The notes under the pieces: model-generated
Database searches by the model: none
What the model was told of the DNA's origin: nothing
What the model saw: only the letters and a program-made list of their open reading frames with translations
Shown: positions 1 through 64,000 of the stretch, piece by piece
Position numbering within the stretch: position 1 is the stretch's first letter
How the letters are laid out: each line of letters starts with the position of its first letter
Translations under genes and position numbers: made by a program
Assembly (NCBI GenBank): GCA_010356995.1
Contig: ML996692.1
Coordinates: 259,933-323,932 of the forward strand
DNA from: Trichodelitschia bisporula
Lineage: Eukaryota
Direction of reading: 5' to 3'
DNA length: 64,000 nt

Positions 1-67
1 GTGAGTGGGCCTACCTGAAATTGACGAGATGCGATGATTGCTGACCGTGGCCCACCTGGTGGTGTAG

Positions 68-1736
68 AATGTAAGTCATTTGTTACTTTCTGACTTTTGT
101 CACGTCGTGGTGACTAAATATGCAACCAAAAGGTCTGGAGTCCCAAAGAGGACCATGACTTTGCCGCCGAATTCTTGAGGACAGTTCAAACTTTGAATGA
201 GTCTTGTCACGGACCGCGAGATGGGAGTTTGTACTTTCCATTGCTGCGCCAGTGGCTCAAGACGTGTGATGAAGGTCACGAATGCAAGTCGGAGCGACCT
301 TTTTGGCCGACTAGGATCATCTTCATCAATCCCTCGGGTTCCAAGTTAAAGCTCTTGGAGACAAAATTCGAAGAAAACATGTCGGCAGATGCAGGCGGCT
401 ATCTTGCACTTTCACATTGCTGGGGTAAACCAACCGACGAGCAGAAGAAAAAATTCTGCACCACCGCAAACAACCTTGAACTTCGGAAAGTCGGATTCTT
501 TGAAAGTGACTTGCCGAAGACATTTCAACATGCTGTCCAAGTCACGCGAGAGCTCGGGATGAAATATCTTTGGATCGACGCTCTCTGCATTATTCAAACG
601 ATTACAGGCGCAGACACCGAAGACTGGGAGAAAGAAGCTCCCCGCATGGAAATGGTCTTTGGGTCAGCTTACTGTACCCTTGCCGCAAGCTCAGCTGTGG
701 ACTGGGAGAAAGGCTTCCTTGCGCCGAGTTCTGCACGTTATGAAGAAAGCCAATCTGCCTCTGGAGCATCGCGGTATTCTTGCTATGGCCTTGGCCCTAC
801 AGACTTTCTGTGCCATGTGGATGCCGCCCCACTTAATCAAAGAGCCTGGGTGCTGCAAGAAAGAGTGTTATCTCGCCGAACTCTTCATTTTACTGGCAAC
901 TGCACGTACTTTGAGTGTGGCGTTGGCGTATATTGTGAAGACCTTACCAAACACACAAAGTAAGGTTCCATTTGGCTCTTTTTTTTTGGGGGGGTTTTTT
1001 TCCTTTGCAAGTTTGACTAATTAATTTCAGTGGCAGTGTCAGGTCGTACTTTCTTGCGGACCCAGAATTCCCCCTACGGCTCCGTGTCTCGGGCTACAGT
1101 CGCAGCCTTGACTTCCTTCAGTACCTTTTTGTGAAATATGCACAGTCCAAAATCACCAAAGAATCGGATAGGAACATGGCAATTTGGAGCTTGATGGAGC
1201 GAATGGGAAGTATCTTCAGCACTGAGCATAGATACGGTATCTTCAAATCGTTCCGATTTCGGCTCCTTCTCTGGCGACCTGGCCCCGGAAACGACGATGG
1301 GCGACATGTTGTGGATAATCAGGAGTTGCCCTCGTGGTCTTGGATGAGATATTCCCGAATCCGTTTCTCCGACACCACATCTCCGGTTCTCCATGTTCCA
1401 ACGGACGCGGCCTTTGCATTTTCTTATAAGAATCCATGTGTATTGTTCATCCGAGTTAGAAGGCTCAAAGACTGCACAACGGAACACGAAGGAAGAGAAT
1501 GTTCCATTCTGGATGCGAAGGAGGAGCCTGTCGGGTTTGTGTGGTTTGATACTATGACCAGGAGCAACATTTCTTTGCAGGAATGTGTCGTTGCTGGGAG
1601 GGCAGCCAATGATTCTGAGATGATTTACATTTTGCTCGTGGAAGTTTTCTCGAAGAATTCATATAAAAGGGTTGGGGTCGGGAAGATCAAGGCACGCTGT
1701 ATATCCGAAAGATATTGGAACGGAGAGCTTTCCTGA
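68..1736 (+). CDS. HET (heterokaryon incompatibility) domain protein; 5' end lies outside the window
   Basis: HET motifs YLALSHCWG, LPKTFQHAV, YLWIDALCIIQ and RAWVLQERVLS. Exons 68-70(?), 133-959 and 1031-1736; intron 960-1030 (GTAAGG..ACTAA..CAG) joins the two ORFs in frame. Confidence 0.88.
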
Positions 1737-2261
1737 GCTGTCATGGTTGAGAATCTGAAGTGCGATATTGTCACGGCTCACGGCCAAGTGTTAGACGGAT
1801 TCCCATTTGTTACAGCCTTCTGATATTGTAAGTTCCTGTATCACTTCGCGCTCGGTATCTTTGTAGCCGGTATCCGTTAGCGCTCGGGATTGCTTACCTC
1901 CGTTGTCTTGTTTCATCGTATCTTTGGCTCGACGCCATTCCCGTTTCATATTTCCTATATAGTGCGAGTTGCCCACATGGTACACTCGACAGTTCAGTCT
2001 ACGTCAATCAACAGAAACCTTTGTTTCATCTGTTCTCAGCTTCTCCAGTCCAACAGATCACGTCAAGCACACCGGTAAAAGAGCAATGGCAGTATCTCCG
2101 TCACACTGTACACATTCGGGCCTCGAGCCCTGACGCCAGACCAAAAAATGTCGATACATGTGAAAACACCGTAACAGAAAGCGTGCCGCCACTGCCAGAC
2201 GCCGAAAACTCCACACCATGCCGAGCCGAAAGGCTAGAATTAACGATAGCAGACACTGAAT

Positions 2262-5200
2262 TTATTCCATGACCTACAAAAGAGCGTTAGCAGATATCAA
2301 CAACAAGGCTTTGACACAAGAAACACATACCGCCTGAATATCCTGCCTCTTGATCTCTGATTTCTGGTTCTGATTGCGCGAGACCCGGTAATAGTAATCC
2401 GCGACATCGCTGCAATTCATGAAGCGCAAGAATTCCTCGTCGTGCGTGATGACGATGAGCTGGAAGTTGGCCTGCTGCTTGCGGATCTCGATGATCTGTG
2501 ACAAGCTCGACGCAAGGGCCCGGATGTTGTCCCTGTCCAGATTCGTCGTCGGCTCGTCCAGGGCAATCAGGCCGCAGCGCACGCCAAAGCACTCCGCCAG
2601 CGCGAGGCGAATGATGATACTCGCCAGGACCTTCTGCCCCGCGCTACAGCGCCCCCGCATGTCCATCTCCGCGTCCTGCTTGATCATGACAACGCGGTAA
2701 TTGTACGACTTATTCCCCTTCTGCGTCTCATTCTCCGACCGAATCATAATGGTATCGACATCGGTGCCCTGGTACGTGTTCCGCCACAACTCGTCGATGA
2801 TGCGGTTAATCTCCTCCATCTTCATGCTGTGGTACCGCATGATCGCCTTGTCGAGCGCGCCGCCGTACCGGCCCAGGTCGTCTACGGCCGCCCGCGTCAC
2901 CAGCACCCGGATGTGCGCCTCGCGGTACTTGTACGCCGCATCCTTGTAGTCCGTCTCCCATTCCTGCAAAAGCTGTTGCAGCTGGTCGTCCTTGGACTTG
3001 AGCGACCCGACGATGGTGGCCTGGTCCGCGCTGAGCTTGTTGCGCTCCACCTGCCAGCGGCCCGCCTCGCGCTCGTAGCGCTCCTTGTCCGCTTCAGCAT
3101 TATACGCCTCCAGCTCCGCCATTTCGGCGCGGAGCGTCTCGAGGTTCTGCAGATTCTCGCGGTACGTTAGATTATCTGTGATGGCGCGCTGGGTGTCGGA
3201 GCGGTTGCGGATGTCGTCTTCCACCTGCTTGATTGCACGGGTGGTGGTCTTCATCATTTCTTCGATCTTCGGATACACCTTTTCTTGTTCCCGGTTGTCC
3301 TGTATGCTTCGCTGGAGCTGCTCGGGCCCGCCCCGCTCGATGTACGCGTCAATGGCGCGGCTCGCGAGGCGCAGCTGGTGCAAGCTCTCTGACAGCTTGG
3401 ACACTTCGGCAAGCTTCTCGCGCTCGCGCTCCTCGCCCACGCGTCGTGTTTCTTCGAGGGAGGCTTGGGCTTGGGCGATTTGCGGGAGGACGGATTGGAT
3501 TTCCAGGTCGGCTTGCTTGATTTCCTCGCGCTGCTTGGCGCTTTGCACCTTGAGGTCTTCGATCTGTTGTTGAAAGTTGTCCCTCTCCTTGAGTTGGCCG
3601 ATGATGACGCTTAGACGCGACCTTGTGTCACGGACTTCGAGCTCGAGGCTGTTGAGGGCGCGTTGGGCGCGTTCGCGGTCGGTGCGGAGCTGCTGCAGCG
3701 AGGCGTTGATGGCGCGGATCTTCTCTGTTGCCTGCCGTTGATCCGTCTGGATATCCTCGATACTCCGCATCTGATTGTCAGTTCCTTGGGTACGAGCAAG
3801 GTCCTGGATCTGGGACTGAAAGCTGCCGATCTCGGTGTTGTACTTTGCGATACTCTGTACCGTCTTCAACAGAGAGTCGACATCGCGCTTTACGTCGAGC
3901 AGCTCCTTGATGTTGGCATCGTGGTCCTCTAGCTTCGACACAAGGCCTTCGGACAAAGCTTGCAGTCGCTCGCAATCTTTAGTGAGCTCTGGGACCTCCT
4001 TCTCTAGCCGCACGAAGGCGTCATAGTCAGAGCGGACCTTCTTCGCCTCGGTGAACGTTTCTTCGGCGCTCTGCAAGTCATCGCGACGGGTTGTTTCCGC
4101 AGCCTGTTCGATCAATTGGTTGAGCCGCTGGAGGAACTTCGTCTTCGCTTCATCGCCCCTAGCCTTGAAGGGACGGTAGCAGAGCCGACAAGCATTGCTA
4201 TCCTCGGCAACTTTCAATGCTTGCTTATAGTAGTCCTTCATAGACTCGTAGCTGGTGTTGTCGTGCTTCAGTAAGTTGTAGCTGCTCTCGGCCTCTTCGA
4301 GGAACTCAGGGTACGTGGATCCATCGTCACCGACAACCTCGCTCACTCTCATCTTGTGAACTTTCAGGTCTCTCTCCTTCTCCTTAAGATCAGAACTAGC
4401 ATTTCGCAGCTTGAATTGGACTTGCTCGAGCTCGCGGCTGACACCGTCACGCTGAACCTCAGCTTCCTTGACAGCCGACACACGCTCACCAAGGGCGTCC
4501 TGGTATACCGTTTCGAGCGTAGCCGGCGTCCACGAGCGGCCCACAACCTTCGATATCCGATCACCGTGCGCACCAGTCATGGTCTCTAAGCTCCGTTCTC
4601 GGTCCTTAAGCTCCTTGCGGAGAAAATCTAGCCGCGCTGAGTCTTGCGCCCGCCGCATGGCCTCGATGAGTTCCGAGTCGCAAGCATCCTTCTCGTCGTC
4701 CAAAGTCCGGAGCTTGCCTTCCGCTGTACGGATCTGAGCGTCGAATTGTGCGGATTCTTGCTCTGATTTCGCCGCCACAAGTTTCCGCTCCAATTCCACA
4801 ATCGAAGACTCAAACGCAGCCTGGCTGCCCTCGTCGATATCGATCTTGTCGAGCGCCGCCTGGAACTGGCCAATCTTATGGTCGTTCCCGCGGATGATTT
4901 GGCCCGCGCCCGACTTCGATTGGGTTAGCACGGAGCGTCGCTCGCTCAGCCTGTTCAGCGCATCCTGTGCCTTGCGGTACTCCTCGTGCGCCTCGCGTCG
5001 CAGCTGCTCGAGCGCGTTGTTCTGTTCCCGGGCAAGCCGGTCAATCTTCTCCATGAAATCCAGAACATGTGTATCCCTGATGGCAGTCGTCTCGAAGCCG
5101 CGAATGCCATGGCGGCGCGCCAAGTCCCTAATGAGTTCCTCGCGCGACGCGAGCTGCCGCTCATACTCCTCCTTCTCCGCCTTGTATTGGCCAATCAGAC

Positions 5201-6277
5201 TTTGTAGCTCTCCGAGTCGCTTACGACAGCGCTCTAGAGAATATTGATGCCCTTCGTAGCTCTTGCGGAGTTTTTCAATCTCATCGTGGTGGAAGGCCAG
5301 CCGTTCTTCGTACTGCTCCTGCATGGAGCGCAGTTCCTCGTCGGAGTCTTCCATTTCGTGCATGTGCTGTTTGAGCGTACGGATAGTTTTCTCGGCGGCC
5401 TCGGCCTGGATGCGCTTGCCGGCGAGCTCGGTGACGATCTTTTCGAATTTGGCGGCATGGTCCCAGGCGTCCTGGGACTTTTGCGCCGCCTCCTTGATCT
5501 TTGCGCGTAGCTCCTCCTCCTTCGCTCGCAGAGCCTCCATCTCCTCGTACAGCAGCTCCGACTTGCGCTCCGCCTTGGCACCGCGGTCCTTGTTCTCCTT
5601 TGCGTGCTGCTCCTGCAGCTTGTAGTTGGAGAGGTCATCCATCTGCTTCTTCTTGATGATCTTGATGTTCTCCACCGCTTTGGTGTACTTCATGGCCTCG
5701 AAGATTTCGTCAAACTTCTTTTTCAGCTGAGCGGGCTGGGCCATGGGCCATAGACTGTCATCCTGGTGGCAGAAGATAACGGACTCCAAGATCGCCTTGG
5801 AAACACCCAGTCTCTCTGGCATCAATTTGTCAAGATCCAGCACGCGCGTCGTGTATGTGCTCTTCTCCCCACCCGTCGTTGTAATGCTGACCGTAGCATC
5901 CAGCGTTTTCTGGCTGCGTGTCTTGTTTTTGACCGTGAGTTGCACGTGGCGACTCGTGATTATCTTCTCGCCGGATGTGGACGTGAACTGAAGCTTCACT
6001 TGCGCCTTTACTTCATTTTCGCCCGCGAGCTTGGGATCGTGAATCCATGCCCCACCGGCGGTACTGTTGGGCGGAAGCTCGCCGGTGGTGGCATAGCGCA
6101 GCGCTTCAATGATGGTCGTCTTGCCCGCACCATTGTAGCCGACGATGAGTGTGAGTGGGCTGTAGAACTGGATGACCTGGGGGCTGCTGAAAGACCGAAC
6201 ACTGGCGAGGGTTAGCAGGGTGGTAAGACAGGAGGAGAAGCTCACTTTTCTATCAGCAACTTGTCGATCTTAGACAT
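2262..6277 (-). CDS. RAD50: DNA repair protein Rad50 (MRN complex ATPase)
   Basis: First exon MSKIDKLLI (6277-6246); Walker A GYNGAGKTT; long coiled coil; zinc hook CRLC; signature CSAGQ; LDEPTTNLD. Introns 6245-6202 and 2330-2274; last exon VME* ends at 2262. Confidence 0.97.
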
Positions 6278-6808
6278 TTTGACGAGAGAGCGAAAAGTTG
6301 GTCCCTCTCGAGTGCTGTGGAGAGAGGCAAGCGGCGGAGGTTCCGCGTCGTTGTGAACAGGCAGACGGGCTGGCGACACGCCATCATGTGACTGTGGACC
6401 CTTAAAACCTGAGGCATAAGTCACAAGAAGCTAGACCGCCCGAGAATAAGTTACGCGGGGTTCGGTGGCGGCGCCATGGGAAAGTGGATTTTGCGAGCGT
6501 GCCGAGTCATCACTGATGGCTTTCTTGCTTCTTGTGCAGTGCGCATTCCTCTAACTCGCATTTGCGAATCATTGACATCATCACTTTTTCCATCTCTAAC
6601 ACAGTAGCCGCCCTTAGCTCGCTATCGCGTAGTAACACGAGGAGCGAGTACGCCGCCTCTCTCTGCACCACGGTTACAACCTGCCCCCTCCACCAATCCG
6701 CCACTCACACCCCACTCTCCGCTCGTCCCGTCGACGCCATCGATCTCGATCTCAACATGCCCCTCTCCTGAATCCTCCATCTGGAAGCGACGTCTCACCC
6801 CCCCAATC

Positions 6809-8340
6809 ATGTACCAAAACGCCCCTGACCTGCCGCACGGCGTGAGTATCTGCAGATCGCCAACCCCCGCACCTGTCTAACCCCCCCGCCCACAGCTGCC
6901 CCACATGAACCCGTCCGACCTCATCAGGATCCCCGGTATGGACATCGATATGGCCGACCCGGCCCTCGCAATCGACGATCAGGACTTCCAGATGCCGATG
7001 CAGGCTCCCGAGCCGCGCGCCGTGCCTCAGCAGCAGCAACAACAGCAACAACAGCAACAGCAGCATCAATACTCCATGATGGTCCCGGCCGGTCTGTCCG
7101 CGCCCCCAATGTCGGCCTTCGTAATGGGCACGAGTCCCGGCAACGGAGGATCCACCAACACCGCGAGCCCCCTAACCGAGTTTACAAAGCGCAAGAACTG
7201 GACGCGGCTCGTGCTCGAGGAAGTCTGCGACCTGATGCTGATCCTCAGCAACGACGGGCGCATGCTCTACGTTTCCGCGAGTAGCAAGCCGCTCCTCGAA
7301 TACGAAACCAATGAACTATACGGGACTTTCATCGCCGACTATGTCCACGCGGACGACAAGGCCATGTTCCTCAAGGAGTTCAACGAGGGCATTTCCAGCG
7401 GTGGCAAAATCCGCTTCTTCTACCGCTTCCGCAAGCGCAGCGGAACCTACGCCATTCTCGAGGCCCACGGCCACGCGCACAAGGGGCCAGACACCGTCTA
7501 TGGCGGACCACCGCGTTCGCGCCAGCCCTTCGTCTTCATGGTCTCGCGTCCATATCCGACGCGCAACACAGCGCTCCTGGACTCCTTCCTCGAGCACAAG
7601 ATTGAAAATGAGCGTCTGACCAAGCGCATCTCGGAACTCAAGCGCGAAGAGCAGGACGAGCAAGACGACACGGACCAGACTTGGAGCGGCGGGCGCCCAA
7701 CCGCAACCGTGTCGTCGCCGGACACGCTGCGCACCGAGGGCCGCGCTAATAGCGACGCCATGTCTACGTACGACGGCATGCCGCCTCCCAGCAAGCCCGT
7801 GCTGTCCGGTGCGGCCCTAACCCGCCAGAACCTAGACGAAGCGCTGGGTGGTGTCCGGGCCGACAGTATCAGCGACAAGATGGCGCGATACGAGGGCGCA
7901 ACCCCCTCGGAAACGATAGAGATGCTGACAGGCCTGAACTACCAGGACGGCGAGCGCAGCCACGGCATCAGCACAGGCGCAGCCTCACCAGCCCTCATTC
8001 GCGGCGACGTAGGCATCGCCATTCCGCCAGACCGCGAGAGCCGCACGAGTAACGACAAGAAAAAAAAATTGAAGGTTGCGGACGAGTATGTGTGTACGGA
8101 CTGCGGGACGCTGGATTCGCCGGAGTGGCGTAAGGGCCCGAACGGGCCGAAGACGCTGTGTAATGCTTGTGGATGTAAGTTTTTTTTCTCGGTTCGGGGT
8201 GTTTTTGGGTTTGAGTGCTGATGAGGACAGTGCGCTGGGCCAAAAAGGAGAAGAAGCGCCAGACGCACCACCACCCGCCTCACCACACGCAGTCTCTGGA
8301 CCCGAGCAGCGGGAACGGCGGCATGGAGAGCGCATTATAA
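6809..8340 (+). CDS. wc-2: White collar-2-like blue-light/clock transcription factor (PAS domain + GATA zinc finger)
   Basis: EFTKRKNW followed by a PAS domain, [15 protein letters not shown] and [35 protein letters not shown]. Introns ~6842-6895 and 8175-8230. Confidence 0.93.
7027..7063 (+). repeat. CAG/CAA poly-glutamine tract in wc-2
   Basis: About 12 consecutive Gln codons. Confidence 0.9.
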
Positions 8341-9828
8341 GCGCAAGCCTAACCTCGATCTCGACACACATCCCGCGAGTTCCCGCGGTGACCTCACGTC
8401 CCCGCCCCTATTCGGATCATCAAAATGACATCACATCAACCGCGCCGTTCCACCGCGGGCGCCGCACCATGGCGTTGGGACATTATAGTTCATGTATCTA
8501 TCCCCCTCAACGGGCCGGGACTGCCCGGAAGAGAAGCGGGAATGGGCATCATACCGCCTCCGACCGCCAGACTTATTTTGGTTTTCAGGGGCTCAGTTTG
8601 TATGGCGGCGGCCGTGCGCGGAGCAGAATGCCCATTTCTTGTTTTTTAGGCGTTGGGCCGGGCTCGGCGGGCTGGGTACGGATTAATCTTGGGCATAGGT
8701 TAGAGTATGTAAATGATGAGTGACGTCCTGCTCTCGAGTCCACATACTGCACGCTTCGTGTAGCGGGGCGGGGTGTCGCGGGCGGAGCGGAGCGGAATGC
8801 CCTCCGCTCCGCCCGAATCCGCCCCACCGCACCCCACCCGCATGAACTCCCGCGCTTCAAAAATCGCCACACATCCATCACAAGCCCTCCTCGACGCGCA
8901 TGTAATCCCCTCCCCACACCAGGCAACGGCCCGGCCCCGGCCCGGCTTGCTGGGACGTGAGAGGTGAGTCAGCGTGTGCATCCGGGGTTCTGACCGTGGG
9001 ACGATGTTGGGATTTGGAGATGGGGCGGCGGATGATGGCGGGGATTACGATGCGCTTTGCTGATGCCTTCGCTGGGCCGCGCTTACTACGCTACGCTACG
9101 GTCCGCTACGCTTAAGGATGGGAAGTGTGGGGGGTGATATCATTCTGCCCTGATGGCGGGCAAGCGCGACCTCGGACATTGTGCGGGGAAAATGTACCGT
9201 ACCCACACGCTGGTCATGATCGGGAATCGTGCGCATCCGATTCGCGCTCTTGACCGCGCCGGCTTTCACGGTTTACGGTACAACAACGGCGCAAGGAACG
9301 GACGGAAGGAAGGAGAAGTGTATCGTGTAATTCGCCGCGCTGTCTGTCTGGCTAGGGTATATTCCGCCCGGGCCCGTCATCTCTTCCCAAGAAGGAGAAT
9401 GCGAAAGAAGAAGAACGCCCCTAACAATCCAAGGTCCCATCTCCCATCTCCCATCTCCAGGCAATCGCAAAGCCGCAACCCGTTGTGTCCCTAGCGCCCG
9501 ATGCGTGTAATCTGAAGGTCAAAACATGCAATCCGAAAATCCAAGAAGCCCCGTCTTCGCGTATCTCAGCGGCGAGCAAAATGCGCGTGAGAACAAGTCC
9601 AAAGTCCAAGAAGAAGTTCCAAGGATCCATCCAAACCAAGCGAAGACTCGAACGCAAAACCATAGAGAGCCGTAAGCATAATCCTCGTAGTACCATACCC
9701 CAACCAAAATCCGCCTAAAAACGGAGCCCGCAACAAAAACGCGAACCGCCAACGCCAATCCAACCCCATCAAAACCCGTATATCCAATGTAATCCATCTT
9801 GTCGCCGTCCATCTCACCCTCCTCCCTC

Positions 9829-11214
9829 TCACGTCGTAACATGCATCTTCTTCCCCCACCTCAAAAACCTCGTCCGCAACCACGCCATAAACCCCAACCA
9901 CGTACTCTTAGCATTAAGCCTCCCACTCCTCGCCCTCCTCGCCGCCCCATTCCTAAAACCCCCCCCCATACGAGGCGGACTAATCGTATCCACCCGCGCC
10001 GGCAAGCTCCGCGCATGCGCCGGCGTATACGCACTATACGGCTTCCCTGGCACAAACTCCACCTTCTCATTACTCCCCCCCAACGCGCCGGACCCGCCAC
10101 TCCGATGCGTGCTCTTGCTATCCCCCCTCACGCGCCCCCGCCCCGTATCCGAACTGCTCTTCCGCCGAGAGTGCGCCTGTTGCTCGCGCTTAGCCCGTTT
10201 CTTAGCGTCGCGTTCTAGTTTCTTGAGGGATTCTTTTTCGGCCTTGAGGTCTTTAGCTTCTTCGCGCTGCGCGTAGGCGATGCGCATGGCGCGGATGCTG
10301 GTCGCGGGGTCGGGTTCGGGTTCGGCGCCGCGCCCGCGGATGAAAGCCATTGCCCGATCTAGGCTGCTGCGGCTGCTGGGCGACGTCGTGTCCCCTGCGT
10401 TGCTGCGCATGGTGTCGCCGCGCGTGCGCCCGCCAGACGGCAACAAACTCGGCAGACTCGACTGGGAGTGATTCGCCGTGCCGCCGAACGTATACGTGCC
10501 CGAACTCGTGCTCGCGGCATGCAGCCGTGTGAGGCTGGGATTATTCACCGCAGCGCTCGAAATCGGCAACGGGGGCGCATGCGCGGGGATACTGCTTATG
10601 CTCTCGCTCCGTCGCCCCGCGGCGTTCAGCGCTGAGATGCGGAAGGCCAGATCTTCCTCGTCGGCCAGCACGTCCGCGGCCTCGTTGCTCACCTCGCTGC
10701 CTACGACGGAGGTGGTGTAGCTCTTGGCGATGGGCGGGGTGTACGGCCTCGGCGCCTGGCGCAGGGTGTGCGCGAAGGGGACGGCCGGCCGGGCGGAGGT
10801 GGTGCTGAATTGCGATGTATTGCTTGTGGAGCGCGCGTGCCGGCTGGCCGCGGTGGGGGGGAGCATCGGGTCGGAGACGGTGCGGGCGCTGGGCGTGACG
10901 CCGAAGTCGTGGATGCCGAGGCCGGCGGGTGCATCGGCACCGAGAGACTGTTTCCGGAGGTAGGGTTTTATCCTCGGCGGACGGGCGTCTGCGTCGATGT
11001 CGTCGTCGTACGTGACGATTTTGCGGGCGTCGGTGCCGGCGCGCTTGAAGGGTGGGAAGAGGGTGGAGGCTTCGTCTTCGGCGGCGGCGGCGATGGGTGC
11101 TGTGTTTGGCAGCGGGGGGGAGGAGAGCAGGCCTATTGATGAGGCGCTGTTGTCGCGTTTGTGGATGCGGGGAGGGAGGCCGTTGCTCCGGGGCGCACCG
11201 AGGACGGTGGCCAT
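9829..11214 (-). CDS. Uncharacterised Ser/Pro/Arg-rich fungal protein with a C-terminal coiled coil and hydrophobic tail
   Basis: 461-aa ATG-initiated ORF with good context (CACAATG) and gene-like codon use; tail WLGFMAWLRTRF. Confidence 0.8.
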   Translation of the reverse strand: MATVLGAPRSNGLPPRIHKRDNSASSIGLLSSPPLPNTAPIAAAAEDEASTLFPPFKRAGTDARKIVTYDDDIDADARPPRIKPYLRKQSLGADAPAGLGIHDFGVTPSARTVSDPMLPPTAASRHARSTSNTSQFSTTSARPAVPFAHTLRQAPRPYTPPIAKSYTTSVVGSEVSNEAADVLADEEDLAFRISALNAAGRRSESISSIPAHAPPLPISSAAVNNPSLTRLHAASTSSGTYTFGGTANHSQSSLPSLLPSGGRTRGDTMRSNAGDTTSPSSRSSLDRAMAFIRGRGAEPEPDPATSIRAMRIAYAQREEAKDLKAEKESLKKLERDAKKRAKREQQAHSRRKSSSDTGRGRVRGDSKSTHRSGGSGALGGSNEKVEFVPGKPYSAYTPAHARSLPARVDTISPPRMGGGFRNGAARRARSGRLNAKSTWLGFMAWLRTRFLRWGKKMHVTT

Positions 11215-14200
11215 TGTGAAGGTGAGGCTGCGGTGTTTGCAGGTGTTTCCTGGGGCCGGGTGCGCTGGATGGGCGGCTCAGCGGGCGGCCATGGGTGCGG
11301 TGGGTCGAAGATCCGCCTGCGAAAATTCGGATGGCGAGGAGGAGAAGGGTGTTTCCCGTCGTGTTTGTTGTGGTTGTGGTTGTGGATGTTTTGGTGTTGA
11401 GGATGGATGGGATGGGATGAGGTTGGGGCCAGTAGGTGGTGGAGAGAGGTGGATTGGGACACAGGCGGTCACCGGGGCTTGGTAGCCTTTTTTCCACTAA
11501 GCCGCGGGCGGGTGGTGGTGGAGGAGAGACGACTGGGGGGGGTGTGGAGGGCAGAGGAGACAGGTAAGTAGCGAGTGGGTGGTGGGAAATGCACTGCAGA
11601 TATGAACGCCTCCAAGGCTGGGCGGGGGTGAGAGTGGTGGTGGTGGAGTGGCCGAAGTGGATGGAGAGAGAAATAGCTAAAAAGGCTGTTGCTGCGAGTT
11701 GCGACGACTGATAGGCAAACAGGTGTGTTGACAAGCTGACGAGGCCGACCTGTCAGGGTGGAGAGAAAAGGCGGATGGTGGATGGGCTGTGTTTTTCTTG
11801 CCTCCTTCGCTTCCCTTCTTTCCCAAGACGAGTGACTTGCGACAAGGCAGTTTCAGCGTGCGGCGATTGCTGGCAACAAGGCTGCTGCTGGCATGGGGTT
11901 TTGCGAGGTGGGGGTGGAGGGACGTAGGAGGGGAGGGATTTGTACGAGTTGAGCTTCCAGGTTTGGCGTAGGAGTGCTGTTTGACTAGCAAGAAGATGAG
12001 AGAGGATGGAGGAGGTGGAAGAGTGGTACAAAGAGGAAGAGGAAGTGGAAGAGGTGGACAAGAAAAGATGAGAGGAGAGTTGTCAAGGGACAAGTAACCA
12101 GGAACTCTTTGGGGGGTAGTAGTCTGGGGAAAGATCGGAGGCGAAATGAGGGAAGGATTCCGGGAACGGGCTGTTGTACTGTGCAAGATATCTCTCAGTT
12201 CCGCCGTATCGCTTCGCTCTTTGTTTGGGTCCGTTTTGGGCCGGCGTTGTGGATGCGGGACAGGCGAACGGTGTGCGAGGCAAAAGAGTACAAAGCAACA
12301 AAGTTTCCTGCAAAGAGTGCAATCTTTGGTGGGGGAGAGAGAGCGGAAGCGGTTTGTACCGGTACAGGAAACAACAAGATACAAGATGCCTTTTCTCACT
12401 TGATCGTGTCTTCCGCGATCTTTCTGGCTGCATCTCTTTTCTATTCTTCTCCCCGTTTCCTATTTCGACTTCCCCTCTCAGTCTTCTCTCACTCCTCTCC
12501 TGCCAATCGCCTCTGGATCGCTGGTCCCTCCTAACCAAGTGATGCAAGTATCGACGTCAAGGTCCCACTATCACTCGTCACTCTTCTTTGGGACTTGCTA
12601 CTTTCGGCCCTTTTAGCCTCGGGAGCGCGCGGCATTGGATCCATCGATCCATTCTTAGCGTTTAGCTCTTCTGCTTTGGTATCCTGCGCCGTCGTCTCTC
12701 GTCTCCCTCCCTCCTCCTCACCTTCTCCGTAACAGCAAAAAAGGCTCATAACAGAAGTCACTTTTCCCGCAAGCTCAAGCACTCTCGTCCCACAATGGCG
12801 CCCGTCACTCCACCAACGGCTGCGAGTGAGAAAAGCGGTGGGCGAGCCTATTCGTAGTACACCGGGGTAGCCCTCCACAACGCAGCAAAGACGCAGCCAA
12901 ACCCGTCCAAACTATGCACATCTTCAGCCCCGACCTCAAACCGTGCGAGAAGAAAAAAAAACGCAGAAAAGAAGCAATTTTCCCAGTGTCTCGCGTCTCC
13001 AATCCCCGCCTCTCTTCTGGCCCCTCTCTGCGTTCGCATCGCCAATTCGAATCCCGTTCCTCAGAGATCTCCTATTGCCTTTCGCCGCCAGCAATGCATC
13101 TGCACCCTGGCTGCCACCGGGTCTCTTTCTTCCTCACCCCGTCCGCCGTCTCTTCCGCTGACCTCTCCGATCACGCTCCGCCGCACCGGCTCCAGGCACA
13201 CGCACGGCATCGATTGCCGCGCGTCAGGCGCGGCTGTATCCCACCATGCGGAACACTCTCCAGTTCCCACCCCCAAAGCCCACTGCATCCACAGTAAGAC
13301 ACCAATATCCCATCAGACCGGCATCACATCTCCAGAATCCCAATCCCGTTCGCCACCTCGCGCACCGCCCAAACCCGCTCTCCTCCACCCCGCACATCCC
13401 CCCGCTCAGCTCCCCACGCCGCTCCCAAACGCCACACCCCGCCACCCGCATTCCCGCTCGCCAACCCCAGCCCTTCCTCGCCGAGAACGCGCACCAGCCC
13501 CCCTCCCGGGCGGGCTCTGGTTCGTCCGCCGTCATTGACAAATGGCTGGGAAGCGCCGGTGGCCAATCGACTCGGCTGCCCCGCGACTTACTGAAGTAGC
13601 CTTTACCATTTTCCCATTTCCCCCCCCAGTGGGTTCGTTGCCCATCGACCATGTCAATATTATCCCTTTTTAGACCCTTTATTGCCGATGAGTCCCTGCG
13701 CTGGCAATCGATATTCCCCCCTTTGGGACTCGCTTGGTCGATATGCGCGGCTGACATCCGCGCTCGTGGATCGAGCTCGCGGAGCTGAAAGCCCTGTCGT
13801 GGGCCAGGCCGTGAGCCGTGTGGGCGATGAAATAGCCATGACAGCCTGACAGGCCACGTCAAGCCGTCATCCGTCCCCTCCAGCCCAGGTCAAAGTATCC
13901 CTCCGTACCTAAACATCGCCCCATCCGCGTCAAGGCAAACACTGCGCTGGAAAGGCAAACATCGCAGCCAAAGGGCATCTGTGGCTGAGCCCTCGCCCTT
14001 CGGGGGCAGTGCCACACCCCGCCCAACCCCATCTGTTCAGTCCGCGTATGCCCACCACTGCGTCGCTCTTAACACGGGGCCAGCCCGGGCTCAAAATAAA
14101 CCCCGCTCGCATTCGAACCGTATCCTACGTATTTCGCCGCCTCGCTTGCCCGCATCCCACGCACGCGGTGAGACTCTCCCCGCCGTCAGCTCGGGAGTGC

Positions 14201-15035
14201 TGGTTCCGCTTTTGGACGCGGGGGCGGGGCTGCTTATCGATACGGCTAAGGACGACCGGGGGCGGGGCGGAGCGGGGCTGCTGTCTGGGGAGGGACGAGT
14301 CATGATGCTCAGACCGATTGCGCGCGGTCCCCGGAATCATGCCGTTCCGCGCATACCGGTAAGGTATTGCGCACTCCTCGAACCAACTGCAGGCGGGGTG
14401 CAAGCGGGGTGGTTGCGTCGGGCACAGTGCTGCACGTGGGGTTTGCGTCTCGCGCCCCGCGCGGGGTTACATTCACATGCGCGCGCGGAGTTGCGTCGGG
14501 CATTCTGGTTATTAGCGTAGCGCGGGGTGAGCGTGCAGAAATATGGACTACGCTTAGTTTGTACTGTCATCTGGTTTAGCTTGTTACGCCGGCTGATCTG
14601 GCTTTCAGCACCGGTCTGGGCCTTTGAGCCTGGGGGTAAGGCACGTGGGTGATATATGGCTGGCTTGGGAGCGGGGGAGGTGTTGGTGTAATGAGGGTTG
14701 TGGTCGGTGTACCGTACTGCGAAGTTTGTCCTTACTCGCTGACATGAAACGTGTGATGGGGGGACACGGGGTTGGTGGGGCGTGTAAGTAGGCGGGGGGT
14801 TAGGTGGAATGGGGAAGGTTGTACGGTACGGTGCGGAAGGGTGGGGGTCCAGGGCGGGATATGTTATATGCGGTGCTACTGTGCTCTGTTTCGGCGTGGA
14901 ATTTAGAGTTTGGGTGTCGGGTTCTTGCGGGGAGGATGGGCTGGTTTGTTGAGGCCCAAGTGCGGAGAGCCTGGTCGGTGAGTGGGGGGAGTTGTGGGTG
15001 ACTGAACCCCTAACCCATGGTGGGCGATCGGTTAA

Positions 15036-15245
15036 TGGGAGCAAGGCTCTTCACGTGCAACAGGCGACTGGAAAATCTGAAGATTGAAGAGAGTCGAGAG
15101 ACTCTCGAGACTAAATACATGATGCCAAGTATCCTCATATGCTCCTGTCTTCCATCATGCACACATTAGAACTACATCATGGTTCCTTCACAAGAGCAAT
15201 CTGCTCCTTCCTGACATAACAATGCTCCTTCCATGTCTACATCAT
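15036..15245 (+). repeat. Dispersed ~220-bp repeat, copy A
   Basis: TGGGAGCAAGGCTC...GAGACTAAATACATGATGCCAAGT...CTTCCTGACATAACAATGCTCCTTCCATGTCTACATCA; aligns by eye with four other copies. Confidence 0.85.
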
Positions 15246-15571
15246 CGGTTGATGACGTGTGCTTGTGGGGTTGATCGCTCATGATCGTAGAAGACGAGTA
15301 TCTGCATCTGCTCGGATGTCTTGATAGACAGGGCCTAGCTTCCAGTCGCTGCTTTTTACCTCTACCTTCGGCTCGCGCTCCACTGACATACAATAAACGT
15401 GAGCTATGGTAACGTTTCGGTCATCTACATCCTCATAACCCGTATCTTTAGCTGAGAGCAGACCGATACCCTTGCCAAAACTCCGATATCCTGTCTCTGC
15501 CGAAATTAACTTCTACCTGACGCCGAATGTCATACTCCTGGTCAAATCGAGCATGCCATGCCTACCGTCCC

Positions 15572-16179
15572 TTACTTAGCCCCCTCCAAATTCTGCTGAA
15601 TATGTGCCCTCAACGCCGCCCACCTCCCGGCTCCCTGCTTCTCCTCTCCATCAACCTGCATTCCCTCCCCTGGCGTCACAGGCGCCTTCGCTGCCGCACT
15701 CAAAACCGCCAAATTCTTCCCAAAGCGCTCCCGCTCCGCCTTCTCCACCTTCTCCCGGCGCTTTCTCACACCTGGCTTGACTTTCAAACTCTCCACCGGT
15801 GCCGGGCCCTTCTTCCGCGCCTCCGTCTCAGCCGCTAGGTCCGGCAAAGCGTCGGCGAGCGTCTCGAGCGAGGCGACGAGCTTTTTGTTCGGCCGCCGGC
15901 GACGGAGGGACCCCGGTGTTGACTTGGTGATTTTGGAGAGGAAGAGGGAGCGCTTGATTGTGTGTTTGTCGCGCTTGGTGGTGGGGATGGAGAAGGCGGA
16001 GGATGTGTCTGAGGCCGAGGGGGTGGATTTGGAAGATTTGGAGGGCTTGTTGGATGGGCTGGGTTCGGAGAGCGCGGCGATGCTGCGCGTGTCGCGCGGG
16101 CGCGAGCGGGCGGAGGGGTTGGTTTTGGCCTGGAGATGTTAGTATGTATGGATAGAGGGATTTAGAGCAGACAGACCAT
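15572..16179 (-). CDS. SLX9: Ribosome biogenesis protein Slx9-like
   Basis: ATG-only first exon (16179-16177) and an intron, then AKTNPSARSR...KHDKRTIKRSLFLSKI...RRRRPNKKLVASLETLADALPDL...ERERFGKNLA...RWAALRAHIQQNL. Confidence 0.8.
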
Positions 16180-16504
16180 GATGGAATGCAAATTCCGCTT
16201 GTATGAGGGAGACAGGAATCGACGGTAGTGTTTCCTAGGGCAAAGAAATGCGTGCTCAAGATTCGAAGTTGACGATGTAAGTTGCCGTTCACCAAAATTC
16301 TCCAACGCCAAAATCCGGGGACCGCTAACCCAATTCAGCCAAGCCGCTGCCGCACCGCCACTTCTGTACGGCTACCTGCGCCACAATCAGCAGCCGGCCT
16401 CCAACCTCGGCCTCACGCCGACCCTCAAATCCCATGACCGAACAAGACGCAAAATGTAACCTTCACCACCCCGTCCCCCCTTACTCCGTACCAGCCATCC
16501 AACC

Positions 16505-17344
16505 ATGAAGCCCGCCAACCGCACCTTCATCATCTCCGGCGCCTGCTCCGGCCTCGGCCTCGCAACCGCGCGCGCCCTCCACGCAGCAGGCGCTTCAATC
16601 GCCCTCCTGGACCTGAACCACGTCGCCGGCGAGGCCATCGTCTCCGAGCTCGGCAAGGACACGGCGCGCTTCTGGGAGGTCGATGTTAGTGAGACTGAGA
16701 GCATTACTGCTGCTATTGCGGGGGCGGCGGCGTGGGTCAAGGAGACGGGGCGCGCGATCGGCGGCGTCGTTGCTGCGGCGGGGGTTGGGAGTGCGGCGAA
16801 GGTAGGCGGTTTGGCCCTGGGTTATGTCGGGTGGTGCTGATGAGGGTAGCTCGTGGACGGCCGCACGGGCGAGCCCGTCGGCATCGAGGCGCTGGACTTC
16901 GTGCTCAATATCAACCTGCGCGGCACGCTGGATCTACTCCGCCAGGCACTGCCGCACATGATCAAGACGACGCCGACGGCGGACGGCGAGCGCGGCGTGC
17001 TGATTCTGGTCTCTAGCTCTGCGGCGTTCGATGGCCAACCGGGGCAGGTGGCATATGCGGCGAGCAAGGGCGCTATCGCGAGTTTGACGCTGCCGTTGGC
17101 GAGGGATCTGGCGCGGTATGGCATTCGTGCTGTCACTATTGCGCCGAGTCTGTTCGAGAGCGCCATGACGGCGCGGTTGCCCGAAAAAGCGCGCAAGAGT
17201 CTCGAGCGCGTCATGGAGTTCCCCGTCAGGCCGGGAAAGCCGGAGGAGTTTGCGAGCCTGGCGATGCAGGCGGTGGAGAATCAAATGCTCAATGGGACGG
17301 TGATTAGGATTGATGGCGCGATGCGCATGCCCAGCAAAATGTAG
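16505..17344 (+). CDS. Short-chain dehydrogenase/reductase, 3-hydroxyacyl-CoA dehydrogenase type-2 (HSD10)-like
   Basis: SGACSGLG Rossmann motif, YAASKG catalytic motif, AAFDGQPGQ and NGTVIRIDGAMRM; intron ~16802-16848. Confidence 0.92.
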
Positions 17345-17395
17345 AATAGTATTTCAGTTTCCATGTACCATAACGCCGGTGCGCCTGGAGCGAAT

Positions 17396-18260
17396 CTACC
17401 GCTTCCGCTCACGGATCTTGAACTTCACGCCGTTTTTGTTGACTCCGCCTACGCCTTTGTTCATCCGCGCGCGCTGCTGCTCTAGCTGCTCTTCTGCCGT
17501 CTGGAGCTGCTCCTCCCGATCCCGCAGCGACGCGAGCAGTTGCCGTCGCGCACTATGGTTGCGTTCCCGCTTCTTGTCGTGCTTCCGCGACTCTTTCCAC
17601 GCCAGCTTTGCCGCCTCCTCCTGCTGCTTCGTCTTCGGCTTGTCTGGCGCCTCGGCCGTGGGCATCGGGTCGCCCTGGCCAAACCATGCCTTGGGATCAA
17701 ACTCCCGCTGCTCCTCCACCGTTTCCACAAACACAGTATGCTTCCCCTTGCTCGGACCGCCCTTGACCGCCCCCACCTTCACACTCTTGTCGTCCGCCTC
17801 CTCGACCTGGAACTCCTGTTCCAACCGCTCAATCTCCTTCCGCGTCTCCTGCAGCTTCGTCCGAATATACCCCGCATCCTGCGTCTTGAGCAAGCGGACA
17901 ATGTCCTGAGAAAGTGCCTTATTCCCGCGGTCGCCGAGACGCTGGCCCTTCGACGTGCGCGTCGACATCATCCCGAAGTGGAACTCATCTATGAGCATTA
18001 GTCGGCCTTATCCAGCCATAAACACGCGGAACCCGTACCGGGATTGCGAAACGAAGCCTTCTCCTTCAGGGCCTTCAGCCGTTGCTTCTTCTCCCTGTGA
18101 TCTTTGGCGCGCAGACTGTAGTCCTTGTGTTTCTCGAGCAGGCCCCATTTCTCGCGCTCGAGGGGCTGGGCGCGCTCCTTGTGGTTGCGCCTAGACTGTC
18201 AGCAAATGTATGTATGCGGGAAGGATCCTACCTTTGGACGGCATTGCGCATAGAAGACAT
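17396..18260 (-). CDS. UTP11: U3 snoRNA-associated protein 11
   Basis: [65 protein letters not shown]; two introns. Confidence 0.95.
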
Positions 18261-18801
18261 TGTGACTTGTGACGGGGAATGTGGTGAATTTGGGCGGCGA
18301 AGTTGATGAAGTTGAAAGTTGCGAACAATTTTGCCAAGATACAAGGGTCTGATGCAGGTGCATTGATAACCAAAATCGGACTTCACTTCATCGCCGAACT
18401 TCAGCCTGTCTTTCCAATGCCGGTCTCTCACCTTTCGAACCTTTGAAGCGCGAGAACAAAATGGATACCGATGACCTATCGCTGCCTTCTCTCTGCAGGC
18501 GTATAAGGATAGGGCGAAAAGCTAACGGCTGAACCGGAACACAATGTGGGGAACCAGTCCCGCATGAATTTACCCCGCCATCAGATCCACCTTCACCCAT
18601 AGCCGCGCATCAGTAGTCTGCATCACGCTCTCCAGGTGCTTCAGCTGTTCACCAAGACTTAGATTCCGTCGCCACGCGACAGGCCCCGCCAAAGGCGGGA
18701 GTCGACCGAATTATAGCGGAGAAATATACCCGACTTGCATGCCCATCCCTAGTACTTAAGCCCAAAGCCCATCCCATTCTGTCCCAAACACCAACCTCAC
18801 C

Positions 18802-19564
18802 ATGGCCGAAAACCTCGCAAAACCGCCCTTCCCCTTCACCGGGCCAGGCCTCCTGATCGCGCGCTCGCGGATCACCTCCCCTGAGCTCAGCGAGGACGTC
18901 TTCGAGCGCTGGTACAACGAAGTACACATCCCCGACGTCCTCGCGGTGGGAACCATCAGCGCAGCCTACCGCTTCCGCAACTCCAATCCCGCCGCCGAAG
19001 TCCCTTACCTCGCCGTATACACTGTACCGGAGTTCAGTAAGGTGGACATGGGCAAGCTAGGCGCGCTGCCCATGGCGCACGAAATGCTCCCCGGCGGCGG
19101 CACGATCACCGACTTCGTGGACATCGATTCGCAGTTTTATAAGCTGACGCAGGAGGAGGCGCAAAAGCTGAGCCAGGACGGTGCGTAGCGGGGCTTGGTT
19201 GCTACCCGTATGCGAGGCTGACGATCTAGCCTACTTCCCTGTCCTCCTTTCCGCGGCCATGGAGCCGGCAGCAGGTGGCGAGGCGGACTTTGACGCCTGG
19301 TACCGCGAGGAGCATCTCGACCAGATGGCAAAGGAGCCGGGACACAAGCGCGCGCGGCGCTACAGGCTGGCGTTTCAGAATACGCCGGCGGGTATGTCCG
19401 GCGCGGATGCACCGAGCTGGCTTACGCTGTACGAGTTTGATGAGTCGGGGAAGGAGAAGTTGGGGACTGAAGTTAAGCCGCTGGACCCGATGACGCCGTG
19501 GACGAAGAGGATGCTGGAGACGGCGCAGAGGGTGGAGGCCGCTATTTACTATAGGATCTTCTAG
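18802..19564 (+). CDS. EthD/DABB-like tandem-domain protein
   Basis: Two repeats, FERWYNEVHIPDV and FDAWYREEHLDQM; intron ~19181-19229. Confidence 0.75.
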
Positions 19565-20569
19565 GGAATCGGATAATCCTTTATCTGTGTTGCTTGGATT
19601 AGAAGTGGTGTTGAACTCGCGTCTCCCTTTCCCCAGCCTTTCAAACCGACCTCCTATTCAGCCTCGCGATTCAGATAGGTTATGAAGACACAGGACAACA
19701 AGCAACAACTCGGGTTTACTGCTGGTCACCAACAAGATGCATTGCCAGTTAAGCAAGCTGAACTAATATGAGCGTGTCGCGAGGCACGTGCAATGCATCG
19801 TATGCTCCTTCCACCCTTGCTCAGGGTTCCTTTTTGTCTTTGTCCTCCGCGGCATCCCCAGGTAAGAATGCTCCTTTCACGAATATCAATCTTCTCTCCT
19901 TACATCAACATTGTCAGAGGGATTCACCTGAAGCATTTGGCCGATTACCAACCTCTCCCTTCATCATCTTTCAGCCGCATTGAGAGGTCAGTACATCTTT
20001 TCACCTCTCACTCTCGCCATCACGAAGTTTACTGTTCCTCCACCATATCATGCATCGACATGAAGGTCATGAAGCGCTGGGACTCGCTCTTCGTTCCAAG
20101 CACGTGTACAACCTGCGATAGGCCCCATCTCCCTCGAGTAGGTGCTTCACGCCGCGCAGGAGCGGGCATCGCTAAGAGCAAAAAAGAGACAAAAACATAC
20201 AGCAACTGGGATTCGCTGCTGGTCACCCACGCAACTACTAGTCAGTCGGTTCGTGGGTTCACTTCAGTGAGCAGACGGGGACTGGTGCTTTCCGCGACCT
20301 ATGGCCGTATGTGCTAGAGCACTGCTGGAAGACAGTACTGATACCCCGCTTCGGCAAGCGATGGGAGCTTATGCTCCATGAACCCCGCTCAGAACAACCA
20401 GGAGAGTACTCTGAATCCAGATTTAGGATAATTAAACATCTGATATAAACCACAGGCGTGGCGCTCAATAGGGATATCTACAACCAATGCAAAGGGCTTC
20501 CCTAGCCAGCCTAAGCCCAAACGCCATCGCTATGCCCATTTCAATGCAAAAAGATCCCCCCAAAAGCCC

Positions 20570-22430
20570 CTACAAGAATCCCACCACAACACCGCCGACC
20601 ATACCGAGCAAAGCACCCGCAACCCTCACCCGTTCCCCCCCATTAACCCCCACCTCCTGCGCCTTCGCAACGCCTGACTTCCCCCCATCCGGCCCACTCG
20701 TTTGGGCAGCAGCCACCCACCCCGTCTCACTGCCCTCCCCCTTCCAAACTATCGTCTTCAGCCCCACAACCACCGTCTCCCCATCATCCGCCAGGCTCAC
20801 CTTGAACCCCTCGATATCCACCGTCCCGCCCGGCGACAGCGTCTTCCCGCCACCAACGTACACCGTCTTGCCCCCCACCACAGTGGGACCATACACCTTC
20901 CCGCCTAGAGTTACGGGGCCAGGCGGGGCCGTCACGCGCGGGGCGTCCGCATTGGCGGCCTGAGTTTTCCCCGCCGCGGCTCCCTGCAAGAACCCGGTCT
21001 TTCCGCCCACGACCACGGCACCTGCGGCGCCCGTCGGGATACTGACCGCCACTCCGTTGAGCGTCACGGCCCCGCCAGGCGTTAGCGTCTGCCCACCGAC
21101 TTTCCACGCGCCAGCCGCGGGCGTGAAGACCTGCCCGCCGAAGCTGATAGGCTTGCCCTCCGGCTTGTCGGCACCAGGTCTGTTGGCACCAGGTCTGTTG
21201 GCACCAGGCTTGTCGGCACCGGGCTTTGCGCCGGGCGTCGACTCCGCACCCGGAACCGGCCGCGTCACGCCGCCGACCACGACCACGGCCCCGGCGCCCT
21301 TGCTCGGCACGGCGACGGGCACGCCGTTGATCGAGGTCGCGGCACCGGCGGGGAGGGTGTAGCTGCCGAAGGCGACGGCGCCGTTGGGCGCGGGGGCGAG
21401 GGCGTATGTCTCACTGCCGATTTTGACGCCGTTGGTGGGGGCCGGGGCGTCGGCGACGGGGCGCGCCATGCCCAGTGCTGAGGCGATGAGGTCGCCTAGC
21501 CCGACGGAGGTGGGTGCGGCGGCGGCGGCGGGCGAGGCTTGGTCTTTGGCGCCGGCGTCCTGGGCGTCCGCGGGCTTGTCCTTGCCGTCTGAGGGGGCGG
21601 TGTCGCTGACACGCGTGATGACCGCTTGCGCGGTTTGCTGAAGGACGGCGACGGAGACTTTCGTTACGGCGGCGGCGGTGATGGGGGCGAGTTTTACGGT
21701 GCGCGTGCCGTCGATGCTGAGGGTGCAGTCTTTCATGTTTGTACCGTTGAATTGCGAGAGTACGCCTGGTGTGTCGTTTAGCACGGCGAGTAGGCTGGAG
21801 GCCGCGGCTGTGGTGTGCGCGGGATCGGCTGTCGCGAGCGGGAAGAGGAAGGTGCTTGTTGCCTGGAGGGATACGGAGGTGATGTTTTGTGCGCAAGTGG
21901 CGCCGGGCCGGAACACCACGCTTGGGGCTGAGGTGGCAGGCGGCAGGATGTTGGGTCCGCCGCGCACGTCGGAGAAGGCGATGTATGTGTTCGGGTAGGT
22001 GAGGGTGTAGCCGTACTCCGTCCAGACCAAGGGCTCGTTCTTGGGCGACGAGTAGGGGATGGTGGTGGTCGCGTTGGGGGCCACCATCACGGTCGTCCAG
22101 CTGGTGTGCCGCGAGCCGTCGGCATACTCGGTGATGTGTGGGATTACGGTCGCGGTGAGCGTGCTGCTGTACTCGACCACGTCGGATGGGTAGCTGACGA
22201 CCGCAGGCGTGACGAGGACGTTCCAGCCTTTGCAGGGCTTGGAGGGGTCGACGGAGGTGGTGCTGGCCGAGATCGAAGGCGAGCTAGCTAATGCGATGCT
22301 GCTTGAGTTGTTGTGCGAATCTGCGCTGCGGTTAGTGGTGCTCCTTCCGCGCTGCCACCAACTCCAACTTACCCGCTAACACACCCACGATGCTCACCGC
22401 CGCGGCGGCCAGGATAGACGAGCGCATCAT
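20570..22430 (-). CDS. Secreted, probably GPI-anchored cell-wall protein with 'GGQTLTPGGAVT'-type repeats
   Basis: Signal peptide MMRSSILAAAAVSIVGVLA in exon 1; intron ~22372-22321; Thr/Ala/Gly-rich; hydrophobic C-terminus after NGG. Confidence 0.85.
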
Positions 22431-24084
22431 ATCTTTCTTCTATACACTCTTGACTGACAAAGGAAAATAGGAAAGTAGCTTCCCACGAACAAATCCTACG
22501 CCTAAAGAGAAAATTGCGATGGAATAGTTTAGCTAAAGTCGAGAACACCCGGGGGGGGCACCCGCTGTTGATGTAAGTCCTCCATCTGTAACGCAGCCCA
22601 TCAGCCGCAGCTGCAGCTAGCAACGCTATTTTCGTCGTCAGCCCAAAGAGTCGGGGGAAATTAAACGTTTAGGCATCCCGGGTGAAGCCCCGCTGCGGCC
22701 CCGGTTTTACGCAGGGCGCCGGGCTGTGCACGATGGGGACAAAGAATGAGGCTTGGCGGGGATTTGATGGCCGCTTCCGGGAAAGTTATAGCTGATTTTT
22801 GGTGAGGGTTTCGTAGAGGAAGTGGTAGGGACTATCAAGAGGATGGCTATGACTTTTCTGCCAGACCGGGGAGGCTGCGCAGTGTTCGGCGATATGGCTC
22901 TGCCTCGTGGCACCGTCATTCATGCTGTAAATATCTTAAGGTTCCCGGAATGCGTGTGGGCGACATTGATAAACTCCGCCGCCGCCGTCTTGGAAATCAA
23001 GGTCCGGTAACATCTGCACGCGTTAATGGCGAGTGTTGCTGAAACGGCAAAGTTCGTCCCCTTGCGATCACCCTCGTAAGCTCCCGCGCGTCGACGGAAC
23101 GGGCTCCGCTAGTTCTAGTTCTACGAACTATGCATTCCTTTCCGCGCTGTAGTACTAAGAATCAAGTGTCGCTTCTCTCCGCTCAACGAAGGACGGTGTC
23201 ACCGGCGGTCGCCGACCACACCTGTTCAGGCTGTGAGATGCACTCACCGCGCATCTAGTGCTGACAAGTGGCGATCTATCTCGCTGCTCGGACTCCCGCT
23301 GGCAGCGTTGCCAAGGGCGGTATTGCCGGCTGTTGCTCATATAGCTGTAGATTTAAACGCTGTTACTGGCGAGATGGCCCGATACTCGAGGTTCGACGGA
23401 AGGCCGAGGCCTAACGTCTGGCCCCCAACCCGTTGGCTATGGGGATCGGTATTCCTGGCTCAGGCGAGCATAATGTGCTGAGCGGCCGAGACAAGTACGT
23501 AGTAAAGAGGCAAGATCTTTCTAAGTCGCTCGTCACTCCATGTCTTGAGCTAACTTGGGCGTTGAAAGAAGTCGTGCTTACGAGCGGGGAAAAAGTAGCT
23601 GCTCGTCCTCTTGAACTACTCCGGCCAAAGTCTGACAATGGCTTTCCAGCTTCCAGTATCAATCCCCGCTCACCAGATACTTTAGGACGTCACTTGTCTC
23701 GCCAGCACGGCTACCTGAACAAGCTTTGCCTCCAGGCCAGCCAGCATACACATGCCAAAGTGGAACGCCGACTTGGAACTCATCCAGGCGCCTGGTCACC
23801 GGTTTGTCATCACGGCTTCCTCCCTCTGCGGGCCTGGCTTATCTCACTGATGTCGGAGGTCCGATGTCTGCCGCGCGGCATCCCAGACGCAGCATGGACC
23901 GGTTCATCGAGAAAGTAATCCCCCGTGCCCTACACGTTCCTGTAGAACCGGTACTGTAAGCGCAGAGTATAGCCAATGTTGGCTGGTTCTCCCTGCAACG
24001 GCCTACTAGTACGAGGTCCAGTCTGACTTCCATCGTGATAAACAGAAGGCATTTCCCTTCGAACCTGGATTGAGTCTGAGTCTG

Positions 24085-24383
24085 CTGATGGAAAGATAAG
24101 GCAGGAGCATTGTTATGTCAGGAAGGAACAGGTTGGACGTGACGTAATGTGCTCGTAGTTGAAGGAAGGAGCATCGGAGGGCATTGGGTATTTATTCTTG
24201 AGAGTCTCTTCCTCTCTTCCTCTTCCTCTCTTCCTCTTCCTCTCTTCCTCTCTTCCTCTCTTCCTCTCTTCCTCTCTTCCTCTCTTCCTCTCTTCCTCTC
24301 TTCCTCTCTTCCTCTCTTTGTCTTTTTCTAATCTTCCACTTTCACAGTCGCCTGTTGCACATGGATGAGCCTTGCTCCCATTA
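24085..24383 (-). repeat. Dispersed repeat, copy B, with an internal microsatellite expansion
   Basis: Reverse complement reads AATGGGAGCAAGGCTCATCCATGTGCAACAGGCGACTG...AGAATAAATAC...TTCCTTCCTGACATAACAATGCTCC. Confidence 0.85.
24205..24317. repeat. (CTCTTCCT)n octamer-like microsatellite
   Basis: Seen directly in the sequence. Confidence 0.95.
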
Positions 24384-24670
24384 CCCCCGGTGCCGTCGTT
24401 GCAATTCCACTTGAAGTTAGAAGTCCATCACTTCCGAAGGAGAGAGTGAGGTATCAACATTGGAATGCCATGGTTGTTCAAGCTACTGACAGTAGTGATG
24501 ATTTATAGATGTAACCATGACTGTTGATGGTTGTCTTAAACAGGAACGCGATACACTCAATCAAAATGCAAAAGCCAGTCCAACTTTGCACGCTCTCCTG
24601 GTTCGGTTAAGCAAAAAGCCTCGTATGCGATCCTCAGTCCGCCAAAAGTCTCAGCAAGATCATCTTCCCT

Positions 24671-25134
24671 TCACGAACGCATGACATCCTCCATGTCCAG
24701 AAAGACAAGAACGAGATATCCGGTGCCAAAAAAGCGAAACTCGACGACTTTAGGATAGTGCCTCGCCACCTCCCAACAATCTCCATTCTCCACTCGTTCC
24801 GGGTTTGTGTTGTAGTTGAGCTTGTCATTGAAAGCGCGTCGGCGTGGCCGCCACGGCTCGTCGAGGGGAAAGGCATCCCCAAATTTGGGGAACGAAAGGA
24901 CTGGACAGCCACCCACTTTCAAAGTGCCGATGCGGTTAAGTCCATCGGGAATGAGCCACATTGTCTGGCCAGCCGGGTCGTGGTAGACTGCTACTTCATC
25001 GATATCGCCCAAGGCGAAAGAACGGTGAGGGTTGAAAAGGCGCTTGAATGGTTTGTTTCTTGAGAAGAATTTCTTGGCTTGAGCCTTGCAGTTGGCCCTG
25101 TGCTTCTCCTCCCAGGTGGTGGTTTTTTTTTGAT
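24671..25134 (-). other. Possible exon of an orphan gene or pseudogene
   Basis: Branch TCTAAC and CAG acceptor near 25135, then ~150 open codons (TTTWEEKHRANCK...DIDEVAVYHDP...); no recognisable domain. Confidence 0.3.
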
Positions 25135-25816
25135 CTGGTGATTAAGTTAGAGTTCCTGGCGCTGAGCTGCGCAAAGCTGCCTTACGGGGGATAACCACCC
25201 AGGGACAGTGCTGGGACTCAGGAGAGTGCGAGAGGGCAGCTGATTTGAAGGACTGCATTGCCCGATGGTGGATTAACCGCTGTGACAGTGCAGGAGAGCC
25301 CTCCCCTTCGGCTCCCGGCGGCTGGCCTCTTCGTCAGTAGAAGGTACCAGGAGACGTTAGACCCGTTCTACCGGAAGGCGAGCCGCGAAAGCAATGGATT
25401 GACCGGGCATTAGTAATGGAAAGGTAACGTTATGAAGGCAAGTGATGGTGAGTTGGTGATTGATATGCAGAATACTCGAACAATGGGCAGCGAAGTGTGC
25501 TCTCGTCTCAACTTTGTATCGAGAGGGTGTGATCTCAGGACGATACGAAGTTAGGTGCAGTCCAACGTCAGTGTGGAAGGGGGACTCCAATACCTCTCGT
25601 CCCTACCCTGGGCGTCCAGAGGATGGTGCAACCAGCTTCAAGTCTCGTCGATCCTGGCGCAAAGGGTGCCAACACCATGGAAACCAATAAGCAGATCAAC
25701 CTGCCCGGTATCCATTCGTCTACCGACTCCGCCCAAAACAGCCCAAACATGAGGTGAAACAGAAGATCCATGCGGAGGATATCACCTACTCAACAGTAGC
25801 CATAAAGTAAAAACAC

Positions 25817-27076
25817 CTATGCCCTTTCCACCTCAATCTGCGCCCGCAAATCCTGAAGCACCCGCTCTCGCTCCCGCAAATGACCCTCCAACCCCTCAAC
25901 CTGCTCCCTCACAACCTCAATATCCGCCTTGAGCCCCTCCAGACCCCCCGTCTTTCCACCACTCCCCTCCTCCAGCCCCCTCAACTCCTTCTTCTTCCAC
26001 TCAAGCAACATCTCCAACTCGCGCTTCACAAGCGCCGGCCCCCCATCCCGCCTCCCCTTCCGCCTCCCCTCCACCGCCTTCTCCGACCTCGCAATCTTAT
26101 CCTCCAAATCCTTCAATTGCCGCTTTAGCCGCACACCCTCCCACTCCCCATCAGCAGGCGTGCCGCTGAAATCCGTGCCCCGGGCCCCAACGCCCCCAGA
26201 CCGATCCCCCACGCCCAGCCGCGAGAGATACGCATCTCCAAACCGGCCCTTCCGGCTCGTCGCATTGTCAGCGTCCTTATCCACCGCCCACCGCCTGCCG
26301 GGCTGCACCTTATCCACATCGTACTCAATGCGCCCCTGCTCGAAGCTGGACCTCAACGACGCAGGCACCGTGCGCGGAAGCCGGAACCCGTCCTGCCGCT
26401 GGGAGAGCAGGTGCAGGAACGCACACGCCGCGTCCTTATTTACCGCCTCCGCCTTCCCCGCAACGAGCGTCCACGCGACCCGGATTTCGCTGTCCGGCAC
26501 GTCGAGTTCAGCGTATAAGTCGTGCAGCGCGTCGAACGCGAGATCGCCGTGCGGCATCCGGTGCGCGGTGTAGATGGCTTCGTATTTAGAGCGGTTCGAC
26601 GGCGACATGTACCAGTCGAACCCGGACTTGAGCCCCGAGGACTCGTCCGGCGAGGCGGGACGCTCGAAGGCGGGTGCGTTGCCGGAGAGCGCATTGGTGG
26701 CTGTTATGAGGTGGGCTTTTGAGGCGGGGACGAGCCAGTCGGGGAGGGTCTGCGGGACGTCGGCGTATTCCTGACAAGATGATCAGCCTCGTTCACACTT
26801 TGCTGGCATACCCAGGGCGGGATGAAGACAACGCACCCCATTCACCAAGTCAAAGATAAGCCGCATCGCAACGCAGAACTCTTCAAAATCGAGGCTGCCA
26901 TCGCCGTCCACGTCCGCGAGGTCCCACACGCGCTCGAGCTGCGAGTCGCGAAGTTGGCTGTTCTTGAGGATGGGGGCGGCTTGGGCGCCGGAGAGGTGCG
27001 TGCCGCCGCCGGTGAGGGAGGAGAAGATTTCCCAGTACTTTTCGATCTCGGCTTGTTCTATGCGCTTGGAAGACAT
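25817..27076 (-). CDS. END3: Actin cytoskeleton-regulatory complex protein End3 (EH domains)
   Basis: [62 protein letters not shown]; intron 26836-26771; C-terminal coiled coil. Confidence 0.95.
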
Positions 27077-27363
27077 GGTGGTGGTGGTTGTTGCTGGGGA
27101 TGAGGGGTGAGCCGCTGAGGTTGGAGATGATGGGAGGTTGAGGTGTGGCTTGGGTGGTCTGTGCGTTTAGGTGGGCTGGTTGCCCGATTGGGAAGGGGGA
27201 CCTTGGAGATGGTCGAGATTCGAAAACTTGAAACTGAACTTTGTACCTTACAAATGTGAGAACTCCCAACTATCTAACAATTCTATGCCAATATACACCC
27301 GAACCTCTTGTACAATGCTCCATTCCTAAACCAATGATGCCCTCGCCGCAAGTCAACGCCGCC

Positions 27364-28958
27364 TCACAGCTTGACATCGCCCAATACCTCCGTCTCCCGG
27401 ACCTCATCGTTCCGCCCGCCCGTCTCCTCCCCAATGCTCATCCGTCTATCCTCACTCGTAACTTCCATGTCCACAGGCAGCCACCCTCTCACTCCACCCT
27501 CTGGATTCAAAATCCTCCAGTCACCACCCTTCTTCCCCTCCCCCCCACCATCCAACGGCTCCTCGCCCTCAAGGGGACTATACCCCGCAACCACCGTCCC
27601 ATTCTCCCTCAAAACCTGCAAGATAGCCCTAACATTCAACCTTAAGTACCGCTCCGGCTCCGTCGCTTTGAGCACCCTCCCCGTAATCCAAGGAAACAAA
27701 ATTCCAAAATCGCTTTGACTGAGATGCGCACTCGCCTCAGGATAGAAAATATACGGCCCCCTTCGCTCCTGCTCCACCTTCTCATCATCATCGCTGACTG
27801 CCGTCCTCGGCGCCAGCACCACCTTCGTATCATTCAGATTCCCATGCCACCGCCAAAACGCCTCGCTCAGCACGCTGAGCACCGCCTTCCCGCCCGCACC
27901 CCCGGGCTCGTACGCCGGGAGCTGCTTTTCGAAGAATTGTTCAGCGGAGGGACTGGTCAGCGGCAGCGCCCACATATCGAGCAGCGCCAGAACCGAGCTC
28001 TTCGTAATCTGGCGCACAATACCCGCGTCCCTTGCGGGGATAAACGGGCCCCCCATCTCCTCCCCCCCATAATAAGCACTCTTAACCACCGTCACCACCG
28101 TCGCCGCCCCAAACGAATGCCCCGCCCAAGCCACCCGTCCAGGCCGCAAATCCAACCTCCCCACAAAGCTCCCCAGCACATCCTCCTCCACCCCGCCCAC
28201 CCCAAGATTCGGATCCAAATTCCGCATCTCCGCCCCCTCGCCAATCTTCTCCAACGCTGCGTACAGTACGCCGATTTCCCACCCCCGAATCCGCACCTGC
28301 GCGTCCCGCGCCGCGTACACCTCCGCCGTCGGCTTATGCGGGTGAATCTGATACGACACACTCGTCGACGCGCCCCCATCCGGCGCACGCACGAACGCCA
28401 TCGGCGCAGACCCATCCCTGTGCTCAGGCGCCACGACGATAATCCCATGCGAGGCGAGCTCGCCCAGCAGCGCGGAGTACGCATTCCGGCTCCCGGCCAG
28501 GCCGTGTGAGAAGACGAGGACGGGCCATGCGGGGCCCGGGGGGTGGAGGAGGGGGGCGTTGCGGCGGGCGGGGATGGTGGTGTAGTAGAGGACGTTGGGG
28601 GCGAGGCTGGAGGAGGGGGNNNNNNNNNNNNNNNNNNNNNNNNNNNNNNNNNNNNNNNNTACGATACTGCGGTGCTGAGCAGGCTCCCTGCCCCGAGGAA
28701 GCGCGCGTACGCGGCGAAGTGCGCTTTTTGCGGTGAGGGGAGCCAGCGGATTGGGCGCGAGGGGCCGGATCCGGCAGCGGGGTAGAAGAGGCGGAAGGCG
28801 ATTGTGGCAGGCGCGTTGGGCGGGGGGGATCCAGGGGATGGGAGGTCCGCGGCGCTGAGTTCGACGTCGCAGCTGCCTACGGGGTAGGGGCCTGAGTACG
28901 GCGGGAGGGAGGGGACGAGGCGGGAGGGGACGAGGCGGGAGGGCGAGAACCAGGACAT
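27364..28958 (-). CDS. Platelet-activating factor acetylhydrolase-like alpha/beta hydrolase (spans an assembly gap)
   Basis: LPPYSGPYPVGS, FRLFYP, VFSHGLAGSRNAYS, APEHRDGSAP, nucleophile GHSFG and AHLSQSDF. Confidence 0.9.
28620..28659. other. Assembly gap (N run)
   Basis: Run of n characters. Confidence 1.
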
Positions 28959-29756
28959 TTTTTTTGCAATTGAAGCCGGATGAAGATATGCGAGGGTATC
29001 GGGATGAGTTTCGCTCGCAGGAAGATTTTGAAAAGACGGTGTAAGTTGAGGGAAAGGCGCGGAAGATGTGGTCGTGTCAGGCCAGGTTGGACGTGTTGAA
29101 ATGACCTCACAATCAAAGAAAGTTTGGCGTAAGCGAGTGACAAGGCGCAGATGGTGGCGCGTATGTGGCGCCACGCCACGCGTGACCCCGGCTAGGCTGA
29201 GGGCAACACCATGACGTCAGGAATCATCAACTGCGCTGGCAGAAGAAGGTAACTGGTGCATAAGACAAATTGCCAAAACGGGCAGGCCCGCCGCTCGCCT
29301 TGTCGAATTCGGAATCATGTCCCGTGCTCAAGCTATCCTTGACAACGATTGGCGAGCCGCGCATCGGAGCGTGCGGTGATGCAGGGTATGCGCGTCTCTT
29401 CGATGCGCACTGCATACCGTGTAACGTTACAAAGACTACATCCATAAGTTGCTTGCATCCGTAGAAGTGGAAAAGCATTGAGCAACAATGGTTGAGACTG
29501 ATCTCCTCGGGCAGGTCCAGACTCACTTTTGAGAGTAATGCATTATCTCGCTCACTATGTCTCCCACTGCAATACCACCGCCGTTGACCACCCTCACAAC
29601 CGTAAGGCTAACCTCTCAACTATGGGCAGCCGCTTCACACTCTGCAAAATTGCCTTCACGGTCCCAAAATCAATGGCACATATAACGGCTTCATCTATCT
29701 GCCGATAATAGCTCCCCACGCTTGCCTTCTACTCCAAAGATCCAAAGAACATCTTT

Positions 29757-29830
29757 CGAGTAGACCGCAAAGAAGATCTTACGAGTAGACCGCAAAGAAA
29801 ATATTTCGAGCAGACCGCAAAAATGACGAG
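29757..29830. repeat. Three tandem ~25-bp units (CGAGTAGACCGCAAAGAA...)
   Basis: Direct repeats immediately before the ATG at 29823. Confidence 0.85.
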
Positions 29831-30369
29831 CTTTGAAAATATCCACGCGCTCGGCTGGAAGGCCGATTGGGAGACAAAAAAAGAAGGCGTGGGTATCGAT
29901 CGCGAAGTCGCAGGGTCGCCAGCGGGCAAATTCCTGGCTCGCCCGGTTCGAAAAAAGCCAGCTCAAGAGCTAGAGCTTCTGGAGAGTAGATGGCGCGACG
30001 AGCTTCGCGCCATCGAAGGCGCTCTGCGCCACCTAGACGACCAGAGGATGATGATGCTCAAGCGCCGGGAGGAGCTCGAGCTCCTGCGCACTCCGGTTTG
30101 GGCTAAGCTTCGGTACCGCAGCGAGTACCGTGAGAACCATGAGCAGCTGCGCGAGAACGATGAGCAGAGGATGGTGAGTCTGGCGCGTCAGCTTGAGCTT
30201 AGGACTACTGCGTACGCGCTTGGCCAGAATTCGGGAGAGAAAGGACGTCGTTGGCGACCTCATCAGGGCTCAGCAGTTGGACGACGCTCTCATGGATGAG
30301 CTCTTTGACGATGCTCTCAAGGCTGAGTTGGGCGAGGACCATGTTTTCGGGTGTTCCTCTCCGCTTTGA
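29823..30369 (+). pseudogene. Frameshifted coiled-coil repeat protein
   Basis: Two internal repeats, DDQRMMMLKRREELELLRT and DEQRMVSLARQLEL/LLRT; the second needs a 1-nt shift near 30213. Confidence 0.5.
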
Positions 30370-31149
30370 CAGTGATGCCGTTCTCTCGGTAAGTAAACTT
30401 GATATTTCAATTGGAAAATGGCTTCTTCTACAGACCAGAATACATGTACGTGATAACGGCCAAGGTGCCACTCGAAAACTTTCCCTGCCCCCGATGGGAT
30501 ACTTGTTTGCGCGAAGTTTGCAGCGAGGTGATCTAGATGTTTTTCCAAGTTACTGGAGCGGGGGAGAGGGTGGTATCAAGACATCGTGATCGTGCTCAAA
30601 ACTGACTTGTCCGAACTGGTTGCAATGACTGACTACGGATCGAAGGACAAGCCGGTATTAATACACACTACTAAGCCCAAACAAATGGCCAGGTAGATTC
30701 CGATTGAAATCGACCGTCACTTCCTGCAAACTAATGCCTTCCGAACGATAATTCACGCCTACGCCAACAGGTTCCAGGCACTGGCACGGCCCCACTCAGT
30801 AGAGCAGTGCCCGCCCGACCGAAGGCAGCCGCCACGCTATCCACACAGAACAGAGAGACACTCCTCGCCCTCATCACCTTTGCGAGCACCCCCCCAGCCC
30901 GCTCTATCTACCCATTCTGTTCGGGAGAGTAGGGCGCGGATTTCGGAACGTGGATTTCCTTGCGAAGGCCCGGTGAGCCATACGCCGCCCCCGGTGCAGT
31001 TTCTTGGTCGTGATGGAGTCGAGAGACCTTGTGACCTAGATCTAGCCTTCCGCGAGCTCGGCATTCCCCTGATTAAGGGGATCCAGCTTGGGAATATCTT
31101 CGTCGCTATTGGATGTTGTATTTCCGTCGCTATCGGGTGTTGAGGGCTC

Positions 31150-31520
31150 GAAAAGCGAGTGCCGAAGGAGTCGACCATCCGCGATGCCCTGCTCTTTCAG
31201 GATGCGCTTGATCTCTGCTCTGCCACAGGTGCGAAGCCTCCCTCCCATCAGACCTGGTACGGGCAGCCAGCTCCAGTGGGTCACGTAGCCTCCTAAGCAA
31301 AATTGCGACCAGCCCGCCAGTGCTGGTGCCATATATTGCGTCAAATTATACAGCTGGAATTAGGGCTTCTCCACTGAACACCTGTCTTTCATCTGGATGT
31401 TTATCCAGCTCAATGCGGTTCTCCTCCCTGGCAACCTCATCCATATGCTCCTTGAAGAGCAGGAGGCCTGGCGAAGCCCCGGATCCCCCCTGGTCCAATG
31501 TCAAGATGGACGGAGTCCAT
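31150..31520 (-). pseudogene. Patatin-like phospholipase relic
   Basis: ILTLDQGGSGASPGLLLFKEHM (degenerate DGGG box)...LIPAV*FDAIYGTSTGGLVAILLRRL; in-frame TAA at 31348-31346. Confidence 0.8.
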
Positions 31521-32439
31521 TGCCCCGTGCGGTCTGTAGAATCGGGGGTTGATTCAATGGCTCCCCACCACCATGCTTCCGTCGGTATTTCAAGTGCCAT
31601 GAGGTGGCTATTGGTCCAATTGGAAGTGGAAACCATGAACTTTGGGTCTTTGACTTTCCCCGAGATCTCGTCGGGCGCCATCGTTGACCGGTGCTGAGAG
31701 TGCTGGTTTGCACGGGGCGAAGGTAGAGTGAGGCGTTGGTCGTGGTCTCGGAGAATGCTGGTTTGTGCGGGGCGAGGGTAAAGGTGTTGTTGAGAGTAAA
31801 GAAAAAGCGGACTAGTAGAGTGGCGTTGAGTTGTCGTGGGCGGTGTGCGGCGGTGGCGGTGGGCTCGGAGTTAGTAGAAGGCAAGCTCGGAGGAGGGTGA
31901 AGGGAGCTATTCAGACCATTGCTTGGATCTGGCGGGGAGTCACTAGCCGCCTTCTTCTTCTGGGCCCGATAGCCTTGCCATATGCGTCATCCATGTGCTT
32001 CTCGAGCAGCCATTGGGAGGCCCATTGCCCTTCGAAGTGGCGATGGAGCCACGGGGACTGGGTGTGCAGACGGGAGAGCATACGCTCTATCTTATCATCT
32101 CGCACGCTGCTCCACCTCTTTTTAACCCTCGGGCGCCGCTTTCCCTGCGCTTCCAAAATAACAGAACGCATAGCCCATCGGACCTTAGATGCCAGCAAGC
32201 CTAGCTTCGGCTTACTGTTGTCGAAATCCCAGGTGCTGCCAAAGCTTCCAGATTTTGGTCTGATGAGGTAGACAAGGTGTGTGCATGTCTGGGCTGCTGC
32301 TTGCCGTCACTCACCCCGGGCTAGCGGGGTGATTGAGAGCGAAGAAGACGTAACCCATGCATGCCAGAACGCAGCAACACAAAGAGAACACGAGACGAGA
32401 CTGACACACAGTGCCTTACTGCCGCAGGCGGGTGTAGGT

Positions 32440-32660
32440 TGACAATACGATTGTACGCCTGTGACGGTCTCGAGGCTCAACTGGCCATTGGCGAAAAAAA
32501 GCCCAGTGCGTCGATGCAAGGGATAAAGTGGCATCCAACAACTGCCGATGTGACAACTGAGCTTGTCGATACCAGCGGTACAGAGAGTTGAAGGAGTACC
32601 CAAGCTCAGCTGAACTTTCCTTGTTTATGCGACAGCAGTCGATCCATATCCTGCCGTGGC
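32440..32660 (-). pseudogene. HET-domain relic
   Basis: WIDCCRINKESSAELGYSFNSLYRWYRQAQL resembles the HET core WIDTCCIDKSSSAELSEAINSMYRWY. Confidence 0.75.
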
Positions 32661-33400
32661 ATGAGATACGCGTCGGTGAACGTACTCTCGGATGGGAGAT
32701 CATTGGACTGTAAGGTCCATTGCTGGATGAATTCGAAAGGGTGCGTAGATTGAGCTGAACGGGCTAAGACAATCCAGAACCCAAAGTACTCCGTCAATCC
32801 ATCCAGGTATTGCGCCAGTCACGGCTCGCGGCAATGTGCCAAGCGCTTGAAGGGTAAACGCGAGCACTCGGGCCACGGCGGTAAGATCAAGTCGGTGGTC
32901 TCTGAGCTCTGGAAATCTTGACATGTTAGTAGAAACCAACATGAGCTTGGAGGGAAGGCTTACAATGCTGATGACTGAAGACGTCCACTTCTGAGTAGAC
33001 CGTTCCAGATGCCGAATAATACAGTGGATGCAACATGGACCGTTTGGACCCGAATCGGACTTGAAGCAGACATGTTATTAAGTGGATGCCAACCGAAGTG
33101 CCACCCCGTGGACTGAGGATAGCGCAAAGAAAGGAAGTGACAGAAGCGGTGCGCGTTTAGCAACTTGTTGCTTGTGGTTCCAGGCTTGAACCGGCATGTT
33201 GCTGGTGGTTCCAGGCTTCAAACCGATCTTGGTGGAGAGGGATGAGTGATGTGATTGAGAGCTGAGGCAATGTTTTCTTTGAGAAGAGGGACTATCCACC
33301 CGACAGTGTAGCGGAAGTAGGGAAACCTTGGAGGAGAGGCAGACGTGGCTTCCGCTCGGGTGTTGAGGCCTACTAGGAGGATGAATGTGGTAGAGACTCG

Positions 33401-33464
33401 GAACCGTCAGCTTGCGATCATTCGAGAGATATGAACCGTCAGCTTGCGATCATTCGAGAGATAT
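33401..33464. repeat. Perfect 32-bp tandem duplication, followed by a degenerate GATTGAGAGGT-like array (33484-33565)
   Basis: GAACCGTCAGCTTGCGATCATTCGAGAGATAT occurs twice. Confidence 0.95.
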
Positions 33465-34215
33465 ATACCGTACCATACGTTTATTGAGAGGTGATCGAGA
33501 GATGATTGAGAAGTGATTGAGAGGTGGTGATTGAGAGGTGACTTGAGAGGTAATTTGAGAGGTGACGGGTAGAGAAGACGGCGGGAGATAGAGGTTAAAA
33601 GGACGTGGCATACGAGGTTCTGTCTCAAGAAGAAGGAACAAGTTGACCATGCGGACCTTCACTTCCTACAAGTCATCCGGAAGGAGCAAGCCTGTGAACT
33701 GTGAACCCTTTGGAAAACAACCGATGAGGCCGTCATGACCGACGGGCTGGCACTTACGAATCTGTTCCAACATGAGGAGCCTCCACAGGACGTATGGGTT
33801 TACCATCATTGAGTACCGTCTCAATGTCTTTTTGATCTGAAGTTCAAATGGAGGGCATTGCCTCCGATCTGCGGCTCTCTGATTTCATCGAGCGTGGCCA
33901 TGTTGGTATCTTAGTTCTAGGAGGCGTTGTAAGGGCCCGTTAGGGCTTTGTCCATCGCCGTTTTATGCCCATATCAAGTCCAAGGTTTGTCCGCTTCTCT
34001 GCGATGCTGATGAGATGTCAAGTCGAAGTTGAGCAATGCTCATTAATTAAGCAAGCGCAGATCATCGCCAACGTGACGTGCATGCCTGTCGCGCCGGCTA
34101 TTCAAGTTGGTGACGGTCGCACAGGGATGGTGTAGCCCCGAACCTCTCATTCCCTCCGCATCTTCATCACGTCACTCAGCCTTCAGCAAACAACCGCCCA
34201 AACAATCACCAAAAC

Positions 34216-34308
34216 ATGTTCCTCATGATCACAGGCTTCGTGCTTTGTATCCTCCTCGTCAAAGTGATGTCCCTCGGCTGCATCGCTCTCTACATGCTCG
34301 ACTCCTGA
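34216..34308 (+). CDS. Candidate 30-aa hydrophobic uORF or micropeptide
   Basis: MFLMITGFVLCILLVKVMSLGCIALYMLDS*; CAAAACATG context; mostly C-ending codons. Confidence 0.5.
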   Translation: MFLMITGFVLCILLVKVMSLGCIALYMLDS

Positions 34309-34671
34309 GATGTGAACCCACCGCATGAGGTCGGCATGAACGTGAGTTCACCCTCCCCCCCCCCCCCCCCCTCACACTAGCACAACGCACCCAAGCATCG
34401 ATGGCGACATCCGAGCCCAAATCCCACCCGATGTCCAATGCAAGCGTTGCTTATTATCGCACCCCGCTCCAATAGCCGACTAAAGAGACGCAGGTCGGCG
34501 GCCATTTAGCCGCGAGCACATCATTCGAGAAAAAGCAACCACCACGACGGCCCAGCACGCTTATGTACCTCTGGACGTCGTGGTTTGGACGTCACTCCAT
34601 CGACTCTTCCACCACCACCACTTTATTGACAAACGACACCACCGTCGCGAAACGGCGACACGATATACGCG

Positions 34672-36928
34672 ATGACGGCAACGAGCTCGCCAGCCACGTC
34701 GTCTTCCGACGAAGGCACCTTCACCTCCATCCCCGTGCTCTCCCTCGCGCAGGCCCGCGACCCAGCCACAAAGTCCGCATTCCTAACCGCACTCCGCGAC
34801 GCCCTACTCAACATCGGCTTCCTCTACCTCTCAGACACCGGCATCCCAGACGCCCTCTTCGACCAAGTATGCACCGAAACGCTCAACTTCTTCAACGAGA
34901 CCACCCTCCCGCTAGACGAGAAACTCAAAATCGAAATGAAGAACGAAAAGAGCTTCCTAGGCTGGAGCCGGGTGCGTTAATCTTTATATCTCTTCCCTAT
35001 GTTCTATTTCCTTGGCCCCTTCGTTTTGATTTCACTTTCACTACTGTCACTACTGTCACTGTCACCCGTCCCCGCTGTCAATACGTCAACCGACTCGCGC
35101 CCCTCCCCTCACTTACTCGCGCTGCATACCCTCCCTCCCCCGCCTTACTCGCCCCCCGCCCAAGCGCCCTTGGTCCCCTCCCCTCCACCCATTGCGCAGC
35201 ATACAGTGCATAGCATGCACTCCTCAATTTCTCTCCGTGGCGAACCGGCGCGCGGATCAGCGCTGCGTTCGCCCGTTTCTGCAAAGCATGCGCAGCTCAG
35301 GGGCGGCAACACTGCCGACGCGAGGGGCGGCTAGCGCGGCGTTGACGGCGAGGCCCTTGACCGCTGTCGCGCAGGCGGGAGCTGGCGATGGCGAATGCGA
35401 TTGCGTTCTATCATATCCTTGCGGCCCACGCGGCGGGCTTGGGCCTTGTTGGGAACCTTCTTCTTGGCCGCCTCGTGGTTGATAGGCAGCGCGGTGGCGG
35501 GCTAGATTGGCGACGCTGGTGGGCCGCGCGTTGATGCTGCTGTTGGTGCGGCACGGAGTGGCCGAAGGGGGGGTTCTGGAATTTGACTTTGAGACGTGGG
35601 GGGAGAGGGGTGGGGGGTCGTTGTTGGGGTGTAAGTTGGGTTTACGGTGGCGAGATGGTTTGTAAGATTGGGGGGTGGGTTTTGTTACCGGTCGTCAGTC
35701 AGCCTTGCGTGCGATTGTCGGTATGGTGATCATGGCTGAGGAAGCGGTTTGCTTCTGGGTTCTATGCCGATGGTTACGGTCTTGCTTTTTCTGCTGTTCA
35801 GCCTTGCTCGTACCCGGCCAGCCTTGGGCCTCGTTTTCTTTGCTTTCTCTTCGATCCACTCTTTCATTTTCAGCCTTGCTATTCTCCTTCCTATCTTCCT
35901 TCGATCTCTTTCATTTCAGTCTTGCTCTCATCTCCATCTTCAGCCTCGCCTCCACCCACCCACCAGCTAACCCCCGCAGCTCAACAACGAAACCACCGCC
36001 CACCGCCCCGATTACCGCGAACAACTCGACCTCAGCACTCCACAACCTCTCCCCACCCCAACAGATCCCCTGTACTGGAACCTCAAAGGCCCAAACCAAT
36101 GGCCCTCCCCCGCGCACCTCCCCTCCTTCCGCCCCGTCCTCGAGCAGTACATGTCCCTCATGTCCTCCCTCTCCACAACCTTCACCTCCCTCATCGCCGA
36201 AGCAATCTCCCTCCCCCCCACCGCCTTCGATTCCTTCTTCGACGCAAACCAGCAACACAAACTCAAAATCGTAAAATACCCGGAAGCACCCACCTCCTCT
36301 CTTAAACCAGAAGATCGCCAAGGTGTAGGCCCGCACAAAGACTCCATGCTCACGAGTTACCTCCTCCAAGCCTCCCCCCAACTTGGCCTCCAAGCGCAAA
36401 ACCGTGCCGGCGATTGGATTGATGTACCTCCCATCCCCCGTACCCTGGTGGTAGCTATCGGCCAAGGCCTCGAGGCACTGACCGCAGGCGTATGCGCCGC
36501 AACATCGCACCGCGTGCTCTCCCCCGCCAGAGGCTCCGGTCCGCGCTACTCCGTCCCCTTCTTCCAAGGCGTGTCCTACGATGCCCAGTTCGAAGCCGTC
36601 GAAGTACCGGCCCACGTACTGCAATTAAGGGATAGGTCGAGGGCGCGGGCGGGCAAAGACGACGTTGAGTTCACGTTCGTGAAGGGGCGGTGGGGACATT
36701 TGGGGGAGGCGACGCTGTGGAATCGGGTTAAGAGTCATCCGGATGTTGGGGAGCGATGGGTGAGTACCTCTGCTGTGTGTCGTGTGGGGGCAAAGGGCTA
36801 GTTCTAATGAGCGGTGCTAGTATCCGGAGCTGTTGGCGAAGATAAGGGAGACGCAGAAGGCGGAAGCTGAGGCGGCGAGTGCTGCTGCTGCTGCGCAGCC
36901 GGCGGCGGCGGCGGTGGTGGCTGCGTAA
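34672..36928 (+). CDS. 2-oxoglutarate/Fe(II)-dependent oxygenase (DIOX_N + 2OG-FeII_Oxy, IPNS-like)
   Basis: IPVLSL..NIGFLYLSDTGI; HKD (HxD), distal H in SHRV, RYSVPFF. Exons 34672-34971, 35980-36759 and 36821-36928. Confidence 0.93.
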
Positions 36929-36934
36929 GCCTTT

Positions 36935-37165
36935 GATGGGAGCACTGGTCTAACACGTTTACAACGGCAACTGTATATCCGTAAACTGAAGAATTGAAGT
37001 AGTAAGACGAGGAGAGGAAGAAGAATCAGAGACTTCTCAGGAACTTAAATACACTATGCCAAGTTATCCTCCTTTGCTCCTTCCCTCTATTCATGCGCTC
37101 ATTACATCATGCCCCCTAGTTCGCACCTTACTGACATAAGAATACTCATTCCATGTCCGCATCAG
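36935..37165 (+). repeat. Dispersed repeat, copy C
   Basis: GATGGGAGCACTGGTCTAACAC...CTTAAATACACTATGCCAAGT...CTGACATAAGAATACTCATTCCATGTCCGCATCAGC. Confidence 0.85.
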
Positions 37166-37807
37166 CCTTCGTGAACGAAACCCTAGCAAAGGAAGGCCAG
37201 CGGGACGAGGGTTGAACCGAACATTGTTACTTTCTCGCTCGCGCGAAATCTCAGCCGTAGTATGTAAGCGGGTCTTAGTTACAAGAAAAGCCAAATGCAT
37301 CCATAACAGCGTGCGTTCATTCGCTTGCTTTCAAACGTACACATCAGAAGCAGACCAAGGACCAAAAACACCGAATGATGAAAAGGTAGTCGCGAACAAT
37401 GGGGCCAACTTCTCTTCCCAGGCGATTAGCGGGAATCAAGGCCAACGAAGTGAAAACAAGCAAAACAACTCCATTCAAAACCCATTGCAAGGAAAAGAAG
37501 ACAAAGTCTACCCACCGCATCACATCATCCCCTCATCACCCTGGTGCCCTCCCTCCGCCTTCGCCGACCCATATGCCCAAAAGGATCATGTACAAGAAAA
37601 GACCATCTTCGCTCGCCATCGACCGTAACGCATCACCATCACCATCACCGATCCACCCCTTTTCCTCAACACCCATCGCGCCATGCCACACGCCATGCCC
37701 AGAACACCGCCTCCGCCAGGAGGTAAAGCAAGGAACCTCGTCATCGCAGCCGTATTACACCGTCCCACATCCCACACCAGCGCTTCACTCCCTCTTCATC
37801 ACCGCCC

Positions 37808-38875
37808 TTAAACCCCCCCACCACCGCCCTGCATCCCAAACATCATCCCCTGCACCATCTCCCCCTCAAACCCCTGCCCCTGAAACCCTTCCGGCCCCCG
37901 CCCCGCAGACACAGGACTCGCATACCCCCCCGCACTCACCGCCGGATACATCATATGCTCGCCCGGCGGGAAGTGCATCCCATAAGGCTCGTACACGGGC
38001 GTATGCGGCACTGGAGAACTCGGGTGATCGGCTGGAGAACTAGCGGCGCTCTGGATGCCCAAAGCGTGTTGGTGGTGCAGGCCGGCGTGTTGAGCAGCGT
38101 GGTGCTGCGCGTGCCAGCGCATTGCCGGGCCCGGTGATGCGAGGCCCACTTCGCCTAGGCTGGGGGACCGGTCGGATGCGATGCTGGGCGAGTAGGCGGT
38201 TGGGCCGGGGGCGGACCATGCGTCGGCGGGCGTGAGTGGGGGAGGTGGGACGGAGCGGGGTGGGGCGGGTTGTTGGGGGGCGGGGGTTGCGAGGCGGAGG
38301 CGGCGGGGGGAGGGTGGTGGGGGAGGTGCTTCTGTGGGGATGCCTAGAGGGGTTAGTTGAGGGGTTCTGAGGGGAGGGCAAGGGGACGTACCATGGTCGT
38401 TTAGGGCCTTGAGGGCGTCGCGCAGGCGAGCGCGGAGCTGGGCGTTGTCCCGCTCTAGGTCTTCGGCGCGCTGGGCGAGGGGTGTGAGGTGGGCGATGCG
38501 GCGCTCGAGCTGCTCAATGTGGTCCTTGGTACGCTGGCGGATGGCTCGTTGAGCCTCGCGGTCGTTGGCACGCTTACGCTCGAGTTGCGCGGCAGTGAGG
38601 GTGGAGACGGAGCGGGTACCGGCGCGTGAAGGGCGACGCTTGGAGGTGGGCCCTGAGGTGGAGGATTTGGATGTCGTGCTCGAGGTTGAGGAGGCTGTGG
38701 TTGTTGTCGTGCTGATGGGGGTGAGGAGCGGCTTGGTGTGGCTCGACGGGGAGAACTTTTGCAGATACAACGGGGCGTGCGCGTGCATCGACGGGTCGGC
38801 CGACATGGCGTAGTAGGATGATGGGGATGGGGAGTAGTGGGGGAAGGACGAGGTTGGGAGTTGGACGGAAATCAT
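37808..38875 (-). CDS. bZIP transcription factor
   Basis: QLERKRANDREAQRAIRQRTKDHIEQLERRI basic region and zipper; 48-nt intron 38391-38344; start codon uncertain (38875 or 38806). Confidence 0.9.
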   Translation of the reverse strand: MISVQLPTSSFPHYSPSPSSYYAMSADPSMHAHAPLYLQKFSPSSHTKPLLTPISTTTTTASSTSSTTSKSSTSGPTSKRRPSRAGTRSVSTLTAAQLERKRANDREAQRAIRQRTKDHIEQLERRIAHLTPLAQRAEDLERDNAQLRARLRDALKALNDHGTSPCPPLRTPQLTPLGIPTEAPPPPPSPRRLRLATPAPQQPAPPRSVPPPPLTPADAWSAPGPTAYSPSIASDRSPSLGEVGLASPGPAMRWHAQHHAAQHAGLHHQHALGIQSAASSPADHPSSPVPHTPVYEPYGMHFPPGEHMMYPAVSAGGYASPVSAGRGPEGFQGQGFEGEMVQGMMFGMQGGGGGV

Positions 38876-40587
38876 GGGTGGGGTTGGAGGGAGCCTCGGA
38901 CGATGGCCCGGCGGGAATGTGGTTTGATTTTCGTTTAGGGGTGAGATGAGGTGGTTTGAAGCGGTGTTGCTATGCTGCTGATGCTGATGTTCTGGCGTTC
39001 CTTTGGCGGCCGAGAAGAGAGGTCCGTTGGTAGAGAAGAGAAGCGGGAGATTGAGCCTTTTCAGCCTCACAGTTGGAAAGATGGGGAAGCTGGTGGTTGG
39101 ATTGGATGAGTGGGGTGGGGGCCCGGTTAAAGTTTAAAGACGGGATTTAGGCTTGCGTGAGTGAGCTATGCTGAGGCGCGTTTCGAAGATCCGCAAAGTA
39201 CCCTCGGCCCTGAGCGTCATGCGCAGTTGCAAGAAAAGGCAGTCCACCCCCGGCTGTTGGACTGGTTAGCAACCCCTGGGGGAGATCACGTATCACACCT
39301 GGGAAGACGTACTGCTGAATGGGGAACCTGGAGAAAGCAGGTGCCTGGCCTGGTCTGAGCGAAGTGAGGGGTACCGTTGGAGACTTCGGGGGCGATTGTT
39401 TTGGTGGGTTCCGGTGCTCGTACTGGTGGGAGGGGGCAAGTGGGGTGATTGGGGAGGAGAAGGTGGTGTGTTAGAAGATATGGCCAGCAAAGGGATATGT
39501 CGATAGCAATACTACAACGGTAGAAGGGCAAGAGTATGTACAGAGCAGATGGCAGCAACAGAAAATATCAGGACGGGGGGCGCAAAAGGACTCGCGCAAG
39601 GCGAACCGGTGGCATAGGAAGCCTTTATTCCAGTCTGTAGATTCGTAGACCGCAACACACCCACACACCTACAGCTCGTGGAGACAAGGCGCGGCGACCG
39701 TGCATGCACAACATGGGATGTGGTGCCTGGCCTTGCTGAGCGTAGTCCGCGTTAGTCCGGGGACAGGGCCGACCTGACGACCTGGCGTTTTGGACTTTGG
39801 CTTTTTGCGTCTTGTTGCCTTCTTGTCCATGGCTTTTTGGCGATAGAAGTGGTCAAGGCTTTTGGAGGGGGGGAGAAGGTGGAGTGGTAGGCAGTGGAGA
39901 GGGACATGGGGGTAGGGAGGGTGCAGAGAAGGAGGCGTTCGGGGCCAGGGGCGGCGCAACGAAGCCCTGCAAGCCGCCCTCTAGTGAGCTTTTTACCTAC
40001 CAGGGTACATGATGGGGCAGTTGAGTGGTGGTATTTGTGGTAGATGGTCTGTGTACATGGTGGAGTAGGAGGGGGAAGGCTTCGAGGACCGGGGGGAGAC
40101 GACCAGCGACCAGGAATCCAGGGCCGACAAGGCAGGGAGTGGTCCAGTAGCGCAGTTTGTTGGCTAACGGCGCTGGGCCAGGGCCAGCGAGGAAGAGGTG
40201 AGAGGCTTGAGTGCCCCCCAGGAAGGTGTGAAGCTCGGAGCATCTCTGGCGGAGTGAGGAATGAGGAGCAAAACGCCATGCCCTAAGCTCGTCCCTAAGG
40301 TTGTTTTGACCTCCCTCTTCCTCTCGTGCCGTGCCGTTCCTATTCCTCTTACCCAACGACCTACAAGTCCAGAGCGGTGCTAACAGCGCAGTAAGAATAG
40401 GTCCATTATTGTCGTTTCTACGCCCTAGTTCTAGTGTTAGGATCGCTGGTCAGCGGGCAGATGTTCGCGCGTCAAGCCACGAGGTTGGCCATGGGTGGGA
40501 GAAGTGAGGGAGAGAGGTAGAGAGAGGATGAGCAAGGCGCGGTGTGAAGAGCTGCGGGGAAGGCGTTTCAGGATCAGCGTGGGTGTG

Positions 40588-40622
40588 GTGGAGGTGGAGG
40601 TGGAGGTGGAGGTGGAGGTGGA
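40588..40622. repeat. (GGAGGT)n microsatellite
   Basis: Seen directly in the sequence. Confidence 0.9.
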
Positions 40623-43600
40623 TGATGGTGAAGGTGGTGAGGGAGGGTGGTAATGGAGGGTGGAGGTGGGGAAGACTCTCAAGCCTGAGGGTGGGTACCA
40701 GCCAAGGTACTTCCCACCCAACTCTTTTCTCATCACACCTTGACGTCTTCCCTCACGGTTGACGTCTCTTTCTTACGCGCGCAGATCACGGAAACAAAAC
40801 CATCGCACTGACGAAGTCTCGCCCAACTGCCTAGGAAGGAAGGCTTAGAGATCGAACCACGGAGCAAAGTGCGACGACGCCTCGCCTTTTCCCCCGCGAT
40901 TGCGACTCGAGCGAACCCAAGCAAAAAGCCAAAGAAGACGCAAAAAACCTTCTTCGCGTGTTCCAGAAACCTACCATCCAGAGGCCCCCTTCCCTTCTAT
41001 CCACTCGGCTCTCCGTACGAGTGAAGACGTTATTCGACCAGTCGTTGCCTTGCGCCAAAAGGAACCTCGCACGCCCACGTCTGGGGTCGTCGCATCGCAT
41101 CGCCGGTGGCGTTTTGCGAGGGAGGCTGGCTTGTGGATGCAGAAACGGAAACACTGCGAGCCACATGGATGCAAGCCCGACTTCGTCAGGCTTTCCCTTC
41201 GTCTGCGGTACTTGTTCTTCTTCGGCTTCTTCCTTCGTCTTCTGCGTGCGCCATGTGCGTGCACCATGCTGCTCCGCGCTATCTTCTGCCGCCTCTAGCG
41301 CAGACATGACGGCGGTGGGGAGGTTAGCGGAGGACGAATTGAAGAATGATAATTAGAAGAATGGACAGAACGAAGCCGTCGAACCTGAATCACCTCCAAG
41401 CTGTCGAGCGAACGCTTCCATTGGTGCCGAGGCACATCTCCTCGTATATGACGCAGATGAGTGGCTCCGGTTCTCCACTCCGAAAGCGAGAAACATTCTC
41501 CATCCACAACGGAAATCCCAATATGCTGGACCCTCACCTCAATTCCTAATCTCTATCCGCTCCACATCGATCCACCGACCCATAATTCTTCAAGCGATAA
41601 AGTTTGCACCCCGCAGCGCGGGTCCTCTGCTCCCTCAGCCGGGAGTATCATCGGCCGCATTTCACCGTCATTGGTTAGGGGGCGATAAAATTGTGCTCAT
41701 GTCCTGAGCCAAACGCTTTTGCTCCAGCTTTGCTAGCAGCACGCGCGAACGCCCAGGTGGCATAGCGTGGGCGCCCCGCATCAGCGTGGCTGATTGCGGG
41801 CCTCCACACGCTCCCTGGCGCATGAGCTGCGTGCTGGCCCCAGCGCCCTAGCCCCGGCCCCACGCATCCACATCCCCGCCGTTCGCGTGGCCTCGACTGA
41901 CGATTGACGTTTCGCACCCACCTCGAAACATGCGCGGCACCCTGCGCTGCACGCTGAAGAAACACGCCCGAGGCAGAAGGGTCGTAGGCACGCCTGCCAT
42001 GGTTTCACGAACACTTTGGCAGCACGACGTCTCCGATATCGTTGTTCCGGCGAGCAGACGGCCAAATCGGGACGGCGTGCCTCTCGTCCTCATTCGACCT
42101 CCGGGCACTACGCGCGCGATGTGCGCCACTCACAGGCCGGCGCATTGCCTCTCGCTTCCATTCTGATCGGCGCAATTTCCCATCTGCAAGGCTGGTTTTC
42201 TCGAAGCACGCTGGAGCACCGCTAGAAGCATTGCAGAAATTCGTCTCAATGCGGCGCCCCGCCACGGGGGATGGGGAGGCGGGGAGGGGAAAGCCGCCGG
42301 CGCTTGATCAACGGAACTTTGAGAGTCAATCGCGCATCAAACTACGGAAGAACCAACGAACGGAGCGGTATGTGGAACCACGGGCGGACCGAAGATGAGA
42401 CTTCACACCCCTCCTCCCATCAAAGGCATCGCACGTTAAATCAGTTGCTGACTCTGCTAGCCTTCGACCCGCTCCGCTTCTCACAATCGATAATCCCAAG
42501 CCGGTGGGGCAACGACTGTTCCGCGGGGTTCCCGACGCTTTTGGACAGCTCGTTTCCGCTGCCTGTCCTGTCAATCCGTCTTTCAGAGGAACGGACTGCC
42601 GGTCTCCGGCACTGACAGACAGCGGCACCGTCGTCGCCATCAGCCGTCGCTCCGCCGCCATCGTCACACGTCGCGCACGTCAGATCTGCCCATCCCGCCT
42701 TGCGGAAGCGCGCATCACCATGGCATCGCGAGTCGTGTCTTGCGCAACCAGCGGCATGCCCCGTACCACAGTAGTTCTAAACCTTGCCGCGTAGAACCCC
42801 TCTCGAAGCCCTCCAGAAGCGCAATGGAAGCCCGGTAAGCGAACATGCATACGCTATCCCTATAGCCAAAAGCGTGCATCCGCATGCGGGCAAGGCTTGG
42901 CACCCCTCAGCGCAAGCTGTGGCGGCCCCGCTTCTCTTGTTCTGTATCCTACGATAGTGGAATGTACCGTATGCAGGTGCAGAGCGCGTGGTCGACAAGC
43001 CTTGCAAAGCGGCTAGGGGCATTGTGAAACGAGCTGGGCATGGGAGAGGGGACGACGGACCGGCGTGGCGTTGGGATGGCGGGGAGGGGAGGGTGGTGGA
43101 TGTGAGGGCGGGGGGCGGGGATGGGGGAGCGACGAGGGGGGTACTTCCTGTTGCTGCAGGTGAGGGTGAGAGAGGAAGTACCTTCCAAGTAGAGCAAATG
43201 CACAGTGGATATGCAAACACAGCTGGAGAAGACTCCGTCCCTATCCTTCCCCCAGCCCCACTCTCCTCCACACTCAGTCGATCCACCGTCGGGCAAGCCA
43301 GCCGGGCCTGGCACGGCACTCTTCGGCAGGGTGCAAGAACACGCCCAAGGGCCACACCACACCGTCACCCTACGTAACCGGCACGATCGCCGCGTGCATG
43401 CCCGGCATCGTCGGCGCAGCGCTCCGGCTGGCTTGCCGGGCTGGTCTCGCATTCCTTCGTAACCCGTACCGTACCCCACAGAGTGATCGCCCGCCAACAT
43501 GTTTGGAGGGTAAATATGGTACGTACCTTCCCCGCCTTTCCATCCTGCCCAAGTTTGTCCCGGCACGTGCTGCGACGTAACCGGGGACGGAGAGCAGGGA

Positions 43601-46600
43601 GAACGGTACACGGCGCAGACGCTCCCTTCCCACCAGGAGGGACCTGGTTGAGGGTACAGTGGCCTGGGGCAGAGCTGGTAGGGGCCCGGTTAAGTGCAAG
43701 CTGAGCGACGCTTACGGGTGTGTTGCCGGTTCGGCCCCTGGCGGAGCACGTGGAAGGGGCCGGGGGTGCATGGTATATCCCAGGAGCAAGCGGTGCGAGG
43801 TACACGCGAGCTTCCTTGCGGGGCAGGATGAGGAGGGGGATACGAGGTACTTGTACCATGTTCTTACCCGGAGGAGTGTAGGAATCTCACGGCGAGCCTG
43901 GTTTCGTAAACATCCGAATATTGACTGGGACGTAGTTGGGTTATTGTTCCTTCTGGGGAGGCCGTTGATGTGCAGCACCATCCCCACCTCGCTGCCGCTC
44001 GGTGGGGCGACCAGGATGGCAAACCCCGGGGCGGCAGGCGTGCCGAGGCTATTCCTTGGCGGCACCGCGAGGGGGAGGTCGATTTGCCTGCCGCACTGCA
44101 CACTTCGCCGTTGGAGTTTCGGGCCTTGAGCCTACGGCACCGCAAAATATACCACACCCGAAGCATATGTGCGGGAGATGAAGCGCGCTGGGCAGGTCGC
44201 TGGGCGTAAGAGACGACTGACAAGGCCGAGTTCGGCAGCCGGCACGCGCATAAACCCCAATTTCGTTCTTTAATTAGGACAGGCCCTGGCGGGCCTGGTG
44301 GGTCTGGGAGATCGTGGTGATCGAAATAGATTGTAATATGTGCAAGGCGGACGTAAACCGGGCGTGTGGGCGGGAGGAGCCGTATTGCGAATGTTGTGGT
44401 TACGATGGAGGTAAGGTTGCGGGACGATTTGAAAAATGAAGCATGAGACAGATGGGCTGTTATGGCGTGGAGAGAGATGCGACGGTGGAGGCGAGACGTG
44501 TGTGACGGGTGATGGAGGGGGGGTGTGGGACGGACGAGTTGCCCGATTCGGTGCTCTTGGGTCGGGGCTCTGATGTGGTGCTGAAGGCTCATGATGCGGA
44601 TTGGTAAGAAGAGAAGGGGATTGGTGAGGTGGGATGGAGGAATGCATGTCCCGAAAACGGTGGTGATGATGAGGTGGTGTTGGCGATGGGTGGTACTTGT
44701 GCGACTGTGGAGGCCGACAACATGAACAGTGGCTGGGTCACGTGCTATACAATCAGTTCATTAAGATATGCCATTCTGGCTTGATGCTACTGTAAACCGG
44801 GCGATAAGGAGTCTGTCTAAGGGTTCTAGCTGGTCCCGAGTGTGTGTTGGAGCCACAATGTGATTGTGTTGTGAGTCTGCGAGGCCATGTCATGTGACCC
44901 AGCCTTGCTGGCGTCGTGAGGGACGAGGGGATTAGGAAGACTGTGCGCTGCAGAGGACAATGGCCGATAAAGGCGGTAGGTTACAAAGTACCATTATGTG
45001 CTGTTCTGAGCCTACCGCGGACTTTGTGCCTCTGAGTCTCTTTGTCGTAGATCTCCGAGGCCAGTTCGAGGCTTCACTTTTCAGCTTGCGGATAGCAATG
45101 GGTATCTCACATCCAGATTGAAGGCCATAATATTCCAGCATAGTGAGCGGACATGAGAGCTTCGTTAGGCGCTACAGACTAACTGTCGATGCTTCAGAAA
45201 TTGGTGTCCACGGAACCTGGCCACAAGCAAACAGTGATTGTAACTCAAAAGATTGGAAGAAGACAAAACGACAAAGAGGGACACGGGGCCATCCAGAGGG
45301 AGTCTACGCCATAGTAAAATATCTCCTTCCTTTGTCTCTTAGTGCCTTCCATCGAGTGCAAACAATGCGTACCCTTTGACGAAAGGTACCAACCTCTGTA
45401 CGACTACGGTTGCCAACAACGATATGGTTGCTGGTACTTTACTTACCTTGTTGTATGTTGCATGCCACTACCACATCACAAATTCGAGTCCTGGAGGGTA
45501 TAAAATGTGCATGAAGTACCGAGAAACCAGTATCTTCCCCATCACCATCGCAGCCTCTCTCACTCGATATGTCCATACTCACTTTCCTGAGTATCAGATG
45601 AAGTCGACAGTAATGGGCAAGGTGGGATGACGCAGTCAAAGTCTACCTCCGGGATCTCCCGGAGGCAATGCTGGAAGGCGTTGCGCAGGCAAGGACCACA
45701 ATCGGCAAAGATGGTGAAAAGGACCCGCCTGTTTGCACTGGTATGCAAAATGAGTCGGCCAGTCTTATGCTCGATCATCGGAGGGACAACCGGGTTGCGC
45801 GGGAGGGCGATACTCACGCAAGGCTGAGCCTGTAGCTCAACCAAGCATTGATATCGCCCGCCCGCGCTACCCCATTCCCTCCCCGATGATCGAGCAGGAA
45901 ATTGGCAGATTTACTTTGCCTACATCTTTTCCTCTCTTCAGCTTTCTATGTCTCTCTCTCGCTCTTCTCTGGCCAGCTCCTCATGTCCACATATTTTTGT
46001 CCAGTTCCCTCATCTGTCACATACACTGGTATGTACGAAACGGCAAAACACCGACAACCAACACCTCACAGAACAGGTCTTGACCAAGCTGCGTAAGAAA
46101 GGCTGTCGAATGCGCCGGCGTATAAGACGCTAATAGGGATACAGGCTTCTATGTCGACGTATCTCGCGATATAGAAGCCGGTGTCATAATTTGCATCTTG
46201 CACTTCAGCTTCTCGACAGCCTTTCTTACGCTACTTGGTCAGGACCTGCATTGTAAGGTGTTGGTTGTTATATGCATAACACCAGTGGACGTCCTCTGCA
46301 GTCCCGAGGGAGCGCCATGCTGGGCTATCATATCCAAAACTCGGTTCAATCTTCTTCATCCAGCCCTGCGAGGCGCTTTGCGTATGCTCTTTGCTTTCCA
46401 AGCCGAACGTCTTACCTCTCGTCGGCGGCATGCGTGAAAGGACGAAGGCGTCGGGTAGCCATGTGAGGATACTTGGTAAAGTCAAACTCATCGTAAGCTC
46501 TGGCTCATCCTAGCGGAGAAAGCACGGCCAATATGGGCCAGAGCTTATGATGAGTTTGAGTTACCAAGTATCCTTACATGGCTACCGGACGTGGAGAATG

Positions 46601-47049
46601 AAGAGCCCGAGGACGGCACGAGTGCTGACGTCATTCAAGGCGCCGATGGAAGAAGCCGATTTTCTCGCAATCATCAAGTCCAGATCCGAGCAGAGATTCC
46701 CAATAACATACACAAACAAACAACTTTTGAAACCCTTGCACTTGATGTCCATCACAGGTGAAGTTAATGTAATCATGTGACTACGGATGGTATGTAACAA
46801 GCGGGTAACCGCATCGAAGGCTATCTCGACTTCTGCACAACCTCATCCCACAACATAGCAATGACTCCTCTCATCCATCCCAATTCTCCCTGATCACTAA
46901 CCACACCAGCACCTCTCACTTCTCGTCTCCCTCTCCAACAACCACCACACCCCATCACACCGCCCCCCTCCGTCATAGTCCACCACCCCAAGCCCCCGCC
47001 AAAACCACACTATCGACGGCCCCCCGCCTATCAGCCACGCCCCGCTGCA

Positions 47050-47135
47050 CCGAAGCCCAACGAAGCCATAGCGAAGCCATTCCGAAGCCCAGCGAAGGCC
47101 ATCCGAAGCCCAGCGAAGGCCATCCGAAGCCTCAC
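47050..47135. repeat. Tandem array of CGAAG(G)CC units with a ~21-bp higher-order period
   Basis: CCGAAGCCCAGCGAAGGCCAT repeated. Confidence 0.85.
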
Positions 47136-49324
47136 GCCCCTCACTGCACCGAAGGCCAGTAGAAGCCCGCGAAAGCACCCTCATCTTCCACCCCTCCCCA
47201 CCTCATCTGCACTCCCCAACCAAAAAACACAAGCGCACCGTCACCAGTTGAAAACGCACGTCCCACCCCGCCTCCACCAGCGCCACCGGCTGCATCCGGT
47301 AACCCCCCAGAAGGCGCCACACCCCGCCTCTTTTCTCACCCTGGCTTCACCCCGGTTCCCCACGGCGCCACCGCGCGAACCGGTCCGATATTCCTGGGCC
47401 CCGGCTCGGAGGCGCGTGGCCGGGCGCGGGAGTGAACCCGGGGGCGCGGTGCTGGTGGGAAAAGAAAGGGAGGCGGGGAAGTTGCGAACGGCGGTGTGTT
47501 GCTTTTTCCTGCTATACCGTTATGCAAACACGTTGTGCAAATCGCACAAAGTCCGAAGTACGTACCGCACCTGCCTTTCCAACTCACAAAACCGGTGATA
47601 TCAGCAAAGCTTCAAGGCCGGACACGATGATCGCCCTCACCCGCCCACGTGGCCCAGCGTCTAGTGTTTGAGATTCTGCACCGCGGCGTTTCGCCCGCGG
47701 TCACGCGTCGGCCTGCGCCAGCGCCGCGGCGACCGGCCGAAAGACATGCATGCGCATCGCATTCAACCAAACTCCTAGCGGCGCCGCGCGGCGATGAGGT
47801 CAGCGCCCCTACCTCCGATCTCCGCAGCCTCCGTCAGCCGGTTCCCGGAGCTGTCTGGGGAGGACGGCGCCTAGCCTGCCGCGCGCCCTGCCTTCCCTAT
47901 TCTGCATGAGGATCTGACGTCGGCCGCAGGGCAAATTACGGATGAGTCGTTGGTGTGGGCCTGGTAGGCTCGGTATGGCAAGGCGGTGCGAGGTCGGCGT
48001 TGTTGGGCGGTTTGAGATGATGGTGCGCGGGCCGCAAGGGGAGGGTGCGATGCATATGCACGCGTAGGCTGGGCTGCGCAGCGGGCCTGGGACCTGCCTT
48101 CAGGCGCGGTAGCCGGTCGGCCCCTCGCGGAAGGTGCTGGGCTGCGGTGCAGGAAGCTATGTTTGGGGTATAAGAGTCGTGTTAATGGTGCGGGGCCCGA
48201 AACCTGGGGCGTATTGGGTGGGGGGCGGTGGGGGCTGTTACAGCCTTGCGCGTTCTTTGATGATGGTGAGTGGGATGACGGGACGATGGAGGGTCGTTCA
48301 TGCTGATTGTTGGTGTTTCGTGTTCGGGCATTGCGGATTCAGGGAATGTGATGAGATTGTGATAGGAGCTGTGTTTTAGGCGGGAATTCGTGAGGAAGTT
48401 TAACTGAGTTTGTAGACATGCGGATGGGCCTTTCCGATGATTGAGTTTGTGGACCTGGTAAGGCTGAGGGTGTTCGAATGAGTAGTTGCTCGTCTGGCGT
48501 GCTGAGCTGTGAGGTAGTGAGTCCTTGATGCTGTTCGAGAGCCGAGCCGTCCAGCGGTTGAGTTTGTGCCCGGCAAGGCTGAGTACCTCACTTCGTCCGT
48601 CATGGATGAGATTGCTCTCACCTACCGCACTTCGACGCGAGAAACCACGCCCAAAGCATTGGTGAAGGGTCCAGGTAGATGATAACCCGAGAAGGGATCC
48701 ATGCTAATGGCTTTGGGCAGTAGTCTTTGAATGCTCGCTCGCTGCGCTAAAGGCCAACCTCCTCTACGTCGATATATATCAAGGTCTGCGGACTCTTAAC
48801 ACCGTGACTCAGAGAAGATGAAGGCAAATGGTCTTACAAATCTGGCATGCTGGATCGCATACGCTTGAACGGCAATGGGGCACATTTGTACTGTACGAGC
48901 GGCACAACGGACATGATATATAGTGGGAGTAGCACGATGAAATTTACCGAGAACTGAATAGCATTCCCTCCAGCACCCCTTTCCCTTCTCCCATGCCGAA
49001 GAGAATACCGAAAGGCCGCGGGACATTGGCACTATATACGAGCGGCGCAATGACAGGATATATACGGCGTATATCGCACTAAGAGATCTGCCGAGGACTA
49101 AATACGTAGTAGCATTTCCCCCGCCAACGCTCTCTCCCTCGCCGACAAGACGCCTCATTGTCCCTTCCATCTCAAGCTCTGTGATGCAGCCACAGGGAAG
49201 GAGCATCTGTACAATTGGAAAGGGCGGCCGTACTTTTGGAAAGAGTGTCCTTAGACAAGGAAGTAGCTGGCGGAGGCAATGGGAACGAACCCTGGAGGAC
49301 AGGAAAGCAACTGTATCTAGACAT

Positions 49325-49472
49325 AAGCTGATGTGGACATGAGGAAGGAGCATTGCTAGGTGTGAAGGAACATGATGTAAGGAAGGAACATGAGAGGACA
49401 TTTGCCACATCGTGTATTTAGTCTCGAGCGTCTCTTGACTCTCTTCCTCTCTTTGTCTTCTACGAAACTGCC
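49325..49472 (-). repeat. Dispersed repeat, copy D (5'-truncated)
   Basis: Reverse complement reads AAAGAGAGGAAGAGAGTCAAGAGACGCTCGAGACTAAATACACGATG...TTACATCATG...CAATGCTCCTTCCTCATGTCCACATCAGC. Confidence 0.8.
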
Positions 49473-49475
49473 TAT

Positions 49476-51128
49476 CTACGCTTCCCTATCCGGCTCCCCA
49501 AGCAAATGGCGAAACAACTGCCCAACAACAAAACCACTCCGCTTTGGATACCGCGTCCGCTCCGGATCGTCGTAATCGACATACGTGACGCCAAAGCGTG
49601 TCTCATACCCATCCGCCCATTCGAAGTTACTACACACGTTAGTCAGGTTTCCCGTTAACGCACTGAGTACTCACTCCATCAAACTCCAAGCAAAGTACCC
49701 CCGCACATCCACCCCATCCTCCTCCCTCGCCTTCACCATCTCCTTGATATACTCCTGAAAGAACCGCACCCGGAACCCGTCTTCCACGGCCTTTTCGCGC
49801 GGCAGGTCATTCTCTCCTTTGATACACGTCCCATTCTCCGTCACTAGGATAGGCGGATTCCCATACCGCTCCTTAATCCACACCAGTAACTTCCTGAACC
49901 CAGGCGCATGCGGCGTCAACCACCCGGCGGCAGTCTCCGGCCCAATCCTCACGCCATCTACATTAACCTTCTCAATCCACAACCCGCCCGCCTCATCATC
50001 AGCCGGCGGATCAGTCCTATCGCGGATGAAGTCCGCACAGTAATGATTCATCCCATAGAAGTCATTACTGCCCTGCACCAACCTCCTCTCCTCCTCCGTA
50101 AACCGCGGCAACCGCTCTCCGAGCCTCTCCCGCATACTCGCCGGGTAATCGCCCAGGTACACCGGGTCCCCAAACCAGCCAGTAAACCACTCGCGCCGCC
50201 TCTGCGCCGCAGCAACATCCGCTTCACACCGCGGATCAAAAGGCTCCGCCCAGTCGCCGTTCAGCGTGATCCCCACCACGCCCCCAAACAGCAGCTTGTA
50301 TTCCTCCCTAAACACCTTCGCCGCCTTGCCATGCGCAACGAGCAGACTGTGCCCAACCCTCCAAACCTCCGTCTTCCGATCCCCTTCCTCCGGCCCGCGG
50401 CCCGGCGCAAACGTCCCGCCATGATACCCCGGCACGGCCACGCAAAACGGCTCATTGATCGTAATCCAATTCCTGACCAAATCGCCAAACGCCTCAAAGC
50501 ACACCCTCGCATAATTCTCAAAATCCTCCACAAACTCGGCTTGGTTCAGCGGGCCGCCGTACCGGTCATGCAGCGCTTGTGGCAGGTCCCAGTGAAACAG
50601 CGTGACGAGCGGCTCGATGCCTGCGTCCCGCAGGGCCTCGATGAAGGCCCGGTAATGATGGATTGCCGATTTGTTCACGGGATCGTTGCGGCCGCCGAGC
50701 GGGATGATGCGGCTCCAGCTCAGTGAGAAGCGATAGGCTTTTGCGCCGTATTGCTTCAACAGGTCGATGTCCGCGGGCCACTTGCGGTAGCTCTCGCATG
50801 CGATGTCGCCCGTTGCACCGTGCCGGACCTTTCCCGGCGTCGCGGCGAAGGTGTCCCAGATGGAGGGCAAGCGGCCGTCGGCGGACGTGCTGCCTTCTAT
50901 TTGGTAACTGAGACGGAGTTAGCATGAGCCAGAAGGGCGATGGAGGACTAACGCTGCGGTTGCATAGCCCCATAGGAAGTCCTTTGGAAGCACGCCCTTG
51001 GGCAAGTCGGCGGGGACATCGGGAATGTCCTTCAGCGCTTCTGGTTCATACAGCCGCGTGAAGACCTCCTTGTCGACACCCTCCGCAGCCGGAGGCGTGT
51101 CCCCCTCCTCAATGTAGAGCGACGGCAT
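49476..51128 (-). CDS. Glycoside hydrolase family 1 beta-glucosidase (intracellular)
   Basis: LPKDFLWGYATAA|YQIEG, acid/base TINEP, nucleophile VTENG and WSLMD|NFEWADGY; introns ~50952-50908 and ~49675-49630. Confidence 0.95.
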
Positions 51129-51596
51129 AGCTCGGGTTTCTTTCGTTCGGGATTGAACCGGTAAGCTGTTAACGCTCCAAATCACGCGAACAGGTCACTG
51201 CAGTTCTAAGTACCTGCGGCTCCGCGCTCAATTCTCCAATAGGCGGAACCTCAGGCGTTCCGTTTAATCTATTCGCCGTTTGACGCCCGTAGTTGAAGCG
51301 CGCACGTCGTTCCGCGCCCAGTCGGGCCTGGTAAGGTGGGGGTGTGGCGCTTGGCGATCGGGTCGGGCCGGTTGGTGGGCGGAGCCGCGGACCGCGATGT
51401 GGATACGCGGGGTACGAAGGGGAGGAACGAGCCTCACGAACGGAGACAAGTAGCACGCGGAACGTCGAGATAGAAAGCGTACAGTGTAGTGCATAAAACA
51501 GCTGCTCTTGGGGAAATATACACGCGCCCCTATCCACGCCAAAATGCTCAAACGCTTCACACGCAACACAAAGAAACCACGATAACCCATGTGCAA

Positions 51597-54500
51597 CTAC
51601 ACCTCCAAATCCCTAAGCGGGACATACGCCGCGCTTCCCCTCCGCGCACCGCGCCCGCCCTTGACCCTCTCCACCAACCCCCCAATCCACTCCCGCACTT
51701 CCCACGCGGGCTCAACTTTCTCCCCCGCCTGCCCCGCGCGCTCCGGGTCCAGCACCGCCACGGACATCCACCGCGGCCGTCTCCACCACCTCAACGCCAA
51801 AGAACTACAAACAACGCTAACACTCGAGCACGCCATCGCCGCCCCCGCCGCCATCGGATGCAACGACAATCCCCAAGGCAAAAAGAACCCCATCGCAAAC
51901 GGCAACCCAACCAAATTGTACCCACACGCCCAAATCAGATTCGCCCTTATCCTACCAAATATCGCGCGGCTCAGATGCAGCGCCGCGGGCACGGCGAGCA
52001 GATCGGATGAGGTGGAGGACATGAGCACCACGTCCGCGGCTTCCATTGCTACGTCGGTCCCGGAACTGAGGGCGATGCCGATGGCGGCGGTGGCGAGGGC
52101 GGGGGAGTCGTTTATGCCGTCGCCGACCATGGCTACGACCTGCCCCTTACCGCCCTGGGAGGTGGGGAGTTGGAGGGTTTCGATGAGGGATCGCTTCGTG
52201 GAGGGTGTGCAGGAGGCGTGCACGGCGGAGGGGGGGATGCCGACTTGTGCCGCGACGATCAGGGCGGGTGCGAGGGCGTCGCCGGTTACGATGCTGGAGG
52301 ATATGCCGAGGCGGGAGAGAGCGAGAACGCACGCCCGCGCTGAGGGCTTGAGGGTGTCGCTCAGCGCGAGCGAACCGGCGTAGGCGCCGTCGATGGCGAC
52401 GTGGATTGTCGTCGTGCCCGCACTCGGCAGCCTACTGGGGTGCGGTGCGCTCAGCGTGTCGGTCGAGTCCCCGGCCCCATCGGCAGCGGGCACGCCCAGC
52501 GTATCCACCGGGACGGGCACGCCTTGTTCTGCCAGGAAGGAGGGATTACCGAGGACGACGCGGTGGCGCGTACGCTGGGCGTCGATGGCTGCTTCGACGC
52601 TCGCGATGATGCCTTTGCCGACTACGGCTTCGAAATCGCCCGCTGAGCCGTCGGGCGCGGCGTCGGTGCCGAGGTGCAGGTGTTCCCGCGCTGCCGCGAC
52701 GATGGCGCGGGCGACGGGGTGTTCGGAGGACATTTCGGCGAGCCCGACGAGGGTCCACCAGAGCCTCTGCGCGGCGGGGGCGGAGAACGAGGAAGTTATG
52801 GAGGCACGCGAGACGCGCATGTGTCCCACGGTCAGCGTGCCCGTTTTGTCGAACACGACGTGGGTTATTTTGGTTGCGGTTTCGAGGGCCGCGCCGCCTT
52901 TGATCAGAATCCCCTTCTCGGCGCCTACGCCCGTGCCTACCATCACCGCGGTGGGTGTGGACAGGCCCAGCGCGCATGGGCACGCGAAGACGATGACGGA
53001 AATGCAGAGTTTGACGCATACCATAGTCTTCCCGCCTGACTCGGCGGCAAGGAAGATGGGCGGGGGGGTGGGGAGGAAGTGGCTGAGGATCATCCAGGCG
53101 ACGAAAGTCGCGGCGCCGAGGGTTATGATTACGGATACAAAGACGCCGGCGACTTGGTCGGCTATGCGCTGGATCGGCGCGCGGCTGGTTTGGGCTTCTT
53201 GCACGAGGCGCACGATTTGGCTGAGCTGGGTGTCGCGTCCGGCGCGCGTGACTAGGAAATCGACGCGGCCTTCGCCGTTGACGGTGCCGGCCATGAGGAG
53301 CGAGTCCTTCTTTTTGAGGATGGGCATTGCTTCGCCCGTCACCATGCTTTCGTTCACATAGCTCTCGCCGCGCAGGACCGTGCCATCCGCCGGGATCTTG
53401 TCGCCGGGGCGCAGGAGGACTACGTCACCGACCTCGATCAGTTCGGTGGGAATAACGCGCTCGGCCGAGCTGTCTCCGCTGATACTCTTCCGCGGTCCCG
53501 AGGCCTTCTCGTCATACGAATCCCATTCCTCGGCTGCTTTGGCGGCGGCGATGGGGTCGGTGTAGATAGTCGCCATGGAGGGGGCGAGGGACATGAGGTG
53601 CGAGAGGGCCTTAGACGTCTGCCCCTTAGCGCGGTTCTCGATGTAGCGCCCGAGGGTGATGAATGTGATGAGCATGGAGCTGGTGTCGAAGACGGTGCTG
53701 GGGCGGGAGTGCGGCGGGTAGATAAGCGAGACGAGCATGGCGGCGACGCTGAAGAAGAAGGCTGCGGACGTGCCTAGTACGACGAGGACGTCCATTGTTG
53801 GGGAGCCGTGGCGCATAGATTTGTAGGCTGAGATGTAGAAGCGCCGGCCGATGCCGAATTGGACTGGGATTGTGAGGGCCAGACAGACTACGTCGCCGAG
53901 CCAGAGACCTTGGGTGAGTGGTATGCTGCCGTAGTCCAGGAAGGGTAAAAGCATGGGGAAGACCATCGATGTGAAGAAGACGGGCAGCGCGAACATGACG
54001 GACGTGTGGAATGCGCGGCGCCACTCTTGGATCTCCTTCGTCTTCGCCAGTGACTCCAGCTGCGCGTTGTTGTCGTCCGCATCGGCCACCAGAGCGTTGT
54101 ACCCTGCCGCCTCGACCGCCTCCACGATGGCGCGCAGGCCGACCGTCGCCGGACGATGCGTGATGGCGGCGCGCGAGGTGAGAAAGCTGACCGACACAGC
54201 CGACACGCCAGCCATGCCCGTGATGAGCGCCTCCAGCCCGCTCGCCGCCTCCACATCCCTCATCCCATAGACCTTGAGGTAACTCGTCGCATTTGCCGTC
54301 GACTGCGCCAGCACATCAACGCTCGACACAATCCGCGCATCAAACCCACGCTCCTCAATAATCTCCGCCACGCGCTGCGCCGAAAGCTTCACCGGGTCGT
54401 GAACGACAACAGCGCGCTCCGCCAGCAAACTGATGTTAAACTGCATAACGCCGTCGAGATCGCGGAACCCGCCTTCAACCGCAGCCGTGCACGCGCCGCA

Positions 54501-55166
54501 CGTCATGCCCCCGATAGCAACCGTCGTGCTCAGCGTGCTCTGCTGCGCCGCGCCTTTTCTTCGTCGTTTCTGCTGGGCCACCGCCTCGGCCGTCTGTGTA
54601 TCCGTGACGGTCGCCTCAAAGCCCGCATCCTCGATAATTTCCGCGATGCGCGCTGGCGGCAGCACACTCGCATCGTGTTCCACAACCGCGCGCTCCGCCA
54701 GCAGCGAAATGCTAAACGAACGCACGCCCGCGACATTCCGAAACGCACCCTCGACCGCCGCCGTACACGCACCACACGTCATCCCGCCCACCGCCACCGT
54801 CGTGGTCACCAGCCCTTTATCCGTCTCCCCCAACAGCAGCGCGTCCTCTCCATCGCTCTCCTCCACCTCTTCCAGCGGGATATCAGACGCCAGCACCTCG
54901 GCGTCAAACCCGCGCTCCTCAATGAGTTGTCGCACACGCTCGGGGGATACGCGGGCCGGGTCGTGCACCACGACCGCGCGCTCCATGACCAGGCTCACGG
55001 AGACGCTGGCGACGCCGGGGAGGGAGGCGAAGGCGGCCTCGACGGAGGAGGTGCAGGCGCCGCAGGTCATGCCTTCGACGCGGAGGGTCGTGGTCGCCAT
55101 GTGGGGTGTTGTCATGGCGGATTTATCGGGGGGAGGAGGGGCGCAGGGCCGCGACGGAGGGGGCAT
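51597..55166 (-). CDS. CCC2: Copper-transporting P1B-type ATPase (Ccc2/CtpA type)
   Basis: Three GMTCGAC HMA motifs plus TGE, CPC, DKTGT, SEHP, GDGINDSP, YN and MACSS. Confidence 0.95.
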   Translation of the reverse strand: MPPPSRPCAPPPPDKSAMTTPHMATTTLRVEGMTCGACTSSVEAAFASLPGVASVSVSLVMERAVVVHDPARVSPERVRQLIEERGFDAEVLASDIPLEEVEESDGEDALLLGETDKGLVTTTVAVGGMTCGACTAAVEGAFRNVAGVRSFSISLLAERAVVEHDASVLPPARIAEIIEDAGFEATVTDTQTAEAVAQQKRRRKGAAQQSTLSTTVAIGGMTCGACTAAVEGGFRDLDGVMQFNISLLAERAVVVHDPVKLSAQRVAEIIEERGFDARIVSSVDVLAQSTANATSYLKVYGMRDVEAASGLEALITGMAGVSAVSVSFLTSRAAITHRPATVGLRAIVEAVEAAGYNALVADADDNNAQLESLAKTKEIQEWRRAFHTSVMFALPVFFTSMVFPMLLPFLDYGSIPLTQGLWLGDVVCLALTIPVQFGIGRRFYISAYKSMRHGSPTMDVLVVLGTSAAFFFSVAAMLVSLIYPPHSRPSTVFDTSSMLITFITLGRYIENRAKGQTSKALSHLMSLAPSMATIYTDPIAAAKAAEEWDSYDEKASGPRKSISGDSSAERVIPTELIEVGDVVLLRPGDKIPADGTVLRGESYVNESMVTGEAMPILKKKDSLLMAGTVNGEGRVDFLVTRAGRDTQLSQIVRLVQEAQTSRAPIQRIADQVAGVFVSVIITLGAATFVAWMILSHFLPTPPPIFLAAESGGKTMVCVKLCISVIVFACPCALGLSTPTAVMVGTGVGAEKGILIKGGAALETATKITHVVFDKTGTLTVGHMRVSRASITSSFSAPAAQRLWWTLVGLAEMSSEHPVARAIVAAAREHLHLGTDAAPDGSAGDFEAVVGKGIIASVEAAIDAQRTRHRVVLGNPSFLAEQGVPVPVDTLGVPAADGAGDSTDTLSAPHPSRLPSAGTTTIHVAIDGAYAGSLALSDTLKPSARACVLALSRLGISSSIVTGDALAPALIVAAQVGIPPSAVHASCTPSTKRSLIETLQLPTSQGGKGQVVAMVGDGINDSPALATAAIGIALSSGTDVAMEAADVVLMSSTSSDLLAVPAALHLSRAIFGRIRANLIWACGYNLVGLPFAMGFFLPWGLSLHPMAAGAAMACSSVSVVCSSLALRWWRRPRWMSVAVLDPERAGQAGEKVEPAWEVREWIGGLVERVKGGRGARRGSAAYVPLRDLEV

Positions 55167-57164
55167 TGCGGGTGTGTTTGAGGAGTTTGGCGGAGTTGGG
55201 TTCAGCTCCGGATTAACAGACGCTGCTGCGTTCGGAGGTTGGGGATGCCCTTTGCAGGGCCAGGAAGTGAGATGCGCCGGAGATGCTGAGGACGGAAACA
55301 GGTGCCGAGGATTGAGAGTGGGAGGCGAAGGGACGATGGGGATAAGGATAAGGTGATGCGACCGATTAGGACATGTGTACAGAGAGCAATGTAGCGTGAG
55401 CAGAAAAATGAGAAGATTATAGATTGCAGTCGCTTGGGGGGGATGGGGACCTGAAAGCGAAGGCGATGAGGTGTCGAGACTGGGGGAGATCCCTGTCCAC
55501 GAGAAAGAGTCGAGCGAGAGGCTTAGCCGCGACGGTGAGAGGTGGCTGGCTTGTTCGCCCCCGTTGTTTCCGCAGTTTAACCCGTCAGCCTCTCACTGCT
55601 GGAGTCAGCTCAACTGCGAGTTGGAGGTGTAGAGGGCTATTTTAGGAGACGCCGACTTTCTTGTATGACCGTGGAGATGGTGTATTTCAAAGCACAAAGG
55701 AGACGTGAAGGAACGACAACAACAACAACAGCGAAGACATCAATCACTTCTTAAACGTCGTATCTGTTTCTTCTTCTACTCCCCCTGATTCCTCATTCGT
55801 AATCCGGAGTCGGAGGTGGGCGGCGTGTCAACTCTTTCCGCGTATCATCAGGGGTGGTCGTGAGACACTCGCAGTTTGGGTCTGTGTAAGTAGTTTTGAA
55901 CTGTTCCATCACCCACAGGCAACCTCTCCTCCAAGTGGGAGAGTCACGGCCAAGGGGTTCGTCGTTTGTGATTGTCATGCTAAGCTTTGCTTCGCCAAAC
56001 ACTTCGGGCCAGGTACATCCGGCTCTGAAGGGTGAAATCGCGAAACGTCGAAGCCGCACTGACTCCGGAGTATCACACGGTGACCCGCGCAATTTATTGA
56101 GCAGGCGATCGGAATCTCCAGCGGATAAGAGTCGCGCGGAATCTACCCAATGTCGCAGCCGCCGGCTGCTTCTGTTCAGCTCAGCGACGGCCTCGGAGAA
56201 ATATGTAAACATCTCATGAAGCAGAGGACGCACTCCGTAACTGGTCTACCTTATCTTCAACTTGTTCCCGTCCTCACTTCAGCCGTGCCGGCGGACTGGA
56301 CTGCATTCCGGGCCTCCCCAATACACTCCGAACTCCGGAAACCCCACCAATCCGGCTTCACCGTTCCCATCCCAGCATTCAGCGATCCTCGGCACGCCTT
56401 CAGCCGCATGCAAGCGACAGGCACTCCTGTGACACCCCACCACGCGCCACTCGTGCTCAACAGCCTCACTTCACTACATAGTAGGGTACCGTACTCACGG
56501 ATAGAGTTCTCCATGCTCTCTCATGGCCATGAGCCGACCGTCATTCGTGAGCGAGTACTTATTCCCAACATAAGGGTAGATGTAATCGACTCGGGACTGA
56601 CAAGAGGGGAAATATGCCTCACCAGCGCTGGTTGTCGAACAGCTAGCTAGTAAAGCTTGAAAGCGTTGTCTTTCTTCTCCACTGTCCTTGGATGTAGCCT
56701 ACACGGCTCATGAAATGCAATCGACATCGTAGAGCGATACATCGCCTTCGCGGCAGAGTCCGTAATACGCAGCTGGAACTCTCCCAGCTGAATTCCCCTC
56801 CTGCCTCGTCAACTGGCACTTCATCACGAAGATCTCGTCGGCTTCGCCAAACATGCGCAAGCCTGTCCTGCGGCATGCGGACCACATTGAGCGCGTTCAT
56901 AGAGCATAGACTGCAACTTACGGAGTGCGTGCAGTCGTTAAATCCCCATCCACGCCGTCTGCGCTTCGGCTCGCTTCCGCGCTCCATCCCTAGCGTCATT
57001 CCGGCCCAGTCCAAAATGCCAAGATTTCGCCATGCATCCGTGCACAGACCAGTCAATCCTCGAACTTCACGAAATAATTTCTACAGTAGCGCATTCGTTC
57101 ACAGCAACGCTCTCCACCAATTTACTCCAACATCCCCCACTAATCGACGAAACGCACCAGTGCC

Positions 57165-59288
57165 ATGGATCCCTTCAAGCTCCTAACGCGGTCCACGAAC
57201 CTGAACAAGAAAGCTTCGGAGAAGAGAAAGACGGCAAATGCGCAAAAGCCTCTTCCGAGCAGTGGCCAGCTTCCGAATTCGCGGCGCGAAGTCGATAGTG
57301 ATGAAGACCACACTGGCAGTGACGAGCATGGCACGGGGAGGTTGACGCCCCTCCGCAAGCGAAAACGCAACAGTGGCACTGCTGCCGCAGAAGAGTTGCC
57401 GGCCGAGCTCGATTTTTTTGGAGAAAGCCAGGCGCAGCAGCAGGGACGACACAAGCGGAGCAAAGGCATCCCCGAGGGCGACGCTTCTTCCTCCAAAACT
57501 CCCGAACTCCCTGCGGGCGAGACGCTGGGTTTCGAGAGATGCAAGAAACTCTTGAAGGGATTCAAGGCCAAAGTCATAGTACTCCGGAATCCCGTCCTGA
57601 CCACAGACACCCCCATCCTCGCGACCGAGTCCGACCAGGAACTGGCGGAGAGCAAGCACAAAGACAGCCTGTATCCAAGTCCGCTGCGTGCCTTTAAGGA
57701 GCTAAGCGCTCATTACGGCATATCGGCGAAACTAGTTAAAAACATCCTCAACTACGGTTACCAGATGCCAACTCCAGTCCAGTCCACCACACTCCCCCTC
57801 CTCTTGGAGGGCCCAGCGTATCGGCATCATGGGAAGAAGTGGCACCGTCACTCGCCCGGCACTGGTAGCCACTTGATTACCATAGCTCCCACTGGCAGCG
57901 GCAAAACGCTTGCTTTTCTGATACCCATCTTCAGCTCCTTGTACCAGGAGCGCTACGTCCAACTTAAAGAGAACCCCTCGTCGACGCTCAAGGAGGATGG
58001 CCCGTACGCCGTTGTGCTGGCGCCAACAAAGGAGCTGGCATATCAAATTGCCAACGAGGGGCGGAAGCTGGCGCTCAACACCGGCATTCGGATCTCTGTC
58101 ATGACCAAGGGAATGAGGATCGGCTCCACGCGCGATGGGGAAGAGGCGGAATCTGAGGATAACGACGAGGAAACCGGCGCGGGGAAATGCAACCCCAATG
58201 CGCCGGTCGTGAAATCTCACGTTCTTGTCTCAACGCCAATGGCCATGCTCAACGCTCTCCGGGAAGAAGATGGGTCTGTAATCGACCTCAAATCGACCCG
58301 CTTCCTCGTCCTCGACGAAGCAGATATCCTCCTCGACCCGCTCTTCCGCGAGCAGACTATCGCCGTGTGCAAAGCGCACACAAGCCCCAGCCTCCGCGTC
58401 TCCCTCTGGTCCGCCACCATGTCCTCCTCAATCCAAGAACTAGCCGAATCCCTCCTCACACCTCACCCCGGCCCCACCTTCCGCATCATCATCGGCCTCC
58501 AAGACTCCGCCCTCCCCACAATCTCCCACAAGCTAACCTATTGTGCAACCGAGCAAGGCAAGCTCCTCGCCCTCCGCCAACTCCTCGCCCCCACCGCCCC
58601 ATCCTCTCGCTCCAACGCAACCCAATCCCTCCGCCCCCCCTTCCTCATCTTCACACAAACAATCGCCCGCGCCAAAGCCCTCCACGCGGAGCTGCGCTAC
58701 GACATTCCCGCTGCAGCGGGCGGCTCCTCGCGCATTGCAGCGCTGCACTCCGAACTACCAGATAGGATGCGCTCGCGGATCATGGCCGATTTCCGTAGGG
58801 GCGAGATCTGGGTCATCATCACTACGGACCTAATGGCGCGGGGCCTGGACTTTGCGGGCTTGAACGGCGTGGTGAATTACGATGTCCCGAACTCGGCGGC
58901 GACGTATGTACACCGTGCGGGGCGGACGGGGCGCGCGGGGCGTGAGGGCGGCGTCGCGGTTACGCTGTTTACGGAGGCGGATGTGCCGTATGTGCGGTCT
59001 ATTGCGAATGTGATCCGGACGAGCGAGAAAGCGGAGGGGAAGGAGGTACTTAGCGTGCCGGATTGGTTGATGGAGTGTTTGCCCGCGCCGAGTAAGCAGG
59101 CTAAGAAGGATCTGAAGTTGCATGGGGTGAAGGAGCGACGCAGTGGGAAGGAAGCGATGATTAGCACGAAGAGCAGTTATGATCGTCGGGCGAGGGTGAA
59201 GAAGATGGAGATGAGGGGGGCGAAAGGGAGGGTTGGTAAGAGCAGGGCCTTGGAGGATAAAGATGATCAGGGTGAGGCGGCGGACTAG
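57165..59288 (+). CDS. ROK1: ATP-dependent DEAD-box RNA helicase Rok1
   Basis: MDPFKLLTRST N-terminus, APTGSGKT, PTKELA, LDEAD, SAT, RPPFLIFTQT and HRAGRTGR. Confidence 0.93.
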   Translation: MDPFKLLTRSTNLNKKASEKRKTANAQKPLPSSGQLPNSRREVDSDEDHTGSDEHGTGRLTPLRKRKRNSGTAAAEELPAELDFFGESQAQQQGRHKRSKGIPEGDASSSKTPELPAGETLGFERCKKLLKGFKAKVIVLRNPVLTTDTPILATESDQELAESKHKDSLYPSPLRAFKELSAHYGISAKLVKNILNYGYQMPTPVQSTTLPLLLEGPAYRHHGKKWHRHSPGTGSHLITIAPTGSGKTLAFLIPIFSSLYQERYVQLKENPSSTLKEDGPYAVVLAPTKELAYQIANEGRKLALNTGIRISVMTKGMRIGSTRDGEEAESEDNDEETGAGKCNPNAPVVKSHVLVSTPMAMLNALREEDGSVIDLKSTRFLVLDEADILLDPLFREQTIAVCKAHTSPSLRVSLWSATMSSSIQELAESLLTPHPGPTFRIIIGLQDSALPTISHKLTYCATEQGKLLALRQLLAPTAPSSRSNATQSLRPPFLIFTQTIARAKALHAELRYDIPAAAGGSSRIAALHSELPDRMRSRIMADFRRGEIWVIITTDLMARGLDFAGLNGVVNYDVPNSAATYVHRAGRTGRAGREGGVAVTLFTEADVPYVRSIANVIRTSEKAEGKEVLSVPDWLMECLPAPSKQAKKDLKLHGVKERRSGKEAMISTKSSYDRRARVKKMEMRGAKGRVGKSRALEDKDDQGEAAD

Positions 59289-59304
59289 CGGAGTAACCGA
59301 TGGT

Positions 59305-59520
59305 GACGGGAGCAAAGCTCTAACACAGGCAACGGCAACTGTGTTAACTCAAGATTGAAGTATAAGAGCAAGAGAGGAAGGGAGTCAGAGGCTCTTGAGA
59401 CTAAATACATAATGCCAAGTATCCTTCATTGCTCCTTCTTCCTGTCATGTGTTTATTACATCATGGCCCTTGGTATGTACCTTCCTGACATAACAACGCT
59501 CCTTCCATGTCCACATCACC
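59305..59520 (+). repeat. Dispersed repeat, copy E
   Basis: GACGGGAGCAAAGCTCTAACAC...GAGACTAAATACATAATGCCAAGT...CTTCCTGACATAACAACGCTCCTTCCATGTCCACATCA. Confidence 0.88.
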
Positions 59521-60031
59521 TTATGCATACTGATATATCGGTCCACGGAGCTTTTGTTTGCGGCGAAGGGGTTCACCTCGCGGGGCCTCAGTGCAGCAAG
59601 AGCACGAAGCTGATTGTACAGAGCTGCGGTACGAAGACCGGAAGACAGTGGTCGTCGGCAGGAAATCGAGTTCAGACTGGCGCCACTGGGACCAGTGCAA
59701 CTGACCAAACCCCGGTCATCATCCAAGCAGCATGCTCAGCAAGAAGCTCGATTCCGGTGCTGATGAGTTCTCCAAAAGGTGAAAAGGCACTCCCATGCCG
59801 CTTCAACCTGTTAATAAGCTTGAGCTTCGAGAAGCCGCCACATGCAAATGCCCGCTTTCCCATTCGTTCTATAAGTAGCCATAAGGCCAAGCAGCGGGCG
59901 GGCGTACACCACCCATCCTCGCTTACAAGCAGTCCAGTCATCACTTTGACTCCATCCGTATCATGCCCGTTAATCCATTCATTCGTCGACGTAATGCTCT
60001 CGTTTCCTCCAACACTTCAACACGGCCCCCT

Positions 60032-60818
60032 TCAAGCCCAAGCCCGAACCCTCAACCCCCTCCTCCCCCTCCTCCCCTCCCCCTCCCACTCCATCCCCTG
60101 CATCGGCCCCTCCCCCGCCCTAACCCCAACCAACCCCTCAACCCTCGCACTCCTCATCCCCTTCTCCACCGCCCTCTGCCGGACCGTCTCCCCCTCCGTC
60201 TCCAAATCCTGTATAACCCCCGCACAAACATCCCACCACGCCTTCAGCGCCTCTCGCAGCTGTGGCAGTGCCCCCGGGCGCAGATCCCGTAGAGGTGCAA
60301 GGGAGTGCACGATGACGCGCTGGCCCTGCGCATCCAGGCTGGCGCTCATCAAGCCCGCGTAGATGGACGAGGTGAGGAGGGCTTCGAGCTCGCGGGTGTC
60401 GGCGAGCCTGAGGGCGGTAGTTAGGGAGGGGTATGTGCTGCTCCCCGGCTGGGAGAGGAGGGTGAGGAGAGTGAGGAGGCGGAGCTTGTGGGCTTGGGGC
60501 TCGGTGAGAGGCGGCAGAGCCGGAGTATCTGTTTGCATGAGTGGGATGTTGGAGGTACTGCTAAGATGGGAGCCTACCATGGTACTCCCGCCACGTGCCC
60601 CAGGCAAAAAGCTCCAGCACACGGTAATACACAGCCCATTCACCCGCACTGTCACGCAGGGCCTGGACGGTGGGCGTGCGGAGCAGCTCGGCGAAGACGT
60701 AGACGTGGGGTGCGGAGGTGGCTTGGGTGATTAGGTCGGCGGCGGCGCGGGGGGTGGTTGCGTTTTTGCTGAGGATGAGATATGGCTCTAGGGCTGAGAG
60801 GGCGCGTTGTTGTTCCAT
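60032..60818 (-). CDS. csnG: COP9 signalosome subunit 7 (PCI domain)
   Basis: ALEPYLILSK..AAADLITQATSAPHVYVFAELL..LELFAWGTW|..KLRLLTLL..RELEALL..IYAGL..LRDL; intron 60577-60529. Confidence 0.9.
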
Positions 60819-61965
60819 TGTGAAGTTGAAGAAGAGGAGGATTGAGAGTGTGAGGTTGAGGAGCTGGGGAGTGGTAGCAGATGGAGGTGAGGTACAATAC
60901 GGTAGCTTGAAGGTTGTGGCGCGTGGGGAGCTTATCGATTAGAACTAGGACTAGATGTGGCTGTGGTAGGGGAACGTGGGGGAAGAAGCAGCGACGCGTC
61001 GCGACCGTACCTCAACCACCAGCCAGATCATTCTTGACTGCGGGGAGCAAACAACCTCAAACACCTGCTCATCAAGCCGTGTGGTACTCAGATCGACTGT
61101 TATGCTACTGCGCGACATTCAAATGAAGCTCTCTTTAAAGTACCGCCCTCAGGGGTCTTTGTCCTCACGCGATCGAGCGCTAGGATATCATTTAGGGTCA
61201 CAGTTGCTATTCTCCTCTCTACCTCGTGCTTAGAGACGAAGGCCGAGACGAGGGTACTACGCTAGGATCCCGGAGAGCACGAATGCGAGCTGCTGCGCTG
61301 GTCAAGTTGATGCTCCAAAACTAATCGGCCAGGACGACGTCAGTGGGCTCTCAATTGTTCGGCGATCGTTACGGTGAAAACCTGATGCTTTGATAGTACA
61401 TGCAGCCCCGGATCGCGGATACGGGACTGCTCATCAGCTCAATAACATTGACACTGTGAGCTTTTATCAACTTAGTAGGGACGAGAAAGCTGGGGCCGGT
61501 ATCGGAATTCACTGCTTTTGGAGCCCGTCCTGACGTCGGCCGACTACCAATCCTACCAGTAAATTAATTTCCTTCCCGAACCTCTACCGAACCTCTGCAG
61601 AAGTCGTATATCGCCCTTATCATGATCAACAGACTCTTATACGACTGTCGGGGGCCCGACGCGGCTAGCACCGGACCCTACCCCGCAGCCCCGCCATGAA
61701 CCGACGTATGCACGTCGCGAATACGAAATCATCCCCAGCTGCGATATACGCCATCGCGCCCTTTGACATCTTGAGAGGTGCATTGTCCAATCATTAAGCT
61801 GCCGGGGGTGCGTGTGCTACTTAAGCACCTCCAAGGCTACGGTGAGGAAGCATCTCGGCGTGACTCGATCGAGGTGAGTCAGGTCTATATAGCCGAAGAG
61901 GTGACTGGCACTTGGTCGTCCTTCAACTGTAGGCCAAACCCTGTCGCGTTGGAACTACAACCGAG

Positions 61966-63426
61966 ATGGCGCCCCACGAGACGAGCACCGCCGCCGAGCT
62001 CCCCATCCACACCAAAGATGCCACCCCATCGGAGAAGAAGTTCGGCAAAGCGCTTCGGGACGACTTCCTCTTCGCCCCGACCTTCAAGAACCTAAACCAT
62101 GGTACTCCCCTCCCCCCTCCTCACCCCCCTATCTAACCCTCAGGCTCCTTCGGCACCTACCCCGCGCCCGTCCGCACCGTCCTGCACTCCTTCCAATCCG
62201 CCGCCGAATCCCGCCCCGACCCCTTCATCCGCTACACCTACAAAGAAGCGCTCGACTCCTCCCGCGCCGCCCTAGCAACCACCTTCAACGCCCCTGTCGA
62301 GTCCCTCGTCTTCGTCCCCAACGCGAGCACAGGCGTCAACACCGTGTTGCGCAACCTGGTTTTCGCCCCTGGGGACGCGGTCGTGTATTTTAGCACCATA
62401 TACGGCGCGTGCGAAAAGGCCGTGCTGTACATTGCGGAGACAACGCCCGCCAAGGCTGTACGGATTGAGTACACGCAGCCCGTGGAGGATGCATGGCTCG
62501 TCGATGCCTTGCGCAACGCGGTGCGCGACGTCGAGGCCGAAGGCGGGAAAGTGCGCGTCGCGATTTTCGATACAATTACCAGTATGCCCGGCGTGCGGAT
62601 GCCGTTCGAAGACCTCATCGCCACATGCCGCTCACTCGGCGTCTTGAGCCTCGTAGACGCAGCGCACGGCGCGGGGCAAATCCCACTCGATCTCGGGAAG
62701 CTGGACCCGGATTTCCTGGTCAGCAATTGCCATAAGTGGATGTTTGTCCCGCGCGGCTGCGCGCTGTTTTACGTCCCTGTAAGGAATCAGCATCTTATGC
62801 GGTCGACGCTGCCGACGTCGCATGGGTTTGAGCCGGCGCCGCGGTATGTCCCGCGCGTATGCTACGTCGCTTCTCTGGCTAACTGGGTTAGGGAGGGCGT
62901 GGCTGCCCCGAAGAATCCCCTTCCGAAGTCGAGTAAATCGACCTTTGTGACGAATTTCGAGTTCGTGGGCACGATTGATAATGCGCCATACCTGTGTGTG
63001 CCGGCTGCGCTGAAGTACCGCGCAGAGCTCGGCGGTGAAGACGCTATATATGCCTATTTGGAGAAATTAGCGAGGGAGGGCGGGGCGCTGGTTGCGAAGG
63101 AGCTGGGCACGGAGGTGCTGGAAAATAAGGCGGGGACGCTGCAGCGGTGCGCGTTTGCGAATGTAAGGCTGCCGCTAGCGCGGGCGGATGTAGAGAAGTG
63201 GGCGGAGAAGGGGAACGAACCGGGGGTTGAGATAAGGGTTATTGGGCATTTGGAACGGCGAGCGATGGATGAGTTTGATACGTTCTTTGCCATTTGCTGG
63301 TATGCGGGCGCTTGGTGGGTTAGACTGAGCGCGCAGGTGTACCTCGATATCGCAGATTTTGAGTGGGCGGCGAGTGTATTGAAGACGCTGTGTGGGGGGT
63401 TGGGAGAGTTGGAGGGTTTGGAGTAG
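61966..63426 (+). CDS. PLP-dependent class-V aminotransferase (hercynylcysteine sulfoxide lyase Egt2 / LolT-like)
   Basis: NLNH|GSFGTYP, VDAAHGAGQ, SNCHKW (PLP lysine) and VRLSAQVYLD; introns 62102-62143 and 62844-62891. Confidence 0.9.
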
Positions 63427-64000
63427 ATGGGAGGCTTTTGGGTTTCGTGGCTGGTTAGTGGAGAATACGGTATACGGTATTCGTTGAGACGAGGCTGACA
63501 TTACATCTCGCGATCGCGATATCGGTGGCTCGTGTTCGTGCATGTGGCTTGCCCTACCCCAGCCCCACAACGCTTCAACGGCACAAGCCTCGCACAAGCA
63601 TTCTGGCGCCGGGAACTAGCCCTCGTGTGGAGCATCGTCACACGTCTCGATCCCTATCTTGAGTCCATTGTTACCCCATCTCATCCCTAATCTCATCTCG
63701 TATCCCAACGCCATCACCATCACCATGACGAAACTCAAAAAGACGGCAAGAAAACGAATATGAAATGGCGATACCCCGTCCTCCACCACCCCATTAACCT
63801 AAACCTTGTTCTGCAAGCGGGCTTGGCCTACACCAGCGGCGCGCCCGCCCCACAGCGCCTCGGCAACGTCTCCACGCACGACAGGGGCTCCAACGTTCAA
63901 GTCATCGATAACTTCCCCGCATTACCGCATCACCGCATCCCGCGATCGACACTCACGTGCTGCTTTGTGGGACACTGCTCGCATGCGAAGCACGGGATAG

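Follow-up and report, generated by a model that had tools for sequence, protein, structure and literature searches.

A dispersed ~215-bp element leaning towards gene 3' ends in a compact fungal genome is probably a solo LTR left by an old retrotransposon that appears to be extinct

Fungal elements known to target their insertion do so at promoters, at Pol III genes or in heterochromatin. According to the excerpts cited here, insertions of S. pombe Tf1/Tf2 (PMC7175516, PMC10085805), of Cryptococcus T1 and of Hermes in yeast (PMC9942834) are intergenic, lie at most a few hundred bases from gene ends in a compact genome, favour promoters and are scarce or absent between convergent genes, and 83% of the S. 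pombe Tf LTRs are nearer to a 5' end (PMC7175516, PMC10085805). The solo LTRs of the fission-yeast elements Tcry1/Tosmo (PMC10085805) and of S. cerevisiae Ty elements (PMC7175516) are described as having TG..CA ends, a 5-bp TIR and perfect 5-bp TSDs, as lacking internal sequence and as far outnumbering full copies, and Cryptococcus harbours families known only as solo LTRs (PMC7175516). In the description of the fungal GalEa copia elements, the hosts are Pezizomycotina and the LTRs measure ~235 bp (138-311), start with TGT, end with CA and are flanked by 5-bp TSDs (PMC5445492). SMART/TRIM elements are likewise short, near genes and flanked by 5-bp TSDs, but are reported to carry an internal part with PBS and PPT between two direct repeats of 85 bp and to favour introns (PMC3281118). 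Leishmania SIDER1 and SIDER2, as portrayed in PMC2323293, are extinct, degenerate, high-copy, short sequences associated with gene 3' ends; they derive from non-LTR elements, lie almost entirely in 3'UTRs and have demonstrated effects on mRNA stability.

The window analysed here is a stretch of 64,000 nucleotides from Trichodelitschia bisporula in which an earlier note had described five copies of a dispersed element. All five are real and homologous (a 21-nt piece of the element has 141 genome-wide matches at ≤3 mismatches, its reversed control 0). With refined ends, the copies and associated features are:

15033..15244, + strand: full-length copy, 212 bp, antisense to the SLX9 gene, 327 nt past the SLX9 stop
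15028..15032, + strand: left 5-bp TSD TCGGT of copy 15033, second copy of the TSD at 15245-15249
24086..24383, - strand: full-length copy, 298 bp, lengthened by an internal purine tandem expansion
36934..37164, + strand: full-length copy, 231 bp, 5 nt past the stop of a 2OG-Fe(II) oxygenase gene
36929..36933, + strand: left 5-bp TSD GCCTT of copy 36934, adjoining the stop TAA at 36926-36928 and found again at 37165-37169
49329..~49464, - strand: 5'-truncated copy, profile positions 56-216, ~11 nt past the GH1 stop TAG at 49478-49476
59304..59518, + strand: full-length copy, 215 bp, 15 nt past the ROK1 stop TAG at 59286-59288
59402..59407, + strand: TATA-like hexamer TAAATA at about position 98 of the element, with a putative function

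Three copies thus begin within 20 nt of a stop codon on the sense strand, as had been noticed (5 nt for the oxygenase, 11 nt for GH1 and 15 nt for ROK1). The broader statement that the element sits just behind stop codons applies to these three, but not to copies 15033 and 24086 nor, genome-wide, to all but 8 of 110 sites, the 8 being those at most 20 nt from a sense stop. Copy 24086..24383 has lost its TSD (3 mismatches), and the gene model predicts no gene closer to it than 1.2 kb. Copy 59304..59518 lies within a convergent interval and has also lost its TSD (4 mismatches), and its TAAATA divides a purine-rich 5' half from a pyrimidine-rich 3' half.

We estimate the family at ~300 copies of a ~215-bp unit, of which 126 were fetched for the genome-wide analysis. 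Nearest-neighbour identity among copies is 71-89%, which marks them as old, and divergence from the column majority is ~13%. Conservation along the element is flat (0.82-0.90), and the copies have decayed as neutral DNA would. C-to-T rates by dinucleotide context (CpA 0.091, CpC 0.083, CpT 0.070, CpG 0.150) revealed no RIP signature in the copies, with which the putative escape from RIP proposed earlier would fit. The statement that the element has neither an ORF of note nor a poly-A tail was borne out: the longest ATG frame has a median of 41 and a maximum of 72 aa among 66 copies, all 126 copies are non-coding in the gene model, and an A-rich 3' flank occurs in 0 of 86. Rfam gave no match at the copies, its single match in the window being a 5S gene away from them, and the exact 21-nt pattern had 0 matches in metagenome contigs. 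A minor subfamily with variant element starts is also present.

The termini were examined in 86 full copies, after exclusion of the 40 of 126 without one defined end. Although no TSD and no clear TIR had been recognised before, a 5-bp TSD is perfect in 24 of these 86 copies and has at most one mismatch in 46 (shuffled, 0.32 and 2.41); within the window it is perfect in two of the four full-length copies (TCGGT and GCCTT). No signal was seen at 2-4 or 6-10 bp in the same copies. The 40 copies devoid of a good TSD may owe this to age or to inter-element recombination. The TG..CA ends reported earlier were recovered, the 5' end being TG in 61/86 and TA in 17/86 and the 3' end CA in 69/86; TGATG (44/86) and TAATG (15/86) are the commonest starts, so that the ends read TGATG..CATCA with a terminal inverted repeat of 5 bp (the first 5 bases at the two ends are 77-89% complementary). 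A TATA-like word, which may serve as a promoter or 3'-end signal, is found on the sense strand in 33 of 71 copies and on the antisense strand in 2. In this genome, elements that carry RT/integrase end in repeat blocks of 141-268 bp; those of copia type carry a TATA-like word in the middle and a pyrimidine-rich 3' part, and an 11-nt TATA word is common to one copy of the element and one such LTR. The 5-bp TSD, the TG..CA ends and a size and TATA-like layout resembling those of the genome's own intact LTRs support the identification as a solo LTR, one of the options raised originally.

In these features, in the lack of internal sequence and in the excess of solo over full copies, the element is like the Tcry1/Tosmo and Ty LTRs as described; it differs in its TGATG..CATCA ends and in that no parent was found. 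It shares host group, LTR size, TSD length and 3' CA with GalEa, but starts with TGA instead of the TGT reported there, and the element itself does not decide between copia and gypsy. A TRIM/SMART structure was rejected: the first and last 90 nt align with a score of 12.0 (11.6 when shuffled; 66 copies), so the direct repeats of SMARTs are missing, and no copy lies within a predicted gene.

SINEs have a tRNA- or 5S-derived head with a B box, an A-rich tail and TSDs of variable length. Here, no copy matches Rfam, a B box was found in 0 of 66 copies, the A-rich flank is missing and the TSD is fixed at 5 bp, and we discarded this class. Transposition as a MITE-like, non-autonomous DNA transposon moved by a DDE transposase is improbable, even though Ginger-like DDE transposases combine TG..CA ends with 5-bp TSDs, the TSD directly flanks the unit in all cases, copies are dispersed near genes and no LTR parent turned up in the regions examined. 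MITEs have TIRs of at least 10 bp and stem-loop potential. In our element the inverted repeat spans only 5 bp with scattered matches further in, local alignment of the two ends equals that of shuffled sequences (12.65 versus 12.67, 66 copies), no stable fold was obtained (mean folding z -0.35, 20 copies) and the TATA-like layout is strand-asymmetric.

Integrase has 8 matches in the genome, copia-RT 20 and RVT_1 13. Our search for a full-length parent covered the surroundings of every one of the 8 integrase matches, of 20 RT-type places and of further loci; C33, C15 and, on C3 and C22, three LINE-like places with RVT_1 lay outside it. No copies bound an element around the fetched RT/integrase matches, and the flanks of the 126 copies (of ~300) held no RT/integrase locus flanked by a copy, no shared flank resembling an internal region and no PBS-like flank. 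All-versus-all comparison of flanks returned only tRNA-like, 5S, tandem and local duplicates. One copy has a remnant of a copia RT at a distance of 2 kb, but carries its own TSD. In sequence, the element matched none of the LTRs tested from intact elements of the genome. Because no parent was found, the assignment as an LTR rests on anatomy; the parent may be extinct or unassembled.

Placement relative to genes, which were called by our own model and not taken from annotation, was scored at 110 sites (7 of 117 clusters were excluded for a flank below 1 kb). At 83 sites the closest gene end is a 3' end and at 12 a 5' end, the remaining 15 having none within 1 kb; the 83:12 ratio compares with ~48:52 in a conservative control (p=2e-15), and 7 of 8 hold-out copies are at 3' ends. 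Behind genes, 3' flanks are enriched 2.6-2.9-fold at 100-400 nt. Convergent intervals hold 35 of the 110 sites versus 8% of control positions, about fourfold, promoters are almost without copies and predicted genes never contain one. Position is thus non-random, as the earlier note had proposed, while orientation is even overall, with 40 sense and 43 antisense copies among the 83 nearest to a 3' end. The expected sense-strand rule held close to stop codons, where 12 sense copies and 1 antisense copy lie within 50 nt, but not beyond. Relative to Tf1/Tf2, T1 and Hermes as described, the preference is reversed, with 83 of 95 nearer to the 3' end and convergent intervals enriched; a milder version is reported for S. 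osmophilus, where convergent regions hold 24% of LTRs versus 15% of intergenic length (PMC10085805).

We favour, as the probable explanation, that an old LTR retrotransposon, apparently extinct by now, left these solo LTRs, their placement being due to insertion leaning towards 3' flanks and then to selection. An integrase would have inserted full elements by a 5-bp staggered cut, to which TSDs and termini point, and LTR-LTR recombination would have left one LTR per site. Open intergenic DNA would have received the insertions, gene 3' flanks somewhat more than the rest; coding and promoter insertions would then have been lost, and within 3'UTRs mainly sense copies would have survived, because an LTR in sense orientation brings 3'-end signals of its own, while one in antisense aims its promoter into the gene. 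Some real insertion preference is argued by the 3' flanks being fuller than gene-distant DNA, unlike what selection alone would give: gene-distant DNA holds 15 copies against 29 expected and 3' flanks 83 of 98 against an expected 57% (p=7e-9), a control that may include long promoters, missed genes and DNA younger than the burst.

The same excess would follow if the integrase behind this solo LTR had been actively guided to zones of transcription termination, with 3'-end processing factors or the chromatin of terminators as conceivable tethers. Such a safe haven would be the opposite of the promoters targeted by Tf1; we hold this reading only tentatively. It accords with the convergent enrichment and with 8 of 117 clusters having at least two matches inside 600 bp. 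Two subfamily copies are nested within older copies, each with its own perfect 5-bp TSD, at most 2 nt apart, in the same orientation and just downstream of the TATA-like word (n=2). An unrelated 141-bp copia LTR, by comparison, has 16 copies mostly far from genes, 8 of them with none within 1 kb, although some of these lie inside another repeat and they are not independent. Against tethering, the copies are all old, so selection has acted, and no integrase is left for inspection; with one genome, targeting is inseparable from selection. It is possible, if on balance doubtful, that this integrase targeted Pol II termination zones, with copies 0-600 nt behind genes or between convergent genes and promoters avoided, and that sense copies in 3'UTRs took over host 3'-end formation and thereby became targets for later insertions. 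No fungal LTR element targeting such zones is described in the open-licence literature searched.

A solo-LTR family as such is ordinary; the measured placement, the mirror image of the Tf1 pattern, is not. If targeting is the cause, transcription ends would be a new safe haven and offer a lead to an integrase for gene-sparing insertion. If it is selection, the family would be a clean natural measure of the places in a compact fungal genome at which a 215-bp insert is tolerated, and orientation would be shown to matter inside 3'UTRs.

Co-option as a portable 3'UTR/polyadenylation module, suggested earlier and comparable to the SIDERs, gained little from our data, and we regard such domestication as the least probable reading. 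The 12 sense copies that begin no more than 50 nt past a stop, behind genes that include ROK1 and telomerase, would suit it, as would RNA contigs entering the element at ROK1 and GH1. However, only 14 of 110 copies are found ≤100 nt from a sense stop, 43 of the 83 are antisense, one hold-out copy is antisense 15 nt from a predicted stop, and neither the flat conservation nor the missing fold indicates a module. Compared with SIDERs, the element is of LTR type and lies mostly >100 nt past the stop, in both orientations. Under the favoured solo-LTR explanation, the LTR in the mRNA tail of a few genes would be a passenger that the host tolerates and not a module that it has recruited.

RNA contigs cover the first 113-116 nt of the ROK1 copy (59304..59518), and spliced GH1 contigs extend into the truncated copy 49329..~49464. 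They come from X3 and X4, which carry spliced joints, with no run on record as RNA, and are contigs only, from one sample. Contigs end 9-12 nt past the TATA-like word at ROK1 (X3, X4) and GH1 (X3), and 16 nt before it at GH1 in X4; we do not take these ends as a poly(A) site, because they stem from one sample and contigs break at repeats. ROK1 is shorter than 119 homologues by a median of 6 residues, and its flank gives no pointer to the insertion as the cause. Insertions that truncate coding ends or supply the stop were considered and rejected, as in-silico removal of the element shifted the predicted stop in none of the 17 sense cases at distances up to 110 nt.

The element, a dispersed repeat of about 215 bp that we read as a solo LTR, is present in five copies in the window, which is part of contig C6 of the 25.8-Mb, 44-contig assembly and carries spliced genes of filamentous ascomycete type. 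The copies share 68-85% pairwise identity over their aligned parts. According to the earlier note they sit just behind stop codons, three of them on the sense strand of the oxygenase, GH1 and ROK1 genes; this is true of those three and not of the copies at 15033 and 24086.

Element copies in the window
15033-15244, + strand, refined ends: antisense to SLX9, 327 nt beyond the SLX9 stop
24086-24383, - strand, refined ends: no predicted gene within 1.2 kb
36934-37164, + strand, refined ends: sense, 5 nt behind the 2OG-oxygenase stop
49329-about 49464, - strand, 5'-truncated: sense, 11 nt behind the GH1 stop
59304-59518, + strand, refined ends: sense, 15 nt behind the ROK1 stop

An 8-nt purine unit is tandemly expanded in the 24086 copy (window 24200-24320), and like expansions occur in other copies.

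A 21-nt piece of the element's 3' part matched 141 places in the genome at ≤3 mismatches (reversed control, 0), and a 17-nt piece of its 5' end matched 147 at ≤2 mismatches (control, 10). For analysis, 126 copies from 117 clusters were fetched. Of the 73 best matches to the 5' end, 30 were already in this set, an overlap that suggests a family total of about 300. By arithmetic this density predicts fewer than one copy per 64 kb, so the window holds a local cluster. Among 71 full copies median identity was 76%, nearest neighbours were 71-89% identical, the distance to the column majority was 13%, and no young copies were seen. Decay looks neutral, and the family bears no RIP signature, since CpA shows no elevated rate of C-to-T change (0.091 versus 0.070-0.083; CpG, 0.150). 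The family is real, old and of solo-LTR type. On contig C3 of the assembly (61662-61722) two element 5' ends on opposite strands face each other 60 bp apart.

In the 86 copies with both ends, a 5-bp flanking duplication was perfect in 24 and had at most one mismatch in 46, compared with 0.32 and 2.41 for shuffled pairs, and duplications of 2-4 and 6-10 bp gave no signal. The termini, mostly TGATG or TAATG and CATCA, form a 5-bp inverted repeat; the previous statement that no clear TIR or TSD is visible must therefore be corrected. The 5' half is purine-rich and the 3' half pyrimidine-rich, and a TATA-like word near position 98 occurs on the sense strand of 33 of 71 copies and the antisense strand of 2. 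The complement of the box AGGAGCA is present in 67 of these 71 copies. The absence of an ORF and a poly-A tail was borne out, the longest ORF having 72 codons and no A tail being found in the copies, nor any inverted repeat beyond 5 bp, direct repeat of the ends or B box. Folding was not unusual (mean z -0.35, 20 copies), and Rfam gave no match at element copies. Two subfamily copies are nested in older copies; both insertion sites directly follow the TATA-like word, and their positions differ by 2 nt.

Solo-in-solo nesting in fetched loci (L numbers)
L081:4887-5301, same orientation, perfect 5-bp TSD
L092:4899-5155, same orientation, perfect 5-bp TSD

These are marks of integrase-type insertion. 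By analogy with the solo-LTR anatomy described in PMC10085805 and PMC3281118, the element looks like a solo LTR, and its 5-bp TSD, TG..CA-type ends and TATA-like layout fit that reading as first proposed. The parent is its missing link: no copy bounds any RT or integrase locus fetched, and the flanks of the copies contain no shared internal region and none that is PBS-like. Terminal repeats of RT/integrase-bearing elements of the genome were recovered as blocks of 141-268 bp, those of the copia elements with a similar layout; a sensitive profile search found no homology of the element to these repeats, and one 11-nt TATA word is common to an element copy and one of them.

Genes were called with a small model trained on the fetched DNA, not taken from an annotation; it recovers the Pfam-confirmed genes of the window and the splice joints of RNA contigs, and outside the window the last exon preceding a near-stop copy had a Pfam match in five of nine cases, telomerase being one. 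All 126 copies lie outside predicted exons and introns. Among 110 independent sites flanked by 1 kb (seven clusters dropped), the nearest gene end was 3' in 83, 5' in 12 and absent in 15. In a control keeping the element-bearing intervals, a 3' end was the closest for 48% of near-gene positions (47% for the window by itself), giving p=2e-15. Observed/expected ratios were 3.7 at 0-50 nt from the stop, 0.9 at 50-100, 2.6-2.9 at 100-400 and 2.1 at 400-600 nt, and 0-0.3 within 400 nt of starts; convergent intervals held 35 of the 110 sites versus 8% of control positions. Genes and promoters are avoided, and the DNA behind genes is enriched. Further copies picked by 5'-end pattern (8 of 18 listed) gave seven nearest a 3' end, none nearest a 5' end and one near neither. 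A position just behind the stop, as first described, is thus true of 7% of copies, within a broader genome-wide 3'-flank bias that is solid and unusual. One copy (L076:5160-5374; G000:C1:1208159 in the assembly) starts 3 nt behind the telomerase reverse transcriptase stop. Three have a tRNA or tRNA-like sequence no more than about 300 nt away (L080:7957-8061, L109 about 5080-5200, and L089), of which ARAGORN called L080 alone (tRNA-Met with an intron).

Eight of 110 copies, three of them window copies, lay no more than 20 nt from a stop in sense orientation, against 0.8 expected. Within 50 nt there were 12 sense copies and 1 antisense (9 and 1 without the window copies, p=0.02); the full set of 83 copies with a 3' end as nearest gene end comprised 40 sense and 43 antisense. 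The hold-out added a sense copy 47 nt from a stop and an antisense copy 15 nt from one, leaving the near-stop sense bias without independent confirmation. In RNA contigs from one sample, whose ends do not map a poly(A) site, the ROK1 transcript extends 113-116 nt into its copy and the spliced GH1 transcript 29-61 nt into its own; in both genes the mRNA tail thus contains transcribed element sequence. A single RNA contig (window 51511-59416) runs across the heavy-metal ATPase gene, the ROK1 gene divergent from it and the intergenic DNA between them, reflecting either overlapping long 5' ends or DNA carry-over. That insertion had supplied the host stop codon was rejected: in silico removal of the element left the predicted stop unmoved in 17 of 17 cases.

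An LTR retrotransposon burst was probably followed by reduction to solo LTRs; promoter insertions and antisense 3'UTR insertions would then have been lost, and sense copies able to supply 3'-end signals would have survived. Copies are in excess in 3' flanks relative to gene-distant DNA (83 of 98, expected 57%, p=7e-9), which is not easily explained by selection alone and leads us to suppose that insertion had some preference, most simply for open chromatin at the ends of genes. The same excess, the clustering of copies and the two nested insertions at a near-identical site would also suit an integrase with a dedicated tether to transcription terminators, as would the contrast with a 141-bp copia LTR (16 fetched of 40 listed: 8 without a gene within 1 kb, 5 nearest a 3' end). 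However, 6 of these 16 copies (L138-L153) have the same left flank, so those six are embedded in another repeat and spread with it. We regard the tether as the bolder and less probable reading. Domestication of the whole family as a 3'UTR module, also raised earlier, is unlikely because conservation along the element is flat (0.82-0.90) and half of the 3'-proximal copies are antisense.

In the openly licensed literature we found no report of a fungal LTR element that targets the 3' ends of genes. S. pombe Tf LTRs are nearer a 5' end in 83% of cases (PMC7175516) and rare between convergent genes (PMC10085805), whereas the present family lies nearest 3' ends and is enriched in convergent intervals. 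S. osmophilus has 24% of its LTRs in convergent regions versus 15% of length (PMC10085805), and Cryptococcus T1 and Hermes are found preferentially in divergent intervals (PMC9942834). Fungal GalEa LTRs resemble the element in size and TSD but start with TGT (PMC5445492). SMARTs carry two LTRs and favour introns (PMC3281118), unlike the element, and SIDERs are extinct retro-elements known to have been recruited in 3'UTRs (PMC2323293).

Other features of the window include a dispersed 5S rRNA gene (20194-20312, - strand), a run of 40 N (28620-28659) and a 252-bp stretch (31284-31534) with 86% identity to a sequence of contig C19 (L102). Close by, at 30761-31030, there is a weak match to an ORF of a locus rich in retroelements; the area is possibly another repeat or a gene relic. 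The HET-domain gene at 118-963 has paralogues, about 60% identical, that adjoin retroelement loci on C25 and C31. ROK1 is a median of 6 residues shorter than its homologues (n=119) and lacks (59166-59288) a short, conserved-looking acidic-aromatic tail that most of its ten best-matching homologues have.

Follow-up and report, generated by a model that had tools for sequence, protein, structure and literature searches.

A long spliceosomal intron at one site of a 2OG-Fe(II) dioxygenase gene in Trichodelitschia bisporula and related Dothideomycetes

In filamentous fungi, splicing proceeds by intron definition and introns are near 50 to 70 nt long. An intron of 1008 nt in the coding region of a metabolic gene of Trichodelitschia bisporula therefore raises the question of what keeps it long and whether it influences the expression of its host gene. 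To our knowledge, few fungal cases of intron-borne regulation have been described beyond TPP riboswitches. In the introns of the latter (NMT1/THI4 type), which are long, an internal donor-like site is present and the unspliced or alternative forms contain a premature stop. Typical fungal introns are far shorter, with Neurospora intron lengths peaking at 60 to 69 bp (PMC4317165). An earlier note, made from the letters of this DNA, had proposed that the 1008-nt intron contains a structured GC-rich core with a pseudoknot and a possible poison exon. We followed up these proposals in the window, that is, the whole stretch of 64,000 nt that was analyzed, and in orthologous loci.

Splicing of the 1008-nt intron

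The intron lies in a gene for a 2OG-Fe(II) dioxygenase (Pfam domains DIOX_N and 2OG-FeII_Oxy), and the closest solved relative of the encoded protein is an ethylene/succinate-forming enzyme (E 2.2e-32). X1 and X2 are DNA runs, and X3 and X4, two runs of one study, were taken as RNA only because their contigs carry splice joints. Depth is given as a single value for each contig and reflects expression level poorly. The features of the gene, in window coordinates, are as follows.

34216..34308, + strand: hydrophobic upstream open reading frame (uORF) of 30 codons in the 5' leader of the same mRNA (ORF translation; on the same RNA-type contig, record 17, as the main ATG)
34342..34493, + strand: 152-nt 5'UTR intron (GT..AG joint 34341>34494 in X3 and X4 but not in the X1 and X2 DNA; no depth inside it in X3 or X4)
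34672..34971, + strand: coding exon 1, 100 codons, ATG at 34672 (DIOX_N 1-75, E 7.6e-15; residues 1-100 of P0001)
34972..35979, + strand: 1008-nt phase-0 intron, GTGCGT ... CTAAC ... CAG (skipped in X3, depth 740.7, and X4, depth 1767.4, not in X1 or X2; 31 orthologs contiguous)
34978..34980, + strand: TAA stop in the exon-1 frame, two codons into the intron (...GWSRVR-stop; ORF 34630..34980)
35090..35200, + strand: C-rich stretch, the 5' arm of the earlier note, with three imperfect 30-nt direct repeats (repeat family D1; GC skew -0.42)
35233..35558, + strand: GC-rich "core," 67-68% GC, non-coding and not conserved (fold z -2.85 at these exact boundaries only; periodicity 0.71; no relative in orthologous introns)
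35598..35629, + strand: G-run tract G6, G4, G6, G4, directly 5' of the internal GTAAGT (from sequence; no listed X3 contig over 35570-35618)
35631..35636, + strand: GTAAGT, the only internal consensus donor-like hexamer, use not seen (one match in the intron; X3 contig 35619-35888 reads through)
35699..35962, + strand: 3' part rich in pyrimidines, containing five TCAGCCTTGC-like repeats (families D2, D3, and D5; purine content is lowest in a segment whose end lies 77 nt upstream of the 3' splice site)
35967..35971, + strand: branch site CTAAC, the only CTRAC in the intron (from sequence)
35980..36759, + strand: coding exon 2, 260 codons (DIOX_N 77-116; 2OG-FeII_Oxy, E 3.7e-17; 100% identical to P0001)
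36760..36820, + strand: 61-nt intron (GT..AG joint 36758>36820, cut +1, in X3 and X4)
36821..36928, + strand: last coding exon, 35 codons plus TAA (the 395-aa total matches P0001)

The X3 and X4 contigs carry GT..AG joints of 152, 1008, and 61 nt, all of which the two DNA runs lack. The intron reported in the earlier note is genuine: it splits a Pfam domain, with DIOX_N positions 1-75 closing exon 1 and positions 77-116 opening exon 2; X3 and X4 contigs skip exactly 1008 nt; and the spliced product is 100% identical to P0001, a public T. bisporula protein whose length of 395 aa equals the sum of the exon codons (100 + 260 + 35). Across the intron site, the protein sequence LGWSR/LNNETTA runs contiguously in 31/31 aligned orthologs. 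The donor GTGCGT at 34972 agrees with the fungal consensus, the terminal CAG ends at 35979, and the sole CTRAC lies 7 nt ahead of the terminal AG. With GT...AG ends, a CTRAY branch site, and removal from RNA that restores a conserved protein, 34972-35979 is almost certainly a spliceosomal intron of canonical U2 type and phase 0, exceptionally long and excised as one 1008-nt unit. The statement that other coding-region introns measure about 40 to 70 nt was compared with this gene's other two introns, which are 61 nt and, in the 5'UTR, 152 nt long.

Contigs of unspliced RNA occurred beside the spliced form. In X3, a contig leading from exon 1 into the intron (34942-35569) had a depth of 96.6, compared with 740.7 for the spliced contig; the corresponding values in X4 were 200.8 (34942-35387) and 1767.4. 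The absence of any depth inside the 152-nt 5'UTR intron in both runs served as a control against DNA contamination, and, as a rough estimate from contig depth, the unspliced form of the 1008-nt intron was enriched relative to that intron. A second X3 contig from the intron interior, 35619-35888, reached a depth of 205.3, about twice that of the 5' intron contig. No X3 or X4 contig crossed the boundary between the intron and exon 2 in unspliced form, and the intron was covered patchily; the unspliced RNA could represent nascent pre-mRNA or prematurely ended transcripts instead of mature mRNA that keeps the intron. Gaps in this cover (X3, 35570-35618 and beyond 35888; X4, beyond 35387) were not used as evidence. 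Retention of the intron places a TAA two codons past exon 1, and the exon-1 frame likewise closes after 2 to 99 codons in 16 orthologous introns.

The reading we favor, at a probability of roughly 0.35 to 0.4, is that the intron is slowly spliced or retained and throttles dioxygenase expression. The long intron would be spliced slowly or incompletely, and part of the transcripts would keep it. These would meet the stop two codons past exon 1 and for that reason could not make the enzyme. In this way the intron would limit expression, perhaps under regulation, beside a uORF-bearing leader. Intron retention is described as yielding stop-containing transcripts in fungi, e.g., in Yarrowia lipolytica (PMC2911113). 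Relative to retention of this type and to "detained" introns, the window shares an unspliced form beside the spliced one and an immediate stop upon retention but differs in the length of its intron, about 15-fold that of a usual fungal intron, and in the conservation of this length across a clade. Against a throttle, consensus signals are strong in the long introns of orthologs (GTGAGT or GTAAGT; CTGAC or CTAAC), which does not suggest selection for poor splicing, and intron length could persist neutrally.

Fold and content of the intron interior

The motifs behind the proposed RNA structure all exist in the window: CTCCGTG (35233-35239) and CACGGAG (35552-35558) for the helix closing the core, and GCTGCG 35262 with CGCAGC 35291 and CGCCC 35270 with GGGCG 35301 for the pseudoknot. 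The skewed arms are also real, though their order is C-rich, then G-rich, then C-rich. None of this amounted to an unusual fold. The intron contains 36 perfect 7-mer inverted pairs, compared with 34.4±9.0 in 200 dinucleotide shuffles, 45% of which reach 36. Folding of the whole intron was no better than chance (z +0.94; 16 shuffles), and the z of -2.85 for the core was obtained only at the boundaries chosen by eye; unbiased 326-nt segments over the core scored +0.10 (start 35197) and -0.42 (start 35242). Across all sliding segments, z values of -2.22 to +0.60 fell inside the control range, with three 1-kb control regions reaching -2.10, -3.85, and -3.88. RNAalifold, applied to the 3' parts of 11 orthologous introns, yielded no consensus structure and 0 covarying pairs.

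Pairing within long yeast introns reportedly shortens the distance from the 5' splice site to the branch site, as Goguel and Rosbash in 1993 and Rogic et al. in 2008 are said to have found. The C-rich and G-rich stretches of the window's intron could likewise pair across its interior. Such shortening was nevertheless rejected here, as the structural distance in the minimum free energy fold was 23, compared with 21.6±10.7 in shuffles, and it was at or below the fifth percentile of shuffles in only 2/16 orthologs.

A cmscan of 34000-37500 at E<=10 returned only a chance match to the L31 leader in exon 2, and ten orthologous loci gave zero matches to Rfam families, including TPP, at E<=1. The earlier note had seen no TPP aptamer, and family RF00059 indeed had no match in these searches. 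The window shares with TPP-riboswitch introns the great length of the intron, its metabolic host gene, a donor-like site within it, and a premature stop codon in unspliced or alternative forms. It differs from them in that it contains neither a TPP aptamer or other Rfam family nor a conserved fold, and its host is a 2OG-Fe(II) dioxygenase gene rather than a thiamine gene.

The same searches lent no support to a known hosted RNA. That a small noncoding RNA, such as a snoRNA, is processed from the intron seems highly improbable to us, although lengths of at least 325 nt would fit, RNA-type contigs cover the interior, and the short conserved blocks with variable spacers in Pleosporales-type introns (see below) resemble guide/box conservation. 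Besides the negative Rfam searches of the window (E<=10) and the ten orthologous loci (E<=1) and the lack of a consensus structure, inspection of the ortholog alignments by eye revealed no C/D or H/ACA box arrangement, and the interior contigs are continuous with exon 1.

The poison exon was likewise built on motifs that are present. A CAG ends at 35374, GTAAGT occupies 35631-35636, its complement ACTTAC lies at 35111-35116, and the 256-nt interval 35375-35630 contains an in-frame TGA (35480-35482) 35 codons after 35375. In a weakened form of this model, an internal donor (GTAAGT 35631 in the window, GGGTAT in Pleosporales) would delimit a poison or decoy exon, or serve as an alternative 5' site, and thereby send transcripts to nonsense-mediated decay (NMD) or stall splicing; a stronger form adds a core that is structured or senses a ligand. 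The placement of GTAAGT after a purine- and G-rich tract fits this model, as do the stop at 35480 and the donor-like hexamers that end the purine-rich tract in other copies: GTATGT in locus L023, GTAAGA in L068, and GTATAT or GTATCT in Pleosporales types, with GTATAT serving as the real donor of a shifted intron in lichen-type orthologs. However, one consensus donor hexamer per kilobase is about what chance provides, and its placement was noticed post hoc. The proposed acceptor has no CTRAC, the only one being at 35967, and no conserved acceptor or branch site flanking such an exon was found in orthologs. No joint at 35374 or 35631 occurred in the X3 or X4 contigs, and an X3 contig runs unspliced through 35631; because contigs drop rare forms, the missing joints leave room for a poison exon. 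For the stronger form, the folding evidence was negative, with no covariation and no Rfam match. A decoy-exon model has been put forward for retained long introns in mammals (PMC7373989). Compared with that model as presented there, the window's intron is also long, partly unspliced, and equipped with a donor-like site after a purine-rich tract, but the model is mammalian, use of the internal site was not seen in the contigs, and the intron has no matching internal branch site. We regard a poison or decoy exon as improbable.

Coding potential does not account for the interior. Three-base periodicity in the core was 0.71 to 0.85, compared with 7.7 to 8.8 in exons, and the minus-strand stop-to-stop frames (145, 76, and 56 aa) and a 57-aa plus-strand frame were rejected as coding, having no Pfam match at E<=1. 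An origin as an introner-like element or other mobile insertion has, in our estimate, next to no chance of being correct. Introner-like elements of Dothideomycetes are described as longer than regular introns and as having stable predicted folds (PMC3609843). The window's intron is similar in its length, canonical splice signals, and Dothideomycete host, and its interior is GC-rich and locally self-complementary; unlike the elements portrayed in that source, it is single-copy within the data examined, occupies an ancient position (16 distinct orthologs plus 2 short-intron ones, with no recent gain), and folds at the level of shuffles. There was no second copy within the 64-kb window and no target-site duplication around the core. 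One 6298-nt X1 DNA contig spans the whole intron and both flanks, and the words of the intron are therefore unique in that assembly.

The GC-rich interior is single-copy in the data examined, non-coding, unconserved in sequence, and not specially folded. The helix proposed to close the core and its pseudoknot, together with the complementarity of ACTTAC and GTAAGT and the 256-nt "exon," look like products of chance in a kilobase rich in G and C. When tested against shuffles, unbiased segments, and orthologs, the helices, pseudoknots, and donor/acceptor pairs that the eye had selected from such a sequence did not hold up. What remains of the view that this intron is special is the occurrence of unspliced beside spliced contigs and its length, since it is long at the same site in all 16 distinct related clade sequences; the fold, core, and pseudoknot do not remain, and no cassette junction was seen in the contigs.

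Intron length and shared blocks across orthologs

Including the window, 17/17 distinct sequences of one Dothideomycete clade have an intron of 325 to 1008 nt at this exact site, and the sister lineage has one of 49 to 55 nt. The phase-0 introns of the 16 metagenome orthologs measure 488, 470, 334, 511, 337, 489, 450, 543, 654, 333, 325, 675, 395, 539, 349, and 348 nt. Together with the window, these long-intron sequences form one clade in the gene tree (support 93/94). The 17 sequences, most of them from metagenomes, are placed by a single gene, and the window is on a long branch whose position in the tree is uncertain. This comparison shows that the long intron at the exact site is ancestral and maintained in the clade. 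Because its length has stayed at 325 nt or more at this one position while several orders diverged, the intron is a natural candidate for regulation that is carried by an intron. The earlier note had named short or unconserved orthologous introns as an outcome adverse to its model; the orthologous introns are long, and the core has no detectable relative among them. A public 414-aa protein model of Pyrenophora teres, P0088, has 36 additional residues, inserted precisely where the intron lies. Mapped on the nearest locus (L022), the last part of this insert falls about 33 nt short of exon 2, a spacing that suggests a gene-prediction artefact.

A neutral history could be imagined for such an intron, in which it was lengthened once in the ancestor of the clade and never deleted, and in which the unspliced RNA is ordinary pre-mRNA made more visible by length. 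Consistent with this, none of the orthologous introns is significantly similar in sequence to that of the window, lengths vary threefold (325 to 1008 nt), and the introns of the L025-L030 pair align over the last ~150 nt only. A model in which neutral sequence between constrained borders persists despite deletion bias, as set out in PMC9748784, would fit as well. Against neutrality, none of the 17 distinct sequences is shorter than 325 nt, compared with 49 to 55 nt in the sister lineage; the neighboring 61-nt intron was lost in 6/7 clade loci in which the ERWYP motif was found (the motif being unbroken there), while the long one was kept; and Pleosporales-type introns share blocks at a degree of divergence that leaves flanking non-coding DNA alignable only in patches. 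We consider a purely neutral intron somewhat unlikely. In close pairs of orthologs, intron identity exceeded that of four-fold sites; as these pairs align over whole loci, the comparison says little.

Pleosporales-type introns contain GGGTAT (CCGGGTATATCCC-like) 100 to 250 nt before exon 2, invariant in 11/11 aligned introns of this type. At 40 to 77 nt past it, there is a CTGCCATTAC-like block, followed by a pyrimidine-rich tract. The block was exact in 6 distinct full introns and in L047, and it was found in 10/17 distinct introns when 1 to 3 mismatches were allowed. In 486,479 nt of loci, searched on both strands, the exact 10-mer occurred 12 times, always in this intron. A change from purines to pyrimidines is common to most intron copies, the window's included. 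The Pleosporales blocks were absent from the window and from non-Pleosporales copies, and a profile of 12 Pleosporales-type intron 3' parts did not match the window, its sole match anywhere being L068 (E=11). In tblastx comparisons among orthologous introns, matches arose in several frames and on both strands, which points to conserved DNA rather than a reading frame. Pairing of GGGTAT with the exon-2 KYPE codons was rejected, since the exon sequence varies without a matching change in the block.

These blocks bear on the possibility that a DNA-level element, either a cis-regulatory module or an internal or antisense promoter, keeps the intron long. Besides the confinement of the 10-mer to this intron, several shared blocks are palindromic (CCCGGG, ACGCGT, ACGGCCGT, and GCATGC), which fits with dimeric DNA-binding proteins. 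The lack of a consensus RNA fold, the purine-to-pyrimidine switch, and the roughly twofold depth of the interior X3 contig 35619-35888 over the 5' intron contig also agree with an element acting in DNA. It is, however, the window and the non-Pleosporales copies in which the blocks are missing, the GGGTATCT and GGGTATAC variants make poor TATA boxes, and the contigs give neither transcript start nor strand. An internal start would, moreover, yield no N-terminally extended protein, because the exon-2 frame is closed 0 to 7 codons upstream of the 3' splice site in 12/17 introns; an intronic start codon in frame with exon 2 was rejected as not conserved. Taken together, we judge a DNA-level element unlikely.

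Possible control of expression and the 5' leader

Returning to the throttle, a broader and more tentative version holds that the intron is an old, selectively kept control device. It would have to stay at or above ~300 nt in a class-level Dothideomycete clade because it carries lineage-specific signals and, with the uORF, would set enzyme output in response to a cellular signal. The lineage-specific signals would be the GGGTAT ... CTGCCATTAC module in Pleosporales types and may be the G-rich tract with GTAAGT in the window. They would hold back or divert splicing, as in a detained intron or a decoy exon, or drive an internal transcript. Testable targets that emerge from the comparison are the blocks of Pleosporales types, intron length as such, and the uORF.

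The 30-codon uORF in the leader of the dioxygenase mRNA is probably conserved across orthologs, which have similar ORFs of 29 to 36 codons upstream.

Gene model and splicing of the long intron

A 2OG-Fe(II) dioxygenase gene lies on the plus strand of the window, with the following parts.

34342-34493, plus strand: 5' UTR intron, 152 nt, GT..AG (joint 34341>34494, in X3 and X4)
34672-34971, plus strand: exon 1, 100 codons, Pfam DIOX_N positions 1-75
34972-35979, plus strand: long intron, exactly 1008 nt, GT..AG (joint 34970>35979, cut +1)
35980-36759, plus strand: exon 2, 260 codons, beginning at DIOX_N position 77, then 2OG-FeII_Oxy
36760-36820, plus strand: third intron, 61 nt, GT..AG (joint 36758>36820, cut +1)
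Last exon, plus strand: 35 codons, ending with TAA at 36926-36928

Exons 1 and 2 join with nothing lost in between, and LGWSR|LNNETTA is unbroken across the intron site in 31 of 31 aligned orthologs. The predicted product has 395 aa (100+260+35). A search with the exon 2 protein returned a 395-aa match of 100% identity, named [quoted passage not shown] in its source, followed by a relative of 77% identity. The nearest solved structure was an ethylene/succinate-forming enzyme (E 2.2e-32). The downstream neighbor is a long open frame on the minus strand (37808-39133) that combines a basic region resembling bZIP with a body rich in P, A, and S.

The locus was present in four public runs. Two of them, X3 and X4, come from one sample of one study; their RNA label is a guess, and both were analyzed as contigs. 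Three GT..AG joints were found in the X3 and X4 contigs and in neither of the two DNA runs; a single contig of DNA run X1 (6298 nt) spans the long intron and both flanks. The long intron is a canonical, very long intron whose net removal takes place in one step.

Both X3 and X4 also have contigs that cross the border between exon 1 and the long intron without splicing. Unspliced X3 contigs 34942-35569 and 35619-35888 had depths of 96.6 and 205.3 versus 740.7 for the spliced contig, and X4 contig 34942-35387 had 200.8 versus 1767.4; such per-contig depths are rough figures, coverage gaps prove nothing, and the contigs carry neither strand nor ends. Among the listed X3 and X4 contigs, none crossed the intron-exon 2 border unspliced, and 35570-35618 is uncovered by those of X3. 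Since the inner bin of the 152-nt 5' UTR intron had a depth of 0 in both runs, the unspliced long-intron RNA does not derive from DNA contamination. Unspliced exon 1-intron RNA exists, and retention means an immediate stop, as reading through gives GTG CGT TAA, with termination after two codons. Why the intron has stayed long we infer, in this and every other reading considered here. At a probability of about 0.4, the long intron would be spliced slowly or incompletely and would thereby throttle expression.

Intron length in orthologous loci

Scanning metagenome contigs with a 31-protein alignment yielded 80 loci, which were sorted by tblastn mapping and GT/AG rules. Twenty-seven had no intron at the site, running unbroken across it (the 54-69% identity group), nine lay on contigs beginning within the intron or close to it (L046, L047, L049-L051, L063, L064, L075, L076), and 44 gave two matched pieces. 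From the 44, four were filtered out (L055, L056, L059, L080) and two had a doubtful mapping with a GC donor (L054, L061). Lichen-type sequences accounted for 14, with an intron of 50-112 nt placed 11 nt upstream of the window's site; exactly at that site, two loci carried a short intron (L066, 49 nt; L078, 55 nt) and 22 a long phase-0 intron. Removal of identical copies left 16 distinct long introns of 488, 470, 334, 511, 337, 489, 450, 543, 654, 333, 325, 675, 395, 539, 349, and 348 nt. The lichen-type short intron is in phase 1 (L031, L032, L035, L037-L040, L044, L053, L057, L058, L062, L067, L077), and several copies have an unusual donor, GTATAT or GTATAA, without G at +5; GTATAT is also the core of a conserved block within the long Pleosporales-type introns.

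Judged by their best exon 2 match to named proteins, the long-intron loci resembled Alternaria (99.6%), Pyrenophora, Paraphoma, Parastagonospora, Byssothecium, and Paraconiothyrium (91-95%), Mytilinidion (83%), Coniosporium (84%), Aulographum (73%), and one unnamed lineage, while the short-intron loci L066 and L078 resembled Baudoinia and Neohortaea. A maximum-likelihood tree of 48 exon 2 sequences, built on this single gene, put the window and all 16 long-intron sequences into a 33-row clade supported at 93/94 (not starred) and the sequences with short and shifted introns into the other clade; the window's branch is long, and its exact position is uncertain. It follows from clade and lengths together that at least 325 nt stand at the site in 17 of 17 clade sequences with DNA (the window's and 16 from metagenome contigs). 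Neurospora introns are described as peaking at 60-69 bp (PMC4317165). Intron length is conserved across the clade, and the introns have lineage-specific internal blocks. The long intron may also have persisted neutrally, which we consider possible but doubtful. A limited literature search found no description of a conserved long intron in this gene.

The neighboring 61-nt intron was often lost in the same clade, ERWYP being unbroken in 6 of 7 loci (the motif was found in 7 of 10 checked). It is absent from L041, L025, L069, L022, L060, and L046 and kept in L052 (GTAAGT after the W codon); all seven keep the long intron. P0088, a public Pyrenophora teres f. teres 0-1 protein model of 414 aa, inserts 36 residues precisely where the intron lies, which means that part of the long intron is annotated as coding in that model; mapped onto the nearest locus, L022, the insert looks like a gene-prediction artefact.

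Sequence and folding within the intron

The window intron showed no significant similarity to the others: blastn gave one 18-nt low-complexity match, and a profile built from the 3' parts of 12 Pleosporales-type introns had no match within 34000-37500. GC content was 42-50% in the orthologous introns versus 59% in the window's. Pleosporales types have blocks in common. A CCGGGTATATCCC-like block occurred in 9 of 17 introns (plus strand, up to 3 mismatches), GGGTAT was unchanged in all 11 aligned introns, and a CTGCCATTAC-like block followed it by 40-77 nt, then a pyrimidine-rich tract and a TGCTGAC branch site. The exact 10-mer CTGCCATTAC occurred 12 times in 486,479 nt (all loci, both strands), 11 times in mapped introns that represent 6 distinct sequences and once in the partial intron of L047. 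L046 and L051, whose contigs begin inside the intron, contain these blocks too. For L025 and L030, a more distant pair, intron alignment is confined to the final ~150 nt, and flanking noncoding DNA aligns patchily. A DNA-level module or an internal promoter within the intron is a further reading, to which we give a rather low chance.

Most copies, including the window's, share an order of composition from a pyrimidine-rich start through a purine-rich middle to a pyrimidine-rich stretch that precedes the 3' splice site by 16-97 nt and holds the lowest purine window in 12 of 17; compositional heterogeneity reached P ≤ 0.01 in 12 of 17 introns.

The earlier note had proposed a structured core at 35233-35558 and a possible poison exon at 35375-35630. 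At exactly those core boundaries, which had been picked to begin and finish on a helix, the plus strand gave z -2.85 (1 of 100 shuffles as good) and the minus strand +0.17; none of 62 GC-matched 326-nt windows from elsewhere reached -2.85 (mean -0.26, SD 1.11, minimum -2.63). Unbiased 326-nt windows slid over the intron ranged from -2.22 to +0.60, the two nearly coincident with the core scoring +0.10 and -0.42, and the identical slide over three control kilobases gave lows of -2.10, -3.85, and -3.88. The whole intron folded at z +0.94 (16 shuffles), and 16 orthologous introns at -0.78 to +2.63. Folding better than shuffled controls was therefore not borne out for the whole intron or for unbiased core windows. 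The structural distance between 5' splice site and branch site was 23 versus 21.6±10.7 in shuffles. Sliding 150-nt windows had plus-strand local lows of -3.35 (35150-35299) and -2.83 (35450-35599), from which, with 136 window-strand combinations tested against 40 shuffles each, we draw nothing more. An alignment of the 3' parts of 11 orthologous introns gave no consensus structure in RNAalifold (3 pairs, 0 covarying).

All motifs of the earlier note stand at the coordinates it gave, and they do not exceed chance: perfect 7-mer inverted pairs number 36 in the intron versus 34.4±9.0 in 200 dinucleotide shuffles and 46.0±9.6 in shuffles preserving local composition. GTAAGT (35631), ACTTAC (35111), and CTRAC (35967, the real branch site) occur once each in the intron. 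Because the lone CTRAC lies at 35967, the proposed acceptor at 35374 is without a canonical branch site, which argues against the internal donor defining a poison or decoy exon; we hold this improbable, and the stronger version, a structured or ligand-sensing core, takes up only a slim part of that chance. Immediately 5' of the internal GTAAGT, the plus strand has four G-runs (G6, G4, G6, G4) at 35598-35629 that match a G-quadruplex motif in intron RNA, and the C-run stretch at 35090-35200 (plus strand) would give one on the opposite DNA strand.

Rfam returned just one chance match, in exon 2, over 34000-37500 at E ≤ 10 and none in ten long-intron orthologous loci at E ≤ 1; that the intron hosts a small RNA is very improbable. 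Coding potential in the core was rejected, with no Pfam match at E ≤ 1 in four frames and a three-base periodicity of 0.71-0.85 versus 7.7-8.8 in exons; nor is the core a repeat. Introner-like elements exist in many copies, are recent gains, and fold stably (PMC3609843), whereas the long intron has none of these three traits and no second copy in the 64-kb window, leaving a mobile element scarcely credible. Low-complexity, GC-rich sequence accounts for a weak blastn match between the core and 38200-38440.

An upstream reading frame in the 5' leader

34216-34308, plus strand: upstream open reading frame (uORF), 30 codons, hydrophobic, sharing an RNA-type contig with the main ATG

Recognizable relatives, found in several lineages, have 29-36 codons, a lysine near their center, and a similar sequence. 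They precede the coding match of the ortholog by 129-586 nt in L078/L028, L009, L079, L004, L066, L041, L048, and L033 and further in L025, L030, L060, L069, L071, and L022/L026. A profile built from four copies gave E 5e-20 to 2e-14 for additional ones and only weak scores (E 0.5-5) for the Pleosporales form, whose copies nevertheless clearly resemble one another. The frame resembles either a uORF encoding a conserved peptide or a very small gene for a membrane peptide. Upstream of 34300 the leader continues for at least 251 nt, and it contains additional short ATG-started frames.
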